NCBI GenBank assembly: GCA_017528375.1
Contig: JAFXOY010000124.1
Coordinates: 20,209 to 84,208 of the forward strand
Reading direction: 5' to 3'
Source of the DNA: Clostridia bacterium
GTDB taxonomy: Bacteria > Bacillota > Clostridia > TANB77 > CAG-508
Length of the DNA stretch: 64,000 nt
This document shows, in pieces, positions 1 through 64,000 of the stretch. The notes under the pieces were generated by a model, which worked only from the letters and a program-made list of their open reading frames with translations, did not search any database and had not been told where the DNA came from. Positions within the stretch are counted from its first letter, which is position 1. Each line of letters begins with the position of its first letter. The translations under genes were made by a program, and so were the position numbers.

Positions 1-2
1 TT

Positions 3-1043
3 GCATATGATAAACTTATTTAGTTATTGATACGAAGTTTAATTTAGCCTGATTAGGTAATGATTATGGGCGGAACCTATGAGACTCCTGTAACAGAAGG
101 TTTATTGGATTAGGACTTTGTTGAACAGTTAAAATTATCTGGTACGTTTAATTAGGACTCGTTTGATAGATAGTATAGAAGTATCTGGTCTGGTGATGCA
201 GAAAATGCATTTTTCTCATCTGAGAAATTTGATAAGTATAGAATTTTGCGGCAGCCATAGAATGAATATAGCGGGAGAAGTAGTAAAAATGCCTACTATG
301 TTATTGGCGTTGACGTAGGTCGTATAGGATGTACAACCTAGGCCATGGTTTGGAAGGTGACGCCGCAACCACAGGGTGTGGCTATTAAATCTTTAGTTAA
401 TTTATATACATATTAGGCAGAGCATTTTGAACAACAGGCTATCAATATTAAAAAGTTATATTATAAATTTAAAGCGCGTAAGGTTGCTATTGATACCAAT
501 GGTTTAGGTATTGGTTTACTTGATTTTATGGTGAAGGCTCAGTAGACATAGGATGGTGAGTATCTTCCGCCTTTTGGTATTGATAATGATTAGGAGGGTG
601 TTTATAAAAAATATTTTAAGGGCATAAATGATTTATAGAAAGATGCAATTTTTCAAATAAAAGCAAATGCTCCAATTAATACTTAGGCTTATTCCTATGC
701 TCAAACGCAAATGTCACGTGGTAAAATTAAATTTTTAATTGATTAGGGATAGGCTAAAGCAAAAATGATGGAAACAAAAACAGGGCAAAATATGTCAATA
801 GACCAAAGAAATGATTATTTAAGACCTTTTATTTTAACTACCATTCTTAGATAGCAAATGTTAAATCTTGTCTAGGATAATTAGGGTGTCAATATTATTT
901 TAAAACAAGATAGTCGAAGTATTAAAAAGGATAAATTTTCTGCTTTTGTTTATGGATTATATTTTATTAAACAAGAAGAATAGCGAATGAGAAGCAGGAA
1001 AAAGAGAGATATAAGTAAATTTTCATTTTTTACTGCTCAATAA
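3..1043 (+). CDS. terL: Terminase large subunit, C-terminal nuclease half (5' end outside window); needs TAG read as sense
   Basis: The frame is open from the window edge to TAA 1041-1043, with 20 in-frame TAG and no TAA/TGA (manual read). Motifs VIGVDVGR, KVAIDTNGLGIGLLD and KDKFSAFVYGLY resemble the terminase RNaseH-like nuclease. It lies directly upstream of the portal gene. Confidence 0.7.
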
Positions 1044-1116
1044 GGACAAAATAGTGTTAATTAAAAAAAATAGAAATTAAAGAAGAATAGAAATTAAAAA
1101 AGAGAAGAGGTATTTT

Positions 1117-1476
1117 ATGAGAAGTTCAAGGGCTTAGATAAAAATAGAATAGATATTAAGCAATGCGAATTTTAACTTCACAGAAGAATATAGTTTCCCT
1201 GATTTAATTGGACAAGGTGGACATGCTTTACGTTTTGATTTTGCTGTTTTTGATGATAATAATGATTTGTGGTTTTTGATTTAGTATCAAGGTATTCAAC
1301 ATTATAAACCAAAATCAGTCTTTGGTGGAATGTCTGGATTAAAGAAACAGCAATATTATGACATGTTAAAGCGTGAGTATTGTAAAAAACATGATATTAA
1401 ATTAATATTAATTCCCTATTGGGATTAGGCTCGTATTAATTACGATTATATTATGAATTTAGTAGATGTTTTTTAA
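1117..1476 (+). CDS. Stand-alone Vsr/PD-(D/E)XK-like nuclease-domain protein between terminase and portal (possible homing-endonuclease relic)
   Basis: ATG 1117 follows GAGG and the ORF ends at TAA 1474-1476, with 4 in-frame TAG. RFDFAVF..LI*YQGIQHY..KHDIKLILIPY aligns with the C-terminal domains of the ORFs at 32796-33623 and 44156-45127. Confidence 0.55.
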
Positions 1477-1494
1477 TACAATTGAAAGGTTTAG

Positions 1495-3144
1495 GTGGTC
1501 TTATTGATAGATAGAAAAGCTGAAATTAAGAAAAAGGGTTTTAAAATAACTCTTGCAAACGATATTAGCGAAGAATATACTCCAACAGACTTTTCAAAGA
1601 TAAAAATTGGTATCAAAACATTAGATGACGCAGTACTATCATTAGGAGAATTTAAGCGTTTAAACCCAAATTTAGGAGATAAAAAAGAAGTATTAAGAGC
1701 AATAACTTTTGGTGATATTAATAAAATGAGAGATATTTCCAACTTCTTTTATAAAACAAGCGGTATTTATGCAAGACTCTGTAGATATATGGCTTATTTG
1801 TATAAATATGACTGGTTTATTACTCCTTATATTGGTTATTGTGAAGGTTTAATTTAGAGCGATTCAGGATTTGGAAATCAAGATACTTAGGGTTAGAAAA
1901 AATAGCGGAAAAAACAGTTTTTAAATTTTTTTAAAGTGTTAAAATATTGTGAGTCTTTTTAGATTAAAAAGTTTTGCGGCTAGGTTGCCTTAAAAGTTAT
2001 TAGACATGGATGCTATTATGGATATTTAATTCCTGGTACAAATAGAATTAATGTTCAAGAGTTAGATCCTGCGTATTGTAGATCCAGGTTTAAAGTAAAT
2101 AATAGAGCCGTAGTTGAATTTAACATGAGATATTTTGACGATAAATTTAAAGATGATGGTTTAAGGTCTAAAATTCTTAATTTATTTCCAAAAGATTTTA
2201 AAAATGGATATAGATTATATAAGCAAGGGAAATTGCCTCCAATGTTTTCTGGTGATTCCCAAGGGTGGTATGTATTAGATCCAAGGGCGGCTGTTAAATT
2301 TAATATTAACGAGTAGGATTTTCCAGCATTTATTTCAGTTATTCCTGCCATTATAGACTTAGACGCTGCTCAAGACCTGGATCGTAAGAAAATGGCTCAA
2401 AGACTTTTAAAAATTATTATTCAAAAAATGCCATTAGATAAAAATGGTTAGTTAATATTTGATGTAGATGAAGCACAATAGTTACATAATAATGCTGTTA
2501 AAATGTTGAGCAGAGCAATAGGTGTTGATGTATTAACAACATTCGCGGACGTTGATGTCGCTGATATGTCAGACAGAGGTACAACAACAACTGTTGATGA
2601 ACTTGAAAAAGTAGAAAGAACAGTATATAATTAGGCTGGTGTATCTCAATTACAATTTAACAGTGATGGAAATATTGCTTTGACAAATTCTATATTAAAT
2701 GACTAGGCATCTATGTACAATTTATTGGTGCAATTTGAATCATTTTTAAATTTATTATTAGAACCATTTAATAAATCTCCTAAAAAATGTTGGTATCAAG
2801 CACAACTTTTAACAACAACAATATATAATTATAAAGATATGGCTAAATTATATGAGGGGCAAGCAAAAATGGGTTATTCTAAGATGCTTCCTCAAGTTGC
2901 TTTGGGTCAAACACAAAGCTCTATTTTAGCAAATGCATATTTTGAGAATGATATATTAGATCTTGTGCGCGTGTTCGTTCCACCTCTTACCTCTAATACG
3001 ATGAATGCGGAAGCCCTTCAGAATCGCGGCAGCACCAGTGGAAAACCTCTTAATCCTGGGTCAGATGACAAGTAGGCCGGCCGCCCTGAAAAGGAAGATA
3101 GTTAGAAGAGTGAGAAGACAATAGCGAATAAGGAAAGTATGTAA
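1495..3144 (+). CDS. Portal protein (TAG read as sense)
   Basis: The track ORFs 1495-1857, 2125-2316 and 2713-3075 are all in frame 1 and are separated only by TAG (13 in total). The ORF ends at TAA 3142-3144. At about 549 aa it sits between terminase and scaffold. The GTG 1495 start is uncertain. Confidence 0.65.
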
Positions 3145-3155
3145 AGGAGGAGAAT

Positions 3156-4481
3156 ATGAGTTTAGCGCATCAAAGTATTGCTACGATTAATTCTCCAGAG
3201 TTTGTTAATTTACAACCAATGGATATCAATCCCTTGATGTCCTCTTGTTAGATTAAAGTATTATATCTTGGAGAAAATCGTAATAGAAGCTATATTTCTA
3301 AATAGGTAGCTATGGAGATGGCAAAAACACTTCGTGGCGCTCCTATTGTTGGATATTACAAAAAAGATAAGCAGGATTTTGCAGATCATGGTGAACAAAT
3401 GATTTGGGACGATGAAGGCATTCATTTTAATACATTAACAAAACCCTATGGATTTGTTGCACCAGATGCAAAGGTTTGGTTTAAAGATTTCGAAGATTTT
3501 GATGATTTTGGAAATTCTGTTATTAGAACTTATTTAATGACTACTGGTTATTTATGGACTGGTCAATTTGAATAGGCTCAATCTGTTATTGATTCTGGAA
3601 AACCCCATTCTATGGAACTTGATGAAAAAAGTTTGCAAGGACATTGGGCAAACAATATTAAAGAAGATATGGAATTTTTTATTATCAATGACGCAATATT
3701 TTCTAAATTATGTATTTTAGGTGATGATGTAGAACCTTGTTTTGAAGGATCAGCTGTGACTGCTCCTCAAGTAAGTGCATCATTTACTTTAGACAAGTAG
3801 TTTAAGCATACTTTATTTAAGATGATGGAAGAATTAAAAGATGCTTTAGAAGGAGGCAATATAGTGGCTGATATGAAAGATAAGGCTCCTGATACTTTTG
3901 TTGAAGAAGTAGAGCAGACTGAACAAGAAGTAACTACTGAATTCACGGAAGAAGTTTAGGACAATAAAGATGAATCTTCATTAGATGAAAGTGATGCTAT
4001 TGTAGAAGATGCTGAATCTACATTTTAGGCTTAGGAAGCTGAGAACGTTTTTGAAGAGTCTGAGCCAGAAGCATCTGAAGAAAATGAAGAACTTAATGAA
4101 AAGTATACAGCTCTTCAAAAAGAGTATGATGATTTGCAATCTAACTTCGCTTCTTTACAAGAGTAGGTTGTTGAGTTAAGGGCTTTTAGGGAGGCTGTTG
4201 AAGACAAGCAGAAAGATGATTTGATTAATCAATTTTATATGTTATCTGATGAAGATAAAAGAGATGTCATAGCGAATAAGGCTGATTATACTCTTGAAGA
4301 GATTAAATCAAAGCTTGCTGTAATTTGTTTTGAAAAGAAGGTCAATTTTAATTTAGAAGACTCTTCAAAAAATGAAGAAGAGAAGGAAGAAAGTGTTTTC
4401 ACTTTTGATGTTGACCATAAGGAAGATTCAACGCCAGATTGGATTAAGGCGGTTGAGTCTACGATGAATAGTAGATTTTAA
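3156..4481 (+). CDS. Scaffolding-like protein (globular N-terminal half plus acidic coiled-coil C-terminal half)
   Basis: ATG 3156 follows AGGAGG. Track ORFs 3312-3575, 3612-3800 and 4221-4481 share one frame and are joined by TAG (about 8). The Glu/Asp-rich heptad-like region and the position before the capsid genes support the call. Confidence 0.45.
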
Positions 4482-4496
4482 TAGGAGGATTGTTAA

Positions 4497-5078
4497 ATGG
4501 CTATAAAGAGAAAAGGTTATGGACAAGTTGAACCTAATCATTTATCTGCACAGCACAATGGACAGATTTATGCTCAACTGCCTGCACAGAAAACAACTAC
4601 CACTGGTACAGGAACATCCGCTACTACTACAGTTACAAAAGTCGCGCAGTTGGAAAATGGGCAGTTTTTAAAATATAACTATGCTGCTGGAGAATGCACT
4701 ACAACAGGCGATATTGAGTGGATGCTTGTTTATAACGAAGAAAAATTATATGATGAAAGACGTCAAGCACATAAGGATTTTGCTATGCTTGCTTCTGATA
4801 TGTGCGATGGCACAATTTATCCACGTTTATTTAAAACAAATGTTGGTGATATTTTTACTACCAATACTTTTAGAACTTCTGGAGATGCTACTGTGGCGGG
4901 TCCAGATGCAGAAATTAATATGCCTGACGTAACAGTTGGTGATTATTTTATTATTGATAATGATGGTTGGTTAAAAAATAATACTACTACCAAGGGTGCC
5001 GGAATGGCTTGGCAGGCAGTTAAAGTTTATACAATGCCTGATGGACAGCCTGGCGTAAAGCTTCAGAGAGTACAATAA
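4497..5078 (+). CDS. Abundant head-associated protein (decoration or auxiliary capsid protein?), TAG-free
   Basis: Intact 193-aa ORF with an AGGAGG RBS, immediately upstream of the major capsid gene. It has no TAG and its Gln codons are mostly CAG. Confidence 0.5.
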   Translation: MAIKRKGYGQVEPNHLSAQHNGQIYAQLPAQKTTTTGTGTSATTTVTKVAQLENGQFLKYNYAAGECTTTGDIEWMLVYNEEKLYDERRQAHKDFAMLASDMCDGTIYPRLFKTNVGDIFTTNTFRTSGDATVAGPDAEINMPDVTVGDYFIIDNDGWLKNNTTTKGAGMAWQAVKVYTMPDGQPGVKLQRVQ

Positions 5079-5097
5079 TTAAAAGGAGGATAAGATA

Positions 5098-6180
5098 ATG
5101 GCTTTAGATAGAACACAATTAATGGCATTAGCTAAGGCTACTGCGAAAGCTTCATTAAATCCTTCTACAGCTTTTGCTTTTGGAGATAAAAATTTAACTT
5201 ATGAAGCTTTAAATGAAACATTTAGAAAAGAAATGAACGAACTGGCTGGTACTTATGCCCAGTATCGTGAGAACAAAAATTTAATTTTCAGCTTAATTGA
5301 AGTTGGTTTGGATGAAGTTCTTCCTGCAAAGGTTCTTCAGAACTATGGTCAGTTTGCTGATGTTAAGACCTATGCACAGGGCGATAAGCCTGTTTTCCGT
5401 GTAAGAATATCCGAAGCATCTAAGAAACGTGCTAAAGGGTTCGTTACAAGGGTTGGTCTTGCTGGTAGATATGAAGTATTCAAACTTGATGGATATACAC
5501 TGGAAGTTCCTACAAGTGCTTACGGCGGAGCTGCTCAAATTGGCTTTGAAGAGTTCCTTGATGGACGTATCACTATGAGTGACGTATATGACCTGGTTCT
5601 TGAAGGTCTTGATGAAGTTGTTTATAAAGAAATCGCTAAGGCTTTAGTTGCTATGGCGGACACTACAATTTCTACTGCTTATAATAAATCCAGTGCAGCT
5701 GGTTTTGATGAGGCAGCTTTTGATAGACTGGTTGCTACGGCAGACGCTTATGGTAAGAGTACAATTTATTGTACTTATGAGTTTGCTGCTCAAATTGCTC
5801 CTGGTACTGCTGGAAGCATTAACTGGAGTGCAGTTTCTGATAGAATGAAAGATGACAGATGGAATAATGGGTATTTTACTCTTTATAAAGGACACTCTGT
5901 AATCGTTCTTCCTCAGAGCTTTGAAGACACTGACAATTATCAGAAAGTAATCGATCCTAGATATGCTTGGATTATTCCTACTGGTGCTGAAAAACCTGTA
6001 AAGATTGCTTTTGAAGGTGCGGCAGCGGTTAAAGAACATGAAAATGATGACTGGTCAAGAGAAATTGAGACCTACAAGAAATTTGGTGTCGCTGTTTACA
6101 ATAAGATGATTAATCCTGGTATTTGTGTATATAAGAATACTGCACTTAGTATCTATAATACAGAAGGTACTTGGTCTTAA
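5098..6180 (+). CDS. Major capsid protein, TAG-free
   Basis: Intact 360-aa ORF with an AGGAGG RBS, followed by a strong terminator. The position and size fit an HK97-fold capsid protein. Its codon usage is GC3-richer than that of its neighbours. Confidence 0.7.
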   Translation: MALDRTQLMALAKATAKASLNPSTAFAFGDKNLTYEALNETFRKEMNELAGTYAQYRENKNLIFSLIEVGLDEVLPAKVLQNYGQFADVKTYAQGDKPVFRVRISEASKKRAKGFVTRVGLAGRYEVFKLDGYTLEVPTSAYGGAAQIGFEEFLDGRITMSDVYDLVLEGLDEVVYKEIAKALVAMADTTISTAYNKSSAAGFDEAAFDRLVATADAYGKSTIYCTYEFAAQIAPGTAGSINWSAVSDRMKDDRWNNGYFTLYKGHSVIVLPQSFEDTDNYQKVIDPRYAWIIPTGAEKPVKIAFEGAAAVKEHENDDWSREIETYKKFGVAVYNKMINPGICVYKNTALSIYNTEGTWS

Positions 6181-6197
6181 TTTTAAAAAATTTAATA

Positions 6198-6226
6198 GGG
6201 GAAGGCTTTGTACCTTCCCCTTTTTA
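6198..6226 (+). terminator. Rho-independent terminator after the capsid gene
   Basis: GGGGAAGG (6198-6205), a 7-nt loop and CCTTCCCC (6213-6220), followed by TTTTT. Confidence 0.8.
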
Positions 6227-6255
6227 TTGGTATGGAGATAAAAGGAGAAGAAATT

Positions 6256-6807
6256 ATGGAAAAAAATACACCTGTGAAGGTATTAAATAGAGATAATGGG
6301 GCGGTAGTTTATTCTATCCCTGAAATGAATGGATTAAGAAGAGTTTTTCAAGCGGGAGAAACTAAAGAGGTAACATTTGAAGAGTTACAAAAATTATCTT
6401 ATATTCCTGGCGGTAATGAATTATTAAGAGAGAATCTTGTTATTATAGATCAACCAAAAGCAATAGAAGAGTTGCTTGGTAGAGTTGAACCGGAATATAG
6501 TTATACAAAGACAGATGTTATTAAATTATTAAAATAGGGTTCTTTAGATGAATTTCTTGATTGTTTAGATTTTGCTCCAGATGGAGTAAAAGAATTAATT
6601 AAAACATTGGCAGTTGAATTACCTTTAAATGACGTTGCTAAAAGAGAAGCTATTTTTAATAAATTAGGATTTAATGTAGATGCGGCTATAAGAATACAAA
6701 AATAGGCAAATGAAGTTGAGCCTGAGAAGGATCAATCTAAGCCTAGCCGGAGGGTACAGAAAGTCTAGGAAAAACCCGCTAGCACCAGCCGCCGCGTTAT
6801 AAAATAA
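6256..6807 (+). CDS. Hypothetical head-module protein
   Basis: ATG 6256 follows AGGAG. Track ORF 6208-6537 continues in frame through 3 TAG to TAA 6805-6807. Confidence 0.55.
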
Positions 6808-6831
6808 TATTATTGTAAAGAGGGGGATAAA

Positions 6832-7164
6832 ATGTTTTCTATTAAAGACAATGATATTACCCTTATTCGTGGAGATACTTTATTATTATAGATAAAGATA
6901 ATGAAATAGGGTAATCCTTATATTCCAAAAGAAGGAGAATCTATTCGGTTCGCTATGAAAAATAGATATACGGACCCAGATGAGAAAGTGGTTTTAGTAA
7001 AACAAATCCCTATAGACACTCTTGTTTTGGAGCTAGAACCGGAAGACACAAAAAGTCTTCCAATGAAATCTAGGTATGTTTATGATATTCAATTTACTGA
7101 TAACGAAGGTAGAGTAGATACTTTTATAAAAGGAACTTTAACACTTGATGAAGAGGTGTTATGA
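6832..7164 (+). CDS. Hypothetical virion-module protein
   Basis: ATG 6832 follows GGGGG. Two in-frame TAG join it to track ORF 6955-7164, which ends in TGA. Confidence 0.5.
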
Positions 7165-7301
7165 TGGAGCCTATTATAGTAATTGGATAGATAAAAATGT
7201 TCTCTATTCTTGTTGGAACGCTTCAAACATTACCTTTTGTTGAAGAAAATAAATCAGAGCAAAATAAAATAACAGAAGAATACATTAAGGAGGCGGAATA
7301 A
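7161..7301 (+). CDS. Small hypothetical protein (46 aa)
   Basis: Its start overlaps the previous stop as ATGA. It has one in-frame TAG and ends at TAA 7299-7301. Short, so weakly supported. Confidence 0.3.
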
Positions 7302-7302
7302 A

Positions 7303-7845
7303 ATGGCTACGGAATATACTTCTTTTTCTAAGGTGTATGAACTCTTTTTATCAAAAATTACAGATGATATGTATATGGAATTGACTTTAGAAGATACACT
7401 TAAAATTTTAAAATAGCTTCTTATTTCAGCACTTCCTAAATTTGAGTTTCCAAGACAGAGCTTAAAGTATGAGGAAATGAGTTCTTTTTAGTATAGTGAA
7501 GATAGTGATATAGAAACATAGTTTTATTTTTTAAATTAGTTAACAGAAGAAGAAATGAATATAATCGCTACATATATGATAGTAGAATGGATTGGACAAC
7601 AATTAGCTTCAATAGAAAACGTTAGAATGAAATATAGCGGCAGCGATTTTAAATTTACTTCTCAAGCTAATCATATGCAAAAACTTCTTCAAATGAAAAA
7701 GGATTATGAAAGATAGGGTCTTCATCTGCAAAGACTTTATAAAAGAAGGCAAGTTGACGATAATGGTATCTATCGTTCTACTTTTGGTAGCCTTATGGAC
7801 AATCAACCGAGAGGAGGAACTGGAGTATGGGGAAAATGGTTTTAA
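7303..7845 (+). CDS. Head-tail connector/adaptor-like protein
   Basis: ATG 7303 follows AGGAGG. The 180 codons include 5 in-frame TAG and end at TAA 7843-7845. The call rests on position and on a small helical protein with the motif LTEEEMNIIATYMIVEW. Confidence 0.45.
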
Positions 7846-8156
7846 ACTCTGGTGTTGAAATTGAAATATAGGCTATCATCTTTAATATTAAACGTATTAT
7901 TAATCAAGTTTATAAATTACTACCAATGAGAGAAGAAGGTAGAGATTGGGAAAAACCTCTTCAAACAATTATTGAAGAAATATCTGGTATGAAAAGGTTG
8001 ATTGTTGGTCAGGACGACCTTTTCTTTTTAATATTATGTAAGATGGAGGGTCTGTTTAGTTTACATAGACAAGAGGATATGAATATTTATAGACGTACTA
8101 TTTTTGAATGTCTAAGTTTATTAAACAGTTTAAATCAAAATGTTGGAATTAAATAA
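7836..8156 (+). CDS. Hypothetical neck/head-completion protein
   Basis: ATG 7836 is in frame with track ORF 7926-8156 through one TAG. It overlaps the end of the previous gene. Confidence 0.45.
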
Positions 8157-9456
8157 TTTAAAAAAACGACTTGATATTAATAATGACAGTGACAATTATC
8201 AGTTTTTTGATGAAAATGTTACTGGCTTAAATAATATGCAAAGAAGATTACAAGTTCGCGGAGGAACTGACCAATGGACGCGAATGAGAGAAGACAAATT
8301 AAAAGGTTTAAAGAAAGCTTTATTATATTCTTATCAAAGTGCAATTGTACAAAAATACGATGTAAAAAAAGATAGTTTAGCAAATAATATTATTTCTATA
8401 ATTACATTATTACAAGACCAACAAACTTTAAATGAAAGTCAATAGGCGTTGTTGGATGCTTTGGAAGAAGAATATAGTTTTTTATCTGAAGATAGAACCT
8501 CTTTAATTTATATTAATGATTTAAATAATATAGTAGATAGTTTAACTTCTGCTCAACCGTTGTTTAGATGTTTAATAAATCATGACAAATTAAAAGTTGA
8601 TTATTAGGATAAAATAATTTCAATTCCATTTTATGAACCCCCTGTCGGTAATGTTGATCCTATAGAGACACAGTTTCATAATGGGACTGTTTTTAAATGG
8701 GTTCATGGAAATAAAGAAGATTGGACTCCTGACACTTATTGGATTGTTCTTATGCAGTATTCTTAGGAAACGGCATATTTTAGAGCATAGATTAGAAAAG
8801 CAGATGAACAAATAGAAATAATTGTTATTGACAGCTAGGGAAACGAAGAGTCTGTTACTTACAGGGGCTGGATGACAGGTCCAAATGAAACCACTGCAAT
8901 GTGGAATGTAAAAAAAGATTTGGTTTGGAATGATTTAAATTATACTAAGTTGTTATATATAACAAAAGATGAAGATACTTTAGCATTTTTCCAAAGGTTT
9001 GATAGAATTATAATTAATGGAAAACCATGGGAAGTTCAAGCCTATAACGAAAGTTATAGTACAAGTAAAAGTGCGGGAACCGACTCAGGAATTATTAGAG
9101 TGGCTCTAAAAGAGGCTTATACTAGTACTAATCAGTTTATAAACTAGACACTATAGGATTTAGAGGAGGCTTAGGAAAAGCAGGCCCAGTATGATGAAGA
9201 ACATACCGAGCCCCGCATTGATGGTCCTTCTATTGCTAAACCTTATGATGTTTTAACTTTTAAAGCCAAGAATTTTAATTCACAGGAGGAGTGGACTCTT
9301 TATGATTCTCCTCTTGCTAAGATAGCTTAGGTTTCTTAGGATGGCTTAACTGCCACTGTACATGTTATAACGGGACAGTCAAATAAGAATGGATTTTATA
9401 TTAATTATGGAAATAATTAGAGTAGTAAAATTAATATAGTGATAGAATCTTTTTAA
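8140..9456 (+). CDS. Virion structural protein (438 aa)
   Basis: Track ORFs 8140-8445 and 8872-9147 share frame 1. About 11 TAG join them and the ORF ends at TAA 9454-9456. Confidence 0.55.
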
Positions 9457-9474
9457 GATAAAAGGGGGTAAGAT

Positions 9475-10116
9475 ATGAGAGCAGATGTAATTACAACAAA
9501 GCCAATATATTCTTCTTTTTTATCTTGTGACAAGGATATAGAAAAGATATTAAAAACACTATTTGTGTCTAGTAGACCTTATAGTGATAGATTAAAAAGA
9601 TTATTAATTATAAATGAAAAAGATTGTTTAGATATGGACAATGAAAATTATCAAAGGATTATTAATAGTATGTCCCTTGGTGATATGATAAATAAAAATT
9701 ATATAAAGTTTGACCATAAAATTGCAAGAGGAACGCATGAATAGATAAAATCTTATATTATTGTTAATTTTGATAATTTTACGCCAAATATGTTAAATCC
9801 AGCATATTTAGATTATATATTATATTTTGATATAGTTTGTAATCATGATGCTTGGAAATTAAATGATTATCAAATTCGACCAATAGTTATTTGTGGATAT
9901 ATTGATGGCATTTTAAATAGTTTATCCAAGTCAAATACTGTTTTTGAAAAAAATCATAAGCCGCAAATAAAATTAACGGGTCCTGGATATTTTAATTTTA
10001 TAAGATGCGATTACGTTAATTTAAATGAAGATTTTTCTGCATATACATTAAGTTATAAAGGAATGTATTTAAGTTAGGATATACAATTATTAGGTGAAGT
10101 AAATAATGAAAATTAA
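9475..10116 (+). CDS. Virion-module protein (213 aa)
   Basis: ATG 9475 follows GGGGG. Track ORFs 9475-9744 and 9790-10077 are joined in frame by TAG, ending at TAA 10114-10116. Confidence 0.55.
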
Positions 10117-10864
10117 TAGATTATTATTAATGTCAAAAAATGACATTCCTTTTGAATAGGCTCAACTTATTATTCACAATCCAACATTAAAAGAAATAGC
10201 TATAATAGGAGAAGATGTTTTTTTTATGGGATGTGAATATTTGAATTTTTCTAAACAATTTTTAAAAGAATAGGACAAAAATCGTTTAAAAGATTTTACT
10301 GATTTTGAAATATTAATGACAATAATGAAAAACAATGATATTGTAATAAAGCAGGGAAAAGAAGCCATAGAAATGGTTTTAGCGTTATTGTTTCCTGAAT
10401 ATCAAATAAGTTTTTTACCTATGAGCATTATGCTATCAAAAGATTCTGAAAGGTTTCTTATTGATAAGGAAAATTTTGAAAATTTTAGAAATATTGTGTC
10501 ACAAATGTTTTGTTTAAATAAGACAAAATCTGGTGCTCATAAATATAATCCTGGTGGGGTTCAAGCCATGGAGCTGGTAAAAAAATTTTAGGAGCGAGAT
10601 AAAAAACTTGCTAAATTAAAAAGACAAGGAAAATAGGATGAAGGCATCACTATATTTTCACAATATATTTCTATTTTATCCGTTGGTTTAAAAAAGGATA
10701 TAAATGATTTATTACAATACACTGTTTATCAATTATTTGAATAGCTTCAGCGTTTTAAGGCAAAATAGAATTTTGATATATACGTTCAAGCTAAAATGGC
10801 TGGGGCTAAAGATATACAAGATGTCGATAATTGGATGAGTGATATTCACTCAGATACTTTATAA
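10106..10864 (+). CDS. Virion-module protein (252 aa)
   Basis: ATG 10106 is in frame with track ORF 10316-10591. There are 6 in-frame TAG and the ORF ends at TAA 10862-10864. Confidence 0.5.
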
Positions 10865-10878
10865 GGAGGATTTTTTAT

Positions 10879-11874
10879 ATGAAATTCGGTATACGTGAAT
10901 GCGCGAATATTGTTTTCCGTGCAAAACAAGAAACCACAATTGGAACAAATACATTCCATGTAGGTCAGCCGGTTCTTTATATTGATACAGCAACAACCTC
11001 TTCGATGGAGCAAGCTTCTGCAACTGTCTATGCACAGGGCGGACGTGGTAATGCTCGTTTAATTGCTTGGGAAGGTGACAAGACACTTACATTTACGGTA
11101 ACAGATGCTCTTATTTCTCCTGTGTCCTTAAGTATGTTAACTGGTGCTGGTCTTGTAAAAGAGAGCGGTAAAATGGTTCATGTTCATGCTACAAGTGCAG
11201 CTGTAATGGAAGTTAGCGGAAGTACTGGTACTATTGATTTAACAGATGCTCTTGCATCGTTTGGTGATATTACTTCTACTACTGCTCCTGTTACAATTGA
11301 TGCTGGTTCAGATGCTCCTCTGTTTATTATTAAAACAGAAGATGACGGTTCTATCACTGGTGATATTGTAACTTCTACTTCAGATATTACTTATTCTGCT
11401 GGTAAGTTAACTATTACTTCTCCAAAATGGAATAATACTACAAGTATTACAGCTTCTGTTAACGTATTAGTTGATTATTATGTAATTAAGAAGAGCGAAA
11501 CCGTATCTGAAATTCAGTTAACTGCAACTGATTTTGCTGGATATTATTATGTAGAAGCTGATACATTATTTAGATCTCAGTCTACTGGTATTGATATGCC
11601 TGCTAACTTAACATTCCCGAACGTTAAGGTGCAGTCTGGATTTACAATTACAATGGCTGGTACTGGTGATCCTTCAACATTTGACTTCACGATGGATGCA
11701 TTCCCTGGATATACATATTTCGATAAGACGAAACAAGTTCTTTGCGTAATCCAGGTTGTTGAAGATAGTTTATCTGCTACTGCTACTTCTGGTAGTGTTA
11801 TGCTTCAGAATAGTGCTCTTGAACATAGAGATCCGTTAGCACAGGATTCTGATATGTCTGAGCCAGCTGGCTAA
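10879..11874 (+). CDS. Major tail (tube) protein, TAG-free
   Basis: Intact 331-aa ORF with an AGGAGG RBS and a terminator downstream. It lies upstream of the chaperone-position genes and the tape measure. It is Thr/Ser-rich with an Ig-like C-terminal flavour. Confidence 0.6.
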   Translation: MKFGIRECANIVFRAKQETTIGTNTFHVGQPVLYIDTATTSSMEQASATVYAQGGRGNARLIAWEGDKTLTFTVTDALISPVSLSMLTGAGLVKESGKMVHVHATSAAVMEVSGSTGTIDLTDALASFGDITSTTAPVTIDAGSDAPLFIIKTEDDGSITGDIVTSTSDITYSAGKLTITSPKWNNTTSITASVNVLVDYYVIKKSETVSEIQLTATDFAGYYYVEADTLFRSQSTGIDMPANLTFPNVKVQSGFTITMAGTGDPSTFDFTMDAFPGYTYFDKTKQVLCVIQVVEDSLSATATSGSVMLQNSALEHRDPLAQDSDMSEPAG

Positions 11875-11890
11875 TTAATTTAAATTAAAA

Positions 11891-11927
11891 ATGGGAAGGA
11901 GGCTTTAGCTTCTTTCCCATTTTTTTG
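11891..11927 (+). terminator. Rho-independent terminator after the major tail gene
   Basis: ATGGGAAGGAGGC / GCTTCTTTCCCAT stem (two G-U pairs), TTTA loop, then TTTTTT. Confidence 0.75.
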
Positions 11928-11944
11928 TTAGGTGGTGATATTAA

Positions 11945-12622
11945 ATGGCTAGTGGAATTGAAAAGATATTTATTTAGGCGGTCAAACAACCAACTCAAGA
12001 TTTAAAGAAAAAATAGTTAAATAAATTTATTATAGAAGTAAAAAAACTTAGAGATCAAATAGATAAAATGCAAGAAACAATGTTATTTTATGAGAACGAA
12101 AGGAAAAGATTAATATCTTTAGGTTTTTCTAAAGAAACGGCTTCTCATTATATGTTAAATGCTTAGCATCTTGATATTGGTCAATTTTATCAATAGGGTT
12201 AGTTGCAAGAAAAAGCTTTGTAGGGTTATTAGCTTATTCAAAAACTTAGACAACAATTAACTAATGAACCAATTGTTTATCAAATTGGTATTGGATCTAA
12301 AAAGAAAGAGAAATTACTTGAAACAACAATAACGTATGATGAATTAGAACCAATGTTTTATATGGAGAGACGTGCGGATGGTTATGCTATTAGAATTAAA
12401 TTATCTCAACGTAAAATTATGTAGTTAAACAAAGAAAGAAAAGCTAAATTTAAAACTGAAGTTGATACGGTTAATATTTTTACAGCTGGAGCGAGCACTC
12501 TTTATTCATAGGTATATAGATATTTTTCAAACAATAGATTAACTCAGAAGGGTAATTGGGGTAACTTTTACTAGGTATATAGAAGTTTAGTACATTCTAG
12601 TCCAGAAGGTAACAAATGGTAA
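11945..12622 (+). CDS. Hypothetical tail-module protein (225 aa)
   Basis: ATG 11945 to TAA 12620-12622, with about 9 in-frame TAG. Confidence 0.5.
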
Positions 12623-12640
12623 CCTCCTGTAGAAATAATA

Positions 12641-12946
12641 ATGAATTCTTTTAAACGTGTTTTATCTGGAGGTGGAACAAGTGGAAGTTTTGCTACGGGT
12701 GGAGACCAAGGTTTAGAACAAGATAAGGCTTCTTTTGGTAGTAATCCTACTTTAACTAGTGTTAATACGATTATAAATACTTTGGATTCTTTAATAATAA
12801 GTTTATAGGATTTTATTAACACTAGTAACGATGCTAGATTAATAAAACTTTTCACTGGTATAAATTTAAATAAAGAGATAGTAGATATAGGGAAAGAATA
12901 CGCTATAGACAGTCTTAGAAGTTAGTTAAATAAATTCTTAACTTGA
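12641..12946 (+). CDS. Hypothetical tail-module protein (101 aa)
   Basis: ATG 12641 to TGA 12944-12946, with 2 in-frame TAG. It is in the same frame as the preceding gene. Confidence 0.45.
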
Positions 12947-12971
12947 CAACTTAAAAAATTTATGCTATAAT
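12943..12971 (+). promoter_or_regulatory. Consensus sigma-70/sigma-A type promoter
   Basis: TTGACA (12943-12948), a 17-nt spacer and TATAAT (12966-12971). The TGA stop of the upstream gene lies inside the -35 box. Confidence 0.7.
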
Positions 12972-13030
12972 AGAATTACAAGAGAAACAGGAAAAACAAA
13001 ACAAAAGAAAAAAGGAGTGGAGTTTAAAAT

Positions 13031-13555
13031 ATGAAATATTCAGAATTAAATTTATCTCAAAATACTGATGTTAATTTTGTAAAAATTGGAGATACTGAAA
13101 TTGAAGTGTTACAATATTTACCAATTGAAGATAAAATTGATTTAATTGATATTGCATTACAAAACGCAAAAGAAAATGGTATATATGATGAAATGAAATT
13201 AGATATGTATTTTAATTTATATCTTGTTTTTATGTATACTAATTTAGAGTTTAGTGATGAAGAGCGGGCGGACCTCGCTAAATTGTATGATGAACTGGAA
13301 TCTAATGGTGTCTTTCTGGATATTATAGAGGCGATGGACTAGGATGAATATAATAATTTAATAGATTATCTGGAAATTATGAAAGAAAATAACTAGGTTT
13401 ATATGACTAGTGCGGCCGCCCTTTTACAATCCTTTATCCAGGACCTTCCACAGAATGCAGCGACTGCCGCAGAAATAGTTGATAATTTTGATAAAGAAAA
13501 ATATAAAGAAGTTGTTGAATTTGCACAAAGTGCCAATGGGGGTAGACCCATTTAA
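13031..13555 (+). CDS. Tail assembly chaperone candidate (positional call)
   Basis: ATG 13031 follows GGAG. Track ORF 13031-13342 extends through 2 TAG to TAA 13553-13555. It is an acidic 174-aa protein immediately upstream of the tape measure. Confidence 0.45.
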
Positions 13556-13580
13556 TTGGACAGATTTAATTAAATTTTAA

Positions 13581-13618
13581 TCCTTTGATATTATACATAA
13601 TATCAAAGGATTTTTTTT
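13581..13618 (+). terminator. Rho-independent terminator
   Basis: TCCTTTGATATTAT / ATAATATCAAAGGA stem with a T8 run. Confidence 0.7.
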
Positions 13619-13655
13619 GTATAATTTTAATAAAAATTATAAGGAGGGATAAGGA

Positions 13656-16600
13656 ATGGCTACTAAAAATGGTGGTACAATTAGATTTGGTATCTAGTTT
13701 GATGTTAATAAATCATCTTTAAACTAGATAACCAAACAGCTTCAAGCTATACAAACAGCGGCTACGTCCAACAAAGATAGTGGACTGGCTAAGCAGTTTG
13801 ACTAGGCGGCGTCCGCAGCTAGGAAGCTTGAACAAATTGTAAATAGTTCATGGAATCATAAACTAGATCAATTAAATTTAAATAAATTTAATCAAAGTGT
13901 AAAAACTTCCTTTGGTAGTGTTCAGAATTTAAAAAACCAGTTAGTTGCAAGCGGAGCGTCTGGACAAGCTGCCTTTAATACTCTTGCTCATTCTGTTTTA
14001 AATACGAATGTATAGTTACGTTAGAGTAATACTTTACTTGATAGTATGGCTGTATCAATGAAGAATACTATTAAGTGGGGAATTACAGCTAGTATTTTTA
14101 ATAAAATAACTGGTTCTATTCAGCAGGCTTTTTATTATGCTAAAGATTTAAATACTTCTTTAACTGATATTAGGATGGTAACTGGAGCAAGTGCAGATGA
14201 AATGTAGCGCTTTGCTAAAACTGCTAACGATGTTTCTAAATCACTTGGTAGATCTACTCTTGATTATACAAGAAATGCTGTAGAATATTATCGTCAAGGT
14301 TTAACAGATGAATAGGTTGCAAAAAGAACTGAAGTTACATTAAAAGCTCAGAATATAACAGGCGCCGGAAAATAGATGGTTGATTATTTAACGGCTGTTT
14401 GGAATGGATTTAAAATTAATACTGAAGGTGCAGAGCAGGCTGTTGATTCTCTTGCTAAAGTTGCAGATAGTAGTGCATCAAATATGTCATAGTTAGCAAC
14501 TGCTATGTCCAAAGTTGCTGCAACTGCTAATGTTGTTGGAGTAGATTTTAATCAGTTAAATGCTATGATTGCTACTGTTGTAGCAACAACAAGATTGGCA
14601 CCTGAATCTGTTGGTACTGCATTTAAAACTGTTTTTGCTAGAATTAATGATATTAAAACTGGGGCAGAAGATGCAGAAATTAGTCTTGGTAATTATTCAG
14701 GAAGAATGCAATCTTTAGGTATTAGTGTTTTAGATACTGCTGGTAGATTACGTAATACTGGGGATGTTATTACTGAAGTTGGTTAGAAATGGAAAACTTT
14801 AACTAAAGAACAACAAACTTATTTAGCTGCTACTATGGGCGGTCAAAGACAGATTACTCAAGTAATGGCTTTGTTTGATAATTGGGAACAATATGTAAAA
14901 TTATTAAATACTTCTTTATAGGCTAACGGAACATTAAATCAGAAAAATGATATTTATCTTGAATCCATGGCGGCTCATATGTAGCAACTATCTACTGAAG
15001 CAGAAAGAATGTATAAGGCTTTAATAGATACAGATGCTATTAATCCTTTAATTGATGCATTAAAAGGCGCTTTAGGATTATTTAATAATTTTATTGAAGG
15101 TATTGGTGGTGGAACCAATGCTTTTATTAATCTTGGTGCTATTGCCGCCAACATTTTTAATAAACAAATTGGCGCTGGTATAAATAATGTTATTCAAAAT
15201 ATTGAGAGATTAAAAAGTAATTTAGCACAGGTTCAAGCTCAAAAAGAGTGGAGTAAATAGGCTTTAACAATGGCTTCAATAAACCACTCTACAAATAAAG
15301 ATAATATTTCTCAAAATGCATTAGAAAAATAGGCTCAAATTACACAAAGAACTTTATAGATTAGAAAAGCATTAACACAAGAACAATATAATCAAGTACA
15401 ATAGGCACAGCGTCAGATTGGACTTCAACAAACTCAAGTAGATTATATAGAAAGTTATAAACAGAATTTAAAAGAAGCTGGAATTAATCAGGAAAGCACT
15501 TTGGGTGTCGTTGAAAGACAAAGAGATAATTTAGAAAGCGTTATTGCTTTAACAAAGGATGTAAAAATTGATTTACAAGAAATTGCTTTATCTTCTAATG
15601 ATACAAACACTTTATTTAATTTATGGATAGAAAATTTAGATGAAATAAATAATAGATTAAGAGAAGCAGGAGTTTCAGAAGAAAATATTGATCAAATTAA
15701 TGAGTAGGTTTTAGATGCTATTGCTAATCAAGAATTTTCATTAACAAAAATAAATGAAATTTTAAATAATCATGGAGTAAATATTAAAGAAAATGAAAAA
15801 GCTTACAATAATTTAGTTGAAGCCGCTCGAAAAATGTCCATGATACAAGATGGAACTCTAGATAAAACAAAACAATAGATTTCATTAAGGTAGCAATTAG
15901 TAAAAAAAATACAAGATAGCGCACAGCGTTTAAAGACAATTCAAGGTTTAGTTAGAGGTTTAACAGGGGGCGTTCAAGCTGCTAGTGCTTTAATTGGAGG
16001 AATTTCTACTGGTATTGATAAGTCTGCAACAGCTTCATAGAGATTAAATGGTATCTGGCAGGGGCTTTCTGGAACAGTCGGCGGAATTGCAAATATTTTC
16101 TTACCTGGCTCTGGAATTTTGGTTCAAGGTATTTTTAGTTTAATCCAAGGAGGTTTAAATCTTTTAGGAGTATGGGACGATATTGAATTTGCAATAATGT
16201 CTTCCTAGGAAAAAATAGCAAAAGTAAGACAAGATTTATCGGATATTTCTAATGAAACCAATCCACATAAACGAAATATAGCTTCGTTGGAAGATAATGT
16301 TGAAGAGTTTGAAGAATTATATAATAAACGAAACCGTTTGACAGATGAATAGACCGAAAGATATCATGAACTAATAAATGAATTTACTCAATATAATGAT
16401 GCTGTTATAGCAGGGTATGATGCTCAAGGAAATGTTATTATAGATCATCAAGAAGCATTACGTGAAACAATTCAGTTATAGCGAGATGCAGCAAGGTAGG
16501 CAGCACAACGTGTCTTTGCTGAGAGTGGTGGCGGTAAAGATTATGCGGCTAGATTGGATAACACTGCAACTGCTCAAGCATCCGGATTTGCCTAGGCTGA

Positions 16601-19600
16601 ACAAAATATGTTAAATCTTTCGGCGACTGCGCCGACAAAGGCTAGACAATTAAAAACTTTATTGGATGTTTAGGGAGAATCTCCTTTTAATTTATAGGCT
16701 TTTTTAAACGATACTGCTTGGGAAAGTTATTACGCCAAACTTGAAGAAACCAATGCTTTTCAAACAGATTATTTTAAATAGCTTGGTTTCTAGAATGTTG
16801 AATCATTAAAAAATGCCATTACTGATGTTGTAAATGAATATTAGAATATTGAAACAGACGAATAGGCAGAAGAGATAAAAAATAAATTAATTGCTATTTG
16901 GAAAGCCTTCGCTGGAGCTGCTCGGCTTTAGGAGGACGAGGTTACTTAGAATATTATTAAATAGGCTCTTGTTACTTTAAATACGGCTTTATTAGAAGGC
17001 GCAGATTAGGCGACTGAAGCAAATGCTGCTTTGGATATAGCAGCTGATGAATTAGACAGGGTTTCTGAAGGATTAGAGTTATATTATGATAATATCTTTA
17101 ATTTATTAAAATATGGTCCAGACGGAGCAAGTGATGCTTATCAAGAATTATAGAAATCAAAATATTATGATTCGAGTCTTATAGACAATGCTTTAATGGA
17201 GTATTTAAAAACTTTTAAAGCGAAGGCAGAAGGTTGGGGACAAGACGTATTAGATTAGGCAAATAGATTATCTGATAATCAGGGGTTACAGCGAGCAGGA
17301 GAAGCTTTTATAAAAGCTATGCTGTCTACTTTAACGGTAGTTTCTCCAAATATTGATCAAGCTAAAAAACAATTGGCTTAGTTTGATGGTAATTTAAATT
17401 AGTATAACGAAGAGGTTATTAATGTTATTAATTAGATAATTAAAGACAGTTATACTGATTAGGAATTATAGAAATTAACTTAGACGCAGGTGGCAGCCCT
17501 ACAAGAGCTTTTATAGAAAATTTTTAATATAGATAATTTATAGATAAATTTAGATAATATTAAAGATGGTCAATTTGTTGAACAAATAAAAACAGAAGAG
17601 TAGGTTTTGAAAGAAGACTTACAAAATGCTTTAATTGAAACGTTTGGTGATTTAACAATTTCTCCTCAAAATTTAGGTTTTAGTATAAATTTACAAGGAT
17701 TAGATTTTAATTTAGATAGCTTAGAAAATGCAGATTTAGAATTATTAAAATAGCATTTTTCAGAATTAGATTTTTCAGAATTAATCTATCGTATGGCTAA
17801 GGAAGCCGAAGATCCGGCAGAAGCTTTTCATGCTGTTTTTTAGAAGTTAAAAAGTGATGTTTAGGGACTAGGAGAGGTAACATCAGATATAGGATTTTCA
17901 GATCTTTATGATGACGGCTGGGAAAAATTATTAAAAGCCGTTTAGAGCGGAGATGCATTATCTGAAAGTCAAGAAAATATATTAAATATTTTATAGCAAC
18001 AAGACTCTGTTTTAAAAGATTAGATAAGAGGGTCTGATGAGTATAATAAAAGATTAAAGACCCAAAAGACTGAAGCTTAGTAGATATATCAAAAGGAATT
18101 AGAGCGCAATAAGCAAATTCTATTACGTAGAAAAACTGTTCTTCAATTCATGTCACTCTTTGGATAGGAAGAAAAATATGCTTCTGAAATATTGCAAATC
18201 GAACAATAGTTAGCAAATATTTAGTATGAAGAAATTAGAATTGAACGAGATCAAAATTCTTAGTTATAGCAACGTAAAAAAATAGAAGAATAGATTTTAA
18301 AACTTAAACAAGAACAAACTGATAAAGATATTTCTGCAGTTAAAAACACCAAGGATACTGTTAAACATTTAAAAGACAGTGATGAAGATATAACTACCCA
18401 GGATTATGCTACAATGCTATTCTGGGAAAATAGAAATAGTGATCTGGCGGCTTTGGCTGGAGCGGACGGTGCTGGTCGTTTTTCATAGGCATACTTAGAT
18501 AAATTAAAGTAGTTATCAAAGGGTCAAGACGCTATTTTATCGGATTTATATTCTGATGCAGTAGAATAGGCATAGCAAGCTGTATTACTTGCTCAAGAAA
18601 ATTTAAATTAGATAAATAAAGAAATAGTCAGTACAACTGAATATAATCAAGCCAAATCTAGGCAAGGAGCGGGTCAATAGCTTGAGGGAGATTTAGAACT
18701 TATTGCCTCATATGAGAATCAATCTGAATTAATATCAAAGCAAACTGATGCTACGCAAAAATTAGAACAAGCTCAGCTTGAGTTGGCAGAGGCCCAGGGC
18801 TTAGCGGCAGAAGCGGCAAGAGAATAGAATATACCTTTATCTTAGTTAATAACTACTTTTGAATCTTTATCAGATAAAATTAGTTCTGCTGGTTTTATGC
18901 ATCCTTTAGAGGGTGACGATTTAACTTAGTGGGAAACTACTTTAGATAAGATTCTTTAGAGATATAGGGAATTAGGTCAATTAACTCCAGAGTTATAGTC
19001 TGCTATTTCTCTTCTTCATCTTACTGAATTATCCGGGACTAAAGAATATTAGGCAGCTTTACGTGAGGTGCAGCATACTTTCCATGAATTAAGATAGGAA
19101 GAATTATTGGCTCAATCTGAAAAGGCTGGAGAAAATCTTGCTAATAGTATTGTTTAGATTGATATTGAAAGCGACTTTGATAAATTTAAAGATGAAGTTG
19201 AAGAATTTTTAAATATCGAAAGAGAATTAATTATTAATGTTCATTCAGATGCAGAAGATATTTTTGAAAACCTTCAAAATTAGATGGAGCGGATTTATGA
19301 TGCTTCTTCTAAAATAGGCTAGAATTTTGTAGTTGCGGCAGATGACATCCGTTAGTTAAATGAAGTTTTTCCTGGTATAATTGAGGGGATGGAAGATCTT
19401 GGCGACGGAACGGCGCGATTAAATCAAGAAGTTGTTCAATAGGCTTTAGCAGGTATTAAACAAGTCGTTTAGGCTGACGCTCAAAGTGTTAACGCTCAAT
19501 TAGAATCTCAAGCTGCTTTACTTGACGCTAAAGCGGAAATGTATGGTCAAGCAGCTGAGGCTGCGGGAAGGCTGGCTCAAGCATAGACAACTGGGGCATA

Positions 19601-22600
19601 GATGTCTGCTCAAGACCAGGATGCAGTCTATGAAGCTTTAATGCATGCTAAGGCAGATAAGGCGGCTGATAGTGCAACTAGTTAGGTTGATAGTGCATAT
19701 GAAGCGGCTCAGCAAACCGCGGAAGCTGCTCAGCAGTCTGCATCAGAACAAGCTAGAATTTCAGATTAGTTAGGAACCGTTGTTTCATAGAACATCGCTT
19801 CTGCAGCATAGAGCAGTTTAACCAGCATGAGTGATGCTGCTTAGAATATTACAACTAATTTTAGCTAGGAAGCAAATGCTTCTAATCAACTTGGTGCTGT
19901 TATGGCTGCTAACATGGCTTCTTCGGCTCAGTCTCAAGCAGCTGCAATATCTGCATTGGCGCAAAGTGCGATCCAGAGTTTTAATGCAATAGCGGCCGCC
20001 AATAGAGGGGCTGCAAATGGACAGGTTGTTCGTGGTTCAGTAGGAGGCGCACCATATGTATATAGTTATGGAGGTGCTGGCGGCGGAGGCGTGTCTCAGG
20101 GCGTCTCAAGAAGAAGTATTTCTTCAACATACAGCGGGTCCCAAGGAAATATTGGTGCTACAAACATTTCTCAAAACGCAAAAGCAATAACTTCTACATA
20201 CGGGGCTAATTCTGCAGCTATTGCTGGAGCAAATAGCCAATTAAGTATGTTGGGCTTAACTGGATAGATTGGCGCAGATGGGAAGTATTATTCAAGTCAT
20301 CAAGAAGCTGTGAAGTCTGCTATTGAAGGTAGTGGTAAAACATATGCAGAAATAGCAGAGATGTTTACACAACTTAAGACTGCAGCCTAGGCTGGAGCAA
20401 ATAGTATTCGTGGTATGATTCAAGAAAATTCTTTAGATTTGTCAGGATTAGAGAAAGAACTTGGATCTGCGGCGGGCGGTCGTCCAAAGTCTAGTAAAGG
20501 CGGAGGTGGCGGTGGAGGTGGCGGAGGCAAATAGCCTGACGTCATGTAGCCTTCGGAATAGATAGTAGACCGCTACCACGATATTGATATGTAGCTCAAG
20601 ATGATTGCTGTTGACCTTGATAAATTATAGGAAGAGCAAGAAAGAGCGTTTGGTAAGGATTTAGTAAAGAATCTTAATAAACAGTTAGATGCATTAGAGC
20701 ATCAAAATGCTGCATATCAAACAAGACTTGAAATAACCCAAAAAGAAGCCGCAGAGATGCGTGCTCTTTTAGCTATGCAAGGTACCACTTTTGATGAAGA
20801 TGGTCTAATTAGTAACTTTGCAAATGTTATGTCTTCGAAATTAGCTGGCGTAAATGCGACGATAGATTATTATAATAGTCTCTCGGCTTAGGAGCAGGAG
20901 GCATATAAAGAAACAGTAGAAGCTGCTAAAGAGGACTACGAACATTTTAAAGAACAAATTGAACATTACGATGAATTAATTTCTGAAACGATTCCGGAAT
21001 TTGAGAAAAATATTCGTGACAATTTAAATAAGAGAATTGAAATTCAAGTTTCAAAATTTAAAATGTCTGTAGAGATTGAATTAGATCTCGCTAAAGCTGA
21101 AAAAGACTGGAATAAATTTAGAAAGAAAGTTATAAATCAGATTCGTCAAGATGATATCCTTGGTAATACTAAAGCATTATTTGAAGATTTAGCCACTTAT
21201 TATAGTGACGGTGGATTAAATGTTATTGGTGCTTTAACGAATCAATTAAATGGTACTTTAGACCAGTTGCATCAAATTGATACTTTTGGAACATCTTCTG
21301 TATATGGAGATAATAAATCTAAAGCGGTTGAAGATTTAAAAACATTTTTAGATGAATTAATTAGTAATTTAGAAGATGTTGAAGACCTTAATGATGAAAT
21401 TGAAAATTCTATTTTTGATGCTATTGATAAAGCACAAGATGCTTTTGATGACCAGGTAGATACTTTCGAACACATATCAGATGTATTAGACCATAATGTT
21501 AAATTGGTTAAAATGTTATATGGAGAGTAGGCTTACGATGCTCTTGGAAAATATTATTAGCTTCAAGAGGCTAATAATAATTAGCAATTAGATTTCTTAA
21601 GGCAACAAAAACAGCTTTGGTATGATAGGATGATGCTTGAATACCAGCGTATGAATGAATTAGAGCCTGATTCTGATGAAAGAAAGAAAGTTGAAAAAAG
21701 GTTTAAATAGTATAAATAGCATTGGATGAAGAGTACGAAAGAGTTAAATTCTTTATTAGAGTCTTCTGTTCAAAATATTATTGATAAATACGCTAATGCT
21801 ATTAATAATATATTTAATAATTTAAACAAGAGATTAACTGGCGGGAGAGGATTAGAATATATATCTGAAGAATGGTAGTTAATTAATAAAGAAGCTGATA
21901 TGTATCTCGATAGAGTTAACTCTATGTACGAAATAGAAAAACTTCAAAACGCTTTTAGAGATGCTATTAATGATAATGAGGGTAATATTAAGGCGCAACA
22001 ATCGTTAAATGATTTAATGTAGGAAGAGTTAAAATACTTACGAGATAAAGATAAGTTAACTCAATATGATGTTGATAGAGCAAACGCTTTATTACAAATT
22101 GAAATCAAACGATTAGCTTTACAAAATGCTCAACAAAATAAAACTAAATTACGATTAAGAAGAGATTCTCAAGGTAATTATAGTTATCAATATACGTCTG
22201 ATTAGGGCGCTATCGCCAAATCTCAGGATTAGTTAGCTTAGGCTCAAAATAATTTATATAATTTAACTAAAAATGCCTATAAGAGTAATTTACAAAGTTT
22301 CTATGATATTTATGAAGAGTGGGTTAATAAGGTTAAAGAAGTCTAGAATAGAAATGATTTAGATTCTGAACAAAAGGCTGCAAGAAGAGCAGAATTAACT
22401 GAACACTATGGTAATATAATTAATGGTATATTATCTTAGAATGAACAACTTCGTCAGTTTTTAACATAGGATACATTCAATGAATTATTAAGAATGTATC
22501 TTAATGATATTGAAAACTTTAGATTTAAATCTGAAGAAGAAAAAGCTATTTTTTAGAGATTAGTTGAGTCAATAAAAAATGATTCCTCTATTATGTCTTC

Positions 22601-23837
22601 TGCTTTAGTAACAGATATGGGCAATGCTACTACAGCGATGGCAACAAACATGAATAATGCTACTATAGCAATGGCATTATCTTCTTTAGAAATGAGAGAT
22701 AAAGTTAAGGAGTATTTGGATAGCTTGACAGAATATTAGAAAAATACAGTAATGAGCAATATGGTTTTATACTGGAATTCTGGTATTCAGAGCATGATGG
22801 ATACTATAATTGGTGAGGGCGGATTTAGTATAGTTGTTAAAAGCTGTTTTACAGAACTTGAAAGAGCTGCTTTGTAGTTTGAAAAGTCGTTAAGAGATTT
22901 AGCGGCAAAAGCAGGAGTTAGCTTAGGAGACATTGATAGTTTATTAAAGACAGATGTTGGTGAAACTAAGGCTTTAATAAAAGAAAATGAAACTTTAATT
23001 AAAAAATATGGAGATGAAATTTCTACTATTGGAGATTTAATTGAGAAAGTAAAAGGCTTAACAGAGAAATACGGTGATGCTAAACAAGCAGCTATTGATG
23101 CGGCGACTGAGGCTAAAAAATACTGGGAGGCTGAACAAAAGGCTGCTCAGGATGCTGCGGAGTAGGTAAGAAAAGCTACTTAGGCAAAGAGTAAGTATAA
23201 CGAAAGTGGATATAATGGAACAGTTGGTGCTACTGTATAGGCGCCGTCTTCTTCTCCTTCTAACGGGGGCGGAGGTGGATCAGCGAGTTCTGGAGGAGGT
23301 TCTGCCGCAGTTGCTGGAGCAGCTTCAATAGGCTACACTTATTATATAAGAGGTTGGAATGCAAGTGGGGTTTATAAAAGATAGGGACCATTAACAAAAG
23401 GAGCAACAGATGCTTTTCCAACAGTTGGATGGAAGCCAAATATAGAGGTTACTCGTAGTGATGGACAAAGACGTTATTTTGGACCAGGACAAGTTTACGG
23501 TTTTAAAACTGGCGGTTATACAGGAGACTGGTCTGGTACAGATGGTAGATTAGCCATGTTACATCAAAAAGAATTGATTTTGAATGCAGAAGATACGTAG
23601 AATATTTTGAAAGCAGTTGATGTAACAAGGATGATTGATGATATGTTATCTAGTATAGGAACCAATGTAAATATGGCAAATATATTAAGTAATACAAATA
23701 CTTCAGATGGCGGACTGTTAGATCAAAATGTACATATTACTGCTACATTCCCGAATGTTACAAATCATGCTTAGGTAGAACAAGCATTAGAAACTTTAGT
23801 TAATAGAGCAAGTCAATATGCTTTTAGAAACAGATAA
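13656..23837 (+). CDS. Tail tape measure protein, about 3393 codons (TAG read as sense)
   Basis: ATG 13656 follows AGGAGGG. Track ORFs at 14505, 15009, 15501, 19902 and 21063 are all in the same frame. My manual read found only TAG interruptions (roughly 110-120) up to TAA 23835-23837. A TP901-type TMP core is present (SKVAATANVVGVDFNQLNAMIATVVATTRLAPESVGTAFKTVFARI), along with a typical C-terminus (GGYTGDW..LHQKELILNAEDT). Confidence 0.75.
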
Positions 23838-23840
23838 GAA

Positions 23841-23875
23841 AGGAAGGAGATTAATCTCCTTCCTTTTTCTTTTTG
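23841..23875 (+). terminator. Rho-independent terminator after the tape measure
   Basis: AGGAAGGAGA / TCTCCTTCCT stem followed by TTTTT. Confidence 0.75.
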
Positions 23876-23953
23876 GACAATATAATATAATATTTATTTA
23901 TTATTTTTGATTGTTTATATAAAAATGAGAGAAAAGGAGGAACCTAAGATAGT

Positions 23954-26900
23954 ATGAATAGCGAACAATATATAGAAAATATTTTATAGGCAACATCTAT
24001 ATTAACATAGCAAGCTATTAAAAATGCTAATTTTGATAAGACAATACAAGCCGTAATCATTTAGTGTACAGATCCTACAATAGGTAAATATAAAGTGCAG
24101 TATCAAGATGGTTATTGGTATGCTTATAGTGGATCTACGTAGGTTTCTTACTCTTCCGGATCGAGTGTATATATTTTAGTACCAAACGGGGATATGAGTA
24201 AGGATAAAACTATTTTAGGAACAACCAAAAAATTAGGAATAAATTATATTAATGTAATATCATAGAGGTAGAATTATATTCCAGTTGGATGCAATGTCAT
24301 TACTGAAAATGTTTAGTATAATTTATGCTCTTTCTAGGATGAAGTAATAACTTTATATGACATTAGTGCCGTATCTGAAAACTTAATAACGATAGATGCA
24401 GATGCTTTAAAAACATATATTGCTTCATCTTCTAATTTATTATTATCAATGGATGTTAAAACAACGTTGCCATTAAAACAAAGATATAATGGTAATTATG
24501 GTTTAAGAGTATATATAGACTTTAAAGATAATAATACTTAGAGTTTAATTACTAGAAGGTATGATTTAGATATTGATAATATGATTGGAAATCCTTACGA
24601 ATTAACTAATAAAACAAATCAAATTCGTATTTGTGATATTGATAGTTAGAATTTTGAAAGAATTAATAAAATAGAAATTTTTGTTTAGGATTTTCCACTG
24701 CAAGAAAGTGGTCATAATGATGATATCTTTTTATCAAACTTTAATATAACTGGAGCAATTGCATTAACATCTTAGGAAAGAAATGGAGTAAGTTTAAATC
24801 TGATTGCTAAACAAGGATATATCTTTACTTCTTCTAGCTTGGCGACAGATACAAGATAGATAGAGGCCCAGGTTAGAGTTAGAACAAGAGCGATAGATAA
24901 TTCAAGTCAAAGACTTCCATTTTACTGGTTCATTGAAGATGCTAGAATCACACCTAATAATATGTATTATAATCAATGGGGCGGACGAGGATGGAGATGC
25001 TTAAATGATTATAAAATTATTCAGTAGGCTAGTGCAGGTAATGAAGCAATTATATAGTTTAATCCAGGGAATGAGTTATTTAATATTGCTAAATAGGATA
25101 CGTTTGTAAGAACAACAAAATATAAATGTGTTGTAATTTATAATGATACAGTATTTTCTAAATAGTTTGAAATTATTAATGAAGACTGTGACTATTCTAT
25201 ATAGATAACATCTGACGAAGGAACTTAGTTTGCCTATGATATTGGTCATCCTAATTTACAATGTGTTGTAAAAAATGAAGGATAGATACAAGATCCAGAA
25301 TATTATGATTTTATTTGGGGTACGGTAGATAATGCTGGTAATTTCAATTCTCTCCCAGAAACTACCGCTTTAAATAATGATTATAATCAAGCTTTAGAAG
25401 ATTATGAAGATTTTAAAGATGATTTAATTAATGAAAATATATATTGGCAAGGTTCTTATAATGCAACTATTACAAATGAGCAACATCTAGAAGATTTATA
25501 TGCGGCGGTCCAGGCTATGGAACGCATGCAACGGGTTTCCGCCAATTTTGTATATAGTGTAGATATAGGACAAATTATAAAATTTAAAACATTTAAATGT
25601 ACTATAGTAGTAAAAGCTACTGGTATAATAGTTGGTACAGCATCTATCACTCTTGTTAATTCATTATCTGCTAATAATATGTATACATTAATAATTAATA
25701 ATGGTACGCAGGTTTTTAATTATACAGAAAATGGTGTTTCTCCAACAAATAATTCATTAGATAATCCATATGAAATTCCATAGTTAACCTTTACAGTATA
25801 TGATAACAAAGGAAAAGCTGTTGAACAGGAATTTAATTATGACGAGATAGAGTGGATAGTGCCCATTCAAAACACCATGTTAAATATTGATGGTAACTAT
25901 GATGGAGAACCAAATGAAGATGAAACTAAAATGATTTATAAAAATTATAAAGTTTTTAATTATAATATTTTAAATCAATATTTTGCTAATAAAACATAGA
26001 ACAATATTTAGTTAAAAGTTTCATACAATGGACTTACTTTAGTTGCATATACAAATCTTAATTTTATTAAACAAGGAAATTCAGGTACTAATGGAACTGA
26101 TTTTCAAGTAAGAATAGTACCAAATATTGCAGATGGATATGATTAGCTTACTGATTATCCTATTGTTACAATTCCATATGGAGGAGAGCCAACAACAAAC
26201 TGGACTCATGTAGATGGAACTCATAACGGCAGATGGTTTAAAGTATAGTTTTGGCATAATGGAAATAAAATTTTTAGTGGAAATTAGGCAACTGGTTCTA
26301 CAAGAACATAGGAAGATAAACCTATTAGAGTTACTTGGAGCATTTTAAAGAATAAATATACTCATTCAAATTCAGATGTTTCATGTTTAACTATTAACTA
26401 GGATACTGGATCTATTGTTTATAATGATTCAAATTTATTAAATGTTCCAGCAAATATTGTAAAAGCAACAGTTGTTTATGATGGGCTTACTTATTATGCA
26501 AATATGCCAATCATTACTGTTAAACAGTTAAACAGTGGAGCGGCTTCATATTATGCAAAGCTTAAAAAGAATACTGGTTTTAGATAGGCTGTTTATAAAA
26601 GTAGCGGTACAAAGCCATCTTATGATAATCATAATCCTTTTGAGATTGTTTTAACTAAAAATTTAAGCAACGGAACTTATGAAAATATATCTGTAAATAC
26701 GGTATTAGATCCTCCTACATATACGTGGAGTTATGTTGGAGAATATTATAATAAAGCAACAAACCAATCTGTTAGTTTAAGTCATTTAATGTCTGCTATT
26801 GGTGCAGCACAACCCGCAATAAATCAAAAATGGGTAAAACCAACAGATAACTATGATGGACAGGTTATTAATAATGCTATTATTGTTAATATTGCCGTTG

Positions 26901-29900
26901 CAGGGTCAGATAAAATATTAATGCATATTCCAGTTCATTTAATGTTAAATAGATACGAACAATCTGCTTTAAATGGTTGGGATGGAAATAATGTTTAGCT
27001 TGGTGGTACTAATGGTGGTATGATTCTTTCTCCACAGATTGGTGCCGGTATCAAGTAGATGGATAATTCTTTTACTGGAATGGTAATGGGAAAAGTTAAA
27101 GACAGTTCTAGTACTGATCTTGATATGGAAGTTGGTTTGTTTGGATATGACCATGGAGAACGTACTATTTTCTTAGACGCAGATACCGGAAAAGCTTAGT
27201 TTGGAAAAAATGATAGCGGTAAAATTATTATTGATCCGAGAAACAGTCAAGCAGTAATCTAGTCTGGGAATTATTCACCTGGAAGTGGAACAACACCTGG
27301 ACAGGGAATGCAAATTAATTTAACGACTCCAAGTATTAATTTTGGGTCTGGAAACTTTTCAGTTGATCAATATGGTCATGTAACTTTGAAAGGTGCCACT
27401 TTAACAGGAAATTCAACTACTATTGAAAATCTTGATAGTTTATTAGCTAATTCGCAAACAATTGCAGATTTGTAGGAGCAAATATAGGGTACAACTCAAG
27501 TTTGGTCTGGTACAGGTGTTCCTACATTAAGTAATTATCCTGCAAATCAATGGACTACAACTCAAGATAAACGTAATCATGTTGGTAATTTATATTTTTA
27601 GAGCGATGGAGATTGCTATAGATTTTTATAGACAAGCGCTAATGTATTTGAGTGGGTTCTTATTCCAGACTCTAGCGCTTAGGCTTTACAAACTGCAAAC
27701 GACGCTTTACAAAGAGTTACTGAAATTTATGATGCTGATACTGCCAGCGGTTTATTAATTACTGACTACTATACTAAAAATTAGACCGATACGTAGTTAA
27801 CTGCGGTTGAAGGAAGAATTAATAGCACGATGTCTTCTAATTATACATCGAAGGCTTAGTTTAGAAGCAGCCGCTATGATAATTTATTACCATATCCTTA
27901 TTATGAAACAACTCATGTAGATAATGGTATTACATGGACCGATAATGGAGACGGTACTATTACTGCAAATGGTACGGCGACAGAAGATTCTCAATTTTAT
28001 TTTACAAAAACATTTGCTGGTTATGAATTTTTTACAAATGAAGATATATATACAATAAGCACTGGCGTTGCTGGTTGTTCTTCTTCAACATATTTTATGA
28101 TGGGATATGCTGGTAACACAGAAAGTGACGGACAGTATTTTACATCACTTACAATCAATGGAACAAGCGCATATGGTAATGAATATACAATAGACACTTC
28201 TGGTTACAGTAGGTTTGGAAGATTTTATCTTAAAATTAAAAGTGGTGTAACTGTAACCAATCTTAAATTTAAACCAATGTTAGAAAAGGGGTCTATAGCA
28301 CATGATTATATCTCATATGCAGATTCTATGGGTGGAGTAAAAGCAGAAGTAACAATTACAGATAATAAAGTTTCTTCTTTATAGCAAACTGTAGACGGAT
28401 TTCAGACAACAGTTAGTTAGACATATGCAACAAAAGTATAGGTTAATCAAAACGCTGATATTATAAACTTACTTCCAGCTGTATATCATGTAGAAAATGA
28501 ATTTGGAAATCCATATACGGCTTCAGGACTTACTTGGACTCTTAATAAAAATGGTTCTGTTACCGTTGAGGGGACGGCTACTGCAAATGGAACTTATAAT
28601 TTTCCTGGCTATAGTTTAAGTACAAACGTTTCACCTGTATTATTAGACTCTGGAAAAAAATATCGTGTACATGGTTGCCCTGCTAATGGTTCAACATCTA
28701 CGTATAGAATTGTAGCAAGATGTTGGACTTCTTCACAAACTCCCGATGGAACAGGTGGAACAACTTATAGTGATACTGGAAGCGGAGTAACAGTTCCTAC
28801 TGGATATAGATATATGCAAGTTTATGCAATTGTCTATTCAGGTTATACTTGTCCTTCTGGCGGATTAACATTTTATCCAATGGTTTAGATAGGAGAAGTG
28901 GATCATATGTATGTATCTTCTCATAACGTTGGCTCATTGGCGACTCGTATGAAAACTGCATAGTCTTCCATCACACAAAATGCAAATAATATTGCATTAA
29001 AGGTTTCTACTACGGATTATACTGGAGCAACAATAGCAACGTTAATTAATCAAAGTGCTGATACAGTAACTATTAAGGCTCCTCATATTGAATTAAGTGG
29101 AACAGATATTGCTGGAAGAATTAATGATTCTTAGGTACGTATAGATGCAGATAGAATTAATTTAAATGGTGCCGTTACTGCAAATAATTATTTTAAGATT
29201 AATACAAATGGAAGTATACAGGCAACGGGTGGAACGATAGGTGGTTGGACCTTGGCTTCAAATGCTTTATATAACGGTACAAATAGTATGACTAGTACAA
29301 CTGTTGGGACATATATTGGAACAGGTGGTATTAGACAATATAAATCTTCATCTGCTTATGTAAATATTAAGGATGGCGTTATAACTGCCGTAGGAGCTAG
29401 TATTTCTGGCGCAATTACTGCAACTTCTCTTAGTTTAGGGTCAGGAGTAACAATTGCGGCAGGTAAGGTTTCAGGTCTTTCTACTGTAGCCACTTCTGGA
29501 AAGTATACTGATCTTTCTAACACTCCAAACCTTAGTGTTTATGTTCAAAAAGATGGAACAATAGGAAGTACTCCTGCGGCTGGAGCAACTGGATTTAAAG
29601 TGTCTTCTGCTGGATTGCTAACATGTAGTAATGCGGTTATTTATGGTACTGTTTATGCTTCCGCGGGAAAGATAGCAAATTGGACTATTAGCGGAAATAT
29701 GCTTGAATGTATAACCAATAATACCTCTGGGACGCAATATCGTACGTATGTAAATGGAACAAGTGCAATAGGATCAGTTTCTAGTAATGGATCTTTTGGA
29801 GTTCAACATAGGGCTTCGTCAAGTGCTGGTTGGGTTAATGATTTTTATGTTTTAGCTAATGGCGCTTTATATGCAAATAATGCAGATATAACTGGTAAGA

Positions 29901-30742
29901 TTACAGCTTCTTCTGGTACAATAGCAGGCTGGACCATTACTTCAAATCAGATATCTAAAAACGTAACACTTAGCGGTAGTACATATCAAGCTTTTATTTA
30001 TGCTCCAGCTAGTCCGGGGGCTGGCACTGCAGCTTTTGGAGTAAGTAAAACTACAGGATCTACTACAACTTATCCGTGTTATATTCGGTATGATGGCGCT
30101 TTAGTTGCAACAAGCGCTATAATTACAGGAGGATCAGTAAATATTAACGCGTCTTCTTCAGATTTTCAATATATACAATTAAAGTATACGACATCTAAAT
30201 TATCTGCTACAATGGCTCCTAATTTTATAATGATGGACGATGGTGTTAACTATGTTACCACTCATTTACGAAACAGTGGAGTAAGGATACACACTGATTG
30301 TCAACTTGTTGTTTCTGGGGCTTCAACTCATAATTGCTATCTTTAGGTATACAAGCCTGGTGCCTCTGGTATAGCGAATGCAAACATAGGAAAATCATAT
30401 TTAGATATTAATTATATTAAATATTATGATAGCTGCACAAATGTTTCTGATAAACGTTTTAAAACTAATATTAACCCAATCTCTTATGAGCAAGCGTTAA
30501 ATTTTGTTATTAATGCTAAACCAGTATCTTATGAATTAATTGATTCACCTTTAAATGTCCATCACGGAATGGTTGCTCAAGATATTAAAAAATATGTAAA
30601 TATACAAAAAAATTGGGGTCTTGTTCAAGAAGACGGAGATGGATTTTTATCTTTAAATTATATTGAAATGATTCCTGATATGATTGTTGTGATGCAACAA
30701 TTGGTTAAATAGATAGAAGAACTAAAAGCGAAAACAACATAA
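23954..30742 (+). CDS. Giant tail tip / receptor-binding protein, about 2262 codons, with C-terminal S74-type intramolecular chaperone domain
   Basis: ATG 23954 follows AGGAGG. Track ORFs 25517, 26789, 28097 and 29252 all lie in frame 2 and are joined only by TAG (about 55), ending at TAA 30740-30742. The C-terminus (SDKRFKTNI..HHGMVAQDI..LNYIEMIP..IEELKAK) matches the tail-fibre/endosialidase chaperone domain. The N-terminus has an OB-fold hub-like motif (KYKVQYQDGYWYAYSG..VYILVPNGD). Confidence 0.65.
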
Positions 30743-30752
30743 GGAGGTAATT

Positions 30753-30977
30753 ATGTTTTTTATTTTGGAAACACAAGTAGATTAGAGTGGTAATGGAGCA
30801 ATCCTTCCTGCTGTAACAAAACAGAATAGGAATTAGGCGGAAGCAGCATATTACAGAATTTTGCAATACGCAGCCGTTTCTAGTGTTTATAAACATGGAG
30901 CAATTATATTTAATGAAGATTGTATGCCAATTATGTATAAAGTATACGATCACGAAAAAGAAGAAGAAGAAGAGTAA
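30753..30977 (+). CDS. Small hypothetical protein (74 aa)
   Basis: ATG 30753 follows AGGAGG. It has 2 in-frame TAG and ends at TAA 30975-30977. Confidence 0.45.
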
Positions 30978-31002
30978 TTAAATAAAAGGAGATAAAAGGA
31001 TT

Positions 31003-31206
31003 ATGAAAGAACAAGATTTTGATATTATGTACAACGATTATTTACAACAACTTGTTGATATTATAAATAATTCTGGTATGCCATTGACAGTAACTGCCAA
31101 TGTTTTAAAAGATTTATTAAATCAAGTTACTTCTAGCTTACAAGAAAAATTAGATAAACATCAAAAAGAAAAAGAATAGGCACAGAAAAAAGAAAAAGAA
31201 AATTGA
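31003..31206 (+). CDS. Small hypothetical protein (67 aa)
   Basis: ATG 31003 follows AGGAG. It has 1 in-frame TAG and ends at TGA 31204-31206. Confidence 0.45.
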
Positions 31207-31279
31207 TTAATTTGTTTCAGGACAACCACAGATAATTAATTTTCTTCTTTTTAGAATATAAAAGAAGGAGGGAATGAGA

Positions 31280-31693
31280 AATGCTTGAATTGTTTAATCA
31301 ATTTACTTTATAGCAAATAATAGTATTTATTATATTATTAGCATTAGCCATTAAGGGATGTGTTTCTTTTTTTGATTGGATGACAGGAAAAAATAAAGAT
31401 ATAGCAAAAAAAATGAATAAGTCAATTGAAATATAGACAAATATTGAAAAACATACTTATTAGATTCAAAACATTAAAGATTCAATATCAAGCCTGGCAA
31501 GTAAAATAGATTTATTGGTAATGAGTGATAGGGACGCCATTAAAGCCTTTATCACTCGTTAGCATCATTATTTTTGCTACCAAAAAAAATGGATTGACGA
31601 TTATAGTTTAGATTGCATAGAGAGACGATATGTACACTATAAAGAAGAATAGGGCAACTCTTTTATAGATGGGCTTATGGAAGAATTACGTAA
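31280..31693 (+). CDS. Membrane-anchored small protein (holin-like or lysis-associated candidate)
   Basis: ATG 31280 follows AGGAGG. An N-terminal hydrophobic helix (IIVFIILLALAI) is followed by a coiled-coil-like segment. It has 5 in-frame TAG and ends at TAA 31691-31693 (counted codon by codon). Confidence 0.45.
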
Positions 31694-31729
31694 TCTACCG
31701 AAAAAGCCTATGGGATCTGAAGACTAAAA

Positions 31730-31793
31730 ATGCGGGCGCCGGTGTAAGAATATATTAACCTAGATAAATTCTTACATATACCGGCGCCCGCAT
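31730..31793. terminator. Large GC-rich hairpin at the convergence point of the two modules (bidirectional terminator candidate)
   Basis: ATGCGGGCGCCGGT-GTAAGAAT pairs with ATTCTTAC-(ATAT)-ACCGGCGCCCGCAT across a 16-nt loop. A T-run follows on the minus strand. Confidence 0.6.
31775..31792. repeat. 18-nt exact repeat CATATACCGGCGCCCGCA (copy 1, right arm of the hairpin)
   Basis: An identical 18-mer recurs at 53834-53851. Confidence 0.9.
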
Positions 31794-31799
31794 CGTTCG

Positions 31800-32288
31800 T
31801 TAAAAAGCGCTTCCATGCTATAAAACATAAGCATTTCCTATACAAATAGCATCACTTATATCATCATTAACATCTATATTATATTTTTTCTTAACAAGAT
31901 TTTTACTAGCTTGTTTTAATGTTTCTCGTTTAATCCCCCGCCCTGTCTTTATTCCACAAATCTTTCTCCACTAACTTGGTATATAAAACTAAATTTTTTG
32001 TTTATTTTTATTTAGCTCTATTGCAATTGCAGCTTGTAAATACATTAAAGCTTTAAAGGTTACTTGGTTATGTCTAACATCCTATGGAAGAACCTCTTCC
32101 ATAATAACATCGGTTGGATTGTATAAATCATATAACTATCTAATTCTTTTTACTGTTTTCTATATTCTTGTTAATGTATTACCAGAAACAGCAATACATT
32201 CATAATGAACCAGGGTGGTATTATCAAAAATTGCTACTCCAGAACTTGTAGTACTTCCATCTATTGCTAAAACTTTTATTTTACTCAT
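31800..32288 (-). CDS. ruvC: RuvC-like Holliday junction resolvase (TAG read as sense)
   Basis: ATG at 32288 follows GGAGG and the ORF ends at TAA 31800-31802. Six in-frame TAG were each frame-checked. Motifs: VLAIDGSTTSSG, MEEVLP, WRKICGI, DDISDAICIG. Confidence 0.7.
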
Positions 32289-32309
32289 TTCATGCCTCCT
32301 TATATTCTA

Positions 32310-32338
32310 AGTATAGCATAAAATTTTTAAAAAGTCAA
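32310..32338 (-). promoter_or_regulatory. Sigma-A type promoter upstream of ruvC-like gene
   Basis: On the minus strand: TTGACT, a 17-nt spacer, then TATACT. Confidence 0.6.
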
Positions 32339-32346
32339 AATTTTGA

Positions 32347-32377
32347 GCAAAAAAATAAGATGGCTTACGCCATCTTA
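32347..32377 (-). terminator. Rho-independent terminator after dut exon 2
   Basis: TAAGATGGC / GCCATCTTA stem with a 4-nt loop, followed by T7 on the minus strand. Confidence 0.7.
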
Positions 32378-32378
32378 A

Positions 32379-32576
32379 TTAATTAGTTCCAGTTGAACCA
32401 AAACCTTCTTTGCCTCTATTGGTGTCATTTAAATCATCAACTTCTTCAAATTTAATATAAATTTGTGGCATCAAAATAAATTGTGCAATACGCTCTCCAG
32501 AATTAATAACTTGAGGATCATTAGAATCATTGTGTAGTGCTACAATAACTTCTCCACGATAATCAGAATCAACTAC
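32379..32576 (-). CDS. dut: dUTPase exon 2 (VVDSDYRGE...GFGSTG)
   Basis: Track ORF 32379-32579 carries dUTPase motifs 3-5 (DSDYRGE, GERIAQ, RGKEGFGSTG). The exon is predicted to start at 32576, just after the intron-terminal G. Confidence 0.75.
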   Translation of the reverse strand, partial: VVDSDYRGEVIVALHNDSNDPQVINSGERIAQFILMPQIYIKFEEVDDLNDTNRGKEGFGSTGTN

Positions 32577-33715
32577 CATTTTGTTACCTTAAAGGCTTTT
32601 TATCCTTTAATTCTTATAATTTCTTATAAGTTCAGCATATCTTTTCACTCTTTAAGTGCTGCGGCCTCGTGGTAGGATTATATCTTTTCACCTACTATGC
32701 GTTGCCCCTGACTATACTTAATATAGCCTTCGGTTCGGATTAGCATATCATTTTGACTTAGCCTTCCCGCTTAATTCCGCAGTTTAATGTCGGCGTTATT
32801 TTTCTATAAAAGAACTTGTTTCAAGTAATAAATCTTCTAATTTTAAATCTTTATAATGTGTATAAGGTATTCTTATTAAAGGAATATTATTTTTTTTACA
32901 CCACTAAGATTTTAATAAATCGTGCTTATGAGTGTATTCATAATCAAAAATACTATCTTTTTTAAAATGCTGTTCTCCGTCATATTCTATAAGATATTCA
33001 TTATTAATAAAAAAATCAAAAGGTAATTCTTTTATATCTTTACAAGTAGCAAATTTTTTCTAAATCTAATAGGATATATTTGCTGCATCTAATATATCTG
33101 CAATTTTAACATTGCCTTTTGATATATTTGAATGTAATCCACAACTTAAGCTTCTACCAGATCGTAGAGATGTTCCTAAAACATCTTTTTCTGTGCCACA
33201 TTCACATTTACAATGCCAATAAATAACTCCTCCTGTATTTCTTTTATCTGTTTTATATAAAACAGTCCATTTACCAAAAACTTGTCCACAAATATCTATT
33301 TCTGTAGTATGAGAAGTGTTGTGTTCTTTACCTTTTAAATTTGAATCATACCAAATTTTTGTAATCATTCCTCTAGATACATTAAATTTTTTAGCTAATT
33401 CTGTAGATGTCATATCCTAATAATGCTATTTAATAAAATTTTTATCATTTTCAGATAACTTATATTCCTTATTTGAGTTTACATCATATCCAATTTTTTT
33501 TGCATGATTTAAAATTGAAGTTTTATTACAATTATAAAGTTCTGCCATTTTACGAGAACTTTTTAAATTTTCATAGTTTTTTATAAAATCTTCATTAGAA
33601 CCAAAATTAATTTTTTTAGCCATATTATATTCTCCTTTTTATTATGATATTATATTTAAAAAATATATAAGCCAAAATAATCAGATTTGTCCAATGAAAT
33701 CAAAATATTTTATTC
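32577..33715 (-). mobile_element. Group I intron (about 1139 nt) interrupting dut and carrying an endonuclease ORF
   Basis: The two dUTPase halves are separated by 1.1 kb. Exon 1 ends in U (..GTC GGT) and the intron ends in G (..AACAATG). GCCGAC at 32789-32794 (minus strand) can pair with the exon end GUCGGU, giving a U-G wobble. AAGATATAATCC at 32675-32686 (minus strand) resembles the conserved group I S element AAGAUAUAGUCC. The proposed CUGCGG/CCGCAG (minus-strand) pairing is long-range. Confidence 0.6.
32796..33623 (-). CDS. Intron-encoded homing-endonuclease-like protein (2 HTH, Zn-ribbon module, Vsr/PD-(D/E)XK-like nuclease); TAG read as sense
   Basis: Track ORFs 33426-33623 and 33066-33413 share a frame. 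With 5 in-frame TAG (frame-checked) the ORF runs to TAA 32796-32798. Motifs: WHCKCECG..SCG, FDFF..LIEYDGEQHF..IPLIRIPY. Confidence 0.65.
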
Positions 33716-33964
33716 ACCGACGCAATTAGTAGGTCGTAATCCCATTTTTGTCGCCAATCCGCTTCTTGCAAAAATCGCCCCCCAGTATCCATCAGGAATT
33801 TCCATTGATAATCCAGTTCCAACTTTTACTGTTTCATGCGGATGTATCCAAATTGGAAAATCTGTTGCTGCATATAAATCATAACCTGCGGCAGTTTCAC
33901 TACCGTGAAGGGGAGTTTTTGCTAAAACATTTAATTTTTTAATCCTTATCGTCTGATTACTCAT
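33716..33964 (-). CDS. dut: dUTPase exon 1 (MSNQTIRIKK...GLRPTNCVG)
   Basis: Track ORF 33710-33979. The likely start is ATG 33964, which overlaps the upstream stop. dUTPase motifs 1-2 are present (AAGYDLYA, ARSGLA). Joined to exon 2 the protein is about 148 aa. Confidence 0.75.
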
Positions 33965-34211
33965 AATCTGCCTCCACATATTCTGGTTCTAACTGACAAT
34001 AAGGTTCTTTCTCATCACAAAACTCTTTAGTAATTAAAACACGCCTCCACTCGTCAACAATTTCTCCCTTTTGTTTAAGAGTTTTAATTTCACTACTAGA
34101 TTTTGTAACAGTATACTGATTATTTTTCTTTGCTTCTTCAATCAATTTTCTTGCTTCTTCTTCTGAATCACATCGATACTGTTCAGTTACTTTAATTAAA
34201 TATCTACTCAT
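33957..34211 (-). CDS. Hypothetical protein (84 aa)
   Basis: Intact track ORF with a GAGGAG RBS. Confidence 0.5.
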   Translation of the reverse strand: MSRYLIKVTEQYRCDSEEEARKLIEEAKKNNQYTVTKSSSEIKTLKQKGEIVDEWRRVLITKEFCDEKEPYCQLEPEYVEADYE

Positions 34212-34222
34212 TTTATCTCCTC

Positions 34223-34462
34223 TTATTTATTTATATAAATATTAATATTACTATATTTTGTTTCAATTGGTTCTATAATTTTTTTGATATAATCTGGTTG
34301 TCCAAAAAGATGAATTTCTGTTAAACCTTCTAAAGACATTAAAAAATTAGATAGTTCAGATAAATCAGTATTTACTTTTCGAAACCCTGAAAACTATTTT
34401 TTTTCACTTATAAACACTGTTTGATTAACAGTAAAAGGATCAATTCTTACAACAGCCTACAT
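34223..34462 (-). CDS. Hypothetical protein (79 aa) with TAG as codon 2
   Basis: ATG 34462 follows GGAGGG. There are in-frame TAG at 34457-34459 and 34394-34396, and the ORF ends at TAA 34223-34225. Confidence 0.4.
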
Positions 34463-34474
34463 AATTATCCCTCC

Positions 34475-34864
34475 TTAGGTTTCTATTACAGCGTTGTCAT
34501 ATGGGAATAAATAATATGCGTGTGATTCTCCATCTATTCTAATCCAAATTTCAAAATTACCATCTTCTTGTTCTTCAATAGAAAGAACTTCCCCCCTATC
34601 AGTACAACATCCCAAACATTCTCTTGCTGCCACTCCAGGAGGGTTTTCATTTTGTTTGTTTTGGTTATACATATGAAAAATTGTAATATCACTTAATTCT
34701 CTACAATAGAGCATAGCATAAGCATCGCATTTCCAGTTGAGAAAATCTTCAATCTTTTTTTGTGCTGATGCTAGCTCAAGATGAGTCATTGGTTTAAAAT
34801 GCTGTTCACTATTCATAAGTTGTTTATTTGCATCATATAGTGTTCCCATAGAAATTTCTGCCAT
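34475..34864 (-). CDS. Hypothetical protein (129 aa)
   Basis: Intact track ORF with an AGGAG RBS. Confidence 0.5.
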   Translation of the reverse strand: MAEISMGTLYDANKQLMNSEQHFKPMTHLELASAQKKIEDFLNWKCDAYAMLYCRELSDITIFHMYNQNKQNENPPGVAARECLGCCTDRGEVLSIEEQEDGNFEIWIRIDGESHAYYLFPYDNAVIET

Positions 34865-34889
34865 ATTTTTTCTCCTTTATAATATTTTA

Positions 34890-35378
34890 TCATAAAATCT
34901 TTTCTTTGTCAAGTTCTATAATCTTTTGATTAGAACTTCCTCTTAATGGAAGGGTTATATCTCTTAAATCTTTTTCATATCTTCCATCAATAAGATAATT
35001 TGCTTGTTTTAAAATTTGATTAATTCTTTTATCTTTTTTATTTAATAATTCAGCAAAAGTATAACCAGACCAAATATATATTTTTATATTAGGATAGGCG
35101 GTGCGGACGGCGGTGATGATTGTCAAGACTCCGTCTAGGTTTTCATCACATAGAGGCTCACCACCTAAAACACTAAAGTTACGTTCTATACCATTGGCGC
35201 ATATAGCTTTAACTATCTGTCCTTTTAAATCTGCGGGCGCAGGCTATCCACCTTCAAAGTCCCAGGTTTCAGGATTGAAACATTCAGGGCAGTGATGGGG
35301 ACAACCTTGGACCCAAAGTGACACACAGACGCCGCCGCCATCAGTAAAATCATTTTTATTTAAGCCTGCAAGTCGCAT
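34890..35378 (-). CDS. nrdG: Anaerobic ribonucleotide reductase activating protein (radical SAM), one in-frame TAG
   Basis: ATG 35378 to TAA 34890-34892, in frame with track ORF 34890-35126 through the TAG at 35244-35246. Motifs: VSLWVQGCPHHCPECFNPETW, LGGEPL, LRGSSNQKI. Confidence 0.8.
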
Positions 35379-35381
35379 ATG

Positions 35382-35963
35382 TTAATTTCCTTCCTTTTTT
35401 AGCATATTTTCTACAAAAATTGCTCCCAATGAATTTCCCACTATAACCATTAAAAATTTCAACCAATTTATTGGGTCTGTTGTTACTAATAAATATGGGA
35501 AATCTGCAATACAGTGTTCTGCTCCAATTAAAATAAAAATCATAATAGCCAGAATAGTAATAATATAATTTTTAGCTTTAACTGCAAAATGGATTAGTCC
35601 CCCGCAGAATATACCACCAATTGCCATATCAACAAAATCTTTACTAAATTTTATTTGTGCTTTTGCTTGTAACATAGTAATAAAATCTTGATTCATTATT
35701 CCATAAATAAAAACACAGAATAAAATTCCTAATAAATTACCTATTAAAACTACAAAAAGAAATTTACTTTTTTCTTTTGTTAAATCATAAAAACCAATTT
35801 TACCCGTATATAAAGGTAAACCCAATTCTATAATTGTTAATAATCCAAAACTAAAGAACATTGCTCCTAGTTCAGGGACACCAGAGAGGGTGTTAATAAT
35901 AACACCCAATCCAATTAAAATACCTGCTATAACTGATGTATTCATTACTGTCATTCTTTCCAC
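35382..35963 (-). CDS. Compact six-helix formate/nitrite transporter (FNT)-like membrane protein
   Basis: Track ORF. ATG 35954 (an ATGA overlap with the nrdD stop) is an alternative start. Six hydrophobic segments are visible. GAEHCIADF resembles the FNT motif FEHS(I/V)ANM and LPLYTGK resembles ELFTGN. Confidence 0.55.
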   Translation of the reverse strand: MERMTVMNTSVIAGILIGLGVIINTLSGVPELGAMFFSFGLLTIIELGLPLYTGKIGFYDLTKEKSKFLFVVLIGNLLGILFCVFIYGIMNQDFITMLQAKAQIKFSKDFVDMAIGGIFCGGLIHFAVKAKNYIITILAIMIFILIGAEHCIADFPYLLVTTDPINWLKFLMVIVGNSLGAIFVENMLKKEGN

Positions 35964-38191
35964 CCTCTTAACATTTTTGAATGTTTAAATCTCATTTCTG
36001 TTTCTTGCTGTTTTCCTAAATTAAAAGCTGTTTTATAATCACCTGTTAAATATCCTGTTACTCTACGTAATCTTTGAATTTTATCGCTGCCGCATTGAGG
36101 GCATACATCATTTATTTCATCTGTATATCCACAATTTGTACACATATCATTTGGAACATTGATTGCGAAATAAGGAATGTCTTTATCCATAGCATAGTTT
36201 ACAATAGTTTCTAATGCTTCTATGTTATTTTTAACTCCGCTATCAAGTTCAACATAAGTGATACATCCTGCAGAACTATAACCTGTTAATTGACTTTCAA
36301 TATCAATTTTATCAAATGGACTCATTTCTTTCCATACTGGAACGTGCATTGAATTAGTAAAGAAATCATTTTCAGAAACATTAGGAATTTCTCCATATTT
36401 TGCTTTAAAACGAGTCATTGCAGTGTAACATAAGTTTTCTGCTGGGGTATAGTATACTCCAAAATTAAGTTTATAATCTTGTTTAAACTCTGCGCACCTA
36501 TCTTTAAATAATTGTTCGATACGTTTAGCCAGTTTCATACCTTCTTCTGTTGTATGATCTGTTTTAATTAATATTTGTAAGCATTCAGCTAAACCCAATT
36601 GTCCTATAACTATTGTTCCGTGTTTAAGTGCAGAACGAATACCCTCTTCAGGAATATAACCTTCCATTGTACCATTTTCATACATAAATTTTGCAGAAGC
36701 TGGGGATTGCGAACAAATATATTCAAATCTTTCAAGAAGCATATCTTTTGCTTGATGAATTTTTTCATCTAATAAGTCCATAAAATTAGCAATTCCATCG
36801 CGAGCATCAAAATAATCTGTATTTTTATATTTTTCTGTAGCTTCCATAGCAATAGTAGGAAGAATAATGGTTACTGGACAAATATTTCCTCTACCGTCTT
36901 TGAGTTGACCGAATCCGTTGATATCAAAACCATTTGCCGTTCTACATCCCATCGTAGAGAAATAGGTACGGGGATCATTTCTATCGTAGCCAATATTTCC
37001 TGTCCAGTCGACATTTGCGTAGTTAGGATATAACCTTTTTGCAGTGCTTTCTAATGCCAATTTGTACAAGTCGTAATTGGGATCTCCAGGGTCACGATTA
37101 ACTCCTTTCATACATTGAAAAATTCCACATGGGAATATAGGTGTCTTGTGTAATCTACCATTACCTTCAATTGAGGCGTCGAGCAATGCTTTAATTATCA
37201 TACGCCCTTCTGGTAAAGTACAAGTACCGTAATTAATTGAAGTGAACGGCAACTGGTTACCAGAGCGACTTTGTAACGTGTTGAGATTATGATACATGCC
37301 TTCTACCGCCTGATATGTTTCTCGTGTTGTCATATCTATTGCGTACTGATATACTTTTGGAAATTTTTCAGTAAAATGTTTATTGTCAATAGAAAGCTAA
37401 GTTAAATATTCCCAATCTAATTCATCTTTACACCCAGCAATATAATGATAACCATCTTTCCAATGTTTTACAAAACTCTTTCTAACATACGGAACCATAG
37501 TCCAATCAAGATGGCTTGCCGAAACACCACCAAATTGATTTAACGATTGAAGCTGAAATAGTACCGCTACAAGCTGAAACGCTGTATTTATGGAATTAGC
37601 CGGCCGCACATCAGTCTGCCTTGTATTAAATCCATTAGCTAATAATTTATCAAAAGGAATGGTTAAGCAATTATGGTCACCAAGTGCATAATGGTCTAAA
37701 TCGTGAATATAAATTTCATTATTTCTATGTAAATCTGCCATCCATTTTGGCATACAATAATTTAATGCATATTCTTTTAGATTTGCGGAACTGGCTTCAC
37801 CCATCCTTCCGCCAAAAGACTCTTCATCTACGTTGGCATTTTGCATTGTATTATCTTCTACATTAAGTTTCTTTTCAATGTTTTTTACATAAGTTCCATT
37901 AGCTTCTCTAGCTTTGGTTCTCTCTTGTCTATATGTAATGTATGCTTTAGCTACATCTTTACGTTTAGTAGACATTAATCCTTTTTCTACTAAGTCTTGA
38001 ATTTCTTCAATGGATAAAATTCCATCATAGTCAATACAGTATCCTTCAATATAATCTGCTATATTATTAGCTTTATCAATAGCATAATCTGTTAATTTTC
38101 CATCAACAGCCGCAAAAGCCTTTAATATAGCATTTTTAATTTTCTAAGGGTTAAAGTCTACTAATCTATTATCTCTTTTTTTAATTTTCAT
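35951..38191 (-). CDS. nrdD: Anaerobic (class III) ribonucleoside-triphosphate reductase, two in-frame TAG
   Basis: ATG 38191 follows GGAGGA. Track ORFs 37397-37975 and 35951-37333 share its frame and are joined by the TAG at 37397-37399; a second TAG lies at 38144-38146 in the N-terminal ATP cone (KKRDNRLVDF). The C-terminus has the Zn-ribbon CTNCG..CPQCG and the glycyl-radical motif RRVTGYL. Confidence 0.85.
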
Positions 38192-38255
38192 ATAAAATCC
38201 TCCTAGGTATTTAAAATTATTTTAAGGAAACATAATATATTAAAATTAAAGTATA

Positions 38256-38864
38256 TTAATTATTTTTTCCTGTCCAATTTATTATTTTAGAAATCAAATC
38301 ATCTAATACAGGTTGAATTTCTTCGTCAGTATTATTTTCTATTGTTTGATATATAAAATTAATTTTTTGAAAATCTTCTTTATCAGTTTGAAAGCGTCTA
38401 CATATTTCATAACAATCTGGATTTTTTTCACGCATTAGTTGTCTTATCAGTCTAAGTTTGTCATATGCATACACATAAATTGGAAGAACTTCACATTCTG
38501 AATTTTTTAATAGACTCTGTATTCCTTGAATATTAAATGTTCCGATATTTATTTTGTTTTTAACCAAATGGTCAATTGAGGTTCCGTACCACCACCCACG
38601 AAAACATTTAAATTCTAGCCATTTATGCATATTTTCCCAGTTCATAAACTCTTCTCCAGTTTGAATAAAATGATAGTCTATACCATCTTTTTCACCTTCT
38701 CGCGGAGGACGAGTGGTACAAGGGACAATTTTATGCAAATGTCCCTTGCCCCAAATTGTCTCCATTATCTTTCTTTGTATATAATCCTTGCCAGAACCCG
38801 CAGGTCCAAATAAAGCTACAATTTTATATTTATCCATATAATATTCCTCTTTATATTTATCCAT
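38256..38864 (-). CDS. Guanylate-kinase-like deoxynucleoside monophosphate kinase
   Basis: Track ORF. P-loop GPAGSGKD and the motif TTRPPREGEKDGIDYHF are present. ATG 38837 is an alternative start because of the 27-bp duplication. Confidence 0.65.
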   Translation of the reverse strand: MDKYKEEYYMDKYKIVALFGPAGSGKDYIQRKIMETIWGKGHLHKIVPCTTRPPREGEKDGIDYHFIQTGEEFMNWENMHKWLEFKCFRGWWYGTSIDHLVKNKINIGTFNIQGIQSLLKNSECEVLPIYVYAYDKLRLIRQLMREKNPDCYEICRRFQTDKEDFQKINFIYQTIENNTDEEIQPVLDDLISKIINWTGKNN

Positions 38865-38876
38865 ATAATATTCCTC
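38823..38876. repeat. Perfect 27-bp tandem duplication covering RBS, ATG and the first 5 codons of the kinase gene
   Basis: TTTATATTTATCCATATAATATTCCTC occurs at 38823-38849 and again at 38850-38876. Confidence 0.9.
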
Positions 38877-39051
38877 GATTACATTTTGGACATTTAATTA
38901 TAACAGTTTCATGAGGTTTTCTATTTTTAAATTTAATAATATTTCCACAAAAACAAAAAACACCATCTTGATACTCTCCAAATAATGAACCGTTCCAAGG
39001 AGAAGATATCATATCTTCTTCTGGAATTTGTCGAATTGAATTATTATTCAT
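38857..39051 (-). CDS. Small zinc-ribbon protein
   Basis: Track ORF 38857-39069. The likely start is ATG 39051, overlapping the end of the polymerase gene. Cys pairs: CFCG..CPKC. Confidence 0.45.
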   Translation of the reverse strand: MNNNSIRQIPEEDMISSPWNGSLFGEYQDGVFCFCGNIIKFKNRKPHETVIIKCPKCNRGILYG

Positions 39052-42000
39052 TATTTTCCTCCATTCCATATCTTGTTGATGTTAATTCTATTGTTCTCCC
39101 ATCAACGTTTATAATTTTATATAAATGATGTCCAGGCGTTTTACTATATTTTTTACAAACAAATGTATCGTCTCTTCGATATCCTGTTATTAATAATTTA
39201 GTTCCACGAGTGAACCATCCTTTTTCCTTAACTTTTTTTACACCACTTTCATCTATCTCACTAATCTGACGATTATACATTGCATAATGATCACGAGAAA
39301 ACTTCACATTAACTACTCCTGTAGTTGTTAGTAAGGTAACAAAATGTCTAGTATCATTTTTTCCAATTACTGTTCCCGCTACTTTAAACAATTGATAAAT
39401 TGGAATTTGTTTACCATTTCGCTTAAAGAAATAATCTACAATAGGCTCAGATGGAAGTTTATTAAAATCTATGATACCATATTTAGTTGTATCAACATTA
39501 ATTAATTCATGCTCATGATAATAAAAACATAAACTTGACATTTCCCACGATGAAATATTTCCTGTTGCATATTTTTCCCATTCACTTTTAAATAATTTTG
39601 CATTTAATTCATTTAATACTTCTTGTTGATTTTCTTTCAACCAATCTCTAATAAAATCCATATGAGATTGATATATTTTATCCCATGCTTTTTGGTCTAT
39701 TAAAAACACATTGTTCTCAATATTAATTTTATCCATATCAAAATATTGAGAATAAAATTTCATACCATATTCATCAGGCATATAAAAATAATTTTTCCAC
39801 TTATGTTCTTTAAGATATTTATTAAAATAAAAAACCTTTTTTTCAAAATCAAGAGAAGATGGAACAAGATTTTGATTTATTAAACCATTGAGATTTTGTA
39901 GTGTAAGTTTCTTTTTGGGTTCAGAAGTTAATGATAAATAATATCCCATTATTAAAATGCGGACATCGCTATGTGTTTCGTTAGCCCAGTCCATTTCAAG
40001 ATTATCAAATGCCCCACCTTTTATTAAATTTATCATTGCAGTTTTATTTAATGGACATCTATTTAAAAAATCTTTAAATGATTTATATGGACGCCCAGCT
40101 TTAATAATATCTACAACATTAGCACCAACATTACTTAATGCTTTCATACCAAACAAAATTTGATTATTTTCAACATCTGGTTTAAATCCATAATCAGATT
40201 TATTAATATCAATTAATGATACTTTAATACCATCTTCAATAATTTCACCAAGTGCTTTGGCAATTTTACCATAATCTGTACTTTGTTCTTTTTTCTTTAT
40301 TGGCTGATCATCTTCGTCATATTCATTATCATCTTCATCTTCTAAACTACCACTATTTACAACTAAGCAAGCTGTGTCCCAATAAATTGGATTCCAATTA
40401 GTTGCAATATATGCTGTTTGAAAACCAATAAAACTATATGCAAGAGCATGAATGATACTGAAACTATATCCCATCTGAGGACCAACGCCCTTTTCCCATA
40501 CATACTTACCAAGTTTTTCAGAACTTGCTTTCTCTAAAATTTGTTGATGTAACTCTGGGATTTTACTCATTTGTTTTTTACCAACAATTTTACGTGCGGC
40601 ATTAGCTTCTTTTAATGTAAAGCCACAGATATTTTCATCCATTAGCATTAACATTAGCTGTTCTTGTGAAGGCGGGACTCCATAAGATGATTTAAAGTAT
40701 GGCTCTAAAGTAGCTTGTTCTTCTTTAGTAAGACCAACTCCATCCATTTCTTTATACCATAAATCTAAATTATTTTTAAAACGGATATATTTTTCCATAG
40801 GTGTTTCCGCACCTTTTTCCGCTGTCATTAATCTCATAAGTCCATTAGCATCTGCCAATTCCAAAATTGTTTTCGGTTTAATCTTTTTTGCCGCCTGACT
40901 TCCAACTTCTGAATCAAACTGAAATATATTAATTACCGATCCATTTTTTATAGCCTCCCATACTCTTTCATCATCCATAGGAAGTACATTAGGATGAAAA
41001 TATTTATCATATACACTTCTTAAATTAATTCCATTATCTTCAATAACTCCATCCGACTGAAGGAATCTAATTGCCTGAGCAAGTTTATCCTGGACTTCTG
41101 TTACTAAGAAGTCATATTTTGTCATTCCCGCAGCTTCACAATCATGAAGGTCATATTGTGTAATAATTTCTCCTTTAGGGGTTCTCATAAAGCATCCAAA
41201 TTGATATGGATCTTCATCAAATAAAATAACTCCACTTGCATGAGAAGAACGCTTATTAATCAATCCTTCAATACCAAACATGATATCTAATAAGCCAGGA
41301 TACATATTTACTTCATTAATAAATAAAGCAATAGGCTCTCTATCTTTATCTTTATTACCATAAACAACATCATTTAAAGACCATAAAAAACCTCTTTCAG
41401 ACGGAATTAAAGATGCAATATACTGAGCTTCATCATTATCAATACCGTCTGTAAATTCTTCACTTCTATAACCGCGGCAGGCTGTTAATACTGCGGACTT
41501 GGTCTGTTCGGTACCATATGTAGCTATCAATGTGCAACCTAGATTTTTCCTTGAAAGCTCGTCTATGTCAGGATTAAACCGACCGCCGCGCTCTTCTTTT
41601 ATCTTTTTTACTATTGTTCCTTTTTTAGACGGGCATATATCAATATCAATATCACCTAATTCAACACGCTCTTCATTCATATATCTAAAGAATGGCAAAT
41701 TCCATTCAATAGGGTCAAGCTGTGTTATGCCTAATAAGTAGTGGTTCAATGCTGCACATGACGAGCCTCTTCCTGCACCAACCAGGCTTCCGCACTCCCA
41801 CATCATATCAATATAATATTTTAACGTAATAGGATACTTAAACATATTAGTTCCAAGTTTTTCTCCTATTATTCTTTTTACCCTTGCTTCTTCTTCTAAT
41901 TCAACAATATATTTATCATCTCCTGTATCAAGATAATAATTCCAACCTTTATTTATATTATTTAATTGATTCCAACATTCATTAATCCAATATCTATCTT

Positions 42001-43021
42001 GAATATCTTCTGATGTAAATAATTTTTTAATGTTTGGATATAACATCATATCGTCTGCATAATCATTATTTACTCCCCACCAAGAACTTTTTGGATAATC
42101 TTTAACGGGAACATTAGGAATTGTTTGATTATGAAGTAAATCATAAATCTCAATTTTATCAAACATTTCCATACTATTGTTACACATTTCATCTAACAAG
42201 AATCCGATAGAAGGTTCAAGATTCTTTTTTAAATCATCTTCATCTTGCAAATAAGCATATTCATAAAAGCTGTCAACTTCTCTTTCTCCATTTTTTGAGT
42301 TAAGATATGCTTTATGGATATATCTATCTTCTTTCTTTAAATAATGTGCGTCATCACCAATAACTAATTTTTTATTATATAATTGTGCTATTTGTGCTAA
42401 TTTATTATTAACTAATATTTGTTCTTTAGATTGTGCGGGGGCCACCTCAATGTAGAAATCATCCCCGAACAATTCATCCATAAATTGGATATATGCAATA
42501 ATCTGATTATATTTTTCAGTTGCTGTATTTAAATCTTCAATATGTCTGGCTTTTTCCATTTCTAAAACAGAACTGGATAATTCTCCTCCAAGACACGCGG
42601 ATGTTGCTAATAAATGACCTGGCTCCCGCATGACTATATCTTTCAATTCGCTCTTGAGAGTTGGTACTCTTTCCATACCCCTATCCCAATATGAATTCAT
42701 CCAAGCTAGTGAAGATAACTGACGTAACTGTTTGTGACCTATCGAATCCTTAGCCACCAATATCTGGTGGTAGTACTTGATTCCGTTAGTTCTTACGTCC
42801 GTTAAATATATTTCATTACCTATTGCTATTTTAAAATCTGGATTTTCTTTTTGAAGTTTACATATACGAATAGATTGAGCTATCGTTTCATGGTCTGTTA
42901 TTGCCAATCCTGATAACCCAATCTCCTTTCCTCTATTTATAAGGTTCGGTAATTTATTAATACAATCAAGTAAACGGAAGTTTGACATTTCCGTATGAGT
43001 ATGAGGACAAAATCTAATCAC
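39044..43021 (-). CDS. dnaE: DNA polymerase III alpha subunit (DnaE-type, N-terminal PHP domain), TAG-free
   Basis: Intact 1325-aa ORF. PHP motifs HTHTEMS and ITDHE are present, and the layout is typical of PolIII alpha. Confidence 0.85.
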   Translation of the reverse strand: MIRFCPHTHTEMSNFRLLDCINKLPNLINRGKEIGLSGLAITDHETIAQSIRICKLQKENPDFKIAIGNEIYLTDVRTNGIKYYHQILVAKDSIGHKQLRQLSSLAWMNSYWDRGMERVPTLKSELKDIVMREPGHLLATSACLGGELSSSVLEMEKARHIEDLNTATEKYNQIIAYIQFMDELFGDDFYIEVAPAQSKEQILVNNKLAQIAQLYNKKLVIGDDAHYLKKEDRYIHKAYLNSKNGEREVDSFYEYAYLQDEDDLKKNLEPSIGFLLDEMCNNSMEMFDKIEIYDLLHNQTIPNVPVKDYPKSSWWGVNNDYADDMMLYPNIKKLFTSEDIQDRYWINECWNQLNNINKGWNYYLDTGDDKYIVELEEEARVKRIIGEKLGTNMFKYPITLKYYIDMMWECGSLVGAGRGSSCAALNHYLLGITQLDPIEWNLPFFRYMNEERVELGDIDIDICPSKKGTIVKKIKEERGGRFNPDIDELSRKNLGCTLIATYGTEQTKSAVLTACRGYRSEEFTDGIDNDEAQYIASLIPSERGFLWSLNDVVYGNKDKDREPIALFINEVNMYPGLLDIMFGIEGLINKRSSHASGVILFDEDPYQFGCFMRTPKGEIITQYDLHDCEAAGMTKYDFLVTEVQDKLAQAIRFLQSDGVIEDNGINLRSVYDKYFHPNVLPMDDERVWEAIKNGSVINIFQFDSEVGSQAAKKIKPKTILELADANGLMRLMTAEKGAETPMEKYIRFKNNLDLWYKEMDGVGLTKEEQATLEPYFKSSYGVPPSQEQLMLMLMDENICGFTLKEANAARKIVGKKQMSKIPELHQQILEKASSEKLGKYVWEKGVGPQMGYSFSIIHALAYSFIGFQTAYIATNWNPIYWDTACLVVNSGSLEDEDDNEYDEDDQPIKKKEQSTDYGKIAKALGEIIEDGIKVSLIDINKSDYGFKPDVENNQILFGMKALSNVGANVVDIIKAGRPYKSFKDFLNRCPLNKTAMINLIKGGAFDNLEMDWANETHSDVRILIMGYYLSLTSEPKKKLTLQNLNGLINQNLVPSSLDFEKKVFYFNKYLKEHKWKNYFYMPDEYGMKFYSQYFDMDKINIENNVFLIDQKAWDKIYQSHMDFIRDWLKENQQEVLNELNAKLFKSEWEKYATGNISSWEMSSLCFYYHEHELINVDTTKYGIIDFNKLPSEPIVDYFFKRNGKQIPIYQLFKVAGTVIGKNDTRHFVTLLTTTGVVNVKFSRDHYAMYNRQISEIDESGVKKVKEKGWFTRGTKLLITGYRRDDTFVCKKYSKTPGHHLYKIINVDGRTIELTSTRYGMEENNE

Positions 43022-43054
43022 ACATTTTACCCCTTTTCTTAATTTTCTATATAT

Positions 43055-43083
43055 ATTATATCATAATTTTATAAAAAATGCAA
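43055..43083 (-). promoter_or_regulatory. Sigma-A type promoter upstream of dnaE, fused to a terminator hairpin
   Basis: On the minus strand: TTGCAT, a 17-nt spacer, then TATAAT. The -35 box is the 3' arm of the hairpin ATGCAAG..CTTGCAT (43078-43097), which is followed by a T-run. Confidence 0.6.
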
Positions 43084-43200
43084 GATTAATCTTGCATTTT
43101 CTAGATTGGCATACTTTTGATTATACCCAATACCCATTGAGGACATGGAACATTATTCCACTTATTAGAATAATTTATCTTTTCTAATAATCTAACTCTA

Positions 43201-43662
43201 TCAATTAATTGGATATTCTAATTCTTTACATTCTATTCCGTGTTCATTGAAATACTCCTGTAGCATTTTTCTTTCACTGCAAGGATTATTAGGTGCTTCA
43301 TATACAATTAAAACTATAATTGGTTCCTCGTCAAAAGGTCTATGAAATTTATTGGCACAATAATTAAATCCTTTTATCATTTTATCAAAGTCAACTGTTT
43401 CTAACAATTGGCGATACTCTTTCATTGTTGTACACTGCCCCTTTAATTCATTTTTATTTTCGCAGGGGCAGCTACATGTTCCCATGTACTGGACTATGAG
43501 AGGTTCATACCGGAGCCCGCACACTATTCCTCTTTTGTCAAAATAATATTCCTCTCCATCTGGAGGCTGATACCATATAGGGTCAGATAAACAAGTCGAT
43601 ACGGGAATCATATTTTGTTTAAAATTTCTAATTTGATAAAAATACGATGTTCTTATTTTCAT
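43201..43662 (-). CDS. Hypothetical protein (153 aa)
   Basis: Intact track ORF. Confidence 0.55.
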   Translation of the reverse strand: MKIRTSYFYQIRNFKQNMIPVSTCLSDPIWYQPPDGEEYYFDKRGIVCGLRYEPLIVQYMGTCSCPCENKNELKGQCTTMKEYRQLLETVDFDKMIKGFNYCANKFHRPFDEEPIIVLIVYEAPNNPCSERKMLQEYFNEHGIECKELEYPIN

Positions 43663-43808
43663 TCTTCTTCTTCAGCGGGTAAAATCGTTTCCATTAATGC
43701 TCTTGCCCATACTTTTTTCTCTTCTTTGTCAACTGTTAAATCGTCTATTTCATCAACTATTTTTTCCGCCATTGCTATTGCAGCTTGACGATTAATTAAA
43801 TCTTTCAT
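43659..43808 (-). CDS. Small hypothetical protein (49 aa) with acidic tail
   Basis: ATG 43808 to TGA 43659-43661, overlapping the next gene's start as ATGA. It contains a QAAIAMAEK motif. Confidence 0.4.
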   Translation of the reverse strand: MKDLINRQAAIAMAEKIVDEIDDLTVDKEEKKVWARALMETILPAEEEE

Positions 43809-43811
43809 TTT

Positions 43812-44132
43812 TTATTCCTCTTTTTCTATTATTACTGGCATATTATCTAATGTTCTCCAGAGGGCTTTATTTGCAAAGTCTGAAGAATCAAGTCTGTCCC
43901 ATTGTGGCACTAGTCTTTTATTTAACTCGTCTACATCAATAAGTCTTCCATGTGGCTCTTTTATTCCTATTAAAGGACAGTCTTCATGCTTTTTAATTTC
44001 ATATATCTATTCTGTTATTTCTTCTCCTATTATAGAACAAAATCTACAATAATGGTCTTTATTAACAAAACCATATTTTAATGGACAATCAAAACAATTT
44101 TTTGGCATTTTAATATTTAATAATACACTCAT
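43812..44132 (-). CDS. Cys-rich hypothetical protein (106 aa), one in-frame TAG
   Basis: ATG 44132 to TAA 43812-43814, with a TAG at 44007-44009 (frame-checked). Confidence 0.45.
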
Positions 44133-44155
44133 TTTTTTCCCTCATTAATGTTACT

Positions 44156-45127
44156 TTATTTTCTTAATTCATAATATTCTTCTTCATTTTCTGGCGTTAA
44201 AAGAAAACGAGTTGTTTCTAATCGCATATCATCTAAAGTATAATTAATATCATATGGAATACGAATTATAGGTATATCATGTTCAAAACAATATTTATTT
44301 TTTAGTAAATCATTTTGATGAGTTTTGTTTAAATTTTCTTTATTGTTCCAACCAGTTTCATAACATAAAAAATGTTGTTTTCCATCAAACTCGACAATAT
44401 ATTTATCTTCTATATAAAAATCAAATTTATATTGATTAATATCTTTAAATTTATGTTGATATTTAAAAGGAATATTATTTTCTTTTAATAGTTTTATAAT
44501 ATTTTCTTCTTGTAAAGAATTTATACACCCACAACTTTTGGTTGAACCATGCACAAGATGTGCAGGTACAACATCTGTTTCATTTCCACAATCACATTTA
44601 CAATGCCAATATGTAACTTCTTTATTAGAAGGAGTTATTTTTACTATTGGATATAAAGCTATTAATTTACCAAATCTTTGATTAGTTAAATCTATTCTTT
44701 TTTCATGCATATTTTCTTTAAGAAGACATCCACACGATTGAGTTTGTCCAGAGGTTAATAAATTTGTTTTAGTTATTATTTCATTTCCACAATCACATTT
44801 ACAAATCCAGTATCCTCTATTTTCTTTACTATAACTTTTTTTAATTACTGTTAATCTTCCAAATTTTTGACCTGTTAAATTAACACCGTTGCAATGCTTA
44901 CAATGTTGAGTTTTATTATGGATTAATTCTGTTTTACGAACAGGAACAATTGTTCCACAGTCACATCGACATAAATACATGATATGATTACTTTCTGCAT
45001 TTTTAATACGATATAATACTGTCCATGAATTAATTTTATCTCCAGGATTTAAAGGATTGTTTTTTTCTATTTTATCTATTTTTGGATATTTCTTTTCTAT
45101 TTCTTGTATATCTGTTGATAATAACAT
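44156..45127 (-). CDS. Free-standing homing-endonuclease-like protein (three Zn-ribbon DNA-binding repeats plus Vsr/PD-(D/E)XK-like nuclease)
   Basis: Intact track ORF. It carries three copies of G.KFG.L.V....W.C.CDCG......L..G...SCGC, and its C-terminus (FDFYIEDKYIVEFDGKQHF..IPIIRIPY) is paralogous to the intron ORF. Confidence 0.6.
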   Translation of the reverse strand: MLLSTDIQEIEKKYPKIDKIEKNNPLNPGDKINSWTVLYRIKNAESNHIMYLCRCDCGTIVPVRKTELIHNKTQHCKHCNGVNLTGQKFGRLTVIKKSYSKENRGYWICKCDCGNEIITKTNLLTSGQTQSCGCLLKENMHEKRIDLTNQRFGKLIALYPIVKITPSNKEVTYWHCKCDCGNETDVVPAHLVHGSTKSCGCINSLQEENIIKLLKENNIPFKYQHKFKDINQYKFDFYIEDKYIVEFDGKQHFLCYETGWNNKENLNKTHQNDLLKNKYCFEHDIPIIRIPYDINYTLDDMRLETTRFLLTPENEEEYYELRK

Positions 45128-45131
45128 TATT

Positions 45132-46313
45132 TTACCTCACTAAAACTACCCTTTCGCTTCCCCGTGTCACAGCCGTGTATAACCATCTTGCATGCTCTTC
45201 TTTTTCAAACGGGAACCTCTCTTCCAATATTAGTACTTTATCCCACTCAGAACCCTGCGCCTTATGCGTTGTAATTGCATATCCGTAAGTAAATTCCATT
45301 GGTACAAGGTGATGGGTTTTTGGATTTGATGTTAGACGAAAAAGAGTTTTATAATCTAAACATCTTTCTCCAGTTAAAATTTGTCTTTCATCCATAGGAA
45401 GTCTGTCAAAATCAGCATCGCTGTCAGAAATAAAATCTGCATTTAATACTTTTATTGTTTGTCCTCCTAACCATCTTGGTACTTTTATAAAAGTTTCATA
45501 AGGCTGATTTATATATCCTATGGTTCCATTGACAAGAGGATCTCCATTTTCTGCTATAATATCCCAATAGTTACGTAAACAAATTACTTTGTCTCCTTCT
45601 TCGGGAGAGTCTCCTCGATTTAATAATGTTCTCATTTGATTATTAACATTAACACGAGTTTGATTTGTTCCAACTAATATTTGGTCTGCCCATTGTAATA
45701 CTCCCGTGTTTAATTCTTTATATGGCATTACAATGACATCTGATCCATGTTCATAATGAATAGGTTCATGATTACGAATTTTCATAGATAAACGAATAAT
45801 TTCTGAATCCATAGCTTGTCGCATAATTTCATTTAAGAAAATATCTGGATTATTTAAAAGTCCGTTATCTTGATCCTTATCCACAGGGGGGAGCTGAAAT
45901 GGATCTCCTAAAGCGATTATAAAAACATCATGTGTAAATAATAATTCCATTAACTCTTTAGGAGCCATTGATACTTCATCTACAATTACAATTTTATATT
46001 CAATAAAAGGTCTTTTTTTTCTAAAAAAAGTTCCATTTGGTCTTGGAAAATGTTCATATAATAATTTATGTAATGTTGTTACATTTTTATTTCCCTTTTT
46101 TAAAAGAACCTGAGCGGCTTTTCCAGTATACGTAGCAAAAACAACATCTAAATTAGGGTTAATACCATAATCAGCTAAAGCATTAATAATAAATTGAACA
46201 AGGGTAGATTTTCCGGTACCGGCATAACCACTAATCACCGCGTATTTTTCTCTATTTTTATATTTTTCAATTACTAAACGTAAGCCTTCTTCCTGTTTGT
46301 TTGTTAATATCAT
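45132..46313 (-). CDS. SF1 Dda/RecD-like DNA helicase
   Basis: Track ORF 45132-46325; the likely start is ATG 46313. Motifs: Walker A GYAGTGKST, IVDEVSM, GDPFQLPPV, TTHKAQGSEW, YTAVTR. Confidence 0.8.
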   Translation of the reverse strand: MILTNKQEEGLRLVIEKYKNREKYAVISGYAGTGKSTLVQFIINALADYGINPNLDVVFATYTGKAAQVLLKKGNKNVTTLHKLLYEHFPRPNGTFFRKKRPFIEYKIVIVDEVSMAPKELMELLFTHDVFIIALGDPFQLPPVDKDQDNGLLNNPDIFLNEIMRQAMDSEIIRLSMKIRNHEPIHYEHGSDVIVMPYKELNTGVLQWADQILVGTNQTRVNVNNQMRTLLNRGDSPEEGDKVICLRNYWDIIAENGDPLVNGTIGYINQPYETFIKVPRWLGGQTIKVLNADFISDSDADFDRLPMDERQILTGERCLDYKTLFRLTSNPKTHHLVPMEFTYGYAITTHKAQGSEWDKVLILEERFPFEKEEHARWLYTAVTRGSERVVLVR

Positions 46314-46321
46314 TTCATACC

Positions 46322-48142
46322 TCAAAAATAATAATCATTACTATCTACAATTTCATAATCCTAAATTAAAATTTGTGCTGAAATATTGCCATTCCATTCA
46401 TTTTTTGAAGCTCTTCCTATTATATCTAATTCATAATATCCAAATTGATTATCTTGTAATTTTTTACATTCATCGTCGGTAGCTTTAAATTTAATACAAC
46501 TAATACCATTTGGTAAACTTATTTTAAGAGTATTATCTTTTTTTGCATATATTGTGACCATGCTTGCATTAACTTTTAATCCTTTAATGCAGATAAGAGG
46601 TTCAGAAATATCTTGTCCCCAAAGGTCATCCATTTCAGCAATGGTTAAAATATCATACGGATTAATTTCATTATTATTATAAATATAATCTACATAATAA
46701 ATTGGCTCATCGCTCATATCTACTAGGGCGGCATCTGTCGCTGCAATAAAAGCCTAGATATTATCTTCATCTATTCCTAATCCAAATGCACCTTCGTGTC
46801 CAGTGCAATATTCACATAGACCGGTTTCCGCACACAAACTTTTAAACTCTTTAACTCCAACTGTATTACATCCTCTTGCTGAACCTTGATATGTTATTTT
46901 TATGGCATCTGGCATCTAATAAAAACTATCAAAGGTTTTAGAATAAAAAGAATTAATACCATCTTCTTCTATTGTTTTTGTTAATATACAGGTAGGACGT
47001 TGATATTTTGCCATCATTTTATTAGCACATAGTCCTGCAATATTTTTTTCTATTTGACCAGGTTCCATTAAAAACAATAATACTTTATGCTCTAAAAGGT
47101 TTTTATCAATAATCATTTGTTCAAGAGTATCAAGCATTGCGTCTTGTGCTTTTGTTTGTCTAGATTTTACATTAGTAACAATTCGCATTGCTTGCTCTAC
47201 TAATTTTTCTGTTTCTCCTAATCTATGACCCCTTTTTGTAGATGGTAATGTTTTAAATGCTTCATATTTAAGCATTGATTTAAAAGTAATAAGTTTTTCT
47301 TCCTAAGTTCCACTTCTGCATATTGCATTTAAGTAAGGTGCTATATAAAAAGCAACAGAAGTATGATTAATTTTATTTTTCATAGAATAATTATTTTTCT
47401 CAGAAAGAAAAACAAAAAAAGGGTTTTTGACATTGTGAAAACCTTTATTTACAATATGTTTGGTTTCAATTGATGTCATGCTCATCATATCAGCACAATT
47501 CCCCAATGCAACTAAATCTAAATAATCTTCTGCATAGGATGTTTTTAATAATTTATCTATATAACGACAAAACTGCCAAACAACTCCAGCTCCAGAAAAT
47601 GCTTTATTTGAATATTCACAAAGCTGATTGTTGATTACAATGGCATCAGGATTTTCTTCGTCACAAAGATGGTGATCTAAAACAATAACTGCTTTACCAT
47701 AGCTTCGTAATTTAGCACATTCAATTATATCATTAGAGCCTGCATCTGGAACAATAATAAGTTTGTAATTATTTTTTATTATTTCGTCTACATGATCTGC
47801 TAATCCGTGCTGTTTACCCTGATGCAAAACATATTTTAAATTGTTTTCGGTCCAAGCTGGGAAGAGATCGTGAAGATAATTTATTAATATTGCCGCGCTT
47901 GTAAAACCATCTGCATCGCTATCTATTATAACAAGAGCAAATGAATTTGTTTTTATTGTTTGAATTAATAAGGCAACAGCGTTTCGAAGTTTATCTTCCT
48001 CTAAAGCCTAAGGAGGATTAATGTCATTATCATTTGTATGAAGATAATGCTATATTGTATTAAATGGAATCCCTCTATTTATAAGTATTTGTTCTATTAT
48101 AGAATAGTTTTTATTTATTTCATTTCTTAATTTATATTTCAT
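46322..48142 (-). CDS. recJ: RecJ-like DHH/DHHA1 single-strand DNA exonuclease (TAG read as sense)
   Basis: ATG 48142. Track ORFs 47303-47827, 46916-47275 and 46361-46717 share its frame and are joined by TAG (6 in total), ending at TGA 46322-46324. Motifs: DSDADG, LDHH, GHEGAFG. Confidence 0.75.
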
Positions 48143-48846
48143 TTTCTAATTTCCTACCAAGGTATATTTTTGTATTTTTTAACTATGTTTCCTTTTGACC
48201 ATTGTTCTAAAGGAATAGCTGCATAATGAATTATTTTTTGTGTCTAATAAGGATCTACCCAATCATTGGCATTATAATCACTTGACATTATTAAAATATT
48301 ATTCTGACAACATAAATTAAAACAATCTTGCTCTAAAAACTAATATTTTTTACTATTTAACATATGAATAACTTCATCAACTTTATTATCTTCTCTAAGT
48401 TTTTTTAAATTATATAAAGCTACTCCTGTATTAGTATATAAATCACAAACATACCAAATTCCACCTTTAGATTTTCTTGGCTATCTGGAGGCAGCAAAAT
48501 AATAATTTTCTATTGGTAAATTCCAAACATCAGAGATATCTTGATTTACTATTGTATCAACATCTAATGAGAGAATTGTATCTAAGTCTGGAAAAACCTT
48601 GGCTAAAGCCGCCCTCATCATAGCTAAGTAAGTATAGTGAGAGTTCATATTTGGTCCATTCGGTCTAAAGTATTTTTGATTACTTACATTTATAGTTTCA
48701 ACATTATCGGGTAAATCAAATGGAAAAATGTCATCTTCAATTAAAAGATATATTTTATCTACATCGGAATTAATTAATAACGATTTTATTGCAGGAATCA
48801 TATACTAATAAATATTTCTAGTTCCCGTATATACTGCAGTTTTCAT
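48139..48846 (-). CDS. Family 8 glycosyltransferase-like protein (TAG read as sense)
   Basis: ATG 48846 to TGA 48139-48141, overlapping the recJ start as ATGA. It has 4 in-frame TAG. Motifs: YTYLAMMRAALAKVFPDLDTILSLDVDTIV (DxD), NTGVALYNL, EQDCFN. Confidence 0.6.
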
Positions 48847-48892
48847 ACTGTCTTTTCCTCTCTTTCAAGTTATTTCTTCTTTTAATATTATA

Positions 48893-48930
48893 CCAAAAAA
48901 ATAATAAGTTGTCAAGTGGATGACAACTTA
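48893..48930 (-). terminator. Rho-independent terminator after the primase gene
   Basis: TAAGTTGTCA / TGACAACTTA stem with a 6-nt loop. A T-rich run follows on the minus strand. Confidence 0.65.
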
Positions 48931-48933
48931 TAT

Positions 48934-50079
48934 CTAGATTCTATTTTTAAATAGTTCCATAAATATATCTGGACCTTGGTCAATTGGACTAGCTTTATAT
49001 TTTAACACATTCCCCTTGTCAAATAAGTAGCTTATTTGTATTATTGAGCCGTATTTATTATGAATATGATAAAGTTTTTCAGTCCATTTTTTCCATTCTT
49101 GGTCGCCTATTTCTTGATACTGTCTATCAAAACCTATAATAATCTCTTCTACATCAAGAGATAACAATAATTTTACTTGATAGTCTATTAAATTACTGCC
49201 ACAGGCGGCAACACTTATATCATTTTCTAAACCAAAATAACTGCCGTATAAAAGAGTAGATTTTTCTCCTTCAAAAACAATCGCTTTTTTAATATTACGG
49301 ATATTATCTTTACTAATATTTATATTATATAAATTAAAAGATAATGGATGATTATACATTTTACCGCTAATTACAGCAGGAATATATTTTCCTCTTTCTT
49401 CATTTTCTTTAATTAAAGTTCTCTCTCTAATACCAATTAAATTATTATTTATATCATAATGAGGTATAACAATTGCTTGAGTGCAAGGGTTATACCTAAT
49501 ATTATGAATTTTCATTATTTCTGGGGTAATACCTTCTCTTTCCCAAGATAAGATTTTTGGTTGTGCCATATTTTTCAAAAAATCTGCTTGAAAAACCTTG
49601 AGAGATATTATTTGTTTATTTACTTTTTGAAGCTTTTTTGCTTCTAATTTTGAAAAAATTTGCCAATCTTGAAGTTCTATTTGTTTTTCTGAAAAATTTT
49701 CATCAGGTGGTTCGATGCCATAATAGCTTGCAACAAAGCGGATGGCGTCTGGAAGATCCCATGGACGCGATTCTTGTTTTGCTTCTTTAGACCAATATAC
49801 AATATATTCCCCAGCGAGTTTTTTTATTTTTAATGTTAATTCAAAAATGTCAAATGTATCTGAACATTGGGTAAAGCATTTAAATAGTTTTGTATTATCA
49901 TAATAATATAATTTAAATGACCCCTGTCCTGGAGGATTATGACATATAGTTCTTGATATGATCATATCCCCGTGCATTTGCGGTTCTCCACCGGCGTCCG
50001 CTAGAAAATCATATATTTGATCTATTGTTAAATTGTTTTTAATATCTTCAAGATATTTTTTTCTTTCTAGTTCATTCAT
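48934..50079 (-). CDS. dnaG: DnaG-type primase (CHC2 zinc finger plus TOPRIM)
   Basis: Track ORF 48934-50121; the likely start is ATG 50079. Motifs: CHNPPGQGSFKLYYYDNTKLFKCFTQC and the TOPRIM VFEGEKS. Confidence 0.75.
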   Translation of the reverse strand: MNELERKKYLEDIKNNLTIDQIYDFLADAGGEPQMHGDMIISRTICHNPPGQGSFKLYYYDNTKLFKCFTQCSDTFDIFELTLKIKKLAGEYIVYWSKEAKQESRPWDLPDAIRFVASYYGIEPPDENFSEKQIELQDWQIFSKLEAKKLQKVNKQIISLKVFQADFLKNMAQPKILSWEREGITPEIMKIHNIRYNPCTQAIVIPHYDINNNLIGIRERTLIKENEERGKYIPAVISGKMYNHPLSFNLYNINISKDNIRNIKKAIVFEGEKSTLLYGSYFGLENDISVAACGSNLIDYQVKLLLSLDVEEIIIGFDRQYQEIGDQEWKKWTEKLYHIHNKYGSIIQISYLFDKGNVLKYKASPIDQGPDIFMELFKNRI

Positions 50080-50081
50080 AA

Positions 50082-50360
50082 TTAACAAGTAACTGATGGT
50101 ATACCTAACATACAGCAACAAATTCCAGAGCCGCCATTATTTGGATTATTTGAACAATATAAACAGGCATTATTATTAAAATTTGTTTTATAATATTGTT
50201 TTTCAGGAAAAGGAATTCTTAATATATCCTGTCGTTCCTACTCATAATACCAATCACACTTTGAACATTCTATTCTATCAATACCTGGATATGTTGTAAT
50301 ACAAATGTGTCTTAAATCGGCTCCACATTTAGGGCAAGTATAAATTATATTAGTTTTCAT
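50082..50360 (-). CDS. Cys-rich small protein (92 aa), one in-frame TAG
   Basis: ATG 50360 to TAA 50082-50084, with a TAG at 50238-50240 (frame-checked). Motif: CPKCG..CSKC. Confidence 0.45.
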
Positions 50361-50655
50361 TATTTGTCTCCATTCTTGCTCCGCAGTTAGGGCATATATT
50401 CCTATGCTGATAGGCTTCCTTGAATTTAGTCTTGCAATTAGAACACATACAGATCTCCTCGATGAATGGCGGAAAGATTATCCACTTTCCTGTTTTCTGC
50501 TCTGCCTTTTCATAACAGTCATATAAGTACTTGATTGCATGAACGCACTTACGCAGTATGCATATTTCTTCTGAATCATCTGCGTGTATACAATCAGAGC
50601 AGGATTCAAAGTCTTCGTTTGGCCTACCGATTAAATGAAATCCCAACTTGTTCAT
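50350..50655 (-). CDS. Cys-rich small protein, member of the AEQKTGKW / CxxCGARME paralogue cluster
   Basis: Intact track ORF, with C-terminus CPNCGARME. Confidence 0.5.
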   Translation of the reverse strand: MNKLGFHLIGRPNEDFESCSDCIHADDSEEICILRKCVHAIKYLYDCYEKAEQKTGKWIIFPPFIEEICMCSNCKTKFKEAYQHRNICPNCGARMETNNEN

Positions 50656-50825
50656 TCCTCTTCTCCTTTATAAACTCTTCTCCATTGCGAATCTGTGCTG
50701 TCTAACCATTGGATTATTCCCTTTTTGGAATTGTTTACGCTGAAGGCATGCACAGTAAACAGCCAGTGTAAAACATCATAAAATTCTTCCGTGGTTAATG
50801 TTGCAAGCCATTCTTTATTTGTCAT
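50652..50825 (-). CDS. Small hypothetical protein (57 aa)
   Basis: ATG 50825 to TGA 50652-50654, with ATGA overlaps at both ends. Confidence 0.35.
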   Translation of the reverse strand: MTNKEWLATLTTEEFYDVLHWLFTVHAFSVNNSKKGIIQWLDSTDSQWRRVYKGEEE

Positions 50826-51210
50826 TCTTCTTTACCTCTATTTCTACTTCTTCTTTATATGGTGATGGTAACGGGAACCATTCTGTCGGTGCTTCTTCTT
50901 CTTCCCTCAAAGTAAAAGTTTCAGTATTCCACTCTCCGTTGCTATCGAGCCATGCAATATAAGGAACACCATACATATACACAAGCACTTCCTCGTTAAT
51001 CACAGGCAGTCTTTCTGAACAAGAAATCCATTGTATTGCCTCAAACTTCCCTTGCTTGTATCCATTTTCGTATGCGTTTGAGACATCATCCAATGTTGCT
51101 TGCGCTTTGAGTGCTTCAATTGCCATATCAAGTGCTTTATCAGCATCTGATTCTGCTATAAAAATATGCTTCATGCCCAAAAGTTCTTCTATTGCTTCTT
51201 CTCTAGTCAT
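50815..51210 (-). CDS. DUF551-like small protein (paralogue cluster)
   Basis: Intact track ORF, with N-terminal EEAIEEL..DMAIEALKAQ and C-terminal W..LP...W.PLP. Confidence 0.5.
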   Translation of the reverse strand: MTREEAIEELLGMKHIFIAESDADKALDMAIEALKAQATLDDVSNAYENGYKQGKFEAIQWISCSERLPVINEEVLVYMYGVPYIAWLDSNGEWNTETFTLREEEEAPTEWFPLPSPYKEEVEIEVKKNDK

Positions 51211-51219
51211 TACTTATTC

Positions 51220-51444
51220 TCACCTCTCATATACTGAATATTTATTATCTATTCTCCTGCAGTTTGAGCAATATCTTACACCAATTCCGTTCGTTATTAA
51301 CTGTGACGTTTTCTGTTCTTTCAATGCTTCGATTGCCATAGTCAATGCTTCATAGATTGCATCAGTATTATCGGTGACAAGCTTGCCACCTTTGAAATAC
51401 TTGCGTACTTGTTTGCATGTTTTGATTGCTTCTTCTTTAGTCAT
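51220..51444 (-). CDS. Small protein (paralogue cluster)
   Basis: Intact track ORF with the motif TMAIEALKEQKT. Confidence 0.45.
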   Translation of the reverse strand: MTKEEAIKTCKQVRKYFKGGKLVTDNTDAIYEALTMAIEALKEQKTSQLITNGIGVRYCSNCRRIDNKYSVYER

Positions 51445-51755
51445 TCTTCTTCACCTCTACTATTGCTCCATTCTTCTAGTGTGTCATAAGCCGCTTTAAG
51501 CATCTTAAAAACAGCAACAACATCTGTGTCTAGCAATTCCTTAAACCTACCGCCCACAAACTTCAGTTCCCAACACGGCTCATGTGTATCGTAATAAAAG
51601 TATCCGATGGAATACTTGCACTCTCTTCCTTGATACTGGTAATATTTGATCAGGTCAATAGTTTCGTTTGGTTCGTTCTTGTCAAGCCTCGCAAGAGTCT
51701 TCGGACACGCTTCTAGTGCATAATCTCCCATTCTCCAGTAAAAATTCAGATTCAT
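51441..51755 (-). CDS. Small hypothetical protein
   Basis: Track ORF 51441-51842. The likely start is ATG 51755, overlapping the upstream stop as ATGA. Confidence 0.45.
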   Translation of the reverse strand: MNLNFYWRMGDYALEACPKTLARLDKNEPNETIDLIKYYQYQGRECKYSIGYFYYDTHEPCWELKFVGGRFKELLDTDVVAVFKMLKAAYDTLEEWSNSRGEEE

Positions 51756-52030
51756 TCTTCCTCGCACTCCATTCTTGCACCGCAATGAGCACAATAATCT
51801 GTCTTTTCCCATGCAGAACATCCGCACTCGGAACATTCCCAATTATAGTCAAATCGACCTTCGTATTTTTGCCACTTCCCTGTTTTCTGCTCTTGCAGTG
51901 CTTTGATTGCCATATCTGCAGCTTCTCTTCTACATTGGTTGCAACCTATTGTATAATTTTCTACACAATTACACAATATATCGTCACCTAAAATACAATC
52001 TATCATGTTTATTACACATTCTTTTGTCAT
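51752..52030 (-). CDS. Cys-rich small protein (paralogue cluster)
   Basis: Intact track ORF with motifs DMAIKALQEQKTGKW and CAHCGARME. Confidence 0.5.
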   Translation of the reverse strand: MTKECVINMIDCILGDDILCNCVENYTIGCNQCRREAADMAIKALQEQKTGKWQKYEGRFDYNWECSECGCSAWEKTDYCAHCGARMECEEE

Positions 52031-52221
52031 TTTTCTTCCTCTTTAAATACGCAAAGATGTCTACATTTATTATTTTTTAAAGAACATGGCTCTTTACTAT
52101 TTCCAATCTCGCATTGATAAAGACCTAATTCCCTAAAAGCTGGTGGAAATGGTTGCCAATGTGAAAAAACACATTCTTCTGCCTTTTCAGGCATTTCTTT
52201 TACATAAAATTGCATTATCAT
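52027..52221 (-). CDS. Small hypothetical protein
   Basis: Track ORF 52027-52278. The likely start is ATG 52221, just after the dnaB stop. Confidence 0.4.
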   Translation of the reverse strand: MIMQFYVKEMPEKAEECVFSHWQPFPPAFRELGLYQCEIGNSKEPCSLKNNKCRHLCVFKEEEK

Positions 52222-52222
52222 A

Positions 52223-53764
52223 TTAAAAAGCACTCTCCTTTCTTGGGGTAATATTAATTTTATAATTTTCCATTTCAATTATATTATATCCATAGTCTGT
52301 AGCAAATAAAGGATTAATTCTACACGTTCCTAAATCTGCATTACACCATAATAAAATATGATTATATCTACCTCGTCTATTTTTATATATAGAGATTTTT
52401 AAATTAGGCATTTCTATTCCTCTTTCTGCAGCTAAAGGTTTTATCATTTCTATATCAGAATCGTTCAAGCGTAACATAATACTACCCATATCTATTTTAT
52501 CAGCAATAGCCTTAGCTCCTCGTAAAAGATTCTGATCATAAACCGAAGCATTTTGATAATCTGCATTAAGCTGTGTGCTTGACATAATAAAAATTCCATT
52601 ATCAGTTGCTAAATCTTTAAGTCTTACACTTATCATAAACAATACGTTATCTTCTCTTAATCCTTTCACAGAAGCGCGAGAAGATACTTCTGATAAAATT
52701 TTCATATTTGAATGAATATAATCCAAAAAGAAATATCTTACTTTATATTTTCGTACTGCTAATTTAACTACATTTTCTATATCTTTTAAAGAAAAATCAT
52801 GTAATTCTTTAAGGTAGAGCGGGCTCCGCTTAATGATTTCTCTAGCCCTAGCTATTCGCTCAATTTCACCTGGGGCATATCTATTTGTTAATATATGGTC
52901 TTCTGGAACCGCAGATAAAAATGCCCACATCATTGTTTGAACTTCACTAAAAATTTGCTCTGTCATAACGTAAATAGTTGGTTCTTGTGTTCCATTAGGA
53001 ACCCATTTATTTTGAACGGGGTCATAAATTTCATCACAAGCTATGTTACAAGCGTCTGCAACCATTGCTCTGCTTTTTCCGACATTGGTTGCGGCAGACC
53101 TAAGATAAAACTTTCCTAACCTGGCTCCGCGTGTTATAGTATTAATCAAGTCACCATATAAAGGATAACCAATATCTGGAGTTACTTGTAATTCATTCCA
53201 AAGCTCTTCTGCCCCTTCATCAGCTTGAATAATATCTTCTGTTGCAGCATCTACATATTTTAATCGCACATCTTCAATTTTGTCATTGATTAAATCTGCA
53301 ATTTCTTCTTCTGAATGATTATCTAACCAATCTTCTTGTGCTTGCTTCTTTTTTTGGTCAAATATATTATCTATGTCATATAACCAAGATAAATCCATTC
53401 CAGCTTTTTCATTATACATACGTAGTAAAGTCATTTTCTTTACTTTATGATAATAATAATTAAAAGCTGCTAACTGACAATTTTCTTTTACTTTCTCAAG
53501 ATATTCTGCTCCCTTATTAGCTTTATATACAGCTAATTTTTTTGGACGTTGCTCTAAGTAGTCTTCAATAGTAAGAGAATTAATTTCTGTGGCACCGAGT
53601 TGATGTAAATTATAAATACTACCAAATATAACTTGATGAAATTCTTCTGTAAAATCTTCCAATGTAAAAGAATAAGATTCATTATCTAATAAAGAAGGAT
53701 TCGTATAAACACATCCAATAAATTGAACAATAGCAGGGATATCAACATAACGAACTTTTCCCAT
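52223..53764 (-). CDS. dnaB: DnaB-type replicative helicase, TAG-free
   Basis: Intact 513-aa ORF. Walker A AATNVGKS and a RecA-like C-terminal domain (FFLDYIH, SSTQLN) are present. Confidence 0.8.
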   Translation of the reverse strand: MGKVRYVDIPAIVQFIGCVYTNPSLLDNESYSFTLEDFTEEFHQVIFGSIYNLHQLGATEINSLTIEDYLEQRPKKLAVYKANKGAEYLEKVKENCQLAAFNYYYHKVKKMTLLRMYNEKAGMDLSWLYDIDNIFDQKKKQAQEDWLDNHSEEEIADLINDKIEDVRLKYVDAATEDIIQADEGAEELWNELQVTPDIGYPLYGDLINTITRGARLGKFYLRSAATNVGKSRAMVADACNIACDEIYDPVQNKWVPNGTQEPTIYVMTEQIFSEVQTMMWAFLSAVPEDHILTNRYAPGEIERIARAREIIKRSPLYLKELHDFSLKDIENVVKLAVRKYKVRYFFLDYIHSNMKILSEVSSRASVKGLREDNVLFMISVRLKDLATDNGIFIMSSTQLNADYQNASVYDQNLLRGAKAIADKIDMGSIMLRLNDSDIEMIKPLAAERGIEMPNLKISIYKNRRGRYNHILLWCNADLGTCRINPLFATDYGYNIIEMENYKINITPRKESAF

Positions 53765-53765
53765 A

Positions 53766-54269
53766 TTAATCTTCTCCTAAATCTAATAAATGCGGCGGTC
53801 GCTCATACATTCGTGGGGACTGGATACTTATTTCATATACCGGCGCCCGCAACCTCTTCATCTTATTCTTTTCTTTTGCTAAATACAAATCATAATAATA
53901 CTGCTTTACATCATCATAAATAAAAGGAATGATACCAACCCCACCATGCCCCTCTTCTATTGAGCCATGATTAATTTTATAAAACCAATATAAACATTTT
54001 GTCATTCCAGTCCATGTATACCCATATTGAGCAATAAAACCTTCTGCTTGAGTATTGATTAACATATAATTATAATCTTTACCATAAATCTATTTTATTA
54101 ATTGGTAAAAATTATCTTTATCAATCTCCTCTTGAGTTTTTCTCTTTTGTTCTTCTGGGTCTTCTTCAGGACACTCTTTGTGGGCGTAACGCCTACCTAT
54201 TTTTATATATTCTACTTTGTCCGCATCAAAATGCTTATTACAATTGAGACATTTTACAATATGTGCCAT
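53766..54269 (-). CDS. Replication initiation / helicase-loading candidate (DnaD-like position), one in-frame TAG
   Basis: ATG 54269 is joined in frame to track ORF 53766-54065 by the TAG at 54090-54092. It has an N-terminal CxxC and lies immediately upstream of dnaB. Confidence 0.4.
53834..53851. repeat. 18-nt exact repeat CATATACCGGCGCCCGCA (copy 2)
   Basis: Identical to 31775-31792. It lies in the 3' part of the DnaD-like gene, 30 nt from the GC-rich 13-mer TGCGGCGGTCGCT (53791-53803), which recurs at 56887-56899. Confidence 0.9.
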
Positions 54270-54298
54270 TTTTATTATTCCTTTTATTTTATACTAAA

Positions 54299-54327
54299 AT
54301 TATATCATAAAATTATAAAAAAATCAA
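54299..54327 (-). promoter_or_regulatory. Sigma-A type promoter fused to a terminator
   Basis: On the minus strand: TTGATT, a 17-nt spacer, then TATAAT. The -35 box overlaps the end of the hairpin at 54326-54348 and its T-run. Confidence 0.6.
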
Positions 54328-54348
54328 GGAGGGTTATCAACCCTCCTT
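54316..54348 (-). terminator. Rho-independent terminator at the end of the ATPase gene
   Basis: AAGGAGGGTT / AACCCTCCTT stem with the TGA stop in the loop. T7 follows on the minus strand. Confidence 0.65.
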
Positions 54349-55332
54349 ATTTAATAAATCTTTTAAATCAAATACAATTAAAGCAATTTGTTCAACCTGT
54401 TCTCTTGTTGCGTTTGAAACTTTTTTACCTTTGCCAAGATACTTATTAGTGATTTCAGTAATTCTTGGTGCAAAATATTCCATTCTATCTTTTGGAATAC
54501 TACTTACCAAAGAAGTAAATTCATTCATTAAATTATCAAAATCTAATTCTTCTGTATCTTCAGCTTTTTCTCTTTCATTTGTAATGAATTGATTATTAGT
54601 TAATTTAGCCTCTTTTTCAATCGCATCATTTAATGCTTTTACTAAAGCTGGGTATGTAAAATCAATTTCTGGATCAATATATTTAAATCTACATCCTGTA
54701 TCGGCTGAGCCATCCATAGAACGCAAGGTTAGTCTTACATTTACTTCTCCTGTTTCCTCGTTTCTTACTTGATGGGCATATGCATAAATGTCTGCCATGT
54801 CTTTAATAATCTCATTATAAGAGGGGGATACACTTGGAACATGCTGATTGTACTCCGTGCCGTTTTCTCTTTTAAATACTTTTTCTTTTTCGTGTGAGAT
54901 AAAGAATAAAGCATATCCCATTTGAGTAATAGAACGGAATGTTTCTTCCAATTCTTTTTTTACTAACGTCCATCCTTTTCCCCAGGCTAAATCACCAAGA
55001 GTGTCTACACCATTTTGAGAACAGATATATTTTTCACAGGCTGCCGCAGCAATGTCTACCGTATCAACAACAATACATTTATACATCTCTTGGGCTTCTG
55101 GCTTTTTTAAATCTCGTAAAATCATTTTCATTTCAGACCATGACTTAACATCTATTGCCATAATACCAGGAATTGCATTATATCCCTTTTCCCAAGCCAA
55201 AAGCAAGGATTTGTCCATTTGCGAGGCTAATGTGGTTTTTCCTGTTTTACCTTTACCATAGATATAGGTTATATATCCTGAAAGATCCCTACTTACTTTA
55301 TGAGGTTTTATATCAAAAATACTAATTCCCAT
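54337..55332 (-). CDS. Sak4-like / AAA_24 RecA-fold ATPase (recombination mediator)
   Basis: Intact 331-aa ORF, with Walker A YGKGKTGKTT and Walker B CIVVDTVD. Confidence 0.65.
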   Translation of the reverse strand: MGISIFDIKPHKVSRDLSGYITYIYGKGKTGKTTLASQMDKSLLLAWEKGYNAIPGIMAIDVKSWSEMKMILRDLKKPEAQEMYKCIVVDTVDIAAAACEKYICSQNGVDTLGDLAWGKGWTLVKKELEETFRSITQMGYALFFISHEKEKVFKRENGTEYNQHVPSVSPSYNEIIKDMADIYAYAHQVRNEETGEVNVRLTLRSMDGSADTGCRFKYIDPEIDFTYPALVKALNDAIEKEAKLTNNQFITNEREKAEDTEELDFDNLMNEFTSLVSSIPKDRMEYFAPRITEITNKYLGKGKKVSNATREQVEQIALIVFDLKDLLNKEG

Positions 55333-55381
55333 ATTTTATCTCCTTTTGTTTTTATATTTAGAGGGGTTTAAGCCCCTCTAA

Positions 55382-56329
55382 TTAAAAACTGAAACCTCCC
55401 TGAGGAATCTGTGTGCTTGGCGCGGGAGCCTTTGAAGTCGGGATAGCATTGTTCTTAGAGTTGTAATATTCTTTCGATCTTGTTTTAATCTCTTCCAGAT
55501 AAACATTTCTATCTGCAACCGCCTTGCCCAAATCTTCCATTGTAATTGTGCTTTCAATTCCGAATACATAAGGTTCTGGTTTTGCTCCTGTAATTACCCA
55601 CTCTTTTCTTGACCTCTCTGAAACATCAACAGATGGTGTTCCAAAAGCACTTTCTACTACCTTTTCAACCTTAATTGTTGTATTAACAATCTCGCCCCAT
55701 ACTTGAGTAAACACAGGGTCTTTTGGAGAAGCTTCAAGATTCAGAAAATAATTCATTGCGTCAGAATCTTTTGCTACCAGTGGGAATGGTAAGATTGCGT
55801 TTTTAAAATTAAAAATAGCTGCATTAAGTTTTACATATTCATCAGAGTTTTCTGTTGCATCTACTAAAGTAGCACCTGTGATAACCACATCAAAAGTGAA
55901 CTTCCTTCTCTTAGCCTCGTCTGATGTCAGTTCAGAAACAACATTAATGAAGCCTCCTTCATTTCTTGGCTGGGATACCAGCTGATCTCCACCCTGTGGA
56001 TAAAAATCGTTTAAAGCGGCAGAAGGAGTTAATCTAACCTTTGTTGCACCATCTTTTCCAACCTTTAACCAGGTCTTATCTTCTTCCATAATCTTTTTAA
56101 GGATGGAAAACCTGGAATCTGCCTTACCATTTTTTGTTATTTCGGTAATATAGGTATAATGAACTGTTAACACATTTAAGCCAGCTTCATCTGTTGCAAC
56201 ATCAATAGAACCCTGAATAAATTCTTTTCCATAATTTTCAGATTGCTGATTTTGTACTGTTTTGATTGATAAATTCTGGTCGTATATTCTTCCTTCAATA
56301 ATTTCAGTGTTTACATTATTTAATCTCAT
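55382..56329 (-). CDS. Putative single-stranded DNA-binding protein (positional call)
   Basis: Intact 315-aa ORF behind a consensus promoter, next to the Sak4-like gene. The C-terminal tail ends in ..GGFSF. No motif was firmly recognised. Confidence 0.35.
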   Translation of the reverse strand: MRLNNVNTEIIEGRIYDQNLSIKTVQNQQSENYGKEFIQGSIDVATDEAGLNVLTVHYTYITEITKNGKADSRFSILKKIMEEDKTWLKVGKDGATKVRLTPSAALNDFYPQGGDQLVSQPRNEGGFINVVSELTSDEAKRRKFTFDVVITGATLVDATENSDEYVKLNAAIFNFKNAILPFPLVAKDSDAMNYFLNLEASPKDPVFTQVWGEIVNTTIKVEKVVESAFGTPSVDVSERSRKEWVITGAKPEPYVFGIESTITMEDLGKAVADRNVYLEEIKTRSKEYYNSKNNAIPTSKAPAPSTQIPQGGFSF

Positions 56330-56363
56330 TTTATTTTAAACTCCTTATTTATTTTATATATTT

Positions 56364-56392
56364 ATTATACTATAATTTTTTTTATTTGTCAA
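56364..56392 (-). promoter_or_regulatory. Perfect consensus promoter
   Basis: On the minus strand: TTGACA, a 17-nt spacer, then TATAAT. It begins 2 nt after the TAA of the upstream gene. Confidence 0.7.
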
Positions 56393-56394
56393 GT

Positions 56395-57348
56395 TTATGT
56401 TTTATTGCCACTGTTTCCATTCATACCTGTTTTATCAGAATGATAAAAATTAATCCAAAATTTTTCACGTTCATTTAATTTTTCTTTTGAACATTCTTCT
56501 AATAACTCAAAAGTAAATGTCCAAACTCCGTAATACTGCATTTTATTATATAATTTATTCGTAGCTGGAGCATCTATTCCTAATCCACATTTTATATGTG
56601 CTTTCCAACGATCTGATATATTAATACTTTGTCCAATATAGACCTACTCAGTATTATGATTTGTTATTTTATAAATACCACATTTTTTTGTGCCGCCAAG
56701 AACACGATTACATAAATCATTTGTTGCTTTAAGAATAAAAGCAGACCAAATTATTTTACTTACAAGAGAGGGATCATTTAAACGATGTTTAAAATTATTT
56801 AATTCTAAAATATCATTTAATTGATTGTCTGTTAAATTAAGAGAATAGAATAACCATTTATTATTTTCTTCTTGCTAGAGTAAACGTGCGGCGGTCGCTG
56901 CCTAAACAGCGTTTTTAACCTAGCTTAAGGCTTCTTCTACCTAGGTTTTCTAATTTAACATTTGGTTGATTCGAGTTGTTATTTCATTTTCTTTTTTGCT
57001 ATAAGCCTAGTCTAACGCTTGTTCATAAGATTGAAAAGCTAATGATGAAGATTCTTGCAAATTATTATATAGTGCATTCAGCCGTGTAGCCTTTTCCTCA
57101 ACTTCTTTATCTATTTCAGTTTTTAAATCATTTTTTTGTTGAGTTAATGAGAGAATTTCTGACTATCGATTTTTAATAGATTGCTGTAAATTGTTTAACT
57201 CTTTATAATTATTTTCAATAACTTTATTCTGTAATTCAATCTATTCATTTATTTTTTGGAGTTGCTAATTATTATCTACTTTTTTTCGATATGATAGATA
57301 TAATATAAACAGGCTTGCACATATTAAAACAACACTTAAATATATCAT
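56395..57348 (-). CDS. Membrane-anchored coiled-coil protein with C-terminal GIY-YIG nuclease domain (TAG read as sense)
   Basis: ATG 57348 follows AGGAGG and the ORF ends at TAA 56395-56397, with 10 in-frame TAG (frame-checked). It has an N-terminal hydrophobic helix (IYLSVVLICASLFILYL) and a C-terminal GIYKITN..VYIGQS..RWKAH..ERE.FWI. Confidence 0.6.
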
Positions 57349-57362
57349 AAATACCTCCTGAT

Positions 57363-57398
57363 AGAAAAATTGGGTTAAGTTATTAAATAGCTTAACCC
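57363..57398 (-). terminator. Rho-independent terminator
   Basis: GGGTTAAG / CTTAACCC stem with an AATTTTT run on the minus strand. Confidence 0.5.
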
Positions 57399-57425
57399 TT
57401 TTAATATCAGATAGTAAGAGTTTTA

Positions 57426-57734
57426 TTACTCACACTCATATTCAAAAGCATGTCCTGCTTCGGTAAGTTTGATAAACTTAACTGTATCATGTTTAATTTT
57501 ACCATCTTCCATTTCGGTTTCAATTTCACCTTCAACTCTTTCAATCAGAGGAACGATAACCTTTTCATCACCGATCTCTTCACGATGTCTCTGAAAAGCT
57601 GCGGTAAGAATACCATTTACCTGCTTTGGGTCCAAGCTAAGAGCTGCAGCAATATCCTTGGCAGTGATATTCTCATCTTCGTGTGCCTTTACATATTCAA
57701 ATACATTAAAACTATTTACTGCTAATTTCTTCAT
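57426..57734 (-). CDS. Hypothetical acidic protein (102 aa)
   Basis: Intact track ORF with a GGAG RBS. Confidence 0.55.
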   Translation of the reverse strand: MKKLAVNSFNVFEYVKAHEDENITAKDIAAALSLDPKQVNGILTAAFQRHREEIGDEKVIVPLIERVEGEIETEMEDGKIKHDTVKFIKLTEAGHAFEYECE

Positions 57735-57778
57735 TTCTAAATCTCCTTAAATTAATATTTATTTTTGTTTTCTTATAT

Positions 57779-57807
57779 ATTATATTATAAATTTTTTGAA
57801 AAGTCAA
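57779..57807 (-). promoter_or_regulatory. Sigma-A type promoter
   Basis: On the minus strand: TTGACT, a 17-nt spacer, then TATAAT. The TGA stop of the upstream ORF (57804-57806) lies inside the -35 box. Confidence 0.65.
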
Positions 57808-57995
57808 CAATTTCCGAGCAATTCTAGAACGGCATCGTTTAATTCCAAACTCTCTTCAATGTCTAATTTTCCCATGATATTTTCAATTCTGCGCATGTAC
57901 GATTGAATATATTTGTCCTTGCTCGAATTTTGTATTTTCATTTCTAGGTCCGCTACTTCTTTAGCGAGTTCTTGAAGTTCTTCTTTACTTTTCAT
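57804..57995 (-). CDS. Small coiled-coil protein (63 aa), possibly leaderless
   Basis: Intact track ORF. There is no Shine-Dalgarno sequence, and the ATG lies 6 nt downstream of a TATAAT box. Confidence 0.45.
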   Translation of the reverse strand: MKSKEELQELAKEVADLEMKIQNSSKDKYIQSYMRRIENIMGKLDIEESLELNDAVLELLGNC

Positions 57996-58001
57996 AATAA
58001 T

Positions 58002-58030
58002 ATTATACTAAAAATTTTTAATGTTTTCAA
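58002..58030 (-). promoter_or_regulatory. Sigma-A type promoter
   Basis: On the minus strand: TTGAAA, a 17-nt spacer, then TATAAT. The ligase TGA stop (58027-58029) lies inside the -35 box. Confidence 0.6.
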
Positions 58031-59976
58031 GTTACTGAACATAATAACTGGAATTGTTCTTCTGTAATAATTGGAATATTCAATCTTTTTGCTGAAAGAT
58101 TCTTGGCGGAAGTTGAATCGGCATCGTTATTAATTAAATAGTTTGTATTCTTAGTTACAGAACCCGTTACTTTTCCACCTTTAGATTCAATAAAAGATTT
58201 TAATTCATCCCTATTCTTATAAAGTTTTACCTTTCCAGTAATTACAAATACTTTTCCTTCTAATTCGTTGCCGTTTGAAGAAGGGACCGCCGCCTCCTCA
58301 ATAATATATTTATCAAAAATCATATCCGCTTCAGTGTAATCAAATTTAAAAAGGTTATCAAGCATTACTTCGCCAATACCATCAATTTGATATAATCTAT
58401 CATCTCTTTCATCTATTGCTTTTCTAAAGGTTTTGTAATCTTTAAACTCATTAGCCAAAGCCTTAGAAGCAACCTTCCCTATAAGGGGGATTCCTAAAGC
58501 ACATAGATATTTATCAAATGAACAGACTTTAGCACTTTCAATAGCACTTAAAATTTTATTAACCGAAGCAATTCCAAAGCCAGGTTTTTTAAACCAATCT
58601 AAACGATGGGTATATAATGTAAAAATTTCATCTAAAGTTATTACCCATCCCCAACTATTAAGTTTTTGTAGAGTTGCTTTTGATAAACCTTTAATATCAA
58701 GTCCCTTTTTCCCACAGAAGTGGTCTAATTGATTAATAAATTGACAATCACAATTAGGATTAGTACAATATAAAAATTCAGTATTATATTCTTTTTTAAT
58801 CTTATTAGGGTCTCCACAATACGGACAATATTTAGGAATTTCAAAAAACTCAGGATTCATACCTGTTTTAGGAGGCTGAGCGTTCACAATTTGAGGAATA
58901 ATTTGATTCATTTTACAAACTTCAATCTCTTGTCCTAAATATGGAGTATCAAGAGTTTGCTTCATAATACTTATATTATGAAGACTTGCTCGTGAAACAA
59001 TTGTACCTTCAATTTCAACAGGATCAAAAATTGCAACAGGGGTTAAAATTCCTGTTCTTCCCATTGTCCATTCAATATTACGGAGATAGGATGTAACTGT
59101 TTCGTCGTAAAATTTATATGCTAATCCGCCTTTAAAATGGTGGTCTGTCTTACCAGCGTTCTCATACTCTTCAATATTATTATATTTAAAAACAAGTCCA
59201 TCAATAGGATATGCAGCGGCTTGCGCCAAATCTTTTAAGAAATCTATAATTTGATTTGGATTATTAGCATTTTCAAAGAATGGTACAACAGTAAATCCTA
59301 ATTTAATTAATTCTTCTAACTTTGCTCCAAGAGTATCCTTTTCAATTCCTTTTATACAATCCCATGCTACAAAAGTAAGGTTACGATTGTAGCACTCTTT
59401 ACTGTCTAGCAATCTAATGCTTCCACTTGCAAAATTTCTAGGATTCTTATACTGATCTTGAAAAGCTTCAAAATTTTTATAAGTACAAATTATTTCTCCG
59501 TCAATAATAATTTCATCTTTTATAGGAATTGTTTTAGGAATACTTTTCAAAGTTTTTGCATTATGAAAAATATCTTCTCCTGTTACCCCATCCCCCCTGG
59601 TTTCAGCACTAACCAATTTCCCATCCATATACCTTAATGAACAAGTTAGACCATCCATTTTACACATAGCAATCCAATCTTTGTTTTTAATAAAACCTTT
59701 AATTGTATTAAAATCTTTGGTTTTATCTAAAGAAAGCATAGGATGATTGTGTTTTACTTTCTTTAATTCTGATACAAAATCAAAATTAATAACATGAGTA
59801 GGAGAACCGTTTAAAACTTCTCCAGTTTCTAATTCTAGTTTATAAAGGTCAAAATACATATCATCCCACTCTTTATCAGAAATTAAAGGATGCCCCTCAT
59901 CATAAGCAGAGGTATAACGATTTAATTTATTAATTAAAATCATCATAGTCTTTTTTTGTTTGTCTGTTGCTGGCAT
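58027..59976 (-). CDS. ligA: NAD-dependent DNA ligase
   Basis: Track ORF 58027-60003; the likely start is ATG 59976 after GGAG. It has the adenylation motif CKMDGL, an OB fold, a Zn finger (CPYCG..C..C), HhH and a C-terminal BRCT (GKVFVITG). Confidence 0.85.
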   Translation of the reverse strand: MPATDKQKKTMMILINKLNRYTSAYDEGHPLISDKEWDDMYFDLYKLELETGEVLNGSPTHVINFDFVSELKKVKHNHPMLSLDKTKDFNTIKGFIKNKDWIAMCKMDGLTCSLRYMDGKLVSAETRGDGVTGEDIFHNAKTLKSIPKTIPIKDEIIIDGEIICTYKNFEAFQDQYKNPRNFASGSIRLLDSKECYNRNLTFVAWDCIKGIEKDTLGAKLEELIKLGFTVVPFFENANNPNQIIDFLKDLAQAAAYPIDGLVFKYNNIEEYENAGKTDHHFKGGLAYKFYDETVTSYLRNIEWTMGRTGILTPVAIFDPVEIEGTIVSRASLHNISIMKQTLDTPYLGQEIEVCKMNQIIPQIVNAQPPKTGMNPEFFEIPKYCPYCGDPNKIKKEYNTEFLYCTNPNCDCQFINQLDHFCGKKGLDIKGLSKATLQKLNSWGWVITLDEIFTLYTHRLDWFKKPGFGIASVNKILSAIESAKVCSFDKYLCALGIPLIGKVASKALANEFKDYKTFRKAIDERDDRLYQIDGIGEVMLDNLFKFDYTEADMIFDKYIIEEAAVPSSNGNELEGKVFVITGKVKLYKNRDELKSFIESKGGKVTGSVTKNTNYLINNDADSTSAKNLSAKRLNIPIITEEQFQLLCSVT

Positions 59977-59977
59977 A

Positions 59978-60250
59978 TTATACAATCTCCACATAAACTT
60001 CAATACAAGGAATAGTTACTTCTCCACCAAAAGTAATGTTAAAATCTTGTATATAACACTCTTTGTAGTTATATTCAGATGGTGAATCTTCTTTATCAAA
60101 ATATGTGTCAAAAGGAATTTCATATTTTTGCATTAAAAGATATTGTTTTAAAAATTCCTCTGGCTTTTCTGTATAAAAAGCTCTAATCATCATATCTTTT
60201 GAACTGTCTACTAGTTTAATTAAAGTTGTATTATGAATTAGACGATTCAT
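59978..60250 (-). CDS. Hypothetical protein (90 aa)
   Basis: Intact track ORF with a GGAG RBS. Confidence 0.5.
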   Translation of the reverse strand: MNRLIHNTTLIKLVDSSKDMMIRAFYTEKPEEFLKQYLLMQKYEIPFDTYFDKEDSPSEYNYKECYIQDFNITFGGEVTIPCIEVYVEIV

Positions 60251-60300
60251 TTTTTATATATCTCCTTTATTTTTCTAAATATATTATATCAAAAATTCTT

Positions 60301-60337
60301 AAAAAAATAAAGTGGTAGATGTATTATATCTACCACT
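60301..60337 (-). terminator. Rho-independent terminator after the gyrA-like gene
   Basis: AGTGGTAGAT / ATCTACCACT stem. T-runs flank it on both strands. Confidence 0.7.
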
Positions 60338-60342
60338 TTTTA

Positions 60343-62673
60343 TTACAGGACCACAAGAGAAGAAACAGTGCTTCGTTCTATCATTTTTGTTCCTGAACCA
60401 GCTCTGGTTTGAACAGGAATTTCTTCGGATGAAATACAAATTGAATTTGGCTTTCCTACTAACAAAAGAGGGGTAGATGTTTGGAGGGCGGCGGCACCCG
60501 CTATTTCATCTCCAAGGTCCAGTTTCATACAGGATACACCGCGGCCGCCGCGATTTTGAATAACCACATCAGACGCTAATATTCTCTTACCTTTTCCTGC
60601 TTTTGTTACTATTGCTATACTGCTATCTTTTAAAACAGGAAAAGCTGATATAACCTCATCACCATCTTTAAGTCCAATTCCTTTAACACCACTGGTTAAT
60701 CTGCCTATTGCTTTAATATCATCTGTAGGAACTTTAATAATCATTCCTTTTCGAGTGACCATAATAACTTCTTCTTTATTATCCATGAAAACAACATTAA
60801 TTAAACTGTCTCCTTCTTTCAGTTTAATAGCTTGAATACCAGTAGTTTTTTTCATGGTTGAGTATTCTTCAAACTTTGTCTTTTTAATTAAACCATTCTT
60901 AGTAAAGAACACTACATTTTCAGCGGTGTTGTCTAATGTACTAATTTCCTGTACCTCTTCTCCTGGTGCAAATGGTAAAATGGTCTTTATATTTGTTCCT
61001 TTTGCTACATTATTTCCTTCAGGAATTTTATCTACTCCAAGCCTATACATTTTACCAGCTGACGTGAAAATCATAAGGGTTTCTGTAGTGTTAGTAGATA
61101 GCGCCATAAGAGTTTCTTTTTCTACAGATTTAATTCCTGTACCACGTCTATGCTGTACTTTAAAAGTCTTTTTTGGTACTCGCTTAATATCTCCACCATG
61201 TGTAATGACTACTACAACATCTTCGGGGACTATATCTACTTTTTCTTTTTCATCTTTTGTTTCCTCAACTTGAGCTATTTCAGTTTTTCGTTCGTCACCA
61301 TATTTTTTAGTGATGTTCCCAAGTCTCAATTTTAAAACATCTTCTTGTTCTGATTTATTGGCAAGAATCTTTTTTAAATCATTAATTTGCTCTTTAAGAT
61401 TCTCAGCTTCCTTTTCTAATTCAATTTTTTCCAGTTTAGCAAGAGAAGATAATCTCATAGCCAAGATAGCCTTAGCCTGGTTTTCTGTAAAATTATACCT
61501 AGAGATAAGATTTTCTTTTGCGGCCGCCGCACTTTCAGATGATTTAATAAGAGCAATAATATTATCAATATCTTCAAGTGCTTTTAATAAACCGTTAACA
61601 ATTTCTAATCTATCTTCTGCTTTTGCTAAATCAAATTTACATTCTCGTACAATACATTCAATATTATGGTCTACATAAATTTTTATCGCTTCTTTGAAGT
61701 TAAGTTCAGTCGGAGTTTTGTCAATAAGTGCCACTTGATTATAGCTAAACGATGTCTGAAAGTTTGTTTTTGCATATAATTTTTTAACAACTAATTCTGG
61801 GTCAATTCCTTTATCACAGGTTACAACAATTCTAATCTTTTTAGAACTTTCATCATGAATATCAGAAACTCCTTCAATTTCTTTCTTTTCACAAGCTTCT
61901 CCAACTTGTGAAATTAATCCTTCTATTGTTTCTCCATAAGGAATTTCATAAAAAATTATTTTATCTTTTTCAATGTTATACCTTGCTCTGAGTTTAACAC
62001 TTCCATGACCAGTTTCCATAATCTTTGGCATATCTTCTTTATTAATAATAACTCCGCCAGTAGGAAAGTCTGGATATACGGGAGAGATTTTTTCTCCTTT
62101 TAAGTATTCATTAATTGCTCTTGTAACATCATTAAGATTGTGTGGAGCCCAGTTACATGCTATGGCGACTCCAATTCCTGTGTTTGGATTACATAAGAGA
62201 TTTGGAAAGATTGCTGGAAGTGTTACAGGCTCATCCAATGTTTCATCATAGTTTGGAACAAAATTTACGTTTTGTTTTTTAATTCCATATAACAAGCCAT
62301 CTTCTGCTACTTTTGAAAGACGCGCTTCTGTATAACGTGGAGCAGCGGGTCCATCGCCCGCAATATTACCATTATTACCGTGCCAATCTATAAGAGGATA
62401 CCTCATAACCCATGGCTGAGATAATCTTACCATTGCTCCATATATAGAACTATCGCCATGAGGATGATAACGTCCCATAACATCACCAACAATACGTGAA
62501 GATTTAACATGAGGTTTAGACGATGTTCTTCCTTCTTCAAATGTTGACCATAAAATACGCTTAGCAACGGGTTTAAGACCTGATTTTGCATCAGGTATTG
62601 CACGGTCTGAATTTACAGCTACGGCATATTCTATAAAATTTGTACTTAATTCTTGAGTTAAATCATTCTGCAT
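60343..62673 (-). CDS. gyrA: Type IIA topoisomerase subunit A (GyrA/ParC-like)
   Basis: Intact 776-aa ORF. Motifs: RYHPHGDSSIYGAMVRLSQPW, the catalytic-Tyr region AAPRYTEARL, and C-terminal beta-pinwheel repeats. Confidence 0.85.
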   Translation of the reverse strand: MQNDLTQELSTNFIEYAVAVNSDRAIPDAKSGLKPVAKRILWSTFEEGRTSSKPHVKSSRIVGDVMGRYHPHGDSSIYGAMVRLSQPWVMRYPLIDWHGNNGNIAGDGPAAPRYTEARLSKVAEDGLLYGIKKQNVNFVPNYDETLDEPVTLPAIFPNLLCNPNTGIGVAIACNWAPHNLNDVTRAINEYLKGEKISPVYPDFPTGGVIINKEDMPKIMETGHGSVKLRARYNIEKDKIIFYEIPYGETIEGLISQVGEACEKKEIEGVSDIHDESSKKIRIVVTCDKGIDPELVVKKLYAKTNFQTSFSYNQVALIDKTPTELNFKEAIKIYVDHNIECIVRECKFDLAKAEDRLEIVNGLLKALEDIDNIIALIKSSESAAAAKENLISRYNFTENQAKAILAMRLSSLAKLEKIELEKEAENLKEQINDLKKILANKSEQEDVLKLRLGNITKKYGDERKTEIAQVEETKDEKEKVDIVPEDVVVVITHGGDIKRVPKKTFKVQHRRGTGIKSVEKETLMALSTNTTETLMIFTSAGKMYRLGVDKIPEGNNVAKGTNIKTILPFAPGEEVQEISTLDNTAENVVFFTKNGLIKKTKFEEYSTMKKTTGIQAIKLKEGDSLINVVFMDNKEEVIMVTRKGMIIKVPTDDIKAIGRLTSGVKGIGLKDGDEVISAFPVLKDSSIAIVTKAGKGKRILASDVVIQNRGGRGVSCMKLDLGDEIAGAAALQTSTPLLLVGKPNSICISSEEIPVQTRAGSGTKMIERSTVSSLVVL

Positions 62674-62866
62674 TATTTATTACCTCTTTTAAAATTTGTT
62701 TAGCGATTTTAGTAGCCGTATCTGATGATAATTTCCAATTTTGATATTTTCTATGGCAATCATCACATTCATTATCTTGATATTTATCCCAATTTCCATA
62801 TTCACAATTATCACAATAACAATAACATAATTCATTTATTAAAATTTCTTTTATTTTTTCTTCCAT
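62663..62866 (-). CDS. Cys-rich small protein (67 aa)
   Basis: Intact track ORF between the topoisomerase subunit genes. Confidence 0.45.
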   Translation of the reverse strand: MEEKIKEILINELCYCYCDNCEYGNWDKYQDNECDDCHRKYQNWKLSSDTATKIAKQILKEVINNAE

Positions 62867-62887
62867 AATATTATACCTTATTTTTTA

Positions 62888-63145
62888 TTAAAAATCAAAT
62901 CCATATTTTTGATAATAAGGATTATTTGCACGCTCCCTTTTTAGGTAAGCTTCTTGTGCAAGATCAGCTCCGCACATAGGACAAAAATTAATTTTCATAA
63001 CTATTCCACTATAATAATAATCGTCACATTCTACCCATAATCCAAAAGTGCTTTCTCCTGTTTGAGCTATTTCTGGTTCTTGCTCCCAAGAATGATGCTC
63101 TTCTATATATTTAATATCTTTAATGTTGTTACAAAAATCACACAT
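62888..63145 (-). CDS. Cys-rich small protein (85 aa)
   Basis: Intact track ORF with motifs CDFC..CPMCG. Confidence 0.45.
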   Translation of the reverse strand: MCDFCNNIKDIKYIEEHHSWEQEPEIAQTGESTFGLWVECDDYYYSGIVMKINFCPMCGADLAQEAYLKRERANNPYYQKYGFDF

Positions 63146-64000
63146 TATATTCTGCCTCCTCTGAATGTTCCTGAATATACTTCTTTCTCGGAAGTATTGC
63201 GGTTCCCATTAAATCATCAAACAGTTTTCCTGCAGCCATACTATCTTCAATCGTAATCTGTTTAATAATTCTATTCTTAGGATCGATTAATGTTTCTTCT
63301 GTTTCTTCAACAGACATTTCTCCTAAGCCCTTTAAACGATTTACTGTATATTTACCAGTATGAGTTTTACGGAATTTTTCTAATTCCTCATCGTTTTTAA
63401 GGTACTTATAACCCTTGTTTCCAGCCAGTGTGATTTTATAAAGGGGAGGGACTCCCGCATAAACATGTCCTTCATAAATTAACTGTGGACAGAAGTTCCA
63501 AATAAATGTATAAAATAGGTTCTTAATATGCGCGCCATCAACATCAGCATCGCTCATAATAATAATTTTATCATACCGAAGGTCATTAGCATTATATGTG
63601 ACCTTCATTGTTTTAGTATCTATTTTTAAACCAAATGCATCAATCATTGTCATAATTTCAGCATTTTTCTGAATCTTATCAATAGTAGCCTTATGTACAT
63701 TTAAGATTTTACCACGTACTGGAAGCACTGCCTGGAATTCATTATTACGGGCAGACTTAAGATTACCTGATGCAGAATCTCCCTCTGTGATATAAATTTC
63801 ACAACAAGACCTATCTTTGCTATAGCAGTCAGCAAGTTTACTGTCAATCTTCAGAACCTTTTCTTTTTTCTTGCCTTGTTCTCTAGCTTTTTCACGAGCC
63901 TTTTTAGCCGCCTCTCTAGCTTTTTTAGCATTGATTGCCTTATCTGCAATTAATTTAATTTCTTTTTCATTATTATTAAGCCAATAAGCAAGCTGCTCTC
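63138..64000 (-). CDS. gyrB: Type IIA topoisomerase subunit B (GyrB/ParE-like), C-terminal part; 5' end outside window
   Basis: Track ORF 63138-63728 continues in frame to the window edge. Motifs: TOPRIM EIYITEGDSASG, PVRGKILNV, IMSDADVDGAHI, PPLYKI. Confidence 0.8.
   Translation of the reverse strand, partial: EQLAYWLNNNEKEIKLIADKAINAKKAREAAKKAREKAREQGKKKEKVLKIDSKLADCYSKDRSCCEIYITEGDSASGNLKSARNNEFQAVLPVRGKILNVHKATIDKIQKNAEIMTMIDAFGLKIDTKTMKVTYNANDLRYDKIIIMSDADVDGAHIKNLFYTFIWNFCPQLIYEGHVYAGVPPLYKITLAGNKGYKYLKNDEELEKFRKTHTGKYTVNRLKGLGEMSVEETEETLIDPKNRIIKQITIEDSMAAGKLFDDLMGTAILPRKKYIQEHSEEAEYNV

Follow-up and report, generated by a model that had tools for sequence, protein, structure and literature searches.

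An SPbeta-like gut siphophage reads the amber codon as sense, probably as glutamate

Introduction

Reassignment of the amber codon TAG is already known in gut phages. Among phages with a code unlike that of their host, the only reassignments seen by Borges et al. were TAG to Gln and TGA to Trp. The phages with genetic code 15 (crAss-like phages, Lak megaphages, and 'Garnet' and 'Topaz' of Borges et al.) read TAG as Gln, show enrichment of in-frame TAG in structural and lysis genes, have early genes that are largely compatible with the standard code, and encode a tRNA(CUA) without a dedicated synthetase. A 2023 study described related gut siphophages of approximately 135 kb that recode TAG and have tape measures of 3150 aa (phAss-1, PMC10607447). 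NCBI has a 'Caudoviricetes code 15 clade', and in public protein databases the TAG codons of the clade examined here are translated as Gln. Outside viruses, the nuclear code of peritrich ciliates (NCBI table 30) assigns TAA and TAG to Glu.

We analyzed 64 kb (the window) of an SPbeta-like siphophage of approximately 130 kb found in gut metagenomes. Recoding of TAG is shared with the systems above; the new element appears to be the meaning of the codon, which by our analysis is probably glutamate. We found no report in the searchable literature of TAG being read as Glu in phages.

Results

Relationship of the phage to SPbeta and phAss-1

The virion module is drawn from the SPbeta families YonG, YonD, YonB, YomW, YomV, YomU, and YomO (precomputed Pfam matches to YonG_N, YonD_N, YonB, YomW, YomV_2nd, YomU_Tube, and YomO). 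The terminase gives tblastn matches to terminases annotated as YonF, and YorF and YorH are present in the replication block. Genome size is also similar to that of SPbeta and its relatives (Enterococcus phages VRE9_4 and H1, Geobacillus virus E3, and the Lactococcus 949 group), but these use the standard code whereas TAG is recoded in the window phage. No integrase or repressor was noticed within the 64-kb window. The host of the window phage probably uses the standard code.

The phage is a distant relation of the published TAG-recoded phAss-1 group ('Phassvirus'; OQ749652; Babkin et al. 2023, PMC10607447). Both are gut siphophages of approximately 130–138 kb with tape measures of more than 3100 aa, TAG recoding in the terminase, portal, tape measure, and tail genes, tRNA arrays with a tRNA(CUA) (including a 91-nt long-armed one), anaerobic ribonucleotide reductase genes, and the same overall synteny. 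The terminases are, however, just 42% identical; TAG of phAss-1 comes out as Gln both in our test and in PMC10607447; and the suppressors of phAss-1 adjoin nrdD, where the window phage has none. The original prediction, made from the sequence of the window, had invoked the precedent of amber recoding in gut phages, and aptly so; it named no amino acid for TAG, and the precedents that it cited all imply glutamine.

The features of the virion module that are needed below are as follows.

3..1043, plus strand: large terminase, C-terminal 346 codons, 20 TAG (5.8% of codons); phrog_24618 (7e-43) and phrog_5909
1726..3144, plus strand: portal protein, 13 TAG; phrog_2739 (2.7e-67) in one stretch, 2-471
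3156..4481, plus strand: YonD-like head protein, 8 TAG; PF27290 YonD_N
4497-5078, plus strand: TAG-free head gene
5098-6180, plus strand: TAG-free YonB-like head gene; PF27364 YonB
10879..11874, plus strand: tail tube protein (YomU_Tube), TAG-free; phrog_2729
13656..23837, plus strand: tape measure, 3393 codons, 117 TAG; TIGR01760 (1.6e-32) across 7 TAG; PF10145
23954..30742, plus strand: large tail protein, 2262 codons, 49 TAG

The full terminase gene, present in a matching contig, has 579 codons and 24 TAG. The portal start may lie further upstream within the ORF 1486-3144, and the YonB-like protein is probably the major capsid protein.

UAG is a sense codon

In the window phage, UAG is read as sense. 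As had been predicted for the virion module, the plus strand from 1 to 31727 resolves into contiguous genes whose only stops are TAA and TGA. ORFs of at least 100 codons cover 63% of the window length under table 11, compared to 110% when TAG is sense, and the longest ORF increases from 1338 to 3394 codons once TAG no longer counts as a stop. The claim that no gene ends in TAG holds for all 56 gene models of the window, which terminate in TAA (43) or TGA (13); within their frames are found 303 TAG and not a single TAA or TGA.

The tape measure, expected to carry approximately 110–120 TAG, contains 117, and the other two frames of this stretch hold 169 and 373 TAA and TGA codons. From base composition, 210 TAA and TGA would be expected in the tape measure frame, and the probability of finding none is thus approximately e^-217. 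For the large tail protein the predicted length was correct, whereas the predicted count of approximately 55 TAG was slightly off the actual 49. Counts for the terminase fragment agreed exactly. A tandem TAGTAG at 18078–18083 is in frame, and a small minus-strand gene (listed below) begins GGAGG..ATG TAG, confirming TAG as its second codon.

The minus-strand and replication genes include the following.

31800..32288, minus strand: RuvC-like resolvase, 6 TAG; PF02075, 21.9 bits, residues 6-150 of 162 aa
34223..34462, minus strand: small gene, codon 2 is TAG
34890-35378, minus strand: NrdG-type activase, 1 TAG; Fer4_12 (1.3e-38)
35382-35954, minus strand: TAG-free membrane protein
35951-38191, minus strand: anaerobic ribonucleotide reductase NrdD, 2 TAG; PF13597 (4e-148)
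39044..42988, minus strand: TAG-free ORF of 1314 codons, the largest of the TAG-free replication genes
46322-48142, minus strand: RecJ-like DHH exonuclease, 6 TAG; DHH and RecJ_OB
48139-48846, minus strand: family-8 glycosyltransferase, 5 TAG
56395..57348, minus strand: GIY-YIG domain protein, 10 TAG, the most TAG-rich gene of the minus-strand block
58027-59994: ligase, TAG-free replication gene
60343-62673: GyrA, TAG-free replication gene

A GyrB fragment is a further TAG-free replication gene. The conserved proteins that reading through TAG was said to restore to full length (portal, TP901 tape measure, NrdD, NrdG, RecJ, and RuvC) were all matched by profiles. Single profile matches span 13 TAG in the portal, 12 in the terminase, and 7 in the TP901 tape-measure core; the RuvC match, slightly below the Pfam cut-off of 22.2 bits, is full length over 5 TAG. 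The gene caller of a public collection already reads through TAG in these genes.

Under table 11 the module is fragmented, as it would be if TAG were a real stop in a decayed or misassembled phage, with the fragments being pseudogenes or being expressed through low-level readthrough. This explanation deserves practically no credence. Besides the frames themselves, of which the tape measure alone is decisive by the probability given above, independent assemblies carry the same sequence at 99.99% identity, TAG positions in thousands of relatives are kept or swapped for sense codons, and a cognate tRNA(CUA) is encoded on the phage genome. These observations refute TAG as a real stop.

TAG aligns with glutamate codons

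Comparison of homologous sequences indicates that TAG probably encodes glutamate, and not glutamine, in the window phage. In a codon-level alignment with three close relatives (window genes 3-11874, 197 aligned cases), GAA or GAG stands opposite the window TAG in 68% of cases and Gln codons in 3%; UAG thus sits where relatives have GAA or GAG and therefore most probably stands for glutamate. The partner codons were GAA (84), GAG (20), TAG (43), Asp (17), Lys (8), and Gln (4), and in the reverse direction of the alignment Glu was found 60 times and Gln 7 times. When likelihoods were scored against substitution profiles from the same alignments, E was the best-fitting residue; relative to it, the lnL of D was -185 and that of Q was -247. 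Genuine Glu codons have a profile (E.68, D.08, K.06) from which that of TAG (E.68, D.11, K.05) barely differs, and the majority residue at TAG positions is E at 50/70 and Q at 1/70.

A wider test used approximately 190 related loci. The window gave lnL(E) minus lnL(Q) of +53 over 133 positions, and eleven close relatives also scored as E (+6 to +68). The Q-type controls were recovered, these being phAss-1 (-12) and approximately 20 more distant relatives (-17 to -91), and non-recoded relatives were intermediate between the E and Q groups. Against the distant standard-code homologues Enterococcus phage VRE9_4 and Geobacillus E3 the signal was weak, with E the top residue (31/217; 15/55 in well-aligned context); for phAss-1 the top residue in the distant-homologue comparison was Q. 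Composition gave a similar result. E plus TAG makes up 8.74% of virion genes and 8.22% of other genes, a match, whereas Q plus TAG would make up 6.85% and 3.55%, a mismatch. In addition, TAG% is lower where E% is higher (rho -0.40, p 0.005), a relation not seen with Q%.

The conventional assignment of TAG to glutamine (genetic code 15), as in crAss-like and Lak phages, phAss-1, and the public databases, draws on the fact that every published case of phage amber recoding is Gln and on the Gln scores of phAss-1 and approximately 20 relatives within this very family. The phage also encodes a tRNA-Gln(UUG), and a conserved NrdD site, TAG16, aligns with Q in PDB 8p23, although with S in another solved structure. 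We nonetheless consider glutamine decidedly improbable for the window phage. Genuine Gln codons have Gln partners in 69% of cases in close relatives, compared to the 3% for the window TAG; glutamine is the poorer fit in both likelihood tests, and it renders the composition anomalous.

A tRNA(CUA) outside the window

The original prediction reported neither a suppressor tRNA nor a release-factor gene. As regards the tRNA, this stands for the window, in which none was found by ARAGORN or Rfam, but not for the phage genome beyond it. One tRNA(CUA) is present on the same phage genome, in a tRNA array approximately 30 kb past the window end.

L174 14348-14440 (window-equivalent 94121-94213), minus strand: tRNA(CUA); ARAGORN, Rfam 45.6 bits, cloverleaf fold

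The array has at least 12 tRNA genes and lies among early-type genes. Accessory genes of a code change, such as release factor 2 or a synthetase, belong to the model of Borges et al.; release-factor and aminoacyl-tRNA synthetase Pfam families were absent from the called genes of loci covering approximately 96% of the genome.

The acceptor stem and discriminator context of the tRNA(CUA) are like those of the phage tRNA-Glu(UUC) and unlike those of the phage tRNA-Gln(UUG), the acceptor features being common to the tRNA(CUA), the tRNA-Glu(UUC) of the same genome, and the CUA tRNAs of the E-type relatives L244 and L251. In the tRNA-Gln genes of these genomes, the first base pair is A1-U72 and the discriminator is G73; the CUA tRNA differs at both, a further point against glutamine. 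By a crude alignment, similarity of the tRNA(CUA) to tRNA-Glu (26.0) is narrowly above that to a Trp tRNA (24.3). The CUA tRNAs of E-type relatives are plainer (74–77 nt, without the long arm), and Q-type relatives have different CUA tRNAs with an encoded CCA. The 5' acceptor strand of the L244 CUA tRNA is identical to that of the window phage tRNA-Glu, and the best annotated matches of this L244 tRNA are tRNA-Glu genes. The window phage tRNA(CUA) is more diverged than the L244 copy and had no informative database match; its anticodon arm matches the arms of many unrelated suppressors.

This tRNA forms a cloverleaf of 93 nt in which the variable arm has 6 bp and the D stem 3 bp, and its extra arm resembles those of class II tRNAs (Ser, Leu, Tyr). 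The anticodon is not read by seryl-tRNA synthetase, and the canonical register of the tRNA shows two alanine-like determinants, G3:U70 and A73. Class II-like charging, with TAG meaning Ser, or Ala through G3:U70, could be envisaged on these grounds. We judge it very improbable, as Ser and Ala each account for only approximately 2–3% of the residues aligned with TAG, the position of the G:U pair varies among the CUA tRNAs of E-type relatives, and the long arm is absent there.

Firmicute hosts commonly make Gln-tRNA via Glu-tRNA and GatCAB (PMC2811023), and in one register the uppermost pair of the tRNA(CUA) acceptor stem is U:A, a GatCAB determinant. Decoding could be mixed, with a Glu-charged CUA tRNA partly amidated to Gln, or with two tRNAs competing; avoidance of TAG in the most abundant virion proteins and core enzymes would suit such imperfect fidelity or efficiency. 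A mixture of this kind is unlikely given a TAG substitution profile indistinguishable from that of pure Glu codons. GatCAB rejects tRNA-Glu via an extra D-loop base (PMC2811023). In the E-type CUA tRNAs the D-loop exceeds that of phage tRNA-Gln by 2 nt, and the enlarged D-loop and extra arm of the window phage tRNA would presumably impede GatCAB.

TAG is concentrated in virion and lysis genes

In virion and lysis genes TAG reaches 25.6 per 1000 codons and represents 29% of all 'Glu' codons, compared to 4.5 per 1000 in the minus-strand replication block, in which 21 of 35 genes have none. TAG is also present in endolysin and holin-region genes that lie immediately beyond the window; the core replication enzymes and the three most abundant virion proteins lack it. 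The window phage thereby resembles the code-15 phages in enrichment of TAG in structural and lysis genes, in early genes largely readable by the standard code, and in a phage-encoded tRNA(CUA) without a dedicated synthetase. Such a distribution is consistent with the timing model of Borges et al.

Discussion

With TAG read as glutamate, the suppressor may descend from a tRNA-Glu(CUC) in which position 36 was altered to give CUA, and would be charged by the host glutamyl-tRNA synthetase. In a host that uses the indirect pathway, the enlarged D-loop, together with the long variable arm in the window phage, would block amidation by GatCAB. Upon expression, the suppressor would outcompete release factor 1. 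The same timing model would then apply as has been proposed for other recoded phages, in which late genes are translatable only once the tRNA has accumulated. In contrast to the code-15 phages, the amino acid would be Glu and the suppressor is tRNA-Glu-like with a long variable arm. Like the window phage as interpreted here, peritrichs have reassigned a UAR-type stop to glutamate through a tRNA-Glu-derived suppressor; their code is eukaryotic, nuclear, and genome-wide and affects TAA and TAG, whereas here a virus has reassigned TAG only.

Several features of the tRNA arrays suggest a broader, speculative scheme. One relative has a nested tRNA-like element that interrupts its tRNA(CUA) gene within the anticodon; in the window phage, tRNA-Glu-like halves lie on either side of the active tRNA(CUA); and beside the tRNA array are genes for an Rnl-type RNA ligase, a P-loop kinase, and a TROVE-like protein. 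The nested tRNA could be excised by RNase P and RNase Z and the halves then joined by the phage ligase. It is conceivable, though rather doubtful, that this family of large gut siphophages reassigned amber at least twice, to Gln and to Glu, and that the Glu suppressor is a remodelled tRNA-Glu whose production is coupled to phage RNA-repair enzymes. If excision and ligation do take place, the code switch would depend on a phage enzyme.

Continuous genes with TAG as a sense codon

We analyzed the window, which has a G+C content of 31.7%, with only TAA and TGA as stops. Under this definition ORFs that are 100 codons or longer added up to 110% of the window length instead of 63%, and the longest ORF lengthened from 1338 to 3394 codons. 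The plus strand then carries a tightly packed series of genes at 1-31727 and the minus strand a second series at 31800-64000. The 56 gene models contain 303 in-frame TAG codons in 19,903 codons and, as the original prediction held, all of them end in TAA (43) or TGA (13). The tape measure gene at 13656-23837 is a single frame of 3393 codons; its 117 TAG agree with the 110-120 predicted, and the tandem TAGTAG at 18078-18083 is in frame. The terminase fragment has the 20 TAG in 346 codons claimed for it, and TAG is indeed codon 2 of the minus-strand gene at 34223-34462 (ATG-TAG), with a GGAGG ribosome-binding site ahead of it. For the tail protein at 23954-30742 the single frame of 2262 codons stood, but the TAG count is 49 rather than about 55.

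The long frames contain no TAA or TGA. Base composition predicts approximately 210 such codons in the tape-measure frame, so that the probability of none is about e^-217, and the other two frames of the same DNA contain 169 and 373. Chance is thus excluded as the cause of this open frame.

Readthrough of TAG gives the full-length conserved proteins that had been named from the sequence. The segments between TAG codons are not independent truncated fragments, since single profile matches span many TAG: 13 in the portal (phrog_2739, 2.7e-67, residues 2-471), 12 in the terminase (phrog_24618, 7e-43), 7 in the TP901-type tape-measure core (TIGR01760, 1.6e-32, residues 151-484) and 5 in RuvC (full-length match, 21.9 bits against a cut-off of 22.2). 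Profiles also matched NrdD (4e-148), an NrdG-type activase (1.3e-38), the DHH and OB domains of a RecJ-like protein, and family-8 glycosyltransferase, DnaB and GIY-YIG domains. A Pfam search of eight virion proteins yielded nothing useful, whereas PHROGs and NCBIfam did give matches. Pseudogenes or an assembly artefact were rejected as a reading of the TAG-split genes; independent assemblies from ENA and Logan also contain the window sequence, differing at 2 positions over 15 kb.

Two further features of the window were observed. A small gene with 4 TAG (1117-1476) lies between terminase and portal, at a place where Enterococcus phage VRE9_4 has an annotated homing endonuclease. The minus-strand genes at 32796-33623 and 44156-45127 encode paralogous proteins with repeated Cys-rich motifs (W.C.C.CG) and a common C-terminal DUF5889-like part.

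The phage and its relatives

Two contigs of one sample overlap by the k-mer length within the window and jointly span about 130 kb. Precomputed Pfam assignments place SPbeta families on neighbouring genes (YonG, YonD, YonB, YomW, YomV, YomU tube, YomO, YorF and YorH). By tblastn, the terminase has standard-code relatives at 30-45% identity (Enterococcus phages VRE9_4 and H1, Geobacillus virus E3, the Lactococcus 949 group and Bacillus phages), and is 42% identical to that of phAss-1. The latter is a 136-kb gut siphophage with a 3149-aa tape measure and 36 tRNAs, three of them tRNA(CUA), in which TAG is read as Gln (PMC10607447); NCBI places it in a 'Caudoviricetes code 15 clade'. The phage family is very large: the search for terminase homologues gave more than 7,900, many of them carried by contigs 130-149 kb long. 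Megablast of 12 kb against GenBank phages matched solely the 12-kb fragment MT836163, and an IMG/VR search with a tail protein returned one standard-code relative only. Exact-pattern searches of IMG/VR and JGI metagenomes for the end of the window gave no match. When bacterial genomes were searched for a host, all 47 matches proved to be phage-like contigs that binning had placed in MAGs from many unrelated taxa. The gene caller of a public collection already runs genes through TAG, writing Q (for example in proteins P0001 and P0157). From the relatives, phAss-1 and these gene calls, TAG as a sense codon in such phages is already known.

The amino acid encoded by TAG

Window genes at 3-11874 were aligned codon by codon with the relatives L009, L011 and L012 (55-85% protein identity). 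The partners of window TAG (197 cases) included GAA (84), GAG (20), TAG (43), Asp (17), Lys (8) and Gln (4). Conversely, TAG of the relatives lay opposite window Glu codons 60 times and Gln codons 7 times. The GAA:GAG ratio opposite TAG resembles ordinary Glu codon usage, which argues for selection on the amino acid and not for mutational proximity. Substitution profiles measured on the same alignments were used for scoring. The TAG profile (E.68, D.11, K.05, Q.03) nearly coincides with that measured for true Glu codons (E.68, D.08, K.06), whereas true Gln codons give a different one (Q.69, E.08); compared with Glu, the log-likelihood is worse by 185 for Asp and by 247 for Gln. The majority residue was E at 50 of 70 TAG positions and Q at one. 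When distant standard-code phages only were used, E was the top residue at window TAG (31 of 217; 15 of 55 in well-aligned context) and Q was the top residue at phAss-1 TAG. This distant-homologue signal is weaker and points in the same direction as the close-relative result. NrdD was uninformative: TAG16, a single distant site, lies opposite Q in structure 8p23 and S in 9d3x, and the second TAG site falls in a region that varies among solved structures.

As a control across the family, about 190 related loci were fetched around gyrB, the capsid gene and a DUF2828 gene, and each genome was scored with non-overlapping TAG-sense ORF sets, each subject genome being counted once per TAG position.

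Log-likelihood of TAG as Glu minus that as Gln, lnL(E)-lnL(Q)
Window: +53 over 133 positions
Nearer relatives, Glu-type: L011 +68, L012 +40, L009 +31, L236 +27, L036 +25, L193 +14, L199 +11, L244 +7, L251 +6
Gln-type (about 20 genomes, capsid protein 51-57% identical): -17 to -91; examples L220 -91, L206 -81, L215 -81
phAss-1: -12 (Gln side)

The Gln-type and phAss-1 scores indicate that the method returns Gln for genomes to which the published Gln assignment applies, and Glu here. Non-recoded relatives have approximately 1-2.5 TAG per 1000 ORF codons, and several of them have a capsid identity intermediate between the Glu-type and Gln-type groups. Two independent reassignments in the family are suggested, based on identity classes rather than on a tree. 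Seven low-TAG relatives (L044, L047, L048, L049, L057, L058 and L063) have few TAG positions, most of which lie opposite Tyr or Leu; such TAG may be real stops read through by the ORF definition used.

Amino acid composition was compared between gene classes. Virion genes encode 6.18% E and 4.29% Q, other genes 7.77% E and 3.11% Q. The sum of E and TAG matches between the two classes (8.74% virion vs 8.22% other), but that of Q and TAG does not (6.85% vs 3.55%). The percentage of TAG anticorrelates with that of E (rho -0.40, p 0.005) and not with that of Q (rho +0.28). Taken from these sequence comparisons, it is quite likely that TAG encodes Glu in the clade of the window phage.

A tRNA(CUA) with resemblance to tRNA-Glu

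The phage genome was walked by exact look-ups of TAG-free proteins, covering -25 kb to +100.5 kb when extrapolated in window coordinates. The original prediction saw no suppressor tRNA in the window, and this held; a search beyond the window nevertheless found one tRNA with a CUA anticodon on the same genome. Neither a synthetase gene nor a release-factor gene was seen in the roughly 96% of the phage genome covered, or in the region of a relative that is syntenic to the remaining 4.4 kb or so.

tRNA genes of the phage genome beyond the window (extrapolated window coordinates; L174 is a locus beyond the window end)
About -11.8 kb, upstream of the window: tRNA-Lys
About 92.7-98.1 kb, minus strand: tRNA array with Asn, Gln(UUG), CUA, Thr, Ser, Glu(UUC), Pro, Trp, Leu, Met and an intron-containing Met(CAU)
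94121-94213 (L174 14348-14440), minus strand: tRNA(CUA), 93 nt, cloverleaf, 45.6 bits with the Rfam tRNA model

The tRNA(CUA) folds with an 8-bp acceptor helix, a 3-bp D stem, the anticodon loop CUCUAAA and a 6-bp extra arm. The long arm hinted at a Ser-type tRNA, but Ser makes up only 3% of the residues aligned with TAG; Ser, Ala and Tyr were rejected as meanings of the codon. Comparison across the family instead points to an origin from tRNA-Glu. The CUA tRNAs of Glu-type genomes (93 nt in the window phage, 77 nt in L244 and 74 nt in L251) resemble the tRNA-Glu(UUC) of the window phage in several respects: at the 5' end a U lengthens the acceptor helix by a U:A pair, a G:U wobble lies close to the top, there is a trailing U, and CCA is not encoded. 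The L244 tRNA has the same 5' acceptor strand, TGGCTCG, as the window phage tRNA-Glu, and the best annotated matches of this L244 tRNA among GenBank phages are genes for tRNA-Glu (Lactobacillus prophage Lj928, 79% over 63 nt, E 2e-6; Streptomyces phage pSt2308). The tRNA-Gln(UUG) genes of the same Glu-type genomes have A1-U72 and G73. Gln-type genomes (L261, L266, L285 and L291) have different CUA tRNAs, with CCA encoded. The D-loops of Glu-type CUA tRNAs are 2 nt longer than those of phage tRNA-Gln. A change from CUC to CUA requires one substitution, at position 36, and relatives do encode tRNA-Glu(CUC).

Other comparisons said little. The match of the window phage tRNA(CUA) to tRNA-Glu exceeded that to other isotypes only narrowly in a crude alignment, and blast of this tRNA and of a spliced tRNA from the relative L296 against annotated phages gave nothing informative. 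Searches of IMG/VR with the anticodon arms of the window phage tRNA(CUA) and that of a relative returned mostly unrelated phages; such arms are widespread and carry no information on identity. The tRNA resemblances support the comparative Glu result without proving it.

Unusual tRNA genes and adjacent putative repair enzymes

Several unusual tRNA genes occur in the family. In L296 (14746-14894; ENA ERZ27297789 k141_2238175), a 76-nt element with its own 7-bp acceptor stem and T arm interrupts a Glu-like tRNA(CUA) gene between nucleotides 34 and 35 of the anticodon, giving a tRNA gene nested in a tRNA gene. In the window phage, Glu-like tRNA halves lacking a usable anticodon arm flank the 93-nt tRNA(CUA). 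A relative, L080, has a tmRNA gene within its tRNA array (1492-1900).

Other features near the tRNA array
L174 ~14493-14465 and 14290-14250, minus strand: Glu-like tRNA halves
L174 ~15353-14827, minus strand: tRNA-Met(CAU), anticodon loop broken by a 453-nt intron with a PDDEXK_5 endonuclease ORF inside it
L174 13818-13902 and 15364-15421: two odd tRNA-like pieces (Rfam)
L174 near 14000-13910: tRNA half-genes in swapped order (by eye)
L167 (another locus of the walked genome) 14565-15041 and 17142-18152, and L174 10824-12308 (extrapolated ~76.7-80.3 and 90.6-92.1 kb): P-loop kinase (AAA_33/KTI12), Rnl-type RNA ligase (PF09414) and DUF2828/TROVE-like protein

The kinase, ligase and TROVE-like proteins look like a tRNA-repair set, which might join the tRNA halves left after excision of a nested tRNA. 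Decoding of TAG as phosphoserine by way of the kinase was unsupported; the kinase adjoins the ligase, an arrangement also seen in tRNA-repair pairs.

Suppressor tRNAs of the family, with either CUA or UCA anticodons, repeatedly have long extra arms (L174 14348-14440; L252 and L282, 8068-8158; L013, which is phAss-1, 12442-12532; L192 7800-7892; tRNA(UCA) of L057, L058 and L071), on bodies that are otherwise class I-like (Glu/Gln-like or Trp-like). From the long-armed tRNA(UCA), some relatives seem to suppress TGA.

Distribution of TAG and a possible mechanism

TAG occurs in 18 of 21 virion genes, at 25.6 per 1000 codons, and in endolysin, holin-region and tail genes directly outside the window. 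The minus-strand block contains few TAG (4.5 per 1000 codons). The TAG-free virion genes encode the YonB-like capsid protein, the adjacent head protein (4497-6180) and the tail tube (10879-11874), while their neighbours have 1-6% TAG. These three are likely the most abundant virion proteins, and the absence of TAG from them is consistent with costly or slow decoding of the codon. TAG is also absent from replication genes (a large polymerase-size ORF, GyrA, GyrB, ligase and helicases).

The suppressor tRNA(CUA) gene sits among early-type genes. The host is probably a Bacillota species with the standard code, in which UAG would signal termination until the phage tRNA builds up and late proteins could be made; this is the timing model proposed for recoded phages by Borges et al. 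The tRNA(CUA) would be charged by the host GluRS and, if the host makes Gln-tRNA through GatCAB, would have to escape amidation. Bacterial GatCAB discriminates against tRNA-Glu by means of the first base pair and an extra base in the D-loop; the tail of the enzyme is located near the tRNA variable region (PMC2811023). The longer D-loop of the Glu-type CUA tRNAs and the extra arm of the window phage copy may be features relevant to avoiding amidation.

Significance

Recoding of TAG itself is known biology; the Glu assignment, which we consider probable from the comparative evidence, appears to be new. Phage amber recoding has so far been treated as TAG to Gln, the glutaminyl (and tryptophanyl) synthetases being deemed unusually easy to hijack. 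Among phages with a code unlike that of the host, Borges et al. saw no reassignments other than TAG to Gln and TGA to Trp. Isotype predictions for 180 phage suppressors comprised Gln, Trp, Ile and Tyr, with zero Glu (PMC10879173), and both the phAss-1 paper (PMC10607447) and a 2026 jumbo-phage survey assume code 15. Our full-text literature search brought up no phage reported to read amber as Glu. Among eukaryotes, peritrich ciliates read UAR as Glu.

Code 15 is the sole TAG option in gene callers, and public proteins of this abundant clade therefore carry Gln at every TAG. If Glu is right, 117 residues of the tape measure and about 3% of virion-protein residues in databases are wrong, which bears on structure prediction, metaproteomic peptide identification and phylogenies. 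An amber suppressor of tRNA-Glu type with built-in anti-determinants may be of interest to genetic-code engineers. A Glu meaning of TAG, if true, would indicate that the glutamyl system is hijackable as well, and that one phage family has solved recoding in two ways, with Gln and with Glu.

Follow-up and report, generated by a model that had tools for sequence, protein, structure and literature searches.

TAG in the late genes of the phage described here is predicted to encode glutamate, not glutamine. The window, by which we mean the whole 64,000-nucleotide stretch analysed, is about half of the genome of an SPbeta-like phage of ~130 kb from gut or rumen, the host of which is a member of the Bacillota (Clostridia-type). 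Gln had been assumed for every recoded phage so far, and a literature search found no report of TAG as Glu in phages or bacteria; here Glu is indicated instead. This assignment is strongly supported at the sequence level, because it follows from a column analysis against 73 standard-code relatives, from composition, from invariant Glu columns and from a Glu-like tRNA(CUA). The probability that TAG is read as Glu by this phage tRNA, built on a tRNA-Glu body and charged by the host glutamyl-tRNA synthetase (GluRS), is put at roughly 0.85.

TAG is a sense codon in the late genes, while TAA and TGA are still stops. Plus-strand ORFs of at least 150 aa comprised 1,855 codons when TAG was taken as a stop and 9,784 when it was taken as sense. 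All 187 crude ORFs closed with TAA (143) or TGA (44), by construction, so that this count is no test of TAG termination. In the late (structural) blocks TAG came up ~27 times in every 1,000 codons; it was rare in early and replication genes, with 3-6 per 1,000 codons in the early blocks. The genes concerned are:

3..1043, + strand: large terminase, C-terminal 346 codons, 20 in-frame TAG (full gene 579 aa, 24 TAG)
1081..1476, + strand: small nuclease, motif ..FDF..(x)..LI-TAG-YQG..H, 4 TAG
1486..3144, + strand: portal protein, 14 TAG
3132..4481, + strand: YonD-like head protein, 8 TAG; Pfam YonD_N on the called gene
4497..6180, + strand: two head genes without TAG, presumably highly expressed; one encodes the major capsid protein (YonB family)
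6196..13555, + strand: head-completion and tail genes (YomW, YomV, YomU tube and YomO families), of which the tube gene (10843-11874) alone lacks TAG
13653..23837, + strand: tape-measure protein, one 3,394-codon ORF with 117 TAG, called as a single 3,393-aa gene with PhageMin_Tail
23948..30742, + strand: large tail protein carrying an internal module duplication; 2,264 codons, 49 TAG
31800..32378, - strand: RuvC-like resolvase, 7 TAG; Pfam RuvC
32796..33638, - strand: ORF with duplicated HTH and nuclease domain (LIEYDG), 5 TAG
34890..35381, - strand: NrdG activase, 1 TAG (35244-35246)
35951..38221, - strand: NrdD anaerobic ribonucleotide reductase, 2 TAG (38144-38146, 37397-37399)
46322..48178, - strand: RecJ-like exonuclease (DHH, RecJ_OB), 7 TAG in the ORF
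56395..57429, - strand: GIY-YIG protein, coiled coil at the N terminus; 10 TAG

An earlier note on this DNA had proposed Glu over Gln from the window alone and suggested a Codetta-style inference over the TAG columns. This was carried out as a codon-by-codon alignment of 198 related loci (621,993 codon pairs), with the 73 standard-code loci as references; the capsid protein as query gave 80 related loci, and NrdD gave loci L148-L227. In the standard-code relatives, TAG columns held 41.2% E, 10.1% D, 8.2% Q and 8.0% K. They resemble GAA/GAG columns of the same alignment (E 50.0, D 11.9, K 7.2, Q 5.1%), unlike CAA/CAG columns (Q 44.5, E 10.6, K 10.0%). Glu gave the best pooled log-likelihood, with Gln lower by 1,146, Asp by 1,268 and Lys by 1,601 units. 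Glu was the majority residue in 73 of 151 TAG columns (D 17, K 12, Q 10), and columns at least 80% conserved were assigned to E in 31 cases, D in 3, K in 1 and Q in 0. Scaled to true E and Q columns, the E-like fraction was 0.87 (bootstrap 0.78-0.96); E/Q log-odds were positive in 75% of TAG columns versus 84% of true Glu columns, and Glu richness was likewise lower (41% versus 50%). In early genes the signal was weak, 8 of 17 columns being E. Beyond the window, homologues of a TAG-containing protein show E where the public translation P0001 shows Q.

TAG also falls on invariant Glu columns. Terminase columns 171, 258, 339, 684, 744 and 873 held Glu or TAG in nearly every relative; that at 171 (FDRXY; E 43, TAG 11) agrees with the Glu consensus given in the earlier note. 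In the portal, Glu was near-invariant at 2632 (74 of 76) and 2704 (69), and the YonD-like protein had E 68 at 3249 and E 66, TAG 10 at 3573. Nuclease column 1282 was E in 54 and TAG in 20 of 74 relatives; the alignment of its LIXYQG (TAG 1282-1284) with the IVEFDG and LIEYDG motifs of two paralogous nuclease domains in the window was confirmed in motif and coordinates, as was that of PMVXIG (TAG 28886-28888) with PMLEKG (GAA 28283-28285) in the duplicated module of the large tail protein. HYXDM does match NYENL in the duplicated HTH, the ORF of which has E in 7 of 9 relatives at 33060-33062, and four further paralogue columns (E/N, K/D, Q/E, K/E) matched the sequences by eye. Two other consensus positions of that note were not supported. 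The ATP-cone column of NrdD (38144-38146) was variable (N13 E7 K6 A6 S6), as was 37397-37399 (D16 K10 E9), and a RecJ column expected to be Glu or Asp (46754-46756) was D6 E4 P4 A4; two others in that gene were E in 11 of 21 (46361-46363) and E 7, T 6 (48008-48010). The NrdG TAG, which had been offered as a counter-example, lies in a column that varies among standard-code relatives (E12 K10 L3 Q3 I3). RuvC TAG columns were variable with Glu in plurality, and homologous columns for the GIY-YIG protein were few.

Composition pointed the same way. Over aligned late-gene columns the phage has 6.32% E plus 2.45% TAG, against 8.60% E in standard-code orthologues, and 3.94% versus 4.01% Gln; late proteins are thus short of exactly the Glu that TAG would supply, with no Gln deficit. 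The manual counts behind the original proposal were exact for the terminase fragment (346 codons, 13 GAA/GAG, 16 CAA/CAG, 20 TAG) and nearly right for the portal (23 Glu, 19 Gln and 13-14 TAG in 540-552 codons) and the capsid protein (25 Glu, 9 Gln and 0 TAG in 360 codons). The net positive charge predicted under Gln was also reproduced, at +12 with Q versus -8 with E for the terminase fragment and +11 versus -2 for the portal. A CAG:CAA ratio of ~2:1 was found in the TAG-free capsid gene; the origin of TAG from CAG that had been read into it did not stand, as TAG is swapped mainly with GAA. Opposite a phage TAG, recoded relatives carried GAA 921 times, TAG 522, GAG 174, CAA 89 and CAG 19, and exchange with GAA/GAG was ~4x that with CAA/CAG.

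Recoded relatives were passed through the same pipeline, those of Gln type serving as positive controls. Conserved columns of phAss-1, published as TAG=Gln, gave Q 6 and E 0; L038 gave Q 23 and E 2, indicating Gln, and L075 gave Q 7 and E 0. Four recoded close relatives (L010, L021, L002, L033) gave E 14-28 and Q 0-1. As a separate observation, there were hints of other meanings in two relatives, namely TAG=Trp and TAG=Tyr.

The whole genome was closed from ENA contigs in search of the suppressor tRNA, which the earlier note had expected elsewhere in the genome. It was found in a 10-tRNA array ~30 kb past the right end of the window and is the only tRNA(CUA) that the genome yielded:

L244 14348-14440 (window-equivalent about 94,121-94,213), - strand: tRNA(CUA)

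The array, which also holds Asn, Gln, Thr, Ser, Glu, Pro, Trp, Leu and Met tRNAs, is set in a TAG-poor, minus-strand (early/middle) block. The tRNA(CUA) has C1-G72, A73, an enlarged D loop, a 3-bp D stem and a 22-nt variable arm. Its nearest non-suppressor relatives among 834 tRNAs were tRNA-Glu(UUC) (scores 37 and 33; best other isotype 21, Gln 19), and its D arm, GAC-AAGCGGTTTAA-GTC, is identical to that of tRNA-Glu(UUC). The phage's own tRNA-Gln has A1-U72/G73 and a shorter D loop, and the suppressors of the Q-type phAss-1 have A1-U72 or U1·C72 with G73. Suppressors with C1-G72/A73 occur in four further E-type genomes (the L002, L159 and L153 contigs, and L357). The tRNA(CUA) covaries like a real tRNA: among 12 members of its class, compensatory changes were seen at 14 of 20 cloverleaf pairs, and C1-G72 was kept in 9. 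It looks derived from tRNA-Glu, without the marks of tRNA-Gln. Several features depart from this picture. Type B suppressors of close relatives were not clearly nearest tRNA-Glu (best Gln 23.5, Glu 20.5). Against the E. coli tRNA-Glu identity set, the phage tRNA has C1-G72 in place of G1-C72 and a 22-nt variable arm in a region from which residue 47 is missing in tRNA-Glu; its anticodon does not match UUC at positions 34 and 36, on which E. coli GluRS depends strongly (PMC9976931).

We infer the following scheme. The host GluRS would charge the tRNA(CUA) with Glu. Charging by GlnRS and amidation by GatCAB would both be blocked by the C1-G72 pair, by A73 and by the enlarged D loop, so that expression of the array would bring Glu to UAG codons. 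Consistent with this, U1-A72 and G73 are among the GlnRS identity elements (PMC9976931), and bacterial GatCAB requires U1-A72 and turns away tRNAs with G:C at 1:72 or with one base more in the D loop (PMC2811023). The charging enzyme, the timing of expression and the role of the extra arm are the parts that we infer.

Other readings of TAG were weighed against these data. Under genetic code 15, the code of crAss-like, Lak and phAss-1 phages, a Gln-type amber suppressor would insert Gln; in favour of this reading, Gln is the sole TAG reassignment reported for phages (Borges preprint; phAss-1 paper). Public gene calls render these genes with Q, and the Pfam RuvC HMM slightly prefers the Q version (26.9 versus 24.6 bits, a difference of 2.3). 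E. coli NrdG has Gln at the position of the NrdG TAG, and Gln is the majority residue in 10 of the 151 columns. This reading is nevertheless very improbable here, given the 1,146-unit deficit of the Gln model, the 0 Gln against 31 Glu conserved columns, a Gln content that is normal without TAG, and a suppressor that resembles tRNA-Glu and lacks U1-A72 and G73; the pipeline, moreover, does return Gln for relatives that truly use code 15. That TAG stands for Asp, Lys or a non-canonical residue is scarcely credible. Asp is second commonest at TAG columns, the variable arm and 3-bp D stem recall the class II tRNAs of bacteria (Tyr, Ser, Leu), and ARAGORN names the tRNA 'Pyl', from its anticodon. 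Yet Asp and Lys fit worse by 1,268 and 1,601 units, the combined share of Y, S and L at TAG columns is just a few percent, and the arm is missing from suppressors of close E-signature relatives. Bacterial tRNA-Tyr has G1-C72 and tRNA-Ser is marked by G73, unlike the suppressor's C1-G72 and A73, and the unusual architecture of tRNA-Pyl is lacking.

The mechanism first proposed, in which a non-discriminating GluRS puts Glu on a tRNA-Gln-type suppressor that then escapes GatCAB, is only partly right. The phage tRNA does carry features by which bacterial GatCAB and GlnRS reject a tRNA (a strong 1:72 pair of G:C type, A73, an enlarged D loop), but its body looks tRNA-Glu-derived. Type B suppressors are marginally closer to tRNA-Gln, GlnRS is absent from many Bacillota, and the anticodon stem CCGGT/ACCGG and the variable-region start CAT resemble E. 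coli tRNA-Gln; the nearest natural tRNAs, identical D arm and shared discriminator of tRNA-Glu, together with the differing phage tRNA-Gln, make this route unlikely, although the two are not cleanly separable from sequence because both yield Glu. Ambiguous decoding, with TAG a stop early and Glu only late, or a Glu/Gln mixture, is more doubtful still. The scarcity of TAG in early blocks, its presence within the final 10 codons of six ORFs (e.g. primase codon 401 of 402) and an E-like fraction of 0.87, not 1.0, would fit it; against it stand the single tRNA(CUA) and a late-gene signal that matches what a single amino acid would give at sites under slightly weaker constraint.

The predicted insertion of Glu at UAG by a tRNA-Glu-like suppressor can be compared with several known systems. 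The phage shares the YonG, YonD, YonB (capsid), YomW, YomV, YomU, YomO, YorF and YorH families, a genome of ~130 kb and a capsid similarity of 24-39% with SPbeta-like phages of Bacillota (SPbeta, Enterococcus EF1 and EF5, Staphylococcus SPbeta-like), and differs from them in a rearranged gene order; among the cultured relatives EF1 is the one checked for stop-codon recoding, and the phAss-1 paper found none in it. Code 15 phages similarly concentrate in-frame TAG in structural/late genes, have TAG-poor early genes and carry a tRNA(CUA) among other phage tRNAs in a host presumed to use the standard code, and the phAss-1 (OQ749652) capsid protein is 52% identical to the one studied here. They differ in reading TAG as Gln, and their suppressors combine G73 with a short D loop of Gln type and a 1:72 pair that is weak or mismatched, where the phage studied here has C1-G72, A73 and a Glu-type D arm. 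A literature search on reassignment to glutamic acid gave matches in ciliate nuclear codes only, where UAG is Glu in peritrichs (NCBI table 30), Oligohymenophorea sp. PL0344 and some phyllopharyngeans. Those codes are eukaryotic and nuclear, table 30 also reassigns UAA, and the change is genome-wide and involves the release factor, whereas here a virus-borne tRNA would act against a standard-code host. Amber suppressors that likewise combine a tRNA-Glu body with a CUA anticodon for Glu were reportedly engineered in E. coli by Kleina, Normanly, Miller and co-workers in 1990 and are said to have been largely mischarged with Gln by GlnRS; in the phage tRNA, C1-G72 and A73 remove the GlnRS and GatCAB determinants.

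Under the standard code, the plus strand of the window (64 kb, 31.7% G+C) is fragmented between 3 and 30,742, and long intact genes appear once TAG is read as a sense codon: plus-strand ORFs of at least 150 aa comprise 1,855 codons when TAG terminates and 9,784 when it is translated. The terminase fragment carries 20 TAG codons, the portal gene 14, the 3,394-codon tape-measure gene 117 and a 2,264-codon tail gene 49; in the whole genome, 537 in-frame TAGs are spread over 97 of 187 ORFs. Pseudogenisation was considered as the origin of these codons and was rejected. UAA was not reassigned along with UAG, as the reading frames remain long and unbroken with no stops other than TAA and TGA; the tally of terminal stops (143 TAA, 44 TGA) is a consequence of the ORF definition and hence no test of stop usage. 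Six ORFs have a TAG among their final ten codons.

The phage is placed among the SPbeta-like phages by the Pfam families present in its called genes (YonG_N, YonD_N, YonB, YomW, YomV_2nd, YomU_Tube, YomO, YorF and Phage_SPbeta_YorH, from precomputed Pfam) and by a tblastn search with its capsid protein, which matched SPbeta-like phages. Per 1,000 codons, the structural (late) blocks contain 21-29 TAG, the tail-fibre block 8, and the blocks of early and replication genes 0-8. The codon is avoided in those head and tube genes that are presumably expressed most strongly, and is rare or absent in the minus-strand genes of the second half of the window:

4497-5078, plus strand, scaffold-like gene, 0 TAG
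5083-6180, plus strand, capsid gene, 0 TAG
10843-11874, plus strand, tail tube gene, 0 TAG
31.8-64 kb, minus strand, genes for RuvC, NrdG, a formate/nitrite-transporter-like protein, NrdD, guanylate kinase, a PolC/DnaE-type polymerase, a RecD-like helicase, RecJ, a GT8 glycosyltransferase, primase, DnaB, a GIY-YIG protein, NAD-ligase and gyrase A/B, TAG few or absent

The transporter-family gene (35382-35984, minus strand; Pfam Form_Nir_trans, 5e-16) lies between those encoding NrdG and NrdD. Since class III ribonucleotide reductase uses formate as its reductant, the three genes look like a functional module. The distribution of TAG between early and late genes matches the idea, put forward in a phage recoding survey (Borges preprint), that recoding would postpone the synthesis of late proteins until the tRNAs of the phage have been made. 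An intergenic stretch about 1.3 kb upstream of the late block (ENA contig L100, 395-963; window-equivalent approximately -5,100 to -4,540) contains the palindrome TTGTTAA-N5-TTAACAA three times, in two cases followed by TTGCAA, and after them comes a G+C-rich hairpin pair; it looks like an operator/promoter cluster near the end of the early minus-strand genes that is proximal to terminase.

The residue encoded by TAG was examined in aligned columns of related phages. The TAG-free capsid protein, used as a query, retrieved 80 related IMG/VR loci (58-84% identity), and further queries led to 198 alignable loci. These were translated with TAG as X and aligned by BLASTP, and positions were mapped back to codons, yielding 621,993 codon pairs. 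The 73 loci with at most one in-frame TAG served as standard-code references; recoded loci were classed by the residue of this phage that faces their TAG, 38 being assigned to Glu and 4 to Gln.

Residues in columns of this phage's codons (standard-code references only, curated gene set)
TAG columns: E 41.2%, D 10.1%, Q 8.2%, K 8.0%
GAA/GAG columns: E 50.0%, D 11.9%, Q 5.1%, K 7.2%
CAA/CAG columns: E 10.6%, D 3.3%, Q 44.5%, K 10.0%

Code 15 leads one to expect Gln opposite TAG in standard-code homologues, and this expectation failed (Q 8% versus E 41%). A composition bias was rejected as the source of the Glu signal, as background Glu is approximately 8%, compared to 41% at TAG columns; curation, by which spurious overlapping ORFs were dropped, moved the latter value from 40.9% to 41.2%. 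The earlier note had called for a Codetta-style inference over such columns. Run here with relatives and empirical substitution profiles, it gave Glu as the best of 20 models, with Gln 1,146 and Asp 1,268 log-likelihood units lower (pooled, non-independent pairs). Per-column counting, which removes most of the pseudo-replication, returned Glu as the majority residue in 73 of 151 TAG columns, followed by Asp (17), Lys (12) and Gln (10). The conserved TAG columns (at least 80% in at least 10 references) held Glu in 31 cases, Asp in 3, Lys in 1 and Gln in none. Calibration on true Glu columns and true Gln columns put the E-like fraction at TAG at 0.84-0.87 (bootstrap 0.78-0.96); a value below 1.0 fits a placement of TAG at slightly less constrained sites.

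As controls, other phages were used as the query in the same pipeline, against the same references.

Conserved TAG columns of the control phages
L038, Gln-type: Gln 23, Glu 2
L075, Gln-type: Gln 7, Glu 0
phAss-1, Gln-type: Gln 6, Glu 0
L010, close recoded relative: Gln 0, Glu 28
L021, close recoded relative: Gln 0, Glu 25
L002, close recoded relative: Gln 1, Glu 14
L033, close recoded relative: Gln 1, Glu 18

phAss-1 has been published as a TAG=Gln phage with three tRNA-Sup-CTA (PMC10607447). The outcome of the controls indicates that the pipeline tells TAG=Glu from TAG=Gln; judged by these columns, both codes coexist within one phage family. In the capsid tree the Glu-type phages form a single block, and the Gln-type phages are dispersed among standard-code lineages.

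Codon usage was also compared directly. In aligned late-gene columns, Glu (6.32%) plus TAG (2.45%) stands against 8.60% Glu in standard-code orthologues, and Gln amounts to 3.94% versus 4.01%; TAG therefore makes up a deficit in Glu, while Gln has none. When aligned to the Glu-type relatives, the TAG codons of this phage faced GAA 921 times, TAG 522, GAG 174, CAA 89 and CAG 19. Because the change from TAG to GAA takes two base changes, this exchange reflects selection on the amino acid and not mutational proximity, and the same counts of GAA and CAG remove an objection to Glu raised in the earlier note, namely that TAG had arisen from CAG. TAG 1282-1284 occupies the Glu position of an (I/V)-E-(F/Y)-D-G nuclease motif, which is Glu in two paralogues within the window and Glu or TAG in 74 of 74 relatives. 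In P0001, a public 103-aa protein of this phage encoded just past the window, three TAG positions are given as Q; homologues have E at 10 of 12 corresponding positions. When E and Q versions of five TAG-rich proteins were scored against a local Pfam without the new SPbeta families, RuvC alone was matched, the Q version scoring 2.3 bits higher, a difference that is not counted as evidence contrary to Glu. A PDB sequence search with the full-length terL gave no match.

Much of what had been read from the window alone was upheld. The manual codon counts were exact or off by one to two codons, every motif and coordinate checked was correct, the paralogue columns are as described, and the argument that Gln at TAG would leave terminase and portal with a net positive charge was borne out. 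The note had also stated that TAG falls at family-consensus Glu or Asp positions; this holds against the relatives for terminase and nuclease, and the ATP-cone and RecJ columns turned out to be variable. We estimate the probability that TAG encodes Glu in this phage at roughly 0.9.

No tRNA was detected in the window by ARAGORN or by Rfam at the gathering threshold, and no tRNA(CUA) in the first 227 loci fetched; relaxing the ARAGORN thresholds or allowing introns produced noise only. Walking by related loci was hampered by a 705-aa tail protein, an RNA ligase and small early proteins, all too divergent, and the route that succeeded was that of exact-sequence cluster look-ups and a walk along the phage's own ENA contigs. 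The window is nearly identical (10 mismatches in the overlaps) to two contigs of sample ERZ27256869, k141_2669404 (61,191 bp) and k141_2912282 (68,925 bp), which share 141 bases at one junction; an NCBI contig of 129,983 bp encodes the same proteins. The assembled phage genome is gap-free and 129,975 bp in length. It contains an array of ten tRNAs (Asn, Gln, CUA, Thr, Ser, Glu, Pro, Trp, Leu, Met) on the minus strand at window-equivalent 92.7-98.1 kb, within a TAG-poor block:

L244 (the phage's own contig) 14348-14440, minus strand, tRNA(CUA)

A single tRNA-Lys(UUU) lies in the early region, apart from the main array, and is conserved in the family (L228 17630-17704; L125, L127, L143, L145, L147). 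Domains of aminoacyl-tRNA synthetases or release factors were absent from all gene tables. Adjoining the array is a gene for a 494-aa DUF2828/DUF7788 protein (L244 10824-12308, minus strand; window-equivalent approximately 90.6-92.1 kb), and about 12 kb from it is an RNA ligase and KTI12/AAA_33 kinase block (L232 14565-18152); these genes may serve in tRNA repair or RNA handling.

The sequence of the suppressor is CGGCGGT TT GAC AAGCGGTTTAA GTC C CCGGT CTCTAAA ACCGG CATCCCTTCCGTGAGGAAGGTC AGGGG TTCGAAT CCCCT ACCGTCG A, with C1-G72, A73, a D stem of 3 bp, a D loop of 11 nt, an extra arm of 22 nt and no encoded CCA. With the extra arm removed, it was scored against all 834 tRNAs in the loci collected. 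Its nearest non-suppressor neighbours were tRNA-Glu(UUC) genes, which scored 37 and 33, ahead of the best-scoring other isotype (21) and the best tRNA-Gln (19). The D arm, GAC-AAGCGGTTTAA-GTC, is an exact copy of that of the L388 tRNA-Glu(UUC), and A73 is also the discriminator of the phage's own tRNA-Glu and of the L388 and L380 tRNA-Glu; in place of G1-C72, a weak determinant of tRNA-Glu, the suppressor has a C1-G72 pair. The short variable loop of tRNA-Glu, without residue 47, is replaced by the extra arm in this suppressor, and related suppressors have variable loops of 4 nt (L372, L387, L393, L343) or 5 nt (those of close relatives, type B). The elements of tRNA-Gln identity (a weak U1-A72-type pair, G73 and a Gln-type D arm) are replaced by C1-G72, A73 and a D loop identical to that of tRNA-Glu; the phage's own tRNA-Gln has A1-U72 and G73. 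The search for a suppressor proposed in the earlier note ended in a tRNA(CUA) that is tRNA-Glu-like in its D arm and nearest neighbours and lacks these elements of tRNA-Gln identity, and its ancestry points to tRNA-Glu. A tRNA-Pyl or tRNA-Sec identity was considered and rejected, as was a class II identity (Tyr, Ser or Leu).

When the shared anticodon arm was used as a query, more than 140 amber suppressors were obtained from IMG/VR and JGI metagenomes. In those of the Gln-type phAss-1 and in many others, the first pair is A-U, U-A or mismatched, the discriminator is G73, and CCA is usually encoded. Among Glu-type relatives with a suppressor matched to a typed contig, C1-G72 and A73 were present in 4 of 4 (the L002, L159 and L153 contigs and L357, the latter with local TAG columns of E 3 and D 2), and the extra arm was absent. 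The long-arm form was seen in L244, in L245 (from a second ENA assembly) and in metagenome contigs L384 and L389, the last with C73; IMG/VR contained no exact match to an 18-mer from the suppressor of this phage. Across 12 members of the class, compensatory double changes were observed in 14 of 20 cloverleaf pairs, and C1-G72 was kept in 9 of 12. These compensatory changes indicate that the class consists of functional tRNAs under selection, and TAG is very probably decoded by this tRNA(CUA).

Bacterial GatCAB recognises U1-A72, whereas a G:C-type first pair and an additional base in the D loop lead to rejection (PMC2811023), and the identity elements of GlnRS include U1-A72 and G73 (PMC9976931). 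Since its C1-G72, A73 and D loop contravene these rules, the suppressor lacks the requirements of either route to Gln. The earlier note had proposed a Gln-type tRNA(CUA) which escapes amidation by GatCAB and thereby delivers Glu; this route predicts the same product, but it is unlikely in view of an ancestry that points to tRNA-Glu. Direct glutamylation by the host GluRS, with GlnRS and GatCAB excluded, is the route that we consider probable from the features of the tRNA. The suppressor retains the D arm that GluRS reads, and a non-discriminating GluRS, already tolerant of C36 or G36, would accept A36 most easily. Compared to E. coli tRNA-Glu, the first pair is C-G and not G-C, and a 22-nt extra arm stands in place of the short loop, a determinant in E. 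coli; the anticodon differs from the UUC of tRNA-Glu at positions 34 and 36.

An additional scenario, to which we assign slightly less than even odds, is that amber was captured independently for different amino acids in this family of SPbeta-like gut and rumen phages, each lineage having its own suppressor class. The Glu lineage is the clade of this phage (at least 38 loci), and Gln lineages are phAss-1, L038, L075, L177, L178 and L192. In L143 (IMGVR_UViG_3300028805_000058), TAG faces Trp in 6 of 8 columns, with conservation of 80% or more in 5; the columns belong to homologues of the two genes directly upstream of this phage's terL, and Trp stands there both in this phage and in relatives with the standard code. 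L143 is possibly a TAG=Trp lineage. L165 (IMGVR_UViG_3300028591_000104), with a Tyr majority in 6 of 10 TAG columns of the NrdD region, 4 of them conserved, is possibly a TAG=Tyr lineage.

Other tRNAs and elements were encountered in the loci collected. tRNAs with a UCA or UUA anticodon, carried by relatives (L182 12269-12340, L189 12245-12316, L113 12836-12919, L208 15961-16032, L210 9263-9334, L284) may be TGA or TAA suppressors, in which case other stop codons would be recoded in the family. Textbook tRNA-Glu amber suppressors (G1-C72, A73, 4-nt variable loop; acceptor starting with GGCTC or GTCC, no CCA) occur on L255, L281, L321 and L337, unrelated IMG/VR contigs of 38-374 kb, and suggest that TAG=Glu extends beyond the SPbeta-like family. 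Ser-like amber suppressors (G1-C72, G73, long extra arm, GGAGAG... acceptor) mark L317, L376, L377 and L390 as phages or elements that are candidates for TAG=Ser. TAG may have far more diverse meanings among phages than is assumed. A standard-code relative, L087, carries an RT-2 RNA (2563-2788; Rfam RF03077, 92.6 bits), and Mtd_N domains are found in tail-fibre genes of loci L095-L099; some family members may harbor diversity-generating retroelements.

To our knowledge, recoded phages are translated with Gln at TAG (code 15) in every survey and by every tool. Gln stands at TAG in the public P0001 and in the gene calls on ENA contigs L081, L100 and L232, which by the present analysis are mistranslated. 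With a clade that reads TAG as Glu, public structural proteins of such phages would be wrong at 2-6% of residues, affecting charge, catalytic residues and structure predictions. If family lineages do use different amino acids, the meaning of TAG in a given phage is not to be assumed, and incompatible codes may be barriers between co-infecting related phages. Given TAG=Glu, the residue assigned to a captured stop codon would be set by the tRNA body that the phage has mutated, and would not be limited by the host synthetases to Gln or Trp. A natural Glu-inserting amber suppressor with antideterminants against GlnRS and GatCAB would also be relevant to genetic code engineering in Bacillota.

In the main recoding survey (Borges preprint), phages show TAG=Gln and TGA=Trp only, and the sole relative described in print, phAss-1, was assigned TAG=Gln (PMC10607447). 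A full-text literature search for reassignment of TAG/UAG to glutamate, with subscription journals outside its coverage, returned ciliates only. Phage recoding and its general mechanism are already known; the differences here lie in the amino acid and in which kind of suppressor is used. The ciliate UAG=Glu codes (e.g., table 30) are nuclear and genome-wide, with UAA reassigned too, whereas in this phage TAA stays a stop codon and the early genes are largely without TAG.

Follow-up and report, generated by a model that had tools for sequence, protein, structure and literature searches.

The phage from which this DNA derives uses TAG as a sense codon, and selection shapes this use gene by gene, in three tiers that form a graded rather than binary pattern. 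TAG most likely encodes glutamate rather than the usual glutamine, judging from alignments with relatives. We favour, with moderate confidence, a model that combines delayed translation, the glutamate meaning of TAG and a second pressure against TAG in the highest-expressed late genes.

The window is the whole stretch of 64,000 nucleotides that was analysed. It comes from an SPbeta-like phage with a genome of ~130 kb, recorded at NCBI as a separate 129,983-bp contig filed under a 'Clostridia bacterium' MAG. ORFs were called with TAA and TGA as the sole stops and carry names confirmed by Pfam and PHROG annotation. TAA ends 45 of the 63 genes, making it the main stop codon, and in-frame TAG codons number about 300 in the window alone.

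Features of the window, with in-frame TAG content or the basis of the assignment.
Feature	Position	Strand	TAG content or basis
Virion module (TerL fragment, portal, YonD, YomW/V/O, tape measure, 2262-aa protein)	3..31727	+	
193-aa protein (p193)	4497-5078	+	TAG-free
Major capsid protein (MCP) YonB	5098-6180	+	TAG-free
Tail tube protein YomU	10879-11874	+	TAG-free
RuvC-like resolvase	31800-32288	-	6 TAG / 11 Glu-class codons
Promoter-like site upstream of RuvC	32338-32310	-	sequence scan
Terminator-like hairpin upstream of RuvC	32377-32356	-	sequence scan
Split dUTPase region	32379..34015	-	1.1 kb insertion separates pieces
dUTPase, two exon-like pieces	33710-33964 + 32379-32579	-	both TAG-free
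Homing-endonuclease-like ORF in dUTPase insertion	32796-33623	-	5 TAG
Small ORF	34223-34462	-	2 TAG
NrdG	34890-35378	-	1 TAG
FNT-like membrane protein	35382-35954	-	0 TAG, just 6 Glu codons
NrdD	35951-38191	-	2 TAG, codons 16 and 265
DNA polymerase III alpha (PolIIIα, YorL-like), 1314 aa	39044..42988	-	0 TAG vs 101 Glu codons
Small ORF	43812-44132	-	1 TAG
HE323, HNH/homing-endonuclease-like	44156..45127	-	0 TAG
Dda-like SF1 helicase	45132..46313	-	TAG-free
RecJ-like/YorK exonuclease	46322-48142	-	6 TAG
GT8 glycosyltransferase	48139-48846	-	5 TAG
Perfect TTGACA-17-TGnTATAAT promoter match before GT8	48915-48887	-	sequence scan
Intrinsic-terminator-like hairpin at DnaG end	48931-48904	-	sequence scan
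DnaG-type primase (PHROG phrog_47)	48928-50079	-	single TAG, codon 382/383
Small ORF	50082-50360	-	1 TAG
DnaB	52223-53764	-	TAG-free from Met15
YorH-like ('DnaD-like'), 167 aa	53766-54269	-	1 TAG at 54090-54092
Sak4-like AAA_24 ATPase	54337-55332	-	0 TAG
YorF/SSB-like	55382-56329	-	0 TAG
12/12 consensus promoter match near YorF/GIY-YIG	56392-56364	-	promoter scan
TM + coiled-coil + GIY-YIG nuclease gene	56395-57348	-	10 TAG, 29% of Glu-class codons
Hairpin between orf102 and GIY-YIG	57398-57372	-	sequence scan
orf102	57426-57734	-	TAG-free
LigA	58027-59976	-	TAG-free; Pfam match
orf90, between LigA and GyrA	within 58027..62673	-	TAG-free
Terminator-like hairpin after GyrA	60339-60309	-	terminator scan
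GyrA	60343-62673	-	TAG-free; Pfam match
GyrB, C-terminal part	63138..64000	-	gene extends past window edge

TAG is strictly excluded from the core replisome (PolIIIα, DnaB, DnaG, Dda, LigA, GyrA/B, YorF and YorH). The same holds for genes flanking the tRNA cluster, for a group of small genes that look early and for the three virion proteins made in greatest abundance. NrdD, NrdG, FNT, Sak4 and the dNMP kinase use TAG sporadically (2-10% of Glu-class codons). The late-gene level (20-55%) is found in most virion genes and the lysis enzymes, and also in five genes embedded in the replication module: RuvC, GT8, a homing-endonuclease ORF and the genes for the RecJ-like exonuclease and the GIY-YIG nuclease.

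The split between genes is beyond chance and beyond composition. Over 41 genes there were 41 TAG among 836 Glu-class codons, and none of 20,000 permutations by Glu-codon content attained the observed heterogeneity (G = 133). TAG-free genes held 580 positions, compared with a permutation mean of 230 and a maximum of 411, and again no permutation out of 20,000 reached the observed value. Permuting by gene length instead gave the same outcome, and the density of off-frame TAG was similar in both sets (13.9 per kb for genes without in-frame TAG, 15.5 per kb for those with it). The split described in an earlier, sequence-only reading of this DNA thus does not reduce to gene length or composition, and its per-gene TAG counts agree with our recount except for GT8, to which it had assigned 4.

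That reading had also presented the replisome as TAG-free, which is accurate for PolIIIα, LigA, GyrA/B, Dda and Sak4 and needs amending for DnaG, with its terminal TAG, and for DnaB, with two. The codon in DnaG (48934-48936) is followed by ATA TAA; since it stands two codons before TAA, the product is the same under either code, within two residues. Both DnaB codons lie upstream of Met15, the start in the public gene call (513 aa). The full GyrB gene (637 aa, read at full length in L081) has 0 TAG, and the dNMP kinase and 18 small ORFs on the minus strand of 31800-64000 are also TAG-free. When joined, the two dUTPase pieces match Pfam dUTPase end to end (110.7 bits); 35 of 37 relatives have the gene without interruption, and no Rfam intron model matched the insertion. 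HE323 is paralogous to the C-terminal domain of the ORF in that insertion. The proposal that selfish nucleases wait for suppression suits the insertion ORF and the GIY-YIG gene by their TAG content, but not HE323, which has none in the window. Nor is the GIY-YIG gene a sporadic invader: its orthologs occupy the same position family-wide, including in standard-code relatives, where they have 0 TAG.

The gene-specific split is kept across about 15-20 relatives of the TAG=Glu type. We found 77 PolIIIα orthologs, and in 20 TAG=Glu relatives this gene has 0 TAG versus 1,951 GAA/GAG. TAG is equally absent from GyrA (840 Glu codons), LigA (775), GyrB (624), Dda (413) and the aligned part of DnaG (412) in such relatives. 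Conversely, TAG makes up 56% of Glu-class codons in RuvC (4-9 TAG in 9/9), 43% in GIY-YIG (4-21 in 15/15 TAG=Glu genomes) and 22% in RecJ (3-19 in 16/16 TAG=Glu genomes). The corresponding shares are 2.4% for NrdD, 8.4% for NrdG and 11% for FNT, of which two of six orthologs carry TAG. The nrdD and nrdG genes, previously taken as suppressor-dependent, do carry TAG, but at 2-9% and not at the late-gene level of about 31%. Some class assignments drift among relatives: Sak4 orthologs have 1-6 TAG and HE323 orthologs 15 TAG versus 74 GAA/GAG, against none in either window copy.

This conservation bears on the possibility that the TAG-free genes were recently gained from standard-code relatives or from the host. 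Many family members do use the standard code and have these genes in an unchanged order, and modules are shuffled among relatives. However, about 15-20 TAG=Glu genomes, with PolIIIα sequences no more than 61-82% identical to the window's, lack TAG in this same set of genes, the adjoining RecJ, RuvC and GIY-YIG genes are TAG-rich in every one of them, and repeated recent import of an identical gene set is implausible. We consider such a history very improbable.

To assess the meaning of TAG, we used alignment columns with at least 80% conservation among 44 standard-code relatives. At these columns the window's TAG codons (n=40) aligned with E 34 times, D 4 times, H and P once each and Q never (log-likelihood -207.5 for E and -290.0 for Q), and their codon-level profile is that of the window's own GAA/GAG. 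An invariant Glu column of RuvC, apparently the catalytic Glu, is written TAG in L004, L007 and L011, as are invariant Glu columns of the RecJ 'EEK' motif in relatives. The same test gave Gln for the code-15 relative Phass-1 and for L074, L124 and L161, and these sister lineages seem to read TAG as Gln. The window's own genome encodes a tRNA(CUA) (L288 14349-14439; Rfam tRNA 45.6 bits, cloverleaf fold), located outside the window, on the strand of the replication genes and about 30 kb upstream of gyrB, within a tRNA cluster in which 11 of 12 neighbouring genes lack TAG; two TAG=Glu relatives have a tRNA(CUA) too. Its D-arm is of the Glu type and it pairs C1 with G72, where tRNA-Gln has U1-A72; its long variable arm is atypical of tRNA-Glu. 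Amber suppression, as proposed earlier, is in keeping with this tRNA, the inserted residue most likely being glutamate and not glutamine. The literature yielded no phage in which TAG→Glu had been reported, and this code variant is probably new.

Regarding the virion module, the claim that all of it waits for suppression did not hold. YonB, p193 and YomU lack TAG in the window and have 0.6-2.4% in 20-33 relatives, against 20-33% in their neighbours (4 TAG of 309 Glu-class codons for p193 and 5 of 896 for MCP in 31-33 TAG=Glu relatives; 7 of 286 for YomU). Without these three genes, TAG accounts for about 31% of the module's Glu-class codons, with 117 TAG in the tape measure (3393 aa) and 49 in the 2262-aa protein. 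The holin is TAG-free and both lysins carry TAG. Because the late genes for YonB, p193 and YomU lack TAG, timing alone is insufficient and abundance matters too. The 117 TAG codons of the tape measure need near-perfect decoding, which implies a strong late change in termination; we found no factor responsible for such a change. Efficient reading of so many TAG codons in one ORF would be expected if the host itself decoded UAG, the pattern then being ordinary codon bias with no switch during infection. Yet the conserved exclusion from the replisome (0 TAG in >5,000 Glu codons) is unexpected for an ordinary codon, the phage carries its own tRNA(CUA), and cultured family members infect standard-code Bacillota, so that we give host decoding hardly any credence.

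Cost alone, with no timer, could also shape the pattern if TAG were decoded less efficiently or with more errors, selection tracking the demand for output or fidelity and drift acting elsewhere. The lack of TAG in the capsid, 193-aa and tube genes of the late operon, here as in 20-33 relatives, fits this, as do the graded, non-binary distribution and a first TAG no closer to the 5' end than by chance (P about 0.13). However, low-copy late enzymes tolerate TAG (TerL 31%, portal 22%, YonG 33% in relatives) while the low-copy early PolIIIα, LigA and primase have zero in thousands of Glu codons, so abundance alone fails to sort the genes. Drift from GAG alone would also hardly yield the TAG share of 31% in late genes, which exceeds that of GAG (about 15%) by far, and the suppressor tRNA sits among TAG-free genes. 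Cost alone therefore seems a possible but rather unlikely explanation.

Consensus promoter and terminator matches suggest that TAG-rich and TAG-free genes share transcription units. The TAG-rich GT8 and RecJ lie downstream of a consensus host-type promoter match, whose -35 box sits in the 3' arm of the DnaG-end hairpin; TAG-free Dda begins 8 nt after RecJ, and no promoter was predicted between the two. Upstream of GIY-YIG we recognised only a hairpin and a ribosome-binding site and no promoter match, so this gene is probably co-transcribed with TAG-free orf102. The earlier suggestion that the boundary runs inside operons is upheld by these two pairs, whereas its own example, nrdD/FNT/nrdG, carries no weight because with only 6 Glu codons FNT would lack TAG by chance with P(0 TAG) = 0.74.

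In the delayed-translation model, host release factor 1 would terminate at UAG early in infection and only TAG-free genes would yield full-length protein, until the phage tRNA(CUA) built up and ORFs with TAG became translatable. The delay would hit enzymes that cut or process DNA as well as virion and lysis functions, also where host-type promoters put them on one mRNA with early genes. As a second, independent pressure, the cost of the suppressor tRNA, or the demand on it, would keep TAG out of the highest-expressed late genes. The glutamate meaning would follow if host GluRS charges tRNA(CUA) and GatCAB leaves it un-amidated. We infer the 'TAG-free first' order, and the timer itself, from the sequence. 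The timer put forward in the sequence-only reading agrees with the non-random conserved split, the TAG-free core replisome and early-looking small genes and the phage's own tRNA(CUA), and is at odds with the TAG-free capsid and tube genes and the graded distribution.

Alternatively, TAG in lytic nucleases, lysins and virion genes could safeguard lysogeny by blocking leaky prophage expression, with no role in lytic timing. SPbeta-type phages are temperate, and the TAG-rich genes of the replication module encode enzymes that cut DNA. Borges et al. (bioRxiv 10.1101/2021.08.26.457843) have proposed that recoding acts as a lysogeny switch. Against this, inspection of roughly 115 kb revealed neither an integrase nor a repressor, the genome is a contig of its own and not part of a longer bacterial one, and the TAG-free capsid genes are unexplained here too. 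We regard this as improbable.

The timer idea itself is already published for recoded phages. Borges et al. (bioRxiv 10.1101/2021.08.26.457843) described alternatively coded gut phages (crAss-like, Garnet, Amethyst, Agate, Topaz and others) in which replication genes keep to the standard code and the genes for structure and lysis are recoded. Our phage resembles them in its reassigned stop codon, presumed standard-code host and own suppressor tRNA, in the enrichment of the recoded codon in structural and lysis genes and its absence from the DNA replication machinery, and in the proposed role in late-gene and lysis regulation. Unlike theirs, its TAG aligns with Glu and not Gln, it is mosaic gene by gene inside both the replication and virion modules, its most abundant virion proteins are exempt, and its holin is TAG-free beside two lysins with TAG. 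Phass-1, of the proposed 'Phassvirus' (OQ749652.1; PMC10607447), belongs to the same broad family (about 136 kb, MCP 52% identical) and likewise has PolIIIα, NrdD/G, dUTPase, a large tRNA array with tRNA-Sup(CTA) genes, and TAG in virion genes and some DNA-processing genes. It was published as TAG→Gln (PMC10607447), and in our alignment test its TAG, unlike that of the window, aligns with Gln (Q 32/42); two suppressor genes lie directly upstream of its nrdD, where the window has no tRNA.

Bacillus phage SPbeta (yorF-yorL replication; yon*/yom* virion) shares Pfam YonB, YonD, YonG, YomU, YomV, YomW, YomO, YorF and YorH, a YorL-like PolIIIα, a YorK-like RecJ and a similar genome size. SPbeta is standard-code, whereas our phage adds the tRNA cluster with the CUA-anticodon tRNA and the in-frame TAG codons. 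The peritrich ciliate nuclear code (NCBI table 30), in which TAA and TAG encode Glu, is to our knowledge the only established code with TAG as glutamate. That code is eukaryotic and genome-wide and reassigns TAA too, whereas our phage keeps TAA as its main stop and limits the reassignment to part of its genome. The TAG pattern thus fits the known delayed-translation model and adds to it what is probably a new code variant.

The window (31 % G+C) consists of two divergent gene blocks which meet near 31.75 kb, at a switch in GC skew. Calling ORFs with TAA and TGA as the sole stops, we obtained long ORFs full of in-frame TAG, about 304 in the whole window; two such ORFs have 3393 aa with 117 TAG and 2262 aa with 49 TAG. 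Full-length Pfam and PHROG matches were obtained only when TAG was read through. The phage combines an SPbeta-type virion with a Yor replication module carrying PolIIIα, which resembles SPbeta yorL at the DNA level. SPbeta-specific Pfam families (YonB, YonD_N, YonG_N, YomU_Tube, YomV_2nd, YomW, YomO, YorF and Phage_SPbeta_YorH) were present in the public gene calls of near-identical contigs, and the relatives in culture, whether compared by DNA or by protein, are SPbeta-like phages infecting Bacillus, Enterococcus and Staphylococcus. Two overlapping ENA contigs match the window with 2 and 8 mismatches and together give a genome of ~130 kb. The phage is carried by ENA ERZ27256869 and by related rumen or gut samples. 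Its NCBI copy is a 129,983-bp 'Clostridia bacterium' MAG contig with proteins fragmented by standard-code calling, e.g. MBR3673968.1, 71 aa out of a 705-aa phage protein (a search for related loci with this tail protein gave a single match). Exact look-ups in a public protein collection, with Gln as the sole translation used, showed Gln at every TAG, as in code 15 (P0001, P0009 and others).

The sequence-only reading had divided the minus-strand genes into a TAG-free set, comprising the early replisome, and a TAG-containing set. Our recount reproduced its table of in-frame TAG except for GT8, which has 5 and not 4. In DnaG a TAG stands two codons ahead of the TAA, and in DnaB TAG occurs solely upstream of the publicly called start. 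The gene identities were confirmed by Pfam and PHROGs for RuvC, dUTPase, NrdG, FNT, NrdD, the guanylate-kinase-like dNMP kinase, Dda-like helicase, DHH/RecJ, GT8, primase, DnaB, AAA_24/Sak4, GIY-YIG, LigA, GyrA and GyrB. A distribution explained by gene length and composition alone had been named as grounds for refutation, and this check did not refute the split. With the number of Glu-class codons (GAA, GAG and TAG) fixed for each gene, we shuffled the 41 TAG on the minus strand among its genes 20,000 times. No permutation reached the observed heterogeneity among genes or the 580 positions observed in TAG-free genes (over the permutations, mean 230 and maximum 411). The outcome was unchanged when gene length replaced Glu-class codons. 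Off-frame TAG trinucleotides have a similar density in TAG-free and TAG-containing genes (13.9 vs 15.5 per kb), so base composition is not the cause, and the permutations together with this density rule out chance or composition as the source of the split. The share of TAG among Glu-class codons is 0.31 in virion genes vs 0.049 in the replication module and zero in the core replisome; in the two lysins it is 0.29-0.38. An efficient gate would be expected to have its first TAG near the 5′ end; no significant bias of this kind was seen (P about 0.13).

The split recurs in the relatives which we classed as TAG=Glu, as summarised in the table together with the coordinates. The PolIIIα proteins of these genomes diverge by 18-39 %, so the pattern is maintained by selection and not inherited by recency. 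Some genes change tier from relative to relative. TAG is a sense codon in this phage, its use is gene-specific and conserved, and the original observation is confirmed and strengthened. The GIY-YIG gene, which had been counted among the selfish nucleases, turned out to be a resident, as orf102 and the SSB-like gene flank it throughout the family, including the standard-code members, where it has 0 TAG.

Coordinates of the features discussed and pooled TAG use in the relatives classed as TAG=Glu (rate = TAG / (GAA + GAG + TAG); positions are in the window unless a locus is named)
Feature	Coordinates (strand)	Tier	TAG use in TAG=Glu relatives	Genomes
PolIIIα		excluded	0 TAG, 1,951 GAA/GAG	20 genomes
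GyrA		excluded	0 TAG, 840 GAA/GAG	
LigA		excluded	0 TAG, 775 GAA/GAG	
GyrB		excluded	0 TAG, 624 GAA/GAG	
Dda		excluded	0 TAG, 413 GAA/GAG	
DnaG		excluded	0 TAG, 412 GAA/GAG	
YorH		excluded	0-1 TAG	
DnaB		excluded	5 TAG, 677 GAA/GAG	
RuvC		rich	rate 0.56	TAG present in 9/9
GIY-YIG		rich	rate 0.43	TAG present in 15/15
RecJ		rich	rate 0.22	TAG present in 16/16
NrdD		intermediate	rate 0.024	
NrdG		intermediate	rate 0.084	
FNT		intermediate	rate 0.11	
Sak4		intermediate	rate 0.09-0.13	
HE323, HNH/homing-endonuclease-like gene	44156-45127 (-)	intermediate	rate 0.17	
Capsid protein (MCP YonB)	4497-6180 (+), with 193-aa protein		5 TAG, 891 GAA/GAG	
193-aa protein preceding YonB	4497-6180 (+), with YonB		4 TAG, 305 GAA/GAG	
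Tail tube YomU	10879-11874 (+)		7 TAG, 279 GAA/GAG	
dUTPase, split	32379-34015 (-)			
ORF inside dUTPase insertion	32796-33623 (-)			
DnaG 3′ end	48887-48936 (-)			
orf102	57426-57734 (-)			
Small ORFs with Glu-run ends	43659-52221 (-); 30753-30977 (+)			
Lysis cassette	L081 4767-7408; window-equivalent 65.3-67.9 kb (-)			
tRNA(CUA) of the window phage	L288 14349-14439; about 94.1-94.2 kb on window scale (strand of replication genes)			
tRNA-like element	L288 13818-14012 (-)			
UCA-anticodon tRNAs, distant relatives	L060 21109-21203; L254 3508-3583			
Two tRNA-Sup(CTA) genes of Phass-1	OQ749652.1 62445-62610 = L168 12445-12610			

Regarding the late genes, the claim that the whole virion module waits for suppression is wrong. 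The genes of the capsid protein, the preceding 193-aa protein and the tail tube have no in-frame TAG in the window and are nearly TAG-free also in 20-33 relatives, though they lie inside a TAG-rich late module where TerL, YonG, portal and YomV show TAG rates of 0.22-0.33 in TAG=Glu relatives. Immediately upstream of gyrB, and on its strand, is a lysis cassette, with 5 TAG in the amidase, 5 in the PG-binding protein, 3 in the SH3 protein and 0 in the holin and in an 84-aa membrane protein.

To determine what TAG encodes, we aligned 80 loci around the capsid gene, 44 of them without any in-frame TAG. At columns at least 80 % conserved among these 44, the window TAG stood opposite E 34 times, D 4, H 1, P 1 and Q 0. 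The residues opposite TAG (E 0.51, D 0.12, K 0.08, Q 0.06) have the same profile as those opposite GAA/GAG (E 0.49, D 0.12, K 0.08, Q 0.05) and a different one from those opposite CAA/CAG, and the log-likelihood was -207.5 for Glu vs -290.0 for Gln. The relatives' codons aligned to TAG (GAA 39 %, GAT 10 %, GAG 9 %) likewise resemble those aligned to the window's own Glu codons (GAA 41 %, GAT 10 %, GAG 8 %). An invariant Glu column of RuvC, taken to be the catalytic Glu, is written TAG in three relatives (L004, L007 and L011), and 10 genomes likewise have TAG at the second Glu of the 'EEK' motif in RecJ. Orthologues were searched with TAG translated as Q and multiple alignments used a neutral placeholder, so any bias would favour Gln. 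Moreover, the same test returned Gln for three related loci (L124, L161 and L074) and for Phass-1 (OQ749652.1), a published code-15 phage (PMC10607447), so the method is not blind to Gln. An apparent Gln/Lys signal in L250 and L275 was traced to spurious antisense ORFs and discarded. The peritrich-type code (table 30, both TAA and TAG→Glu) was rejected, as TAA ends 45 of the 63 curated genes and only TAG is read through. Judging from these alignments, TAG most likely encodes glutamate in the window phage, and Gln (code 15), our starting assumption, was rejected.

The suppressor tRNA is encoded in the phage's own genome outside the window. No tRNA was found inside the window or near PolIIIα, MCP and GyrA in about 200 related loci; by walking the window's source contig with exact-protein look-ups we located a cluster of 10 tRNAs (Met, Leu, Trp, Pro, Glu, Ser, Thr, CUA, Gln, Asn). 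The tRNA(CUA) in this cluster, detected by ARAGORN and the Rfam tRNA model (45.6 bits vs gathering score 29), has a cloverleaf fold in which the variable arm is long. Walking outward in relatives revealed arrays of 22-28 tRNA genes, with tRNA(CUA) in those of L275 (18165-18241) and L276 (16817-16889), both classed TAG=Glu by alignment. The D-arm of the window phage's tRNA(CUA) (GACAAGCGGTTTAAGTC) matches the one in the L276 suppressor and the one in a tRNA-Glu(UUC) from relative L280, and its first pair, C1-G72, occurs also in the suppressors of L276 and L278 (10570-10645); the probable Gln-type suppressors of L279 and L252 have a tRNA-Gln-like UGGGG… start with a U1-A72-like or unpaired first position. 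The nearest tRNAs by overall identity are of Glu or Gln types at only 0.65-0.74, and the long variable arm is atypical for tRNA-Glu. The D-arm and the first pair suggest a Glu-type suppressor without proving it. Of the 12 genes surrounding the cluster, 11 lack TAG, and the 23 small genes in a block to the left of the virion module have one TAG among them. Adjoining the suppressor, Rfam detected a tRNA-like element with an insert of ~30 nt in the anticodon arm. Theta/HDV-like ribozymes were sought next to the suppressor and gave nothing, the sole neighbour being a sub-threshold Y-RNA-like (YrlA) match beside the tRNA-like element (29.7 bits vs gathering score 69). About 60 nt upstream of tRNA(CUA) lies an apparent 5′ half of a tRNA-Glu-like gene.

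The boundary between TAG-rich and TAG-free genes had been said to run through single operons, and this holds for probable operons, that is, for predicted units such as GT8-RecJ/Dda and orf102/GIY-YIG. Promoters and terminators were called by consensus matches only. Many σA-type promoter matches fall in the intergenic gaps of the replication module; the number of promoter and terminator matches is no higher than in shuffles for 31000-50900 but exceeds them for 44100-64000 (144 vs 106 ± 9). DnaG ends with TAG-ATA-TAA directly followed by a terminator-like hairpin, the 3′ arm of which holds the -35 box of a perfect extended -10 promoter match (TTGACA-17-TGnTATAAT) for GT8-RecJ, so that terminator and promoter overlap. 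GT8 (5 TAG) and RecJ (6 TAG) follow, and then, 8 nt on, the TAG-free Dda gene. RuvC has its own predicted terminator and promoter pair. Between the TAG-free orf102 and GIY-YIG there is no more than a hairpin and a ribosome-binding site, and a perfect promoter match follows GIY-YIG ahead of the SSB-like gene. The originally chosen example, nrdD and nrdG with TAG around a TAG-free FNT gene, is the weakest, as just 6 codons of FNT are for Glu (P(0 TAG) = 0.74); its orthologues carry TAG in 2/6 relatives. Many small ORFs (positions in the table) end in runs of Glu (…AEEEE, …GEEE, …CEEE, …KEEEK, …KEEEEE), likely because each of them contains, at its 3′ end, the GAGGAG ribosome-binding site used by the gene that follows.

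The dUTPase gene is split in motif III by a 1.1-kb insertion, the removal of which restores it; the gene is uninterrupted in 35/37 relatives and split in L004 and L005. The ORF inside the insertion, with 5 TAG, had been called an intron endonuclease; it may be homing-endonuclease-like, based on weak, sub-cutoff DUF5889/DUF2726 matches and its paralogy to HE323, which itself matches PHROG HNH/homing endonuclease families. The two have in common a C-terminal nuclease-like domain (…FDF.I…EYDG.QHF…IP.IRIPY). HE323 has 0 TAG in the window vs the 5 of the insertion ORF; its orthologues in relatives do carry TAG. No Rfam group I or II intron model matched the dUTPase insertion even at E ≤ 1, and no Rfam family reached its gathering score anywhere in the window.

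The strict exclusion of TAG from early genes and the Bacillota hosts of the cultured relatives lead us to infer a host that uses the standard code. Until tRNA(CUA) builds up, host RF1 would stop at UAG and only TAG-free genes would yield full-length protein; TAG-containing genes would be expressed later in infection. As GT8-RecJ stands behind a consensus host-type promoter, a translational delay would be the simplest way to hold these enzymes back. The 117 TAG in one ORF require near-complete suppression late in infection, and no factor disabling RF1 was found in the roughly 115 kb of the genome surveyed (window-equivalent -15.3 to 99.5 kb). This timer, proposed by the sequence-only reading, fits in part; that reading errs on the virion module as a whole and on the nrd example. 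A pure timer cannot explain the TAG-free capsid, 193-aa and tube genes, nor can it explain the low-copy enzymes, of which late ones tolerate TAG and early ones do not. In view of these limits we favour two pressures on TAG use, timing acting on the replisome and suppressor demand or cost on the most abundant late proteins; the capsid and tube genes point to the second of these.

The route by which UAG would acquire glutamate may be indirect. It is established that GlnRS is absent from most Bacillota. Glu is loaded onto both tRNA-Glu and tRNA-Gln by a non-discriminating GluRS, and GatCAB then amidates only tRNAs with tRNA-Gln features (U1-A72, D-loop). A CUA suppressor would therefore bring in Glu if its body is of the Glu type, and Gln if it is of the Gln type. 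The meaning of the codon could thus be set by whether GatCAB accepts the Glu-charged suppressor, through the first acceptor pair and the D-arm. If true, a few tRNA mutations could switch the codon's meaning in a phage lineage, and the code-15 entries for these phages in public databases would hold hundreds of wrong residues per genome. TAG=Glu would mean that annotation pipelines (prodigal-gv, code 15) mistranslate these genomes. We lean towards UAG→Glu via a phage tRNA(CUA) in an SPbeta-like clade with probably Clostridia/Bacillota hosts, and with sister lineages in which UAG is Gln or standard. Confirmation would add a genetic-code variant and suggest a simple route for Gln<->Glu flips via the GluRS/GatCAB pathway.

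For the specialist, the surprise is the TAG→Glu reading and the presence of three code states, standard, TAG=Gln and TAG=Glu, in one syntenic family, to which more than 300 related IMG/VR contigs belong. Two more distant relatives carry UCA-anticodon tRNAs, called 'SeC' by ARAGORN, which are possible TGA suppressors, and the family may also hold TGA-recoded members. The common gene order across the three states makes the timer idea unusually testable, helped by TAG-rich and TAG-free genes adjoining behind the same host-type promoters (consensus matches). In the literature searched, our coverage of which was incomplete, we found only TAG→Gln for phages and no TAG→Glu for a phage or bacterium, so 'unreported' is provisional.

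The gating of late functions by a reassigned stop codon has already been published by Borges et al. (bioRxiv 10.1101/2021.08.26.457843), and the timer reading here is a well-documented new example of it, not a discovery. As in their model, the phage has in-frame reassigned stops in intact conserved genes, a suppressor tRNA with matching anticodon, and a recoded codon that is enriched in structural and lysis genes, with the capsid, 193-aa, tube and holin genes as exceptions, and is depleted among the replication genes. The suppressors of Phass-1 and of two related loci (L277 and L272) have in common a long variable arm with the loop motif CUCUGAAG; the window phage's suppressor has a long variable arm too, but without this motif. 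Phass-1 carries two tRNA-Sup(CTA) genes of 88 and 72 nt directly upstream of nrdD and a third in its main array.
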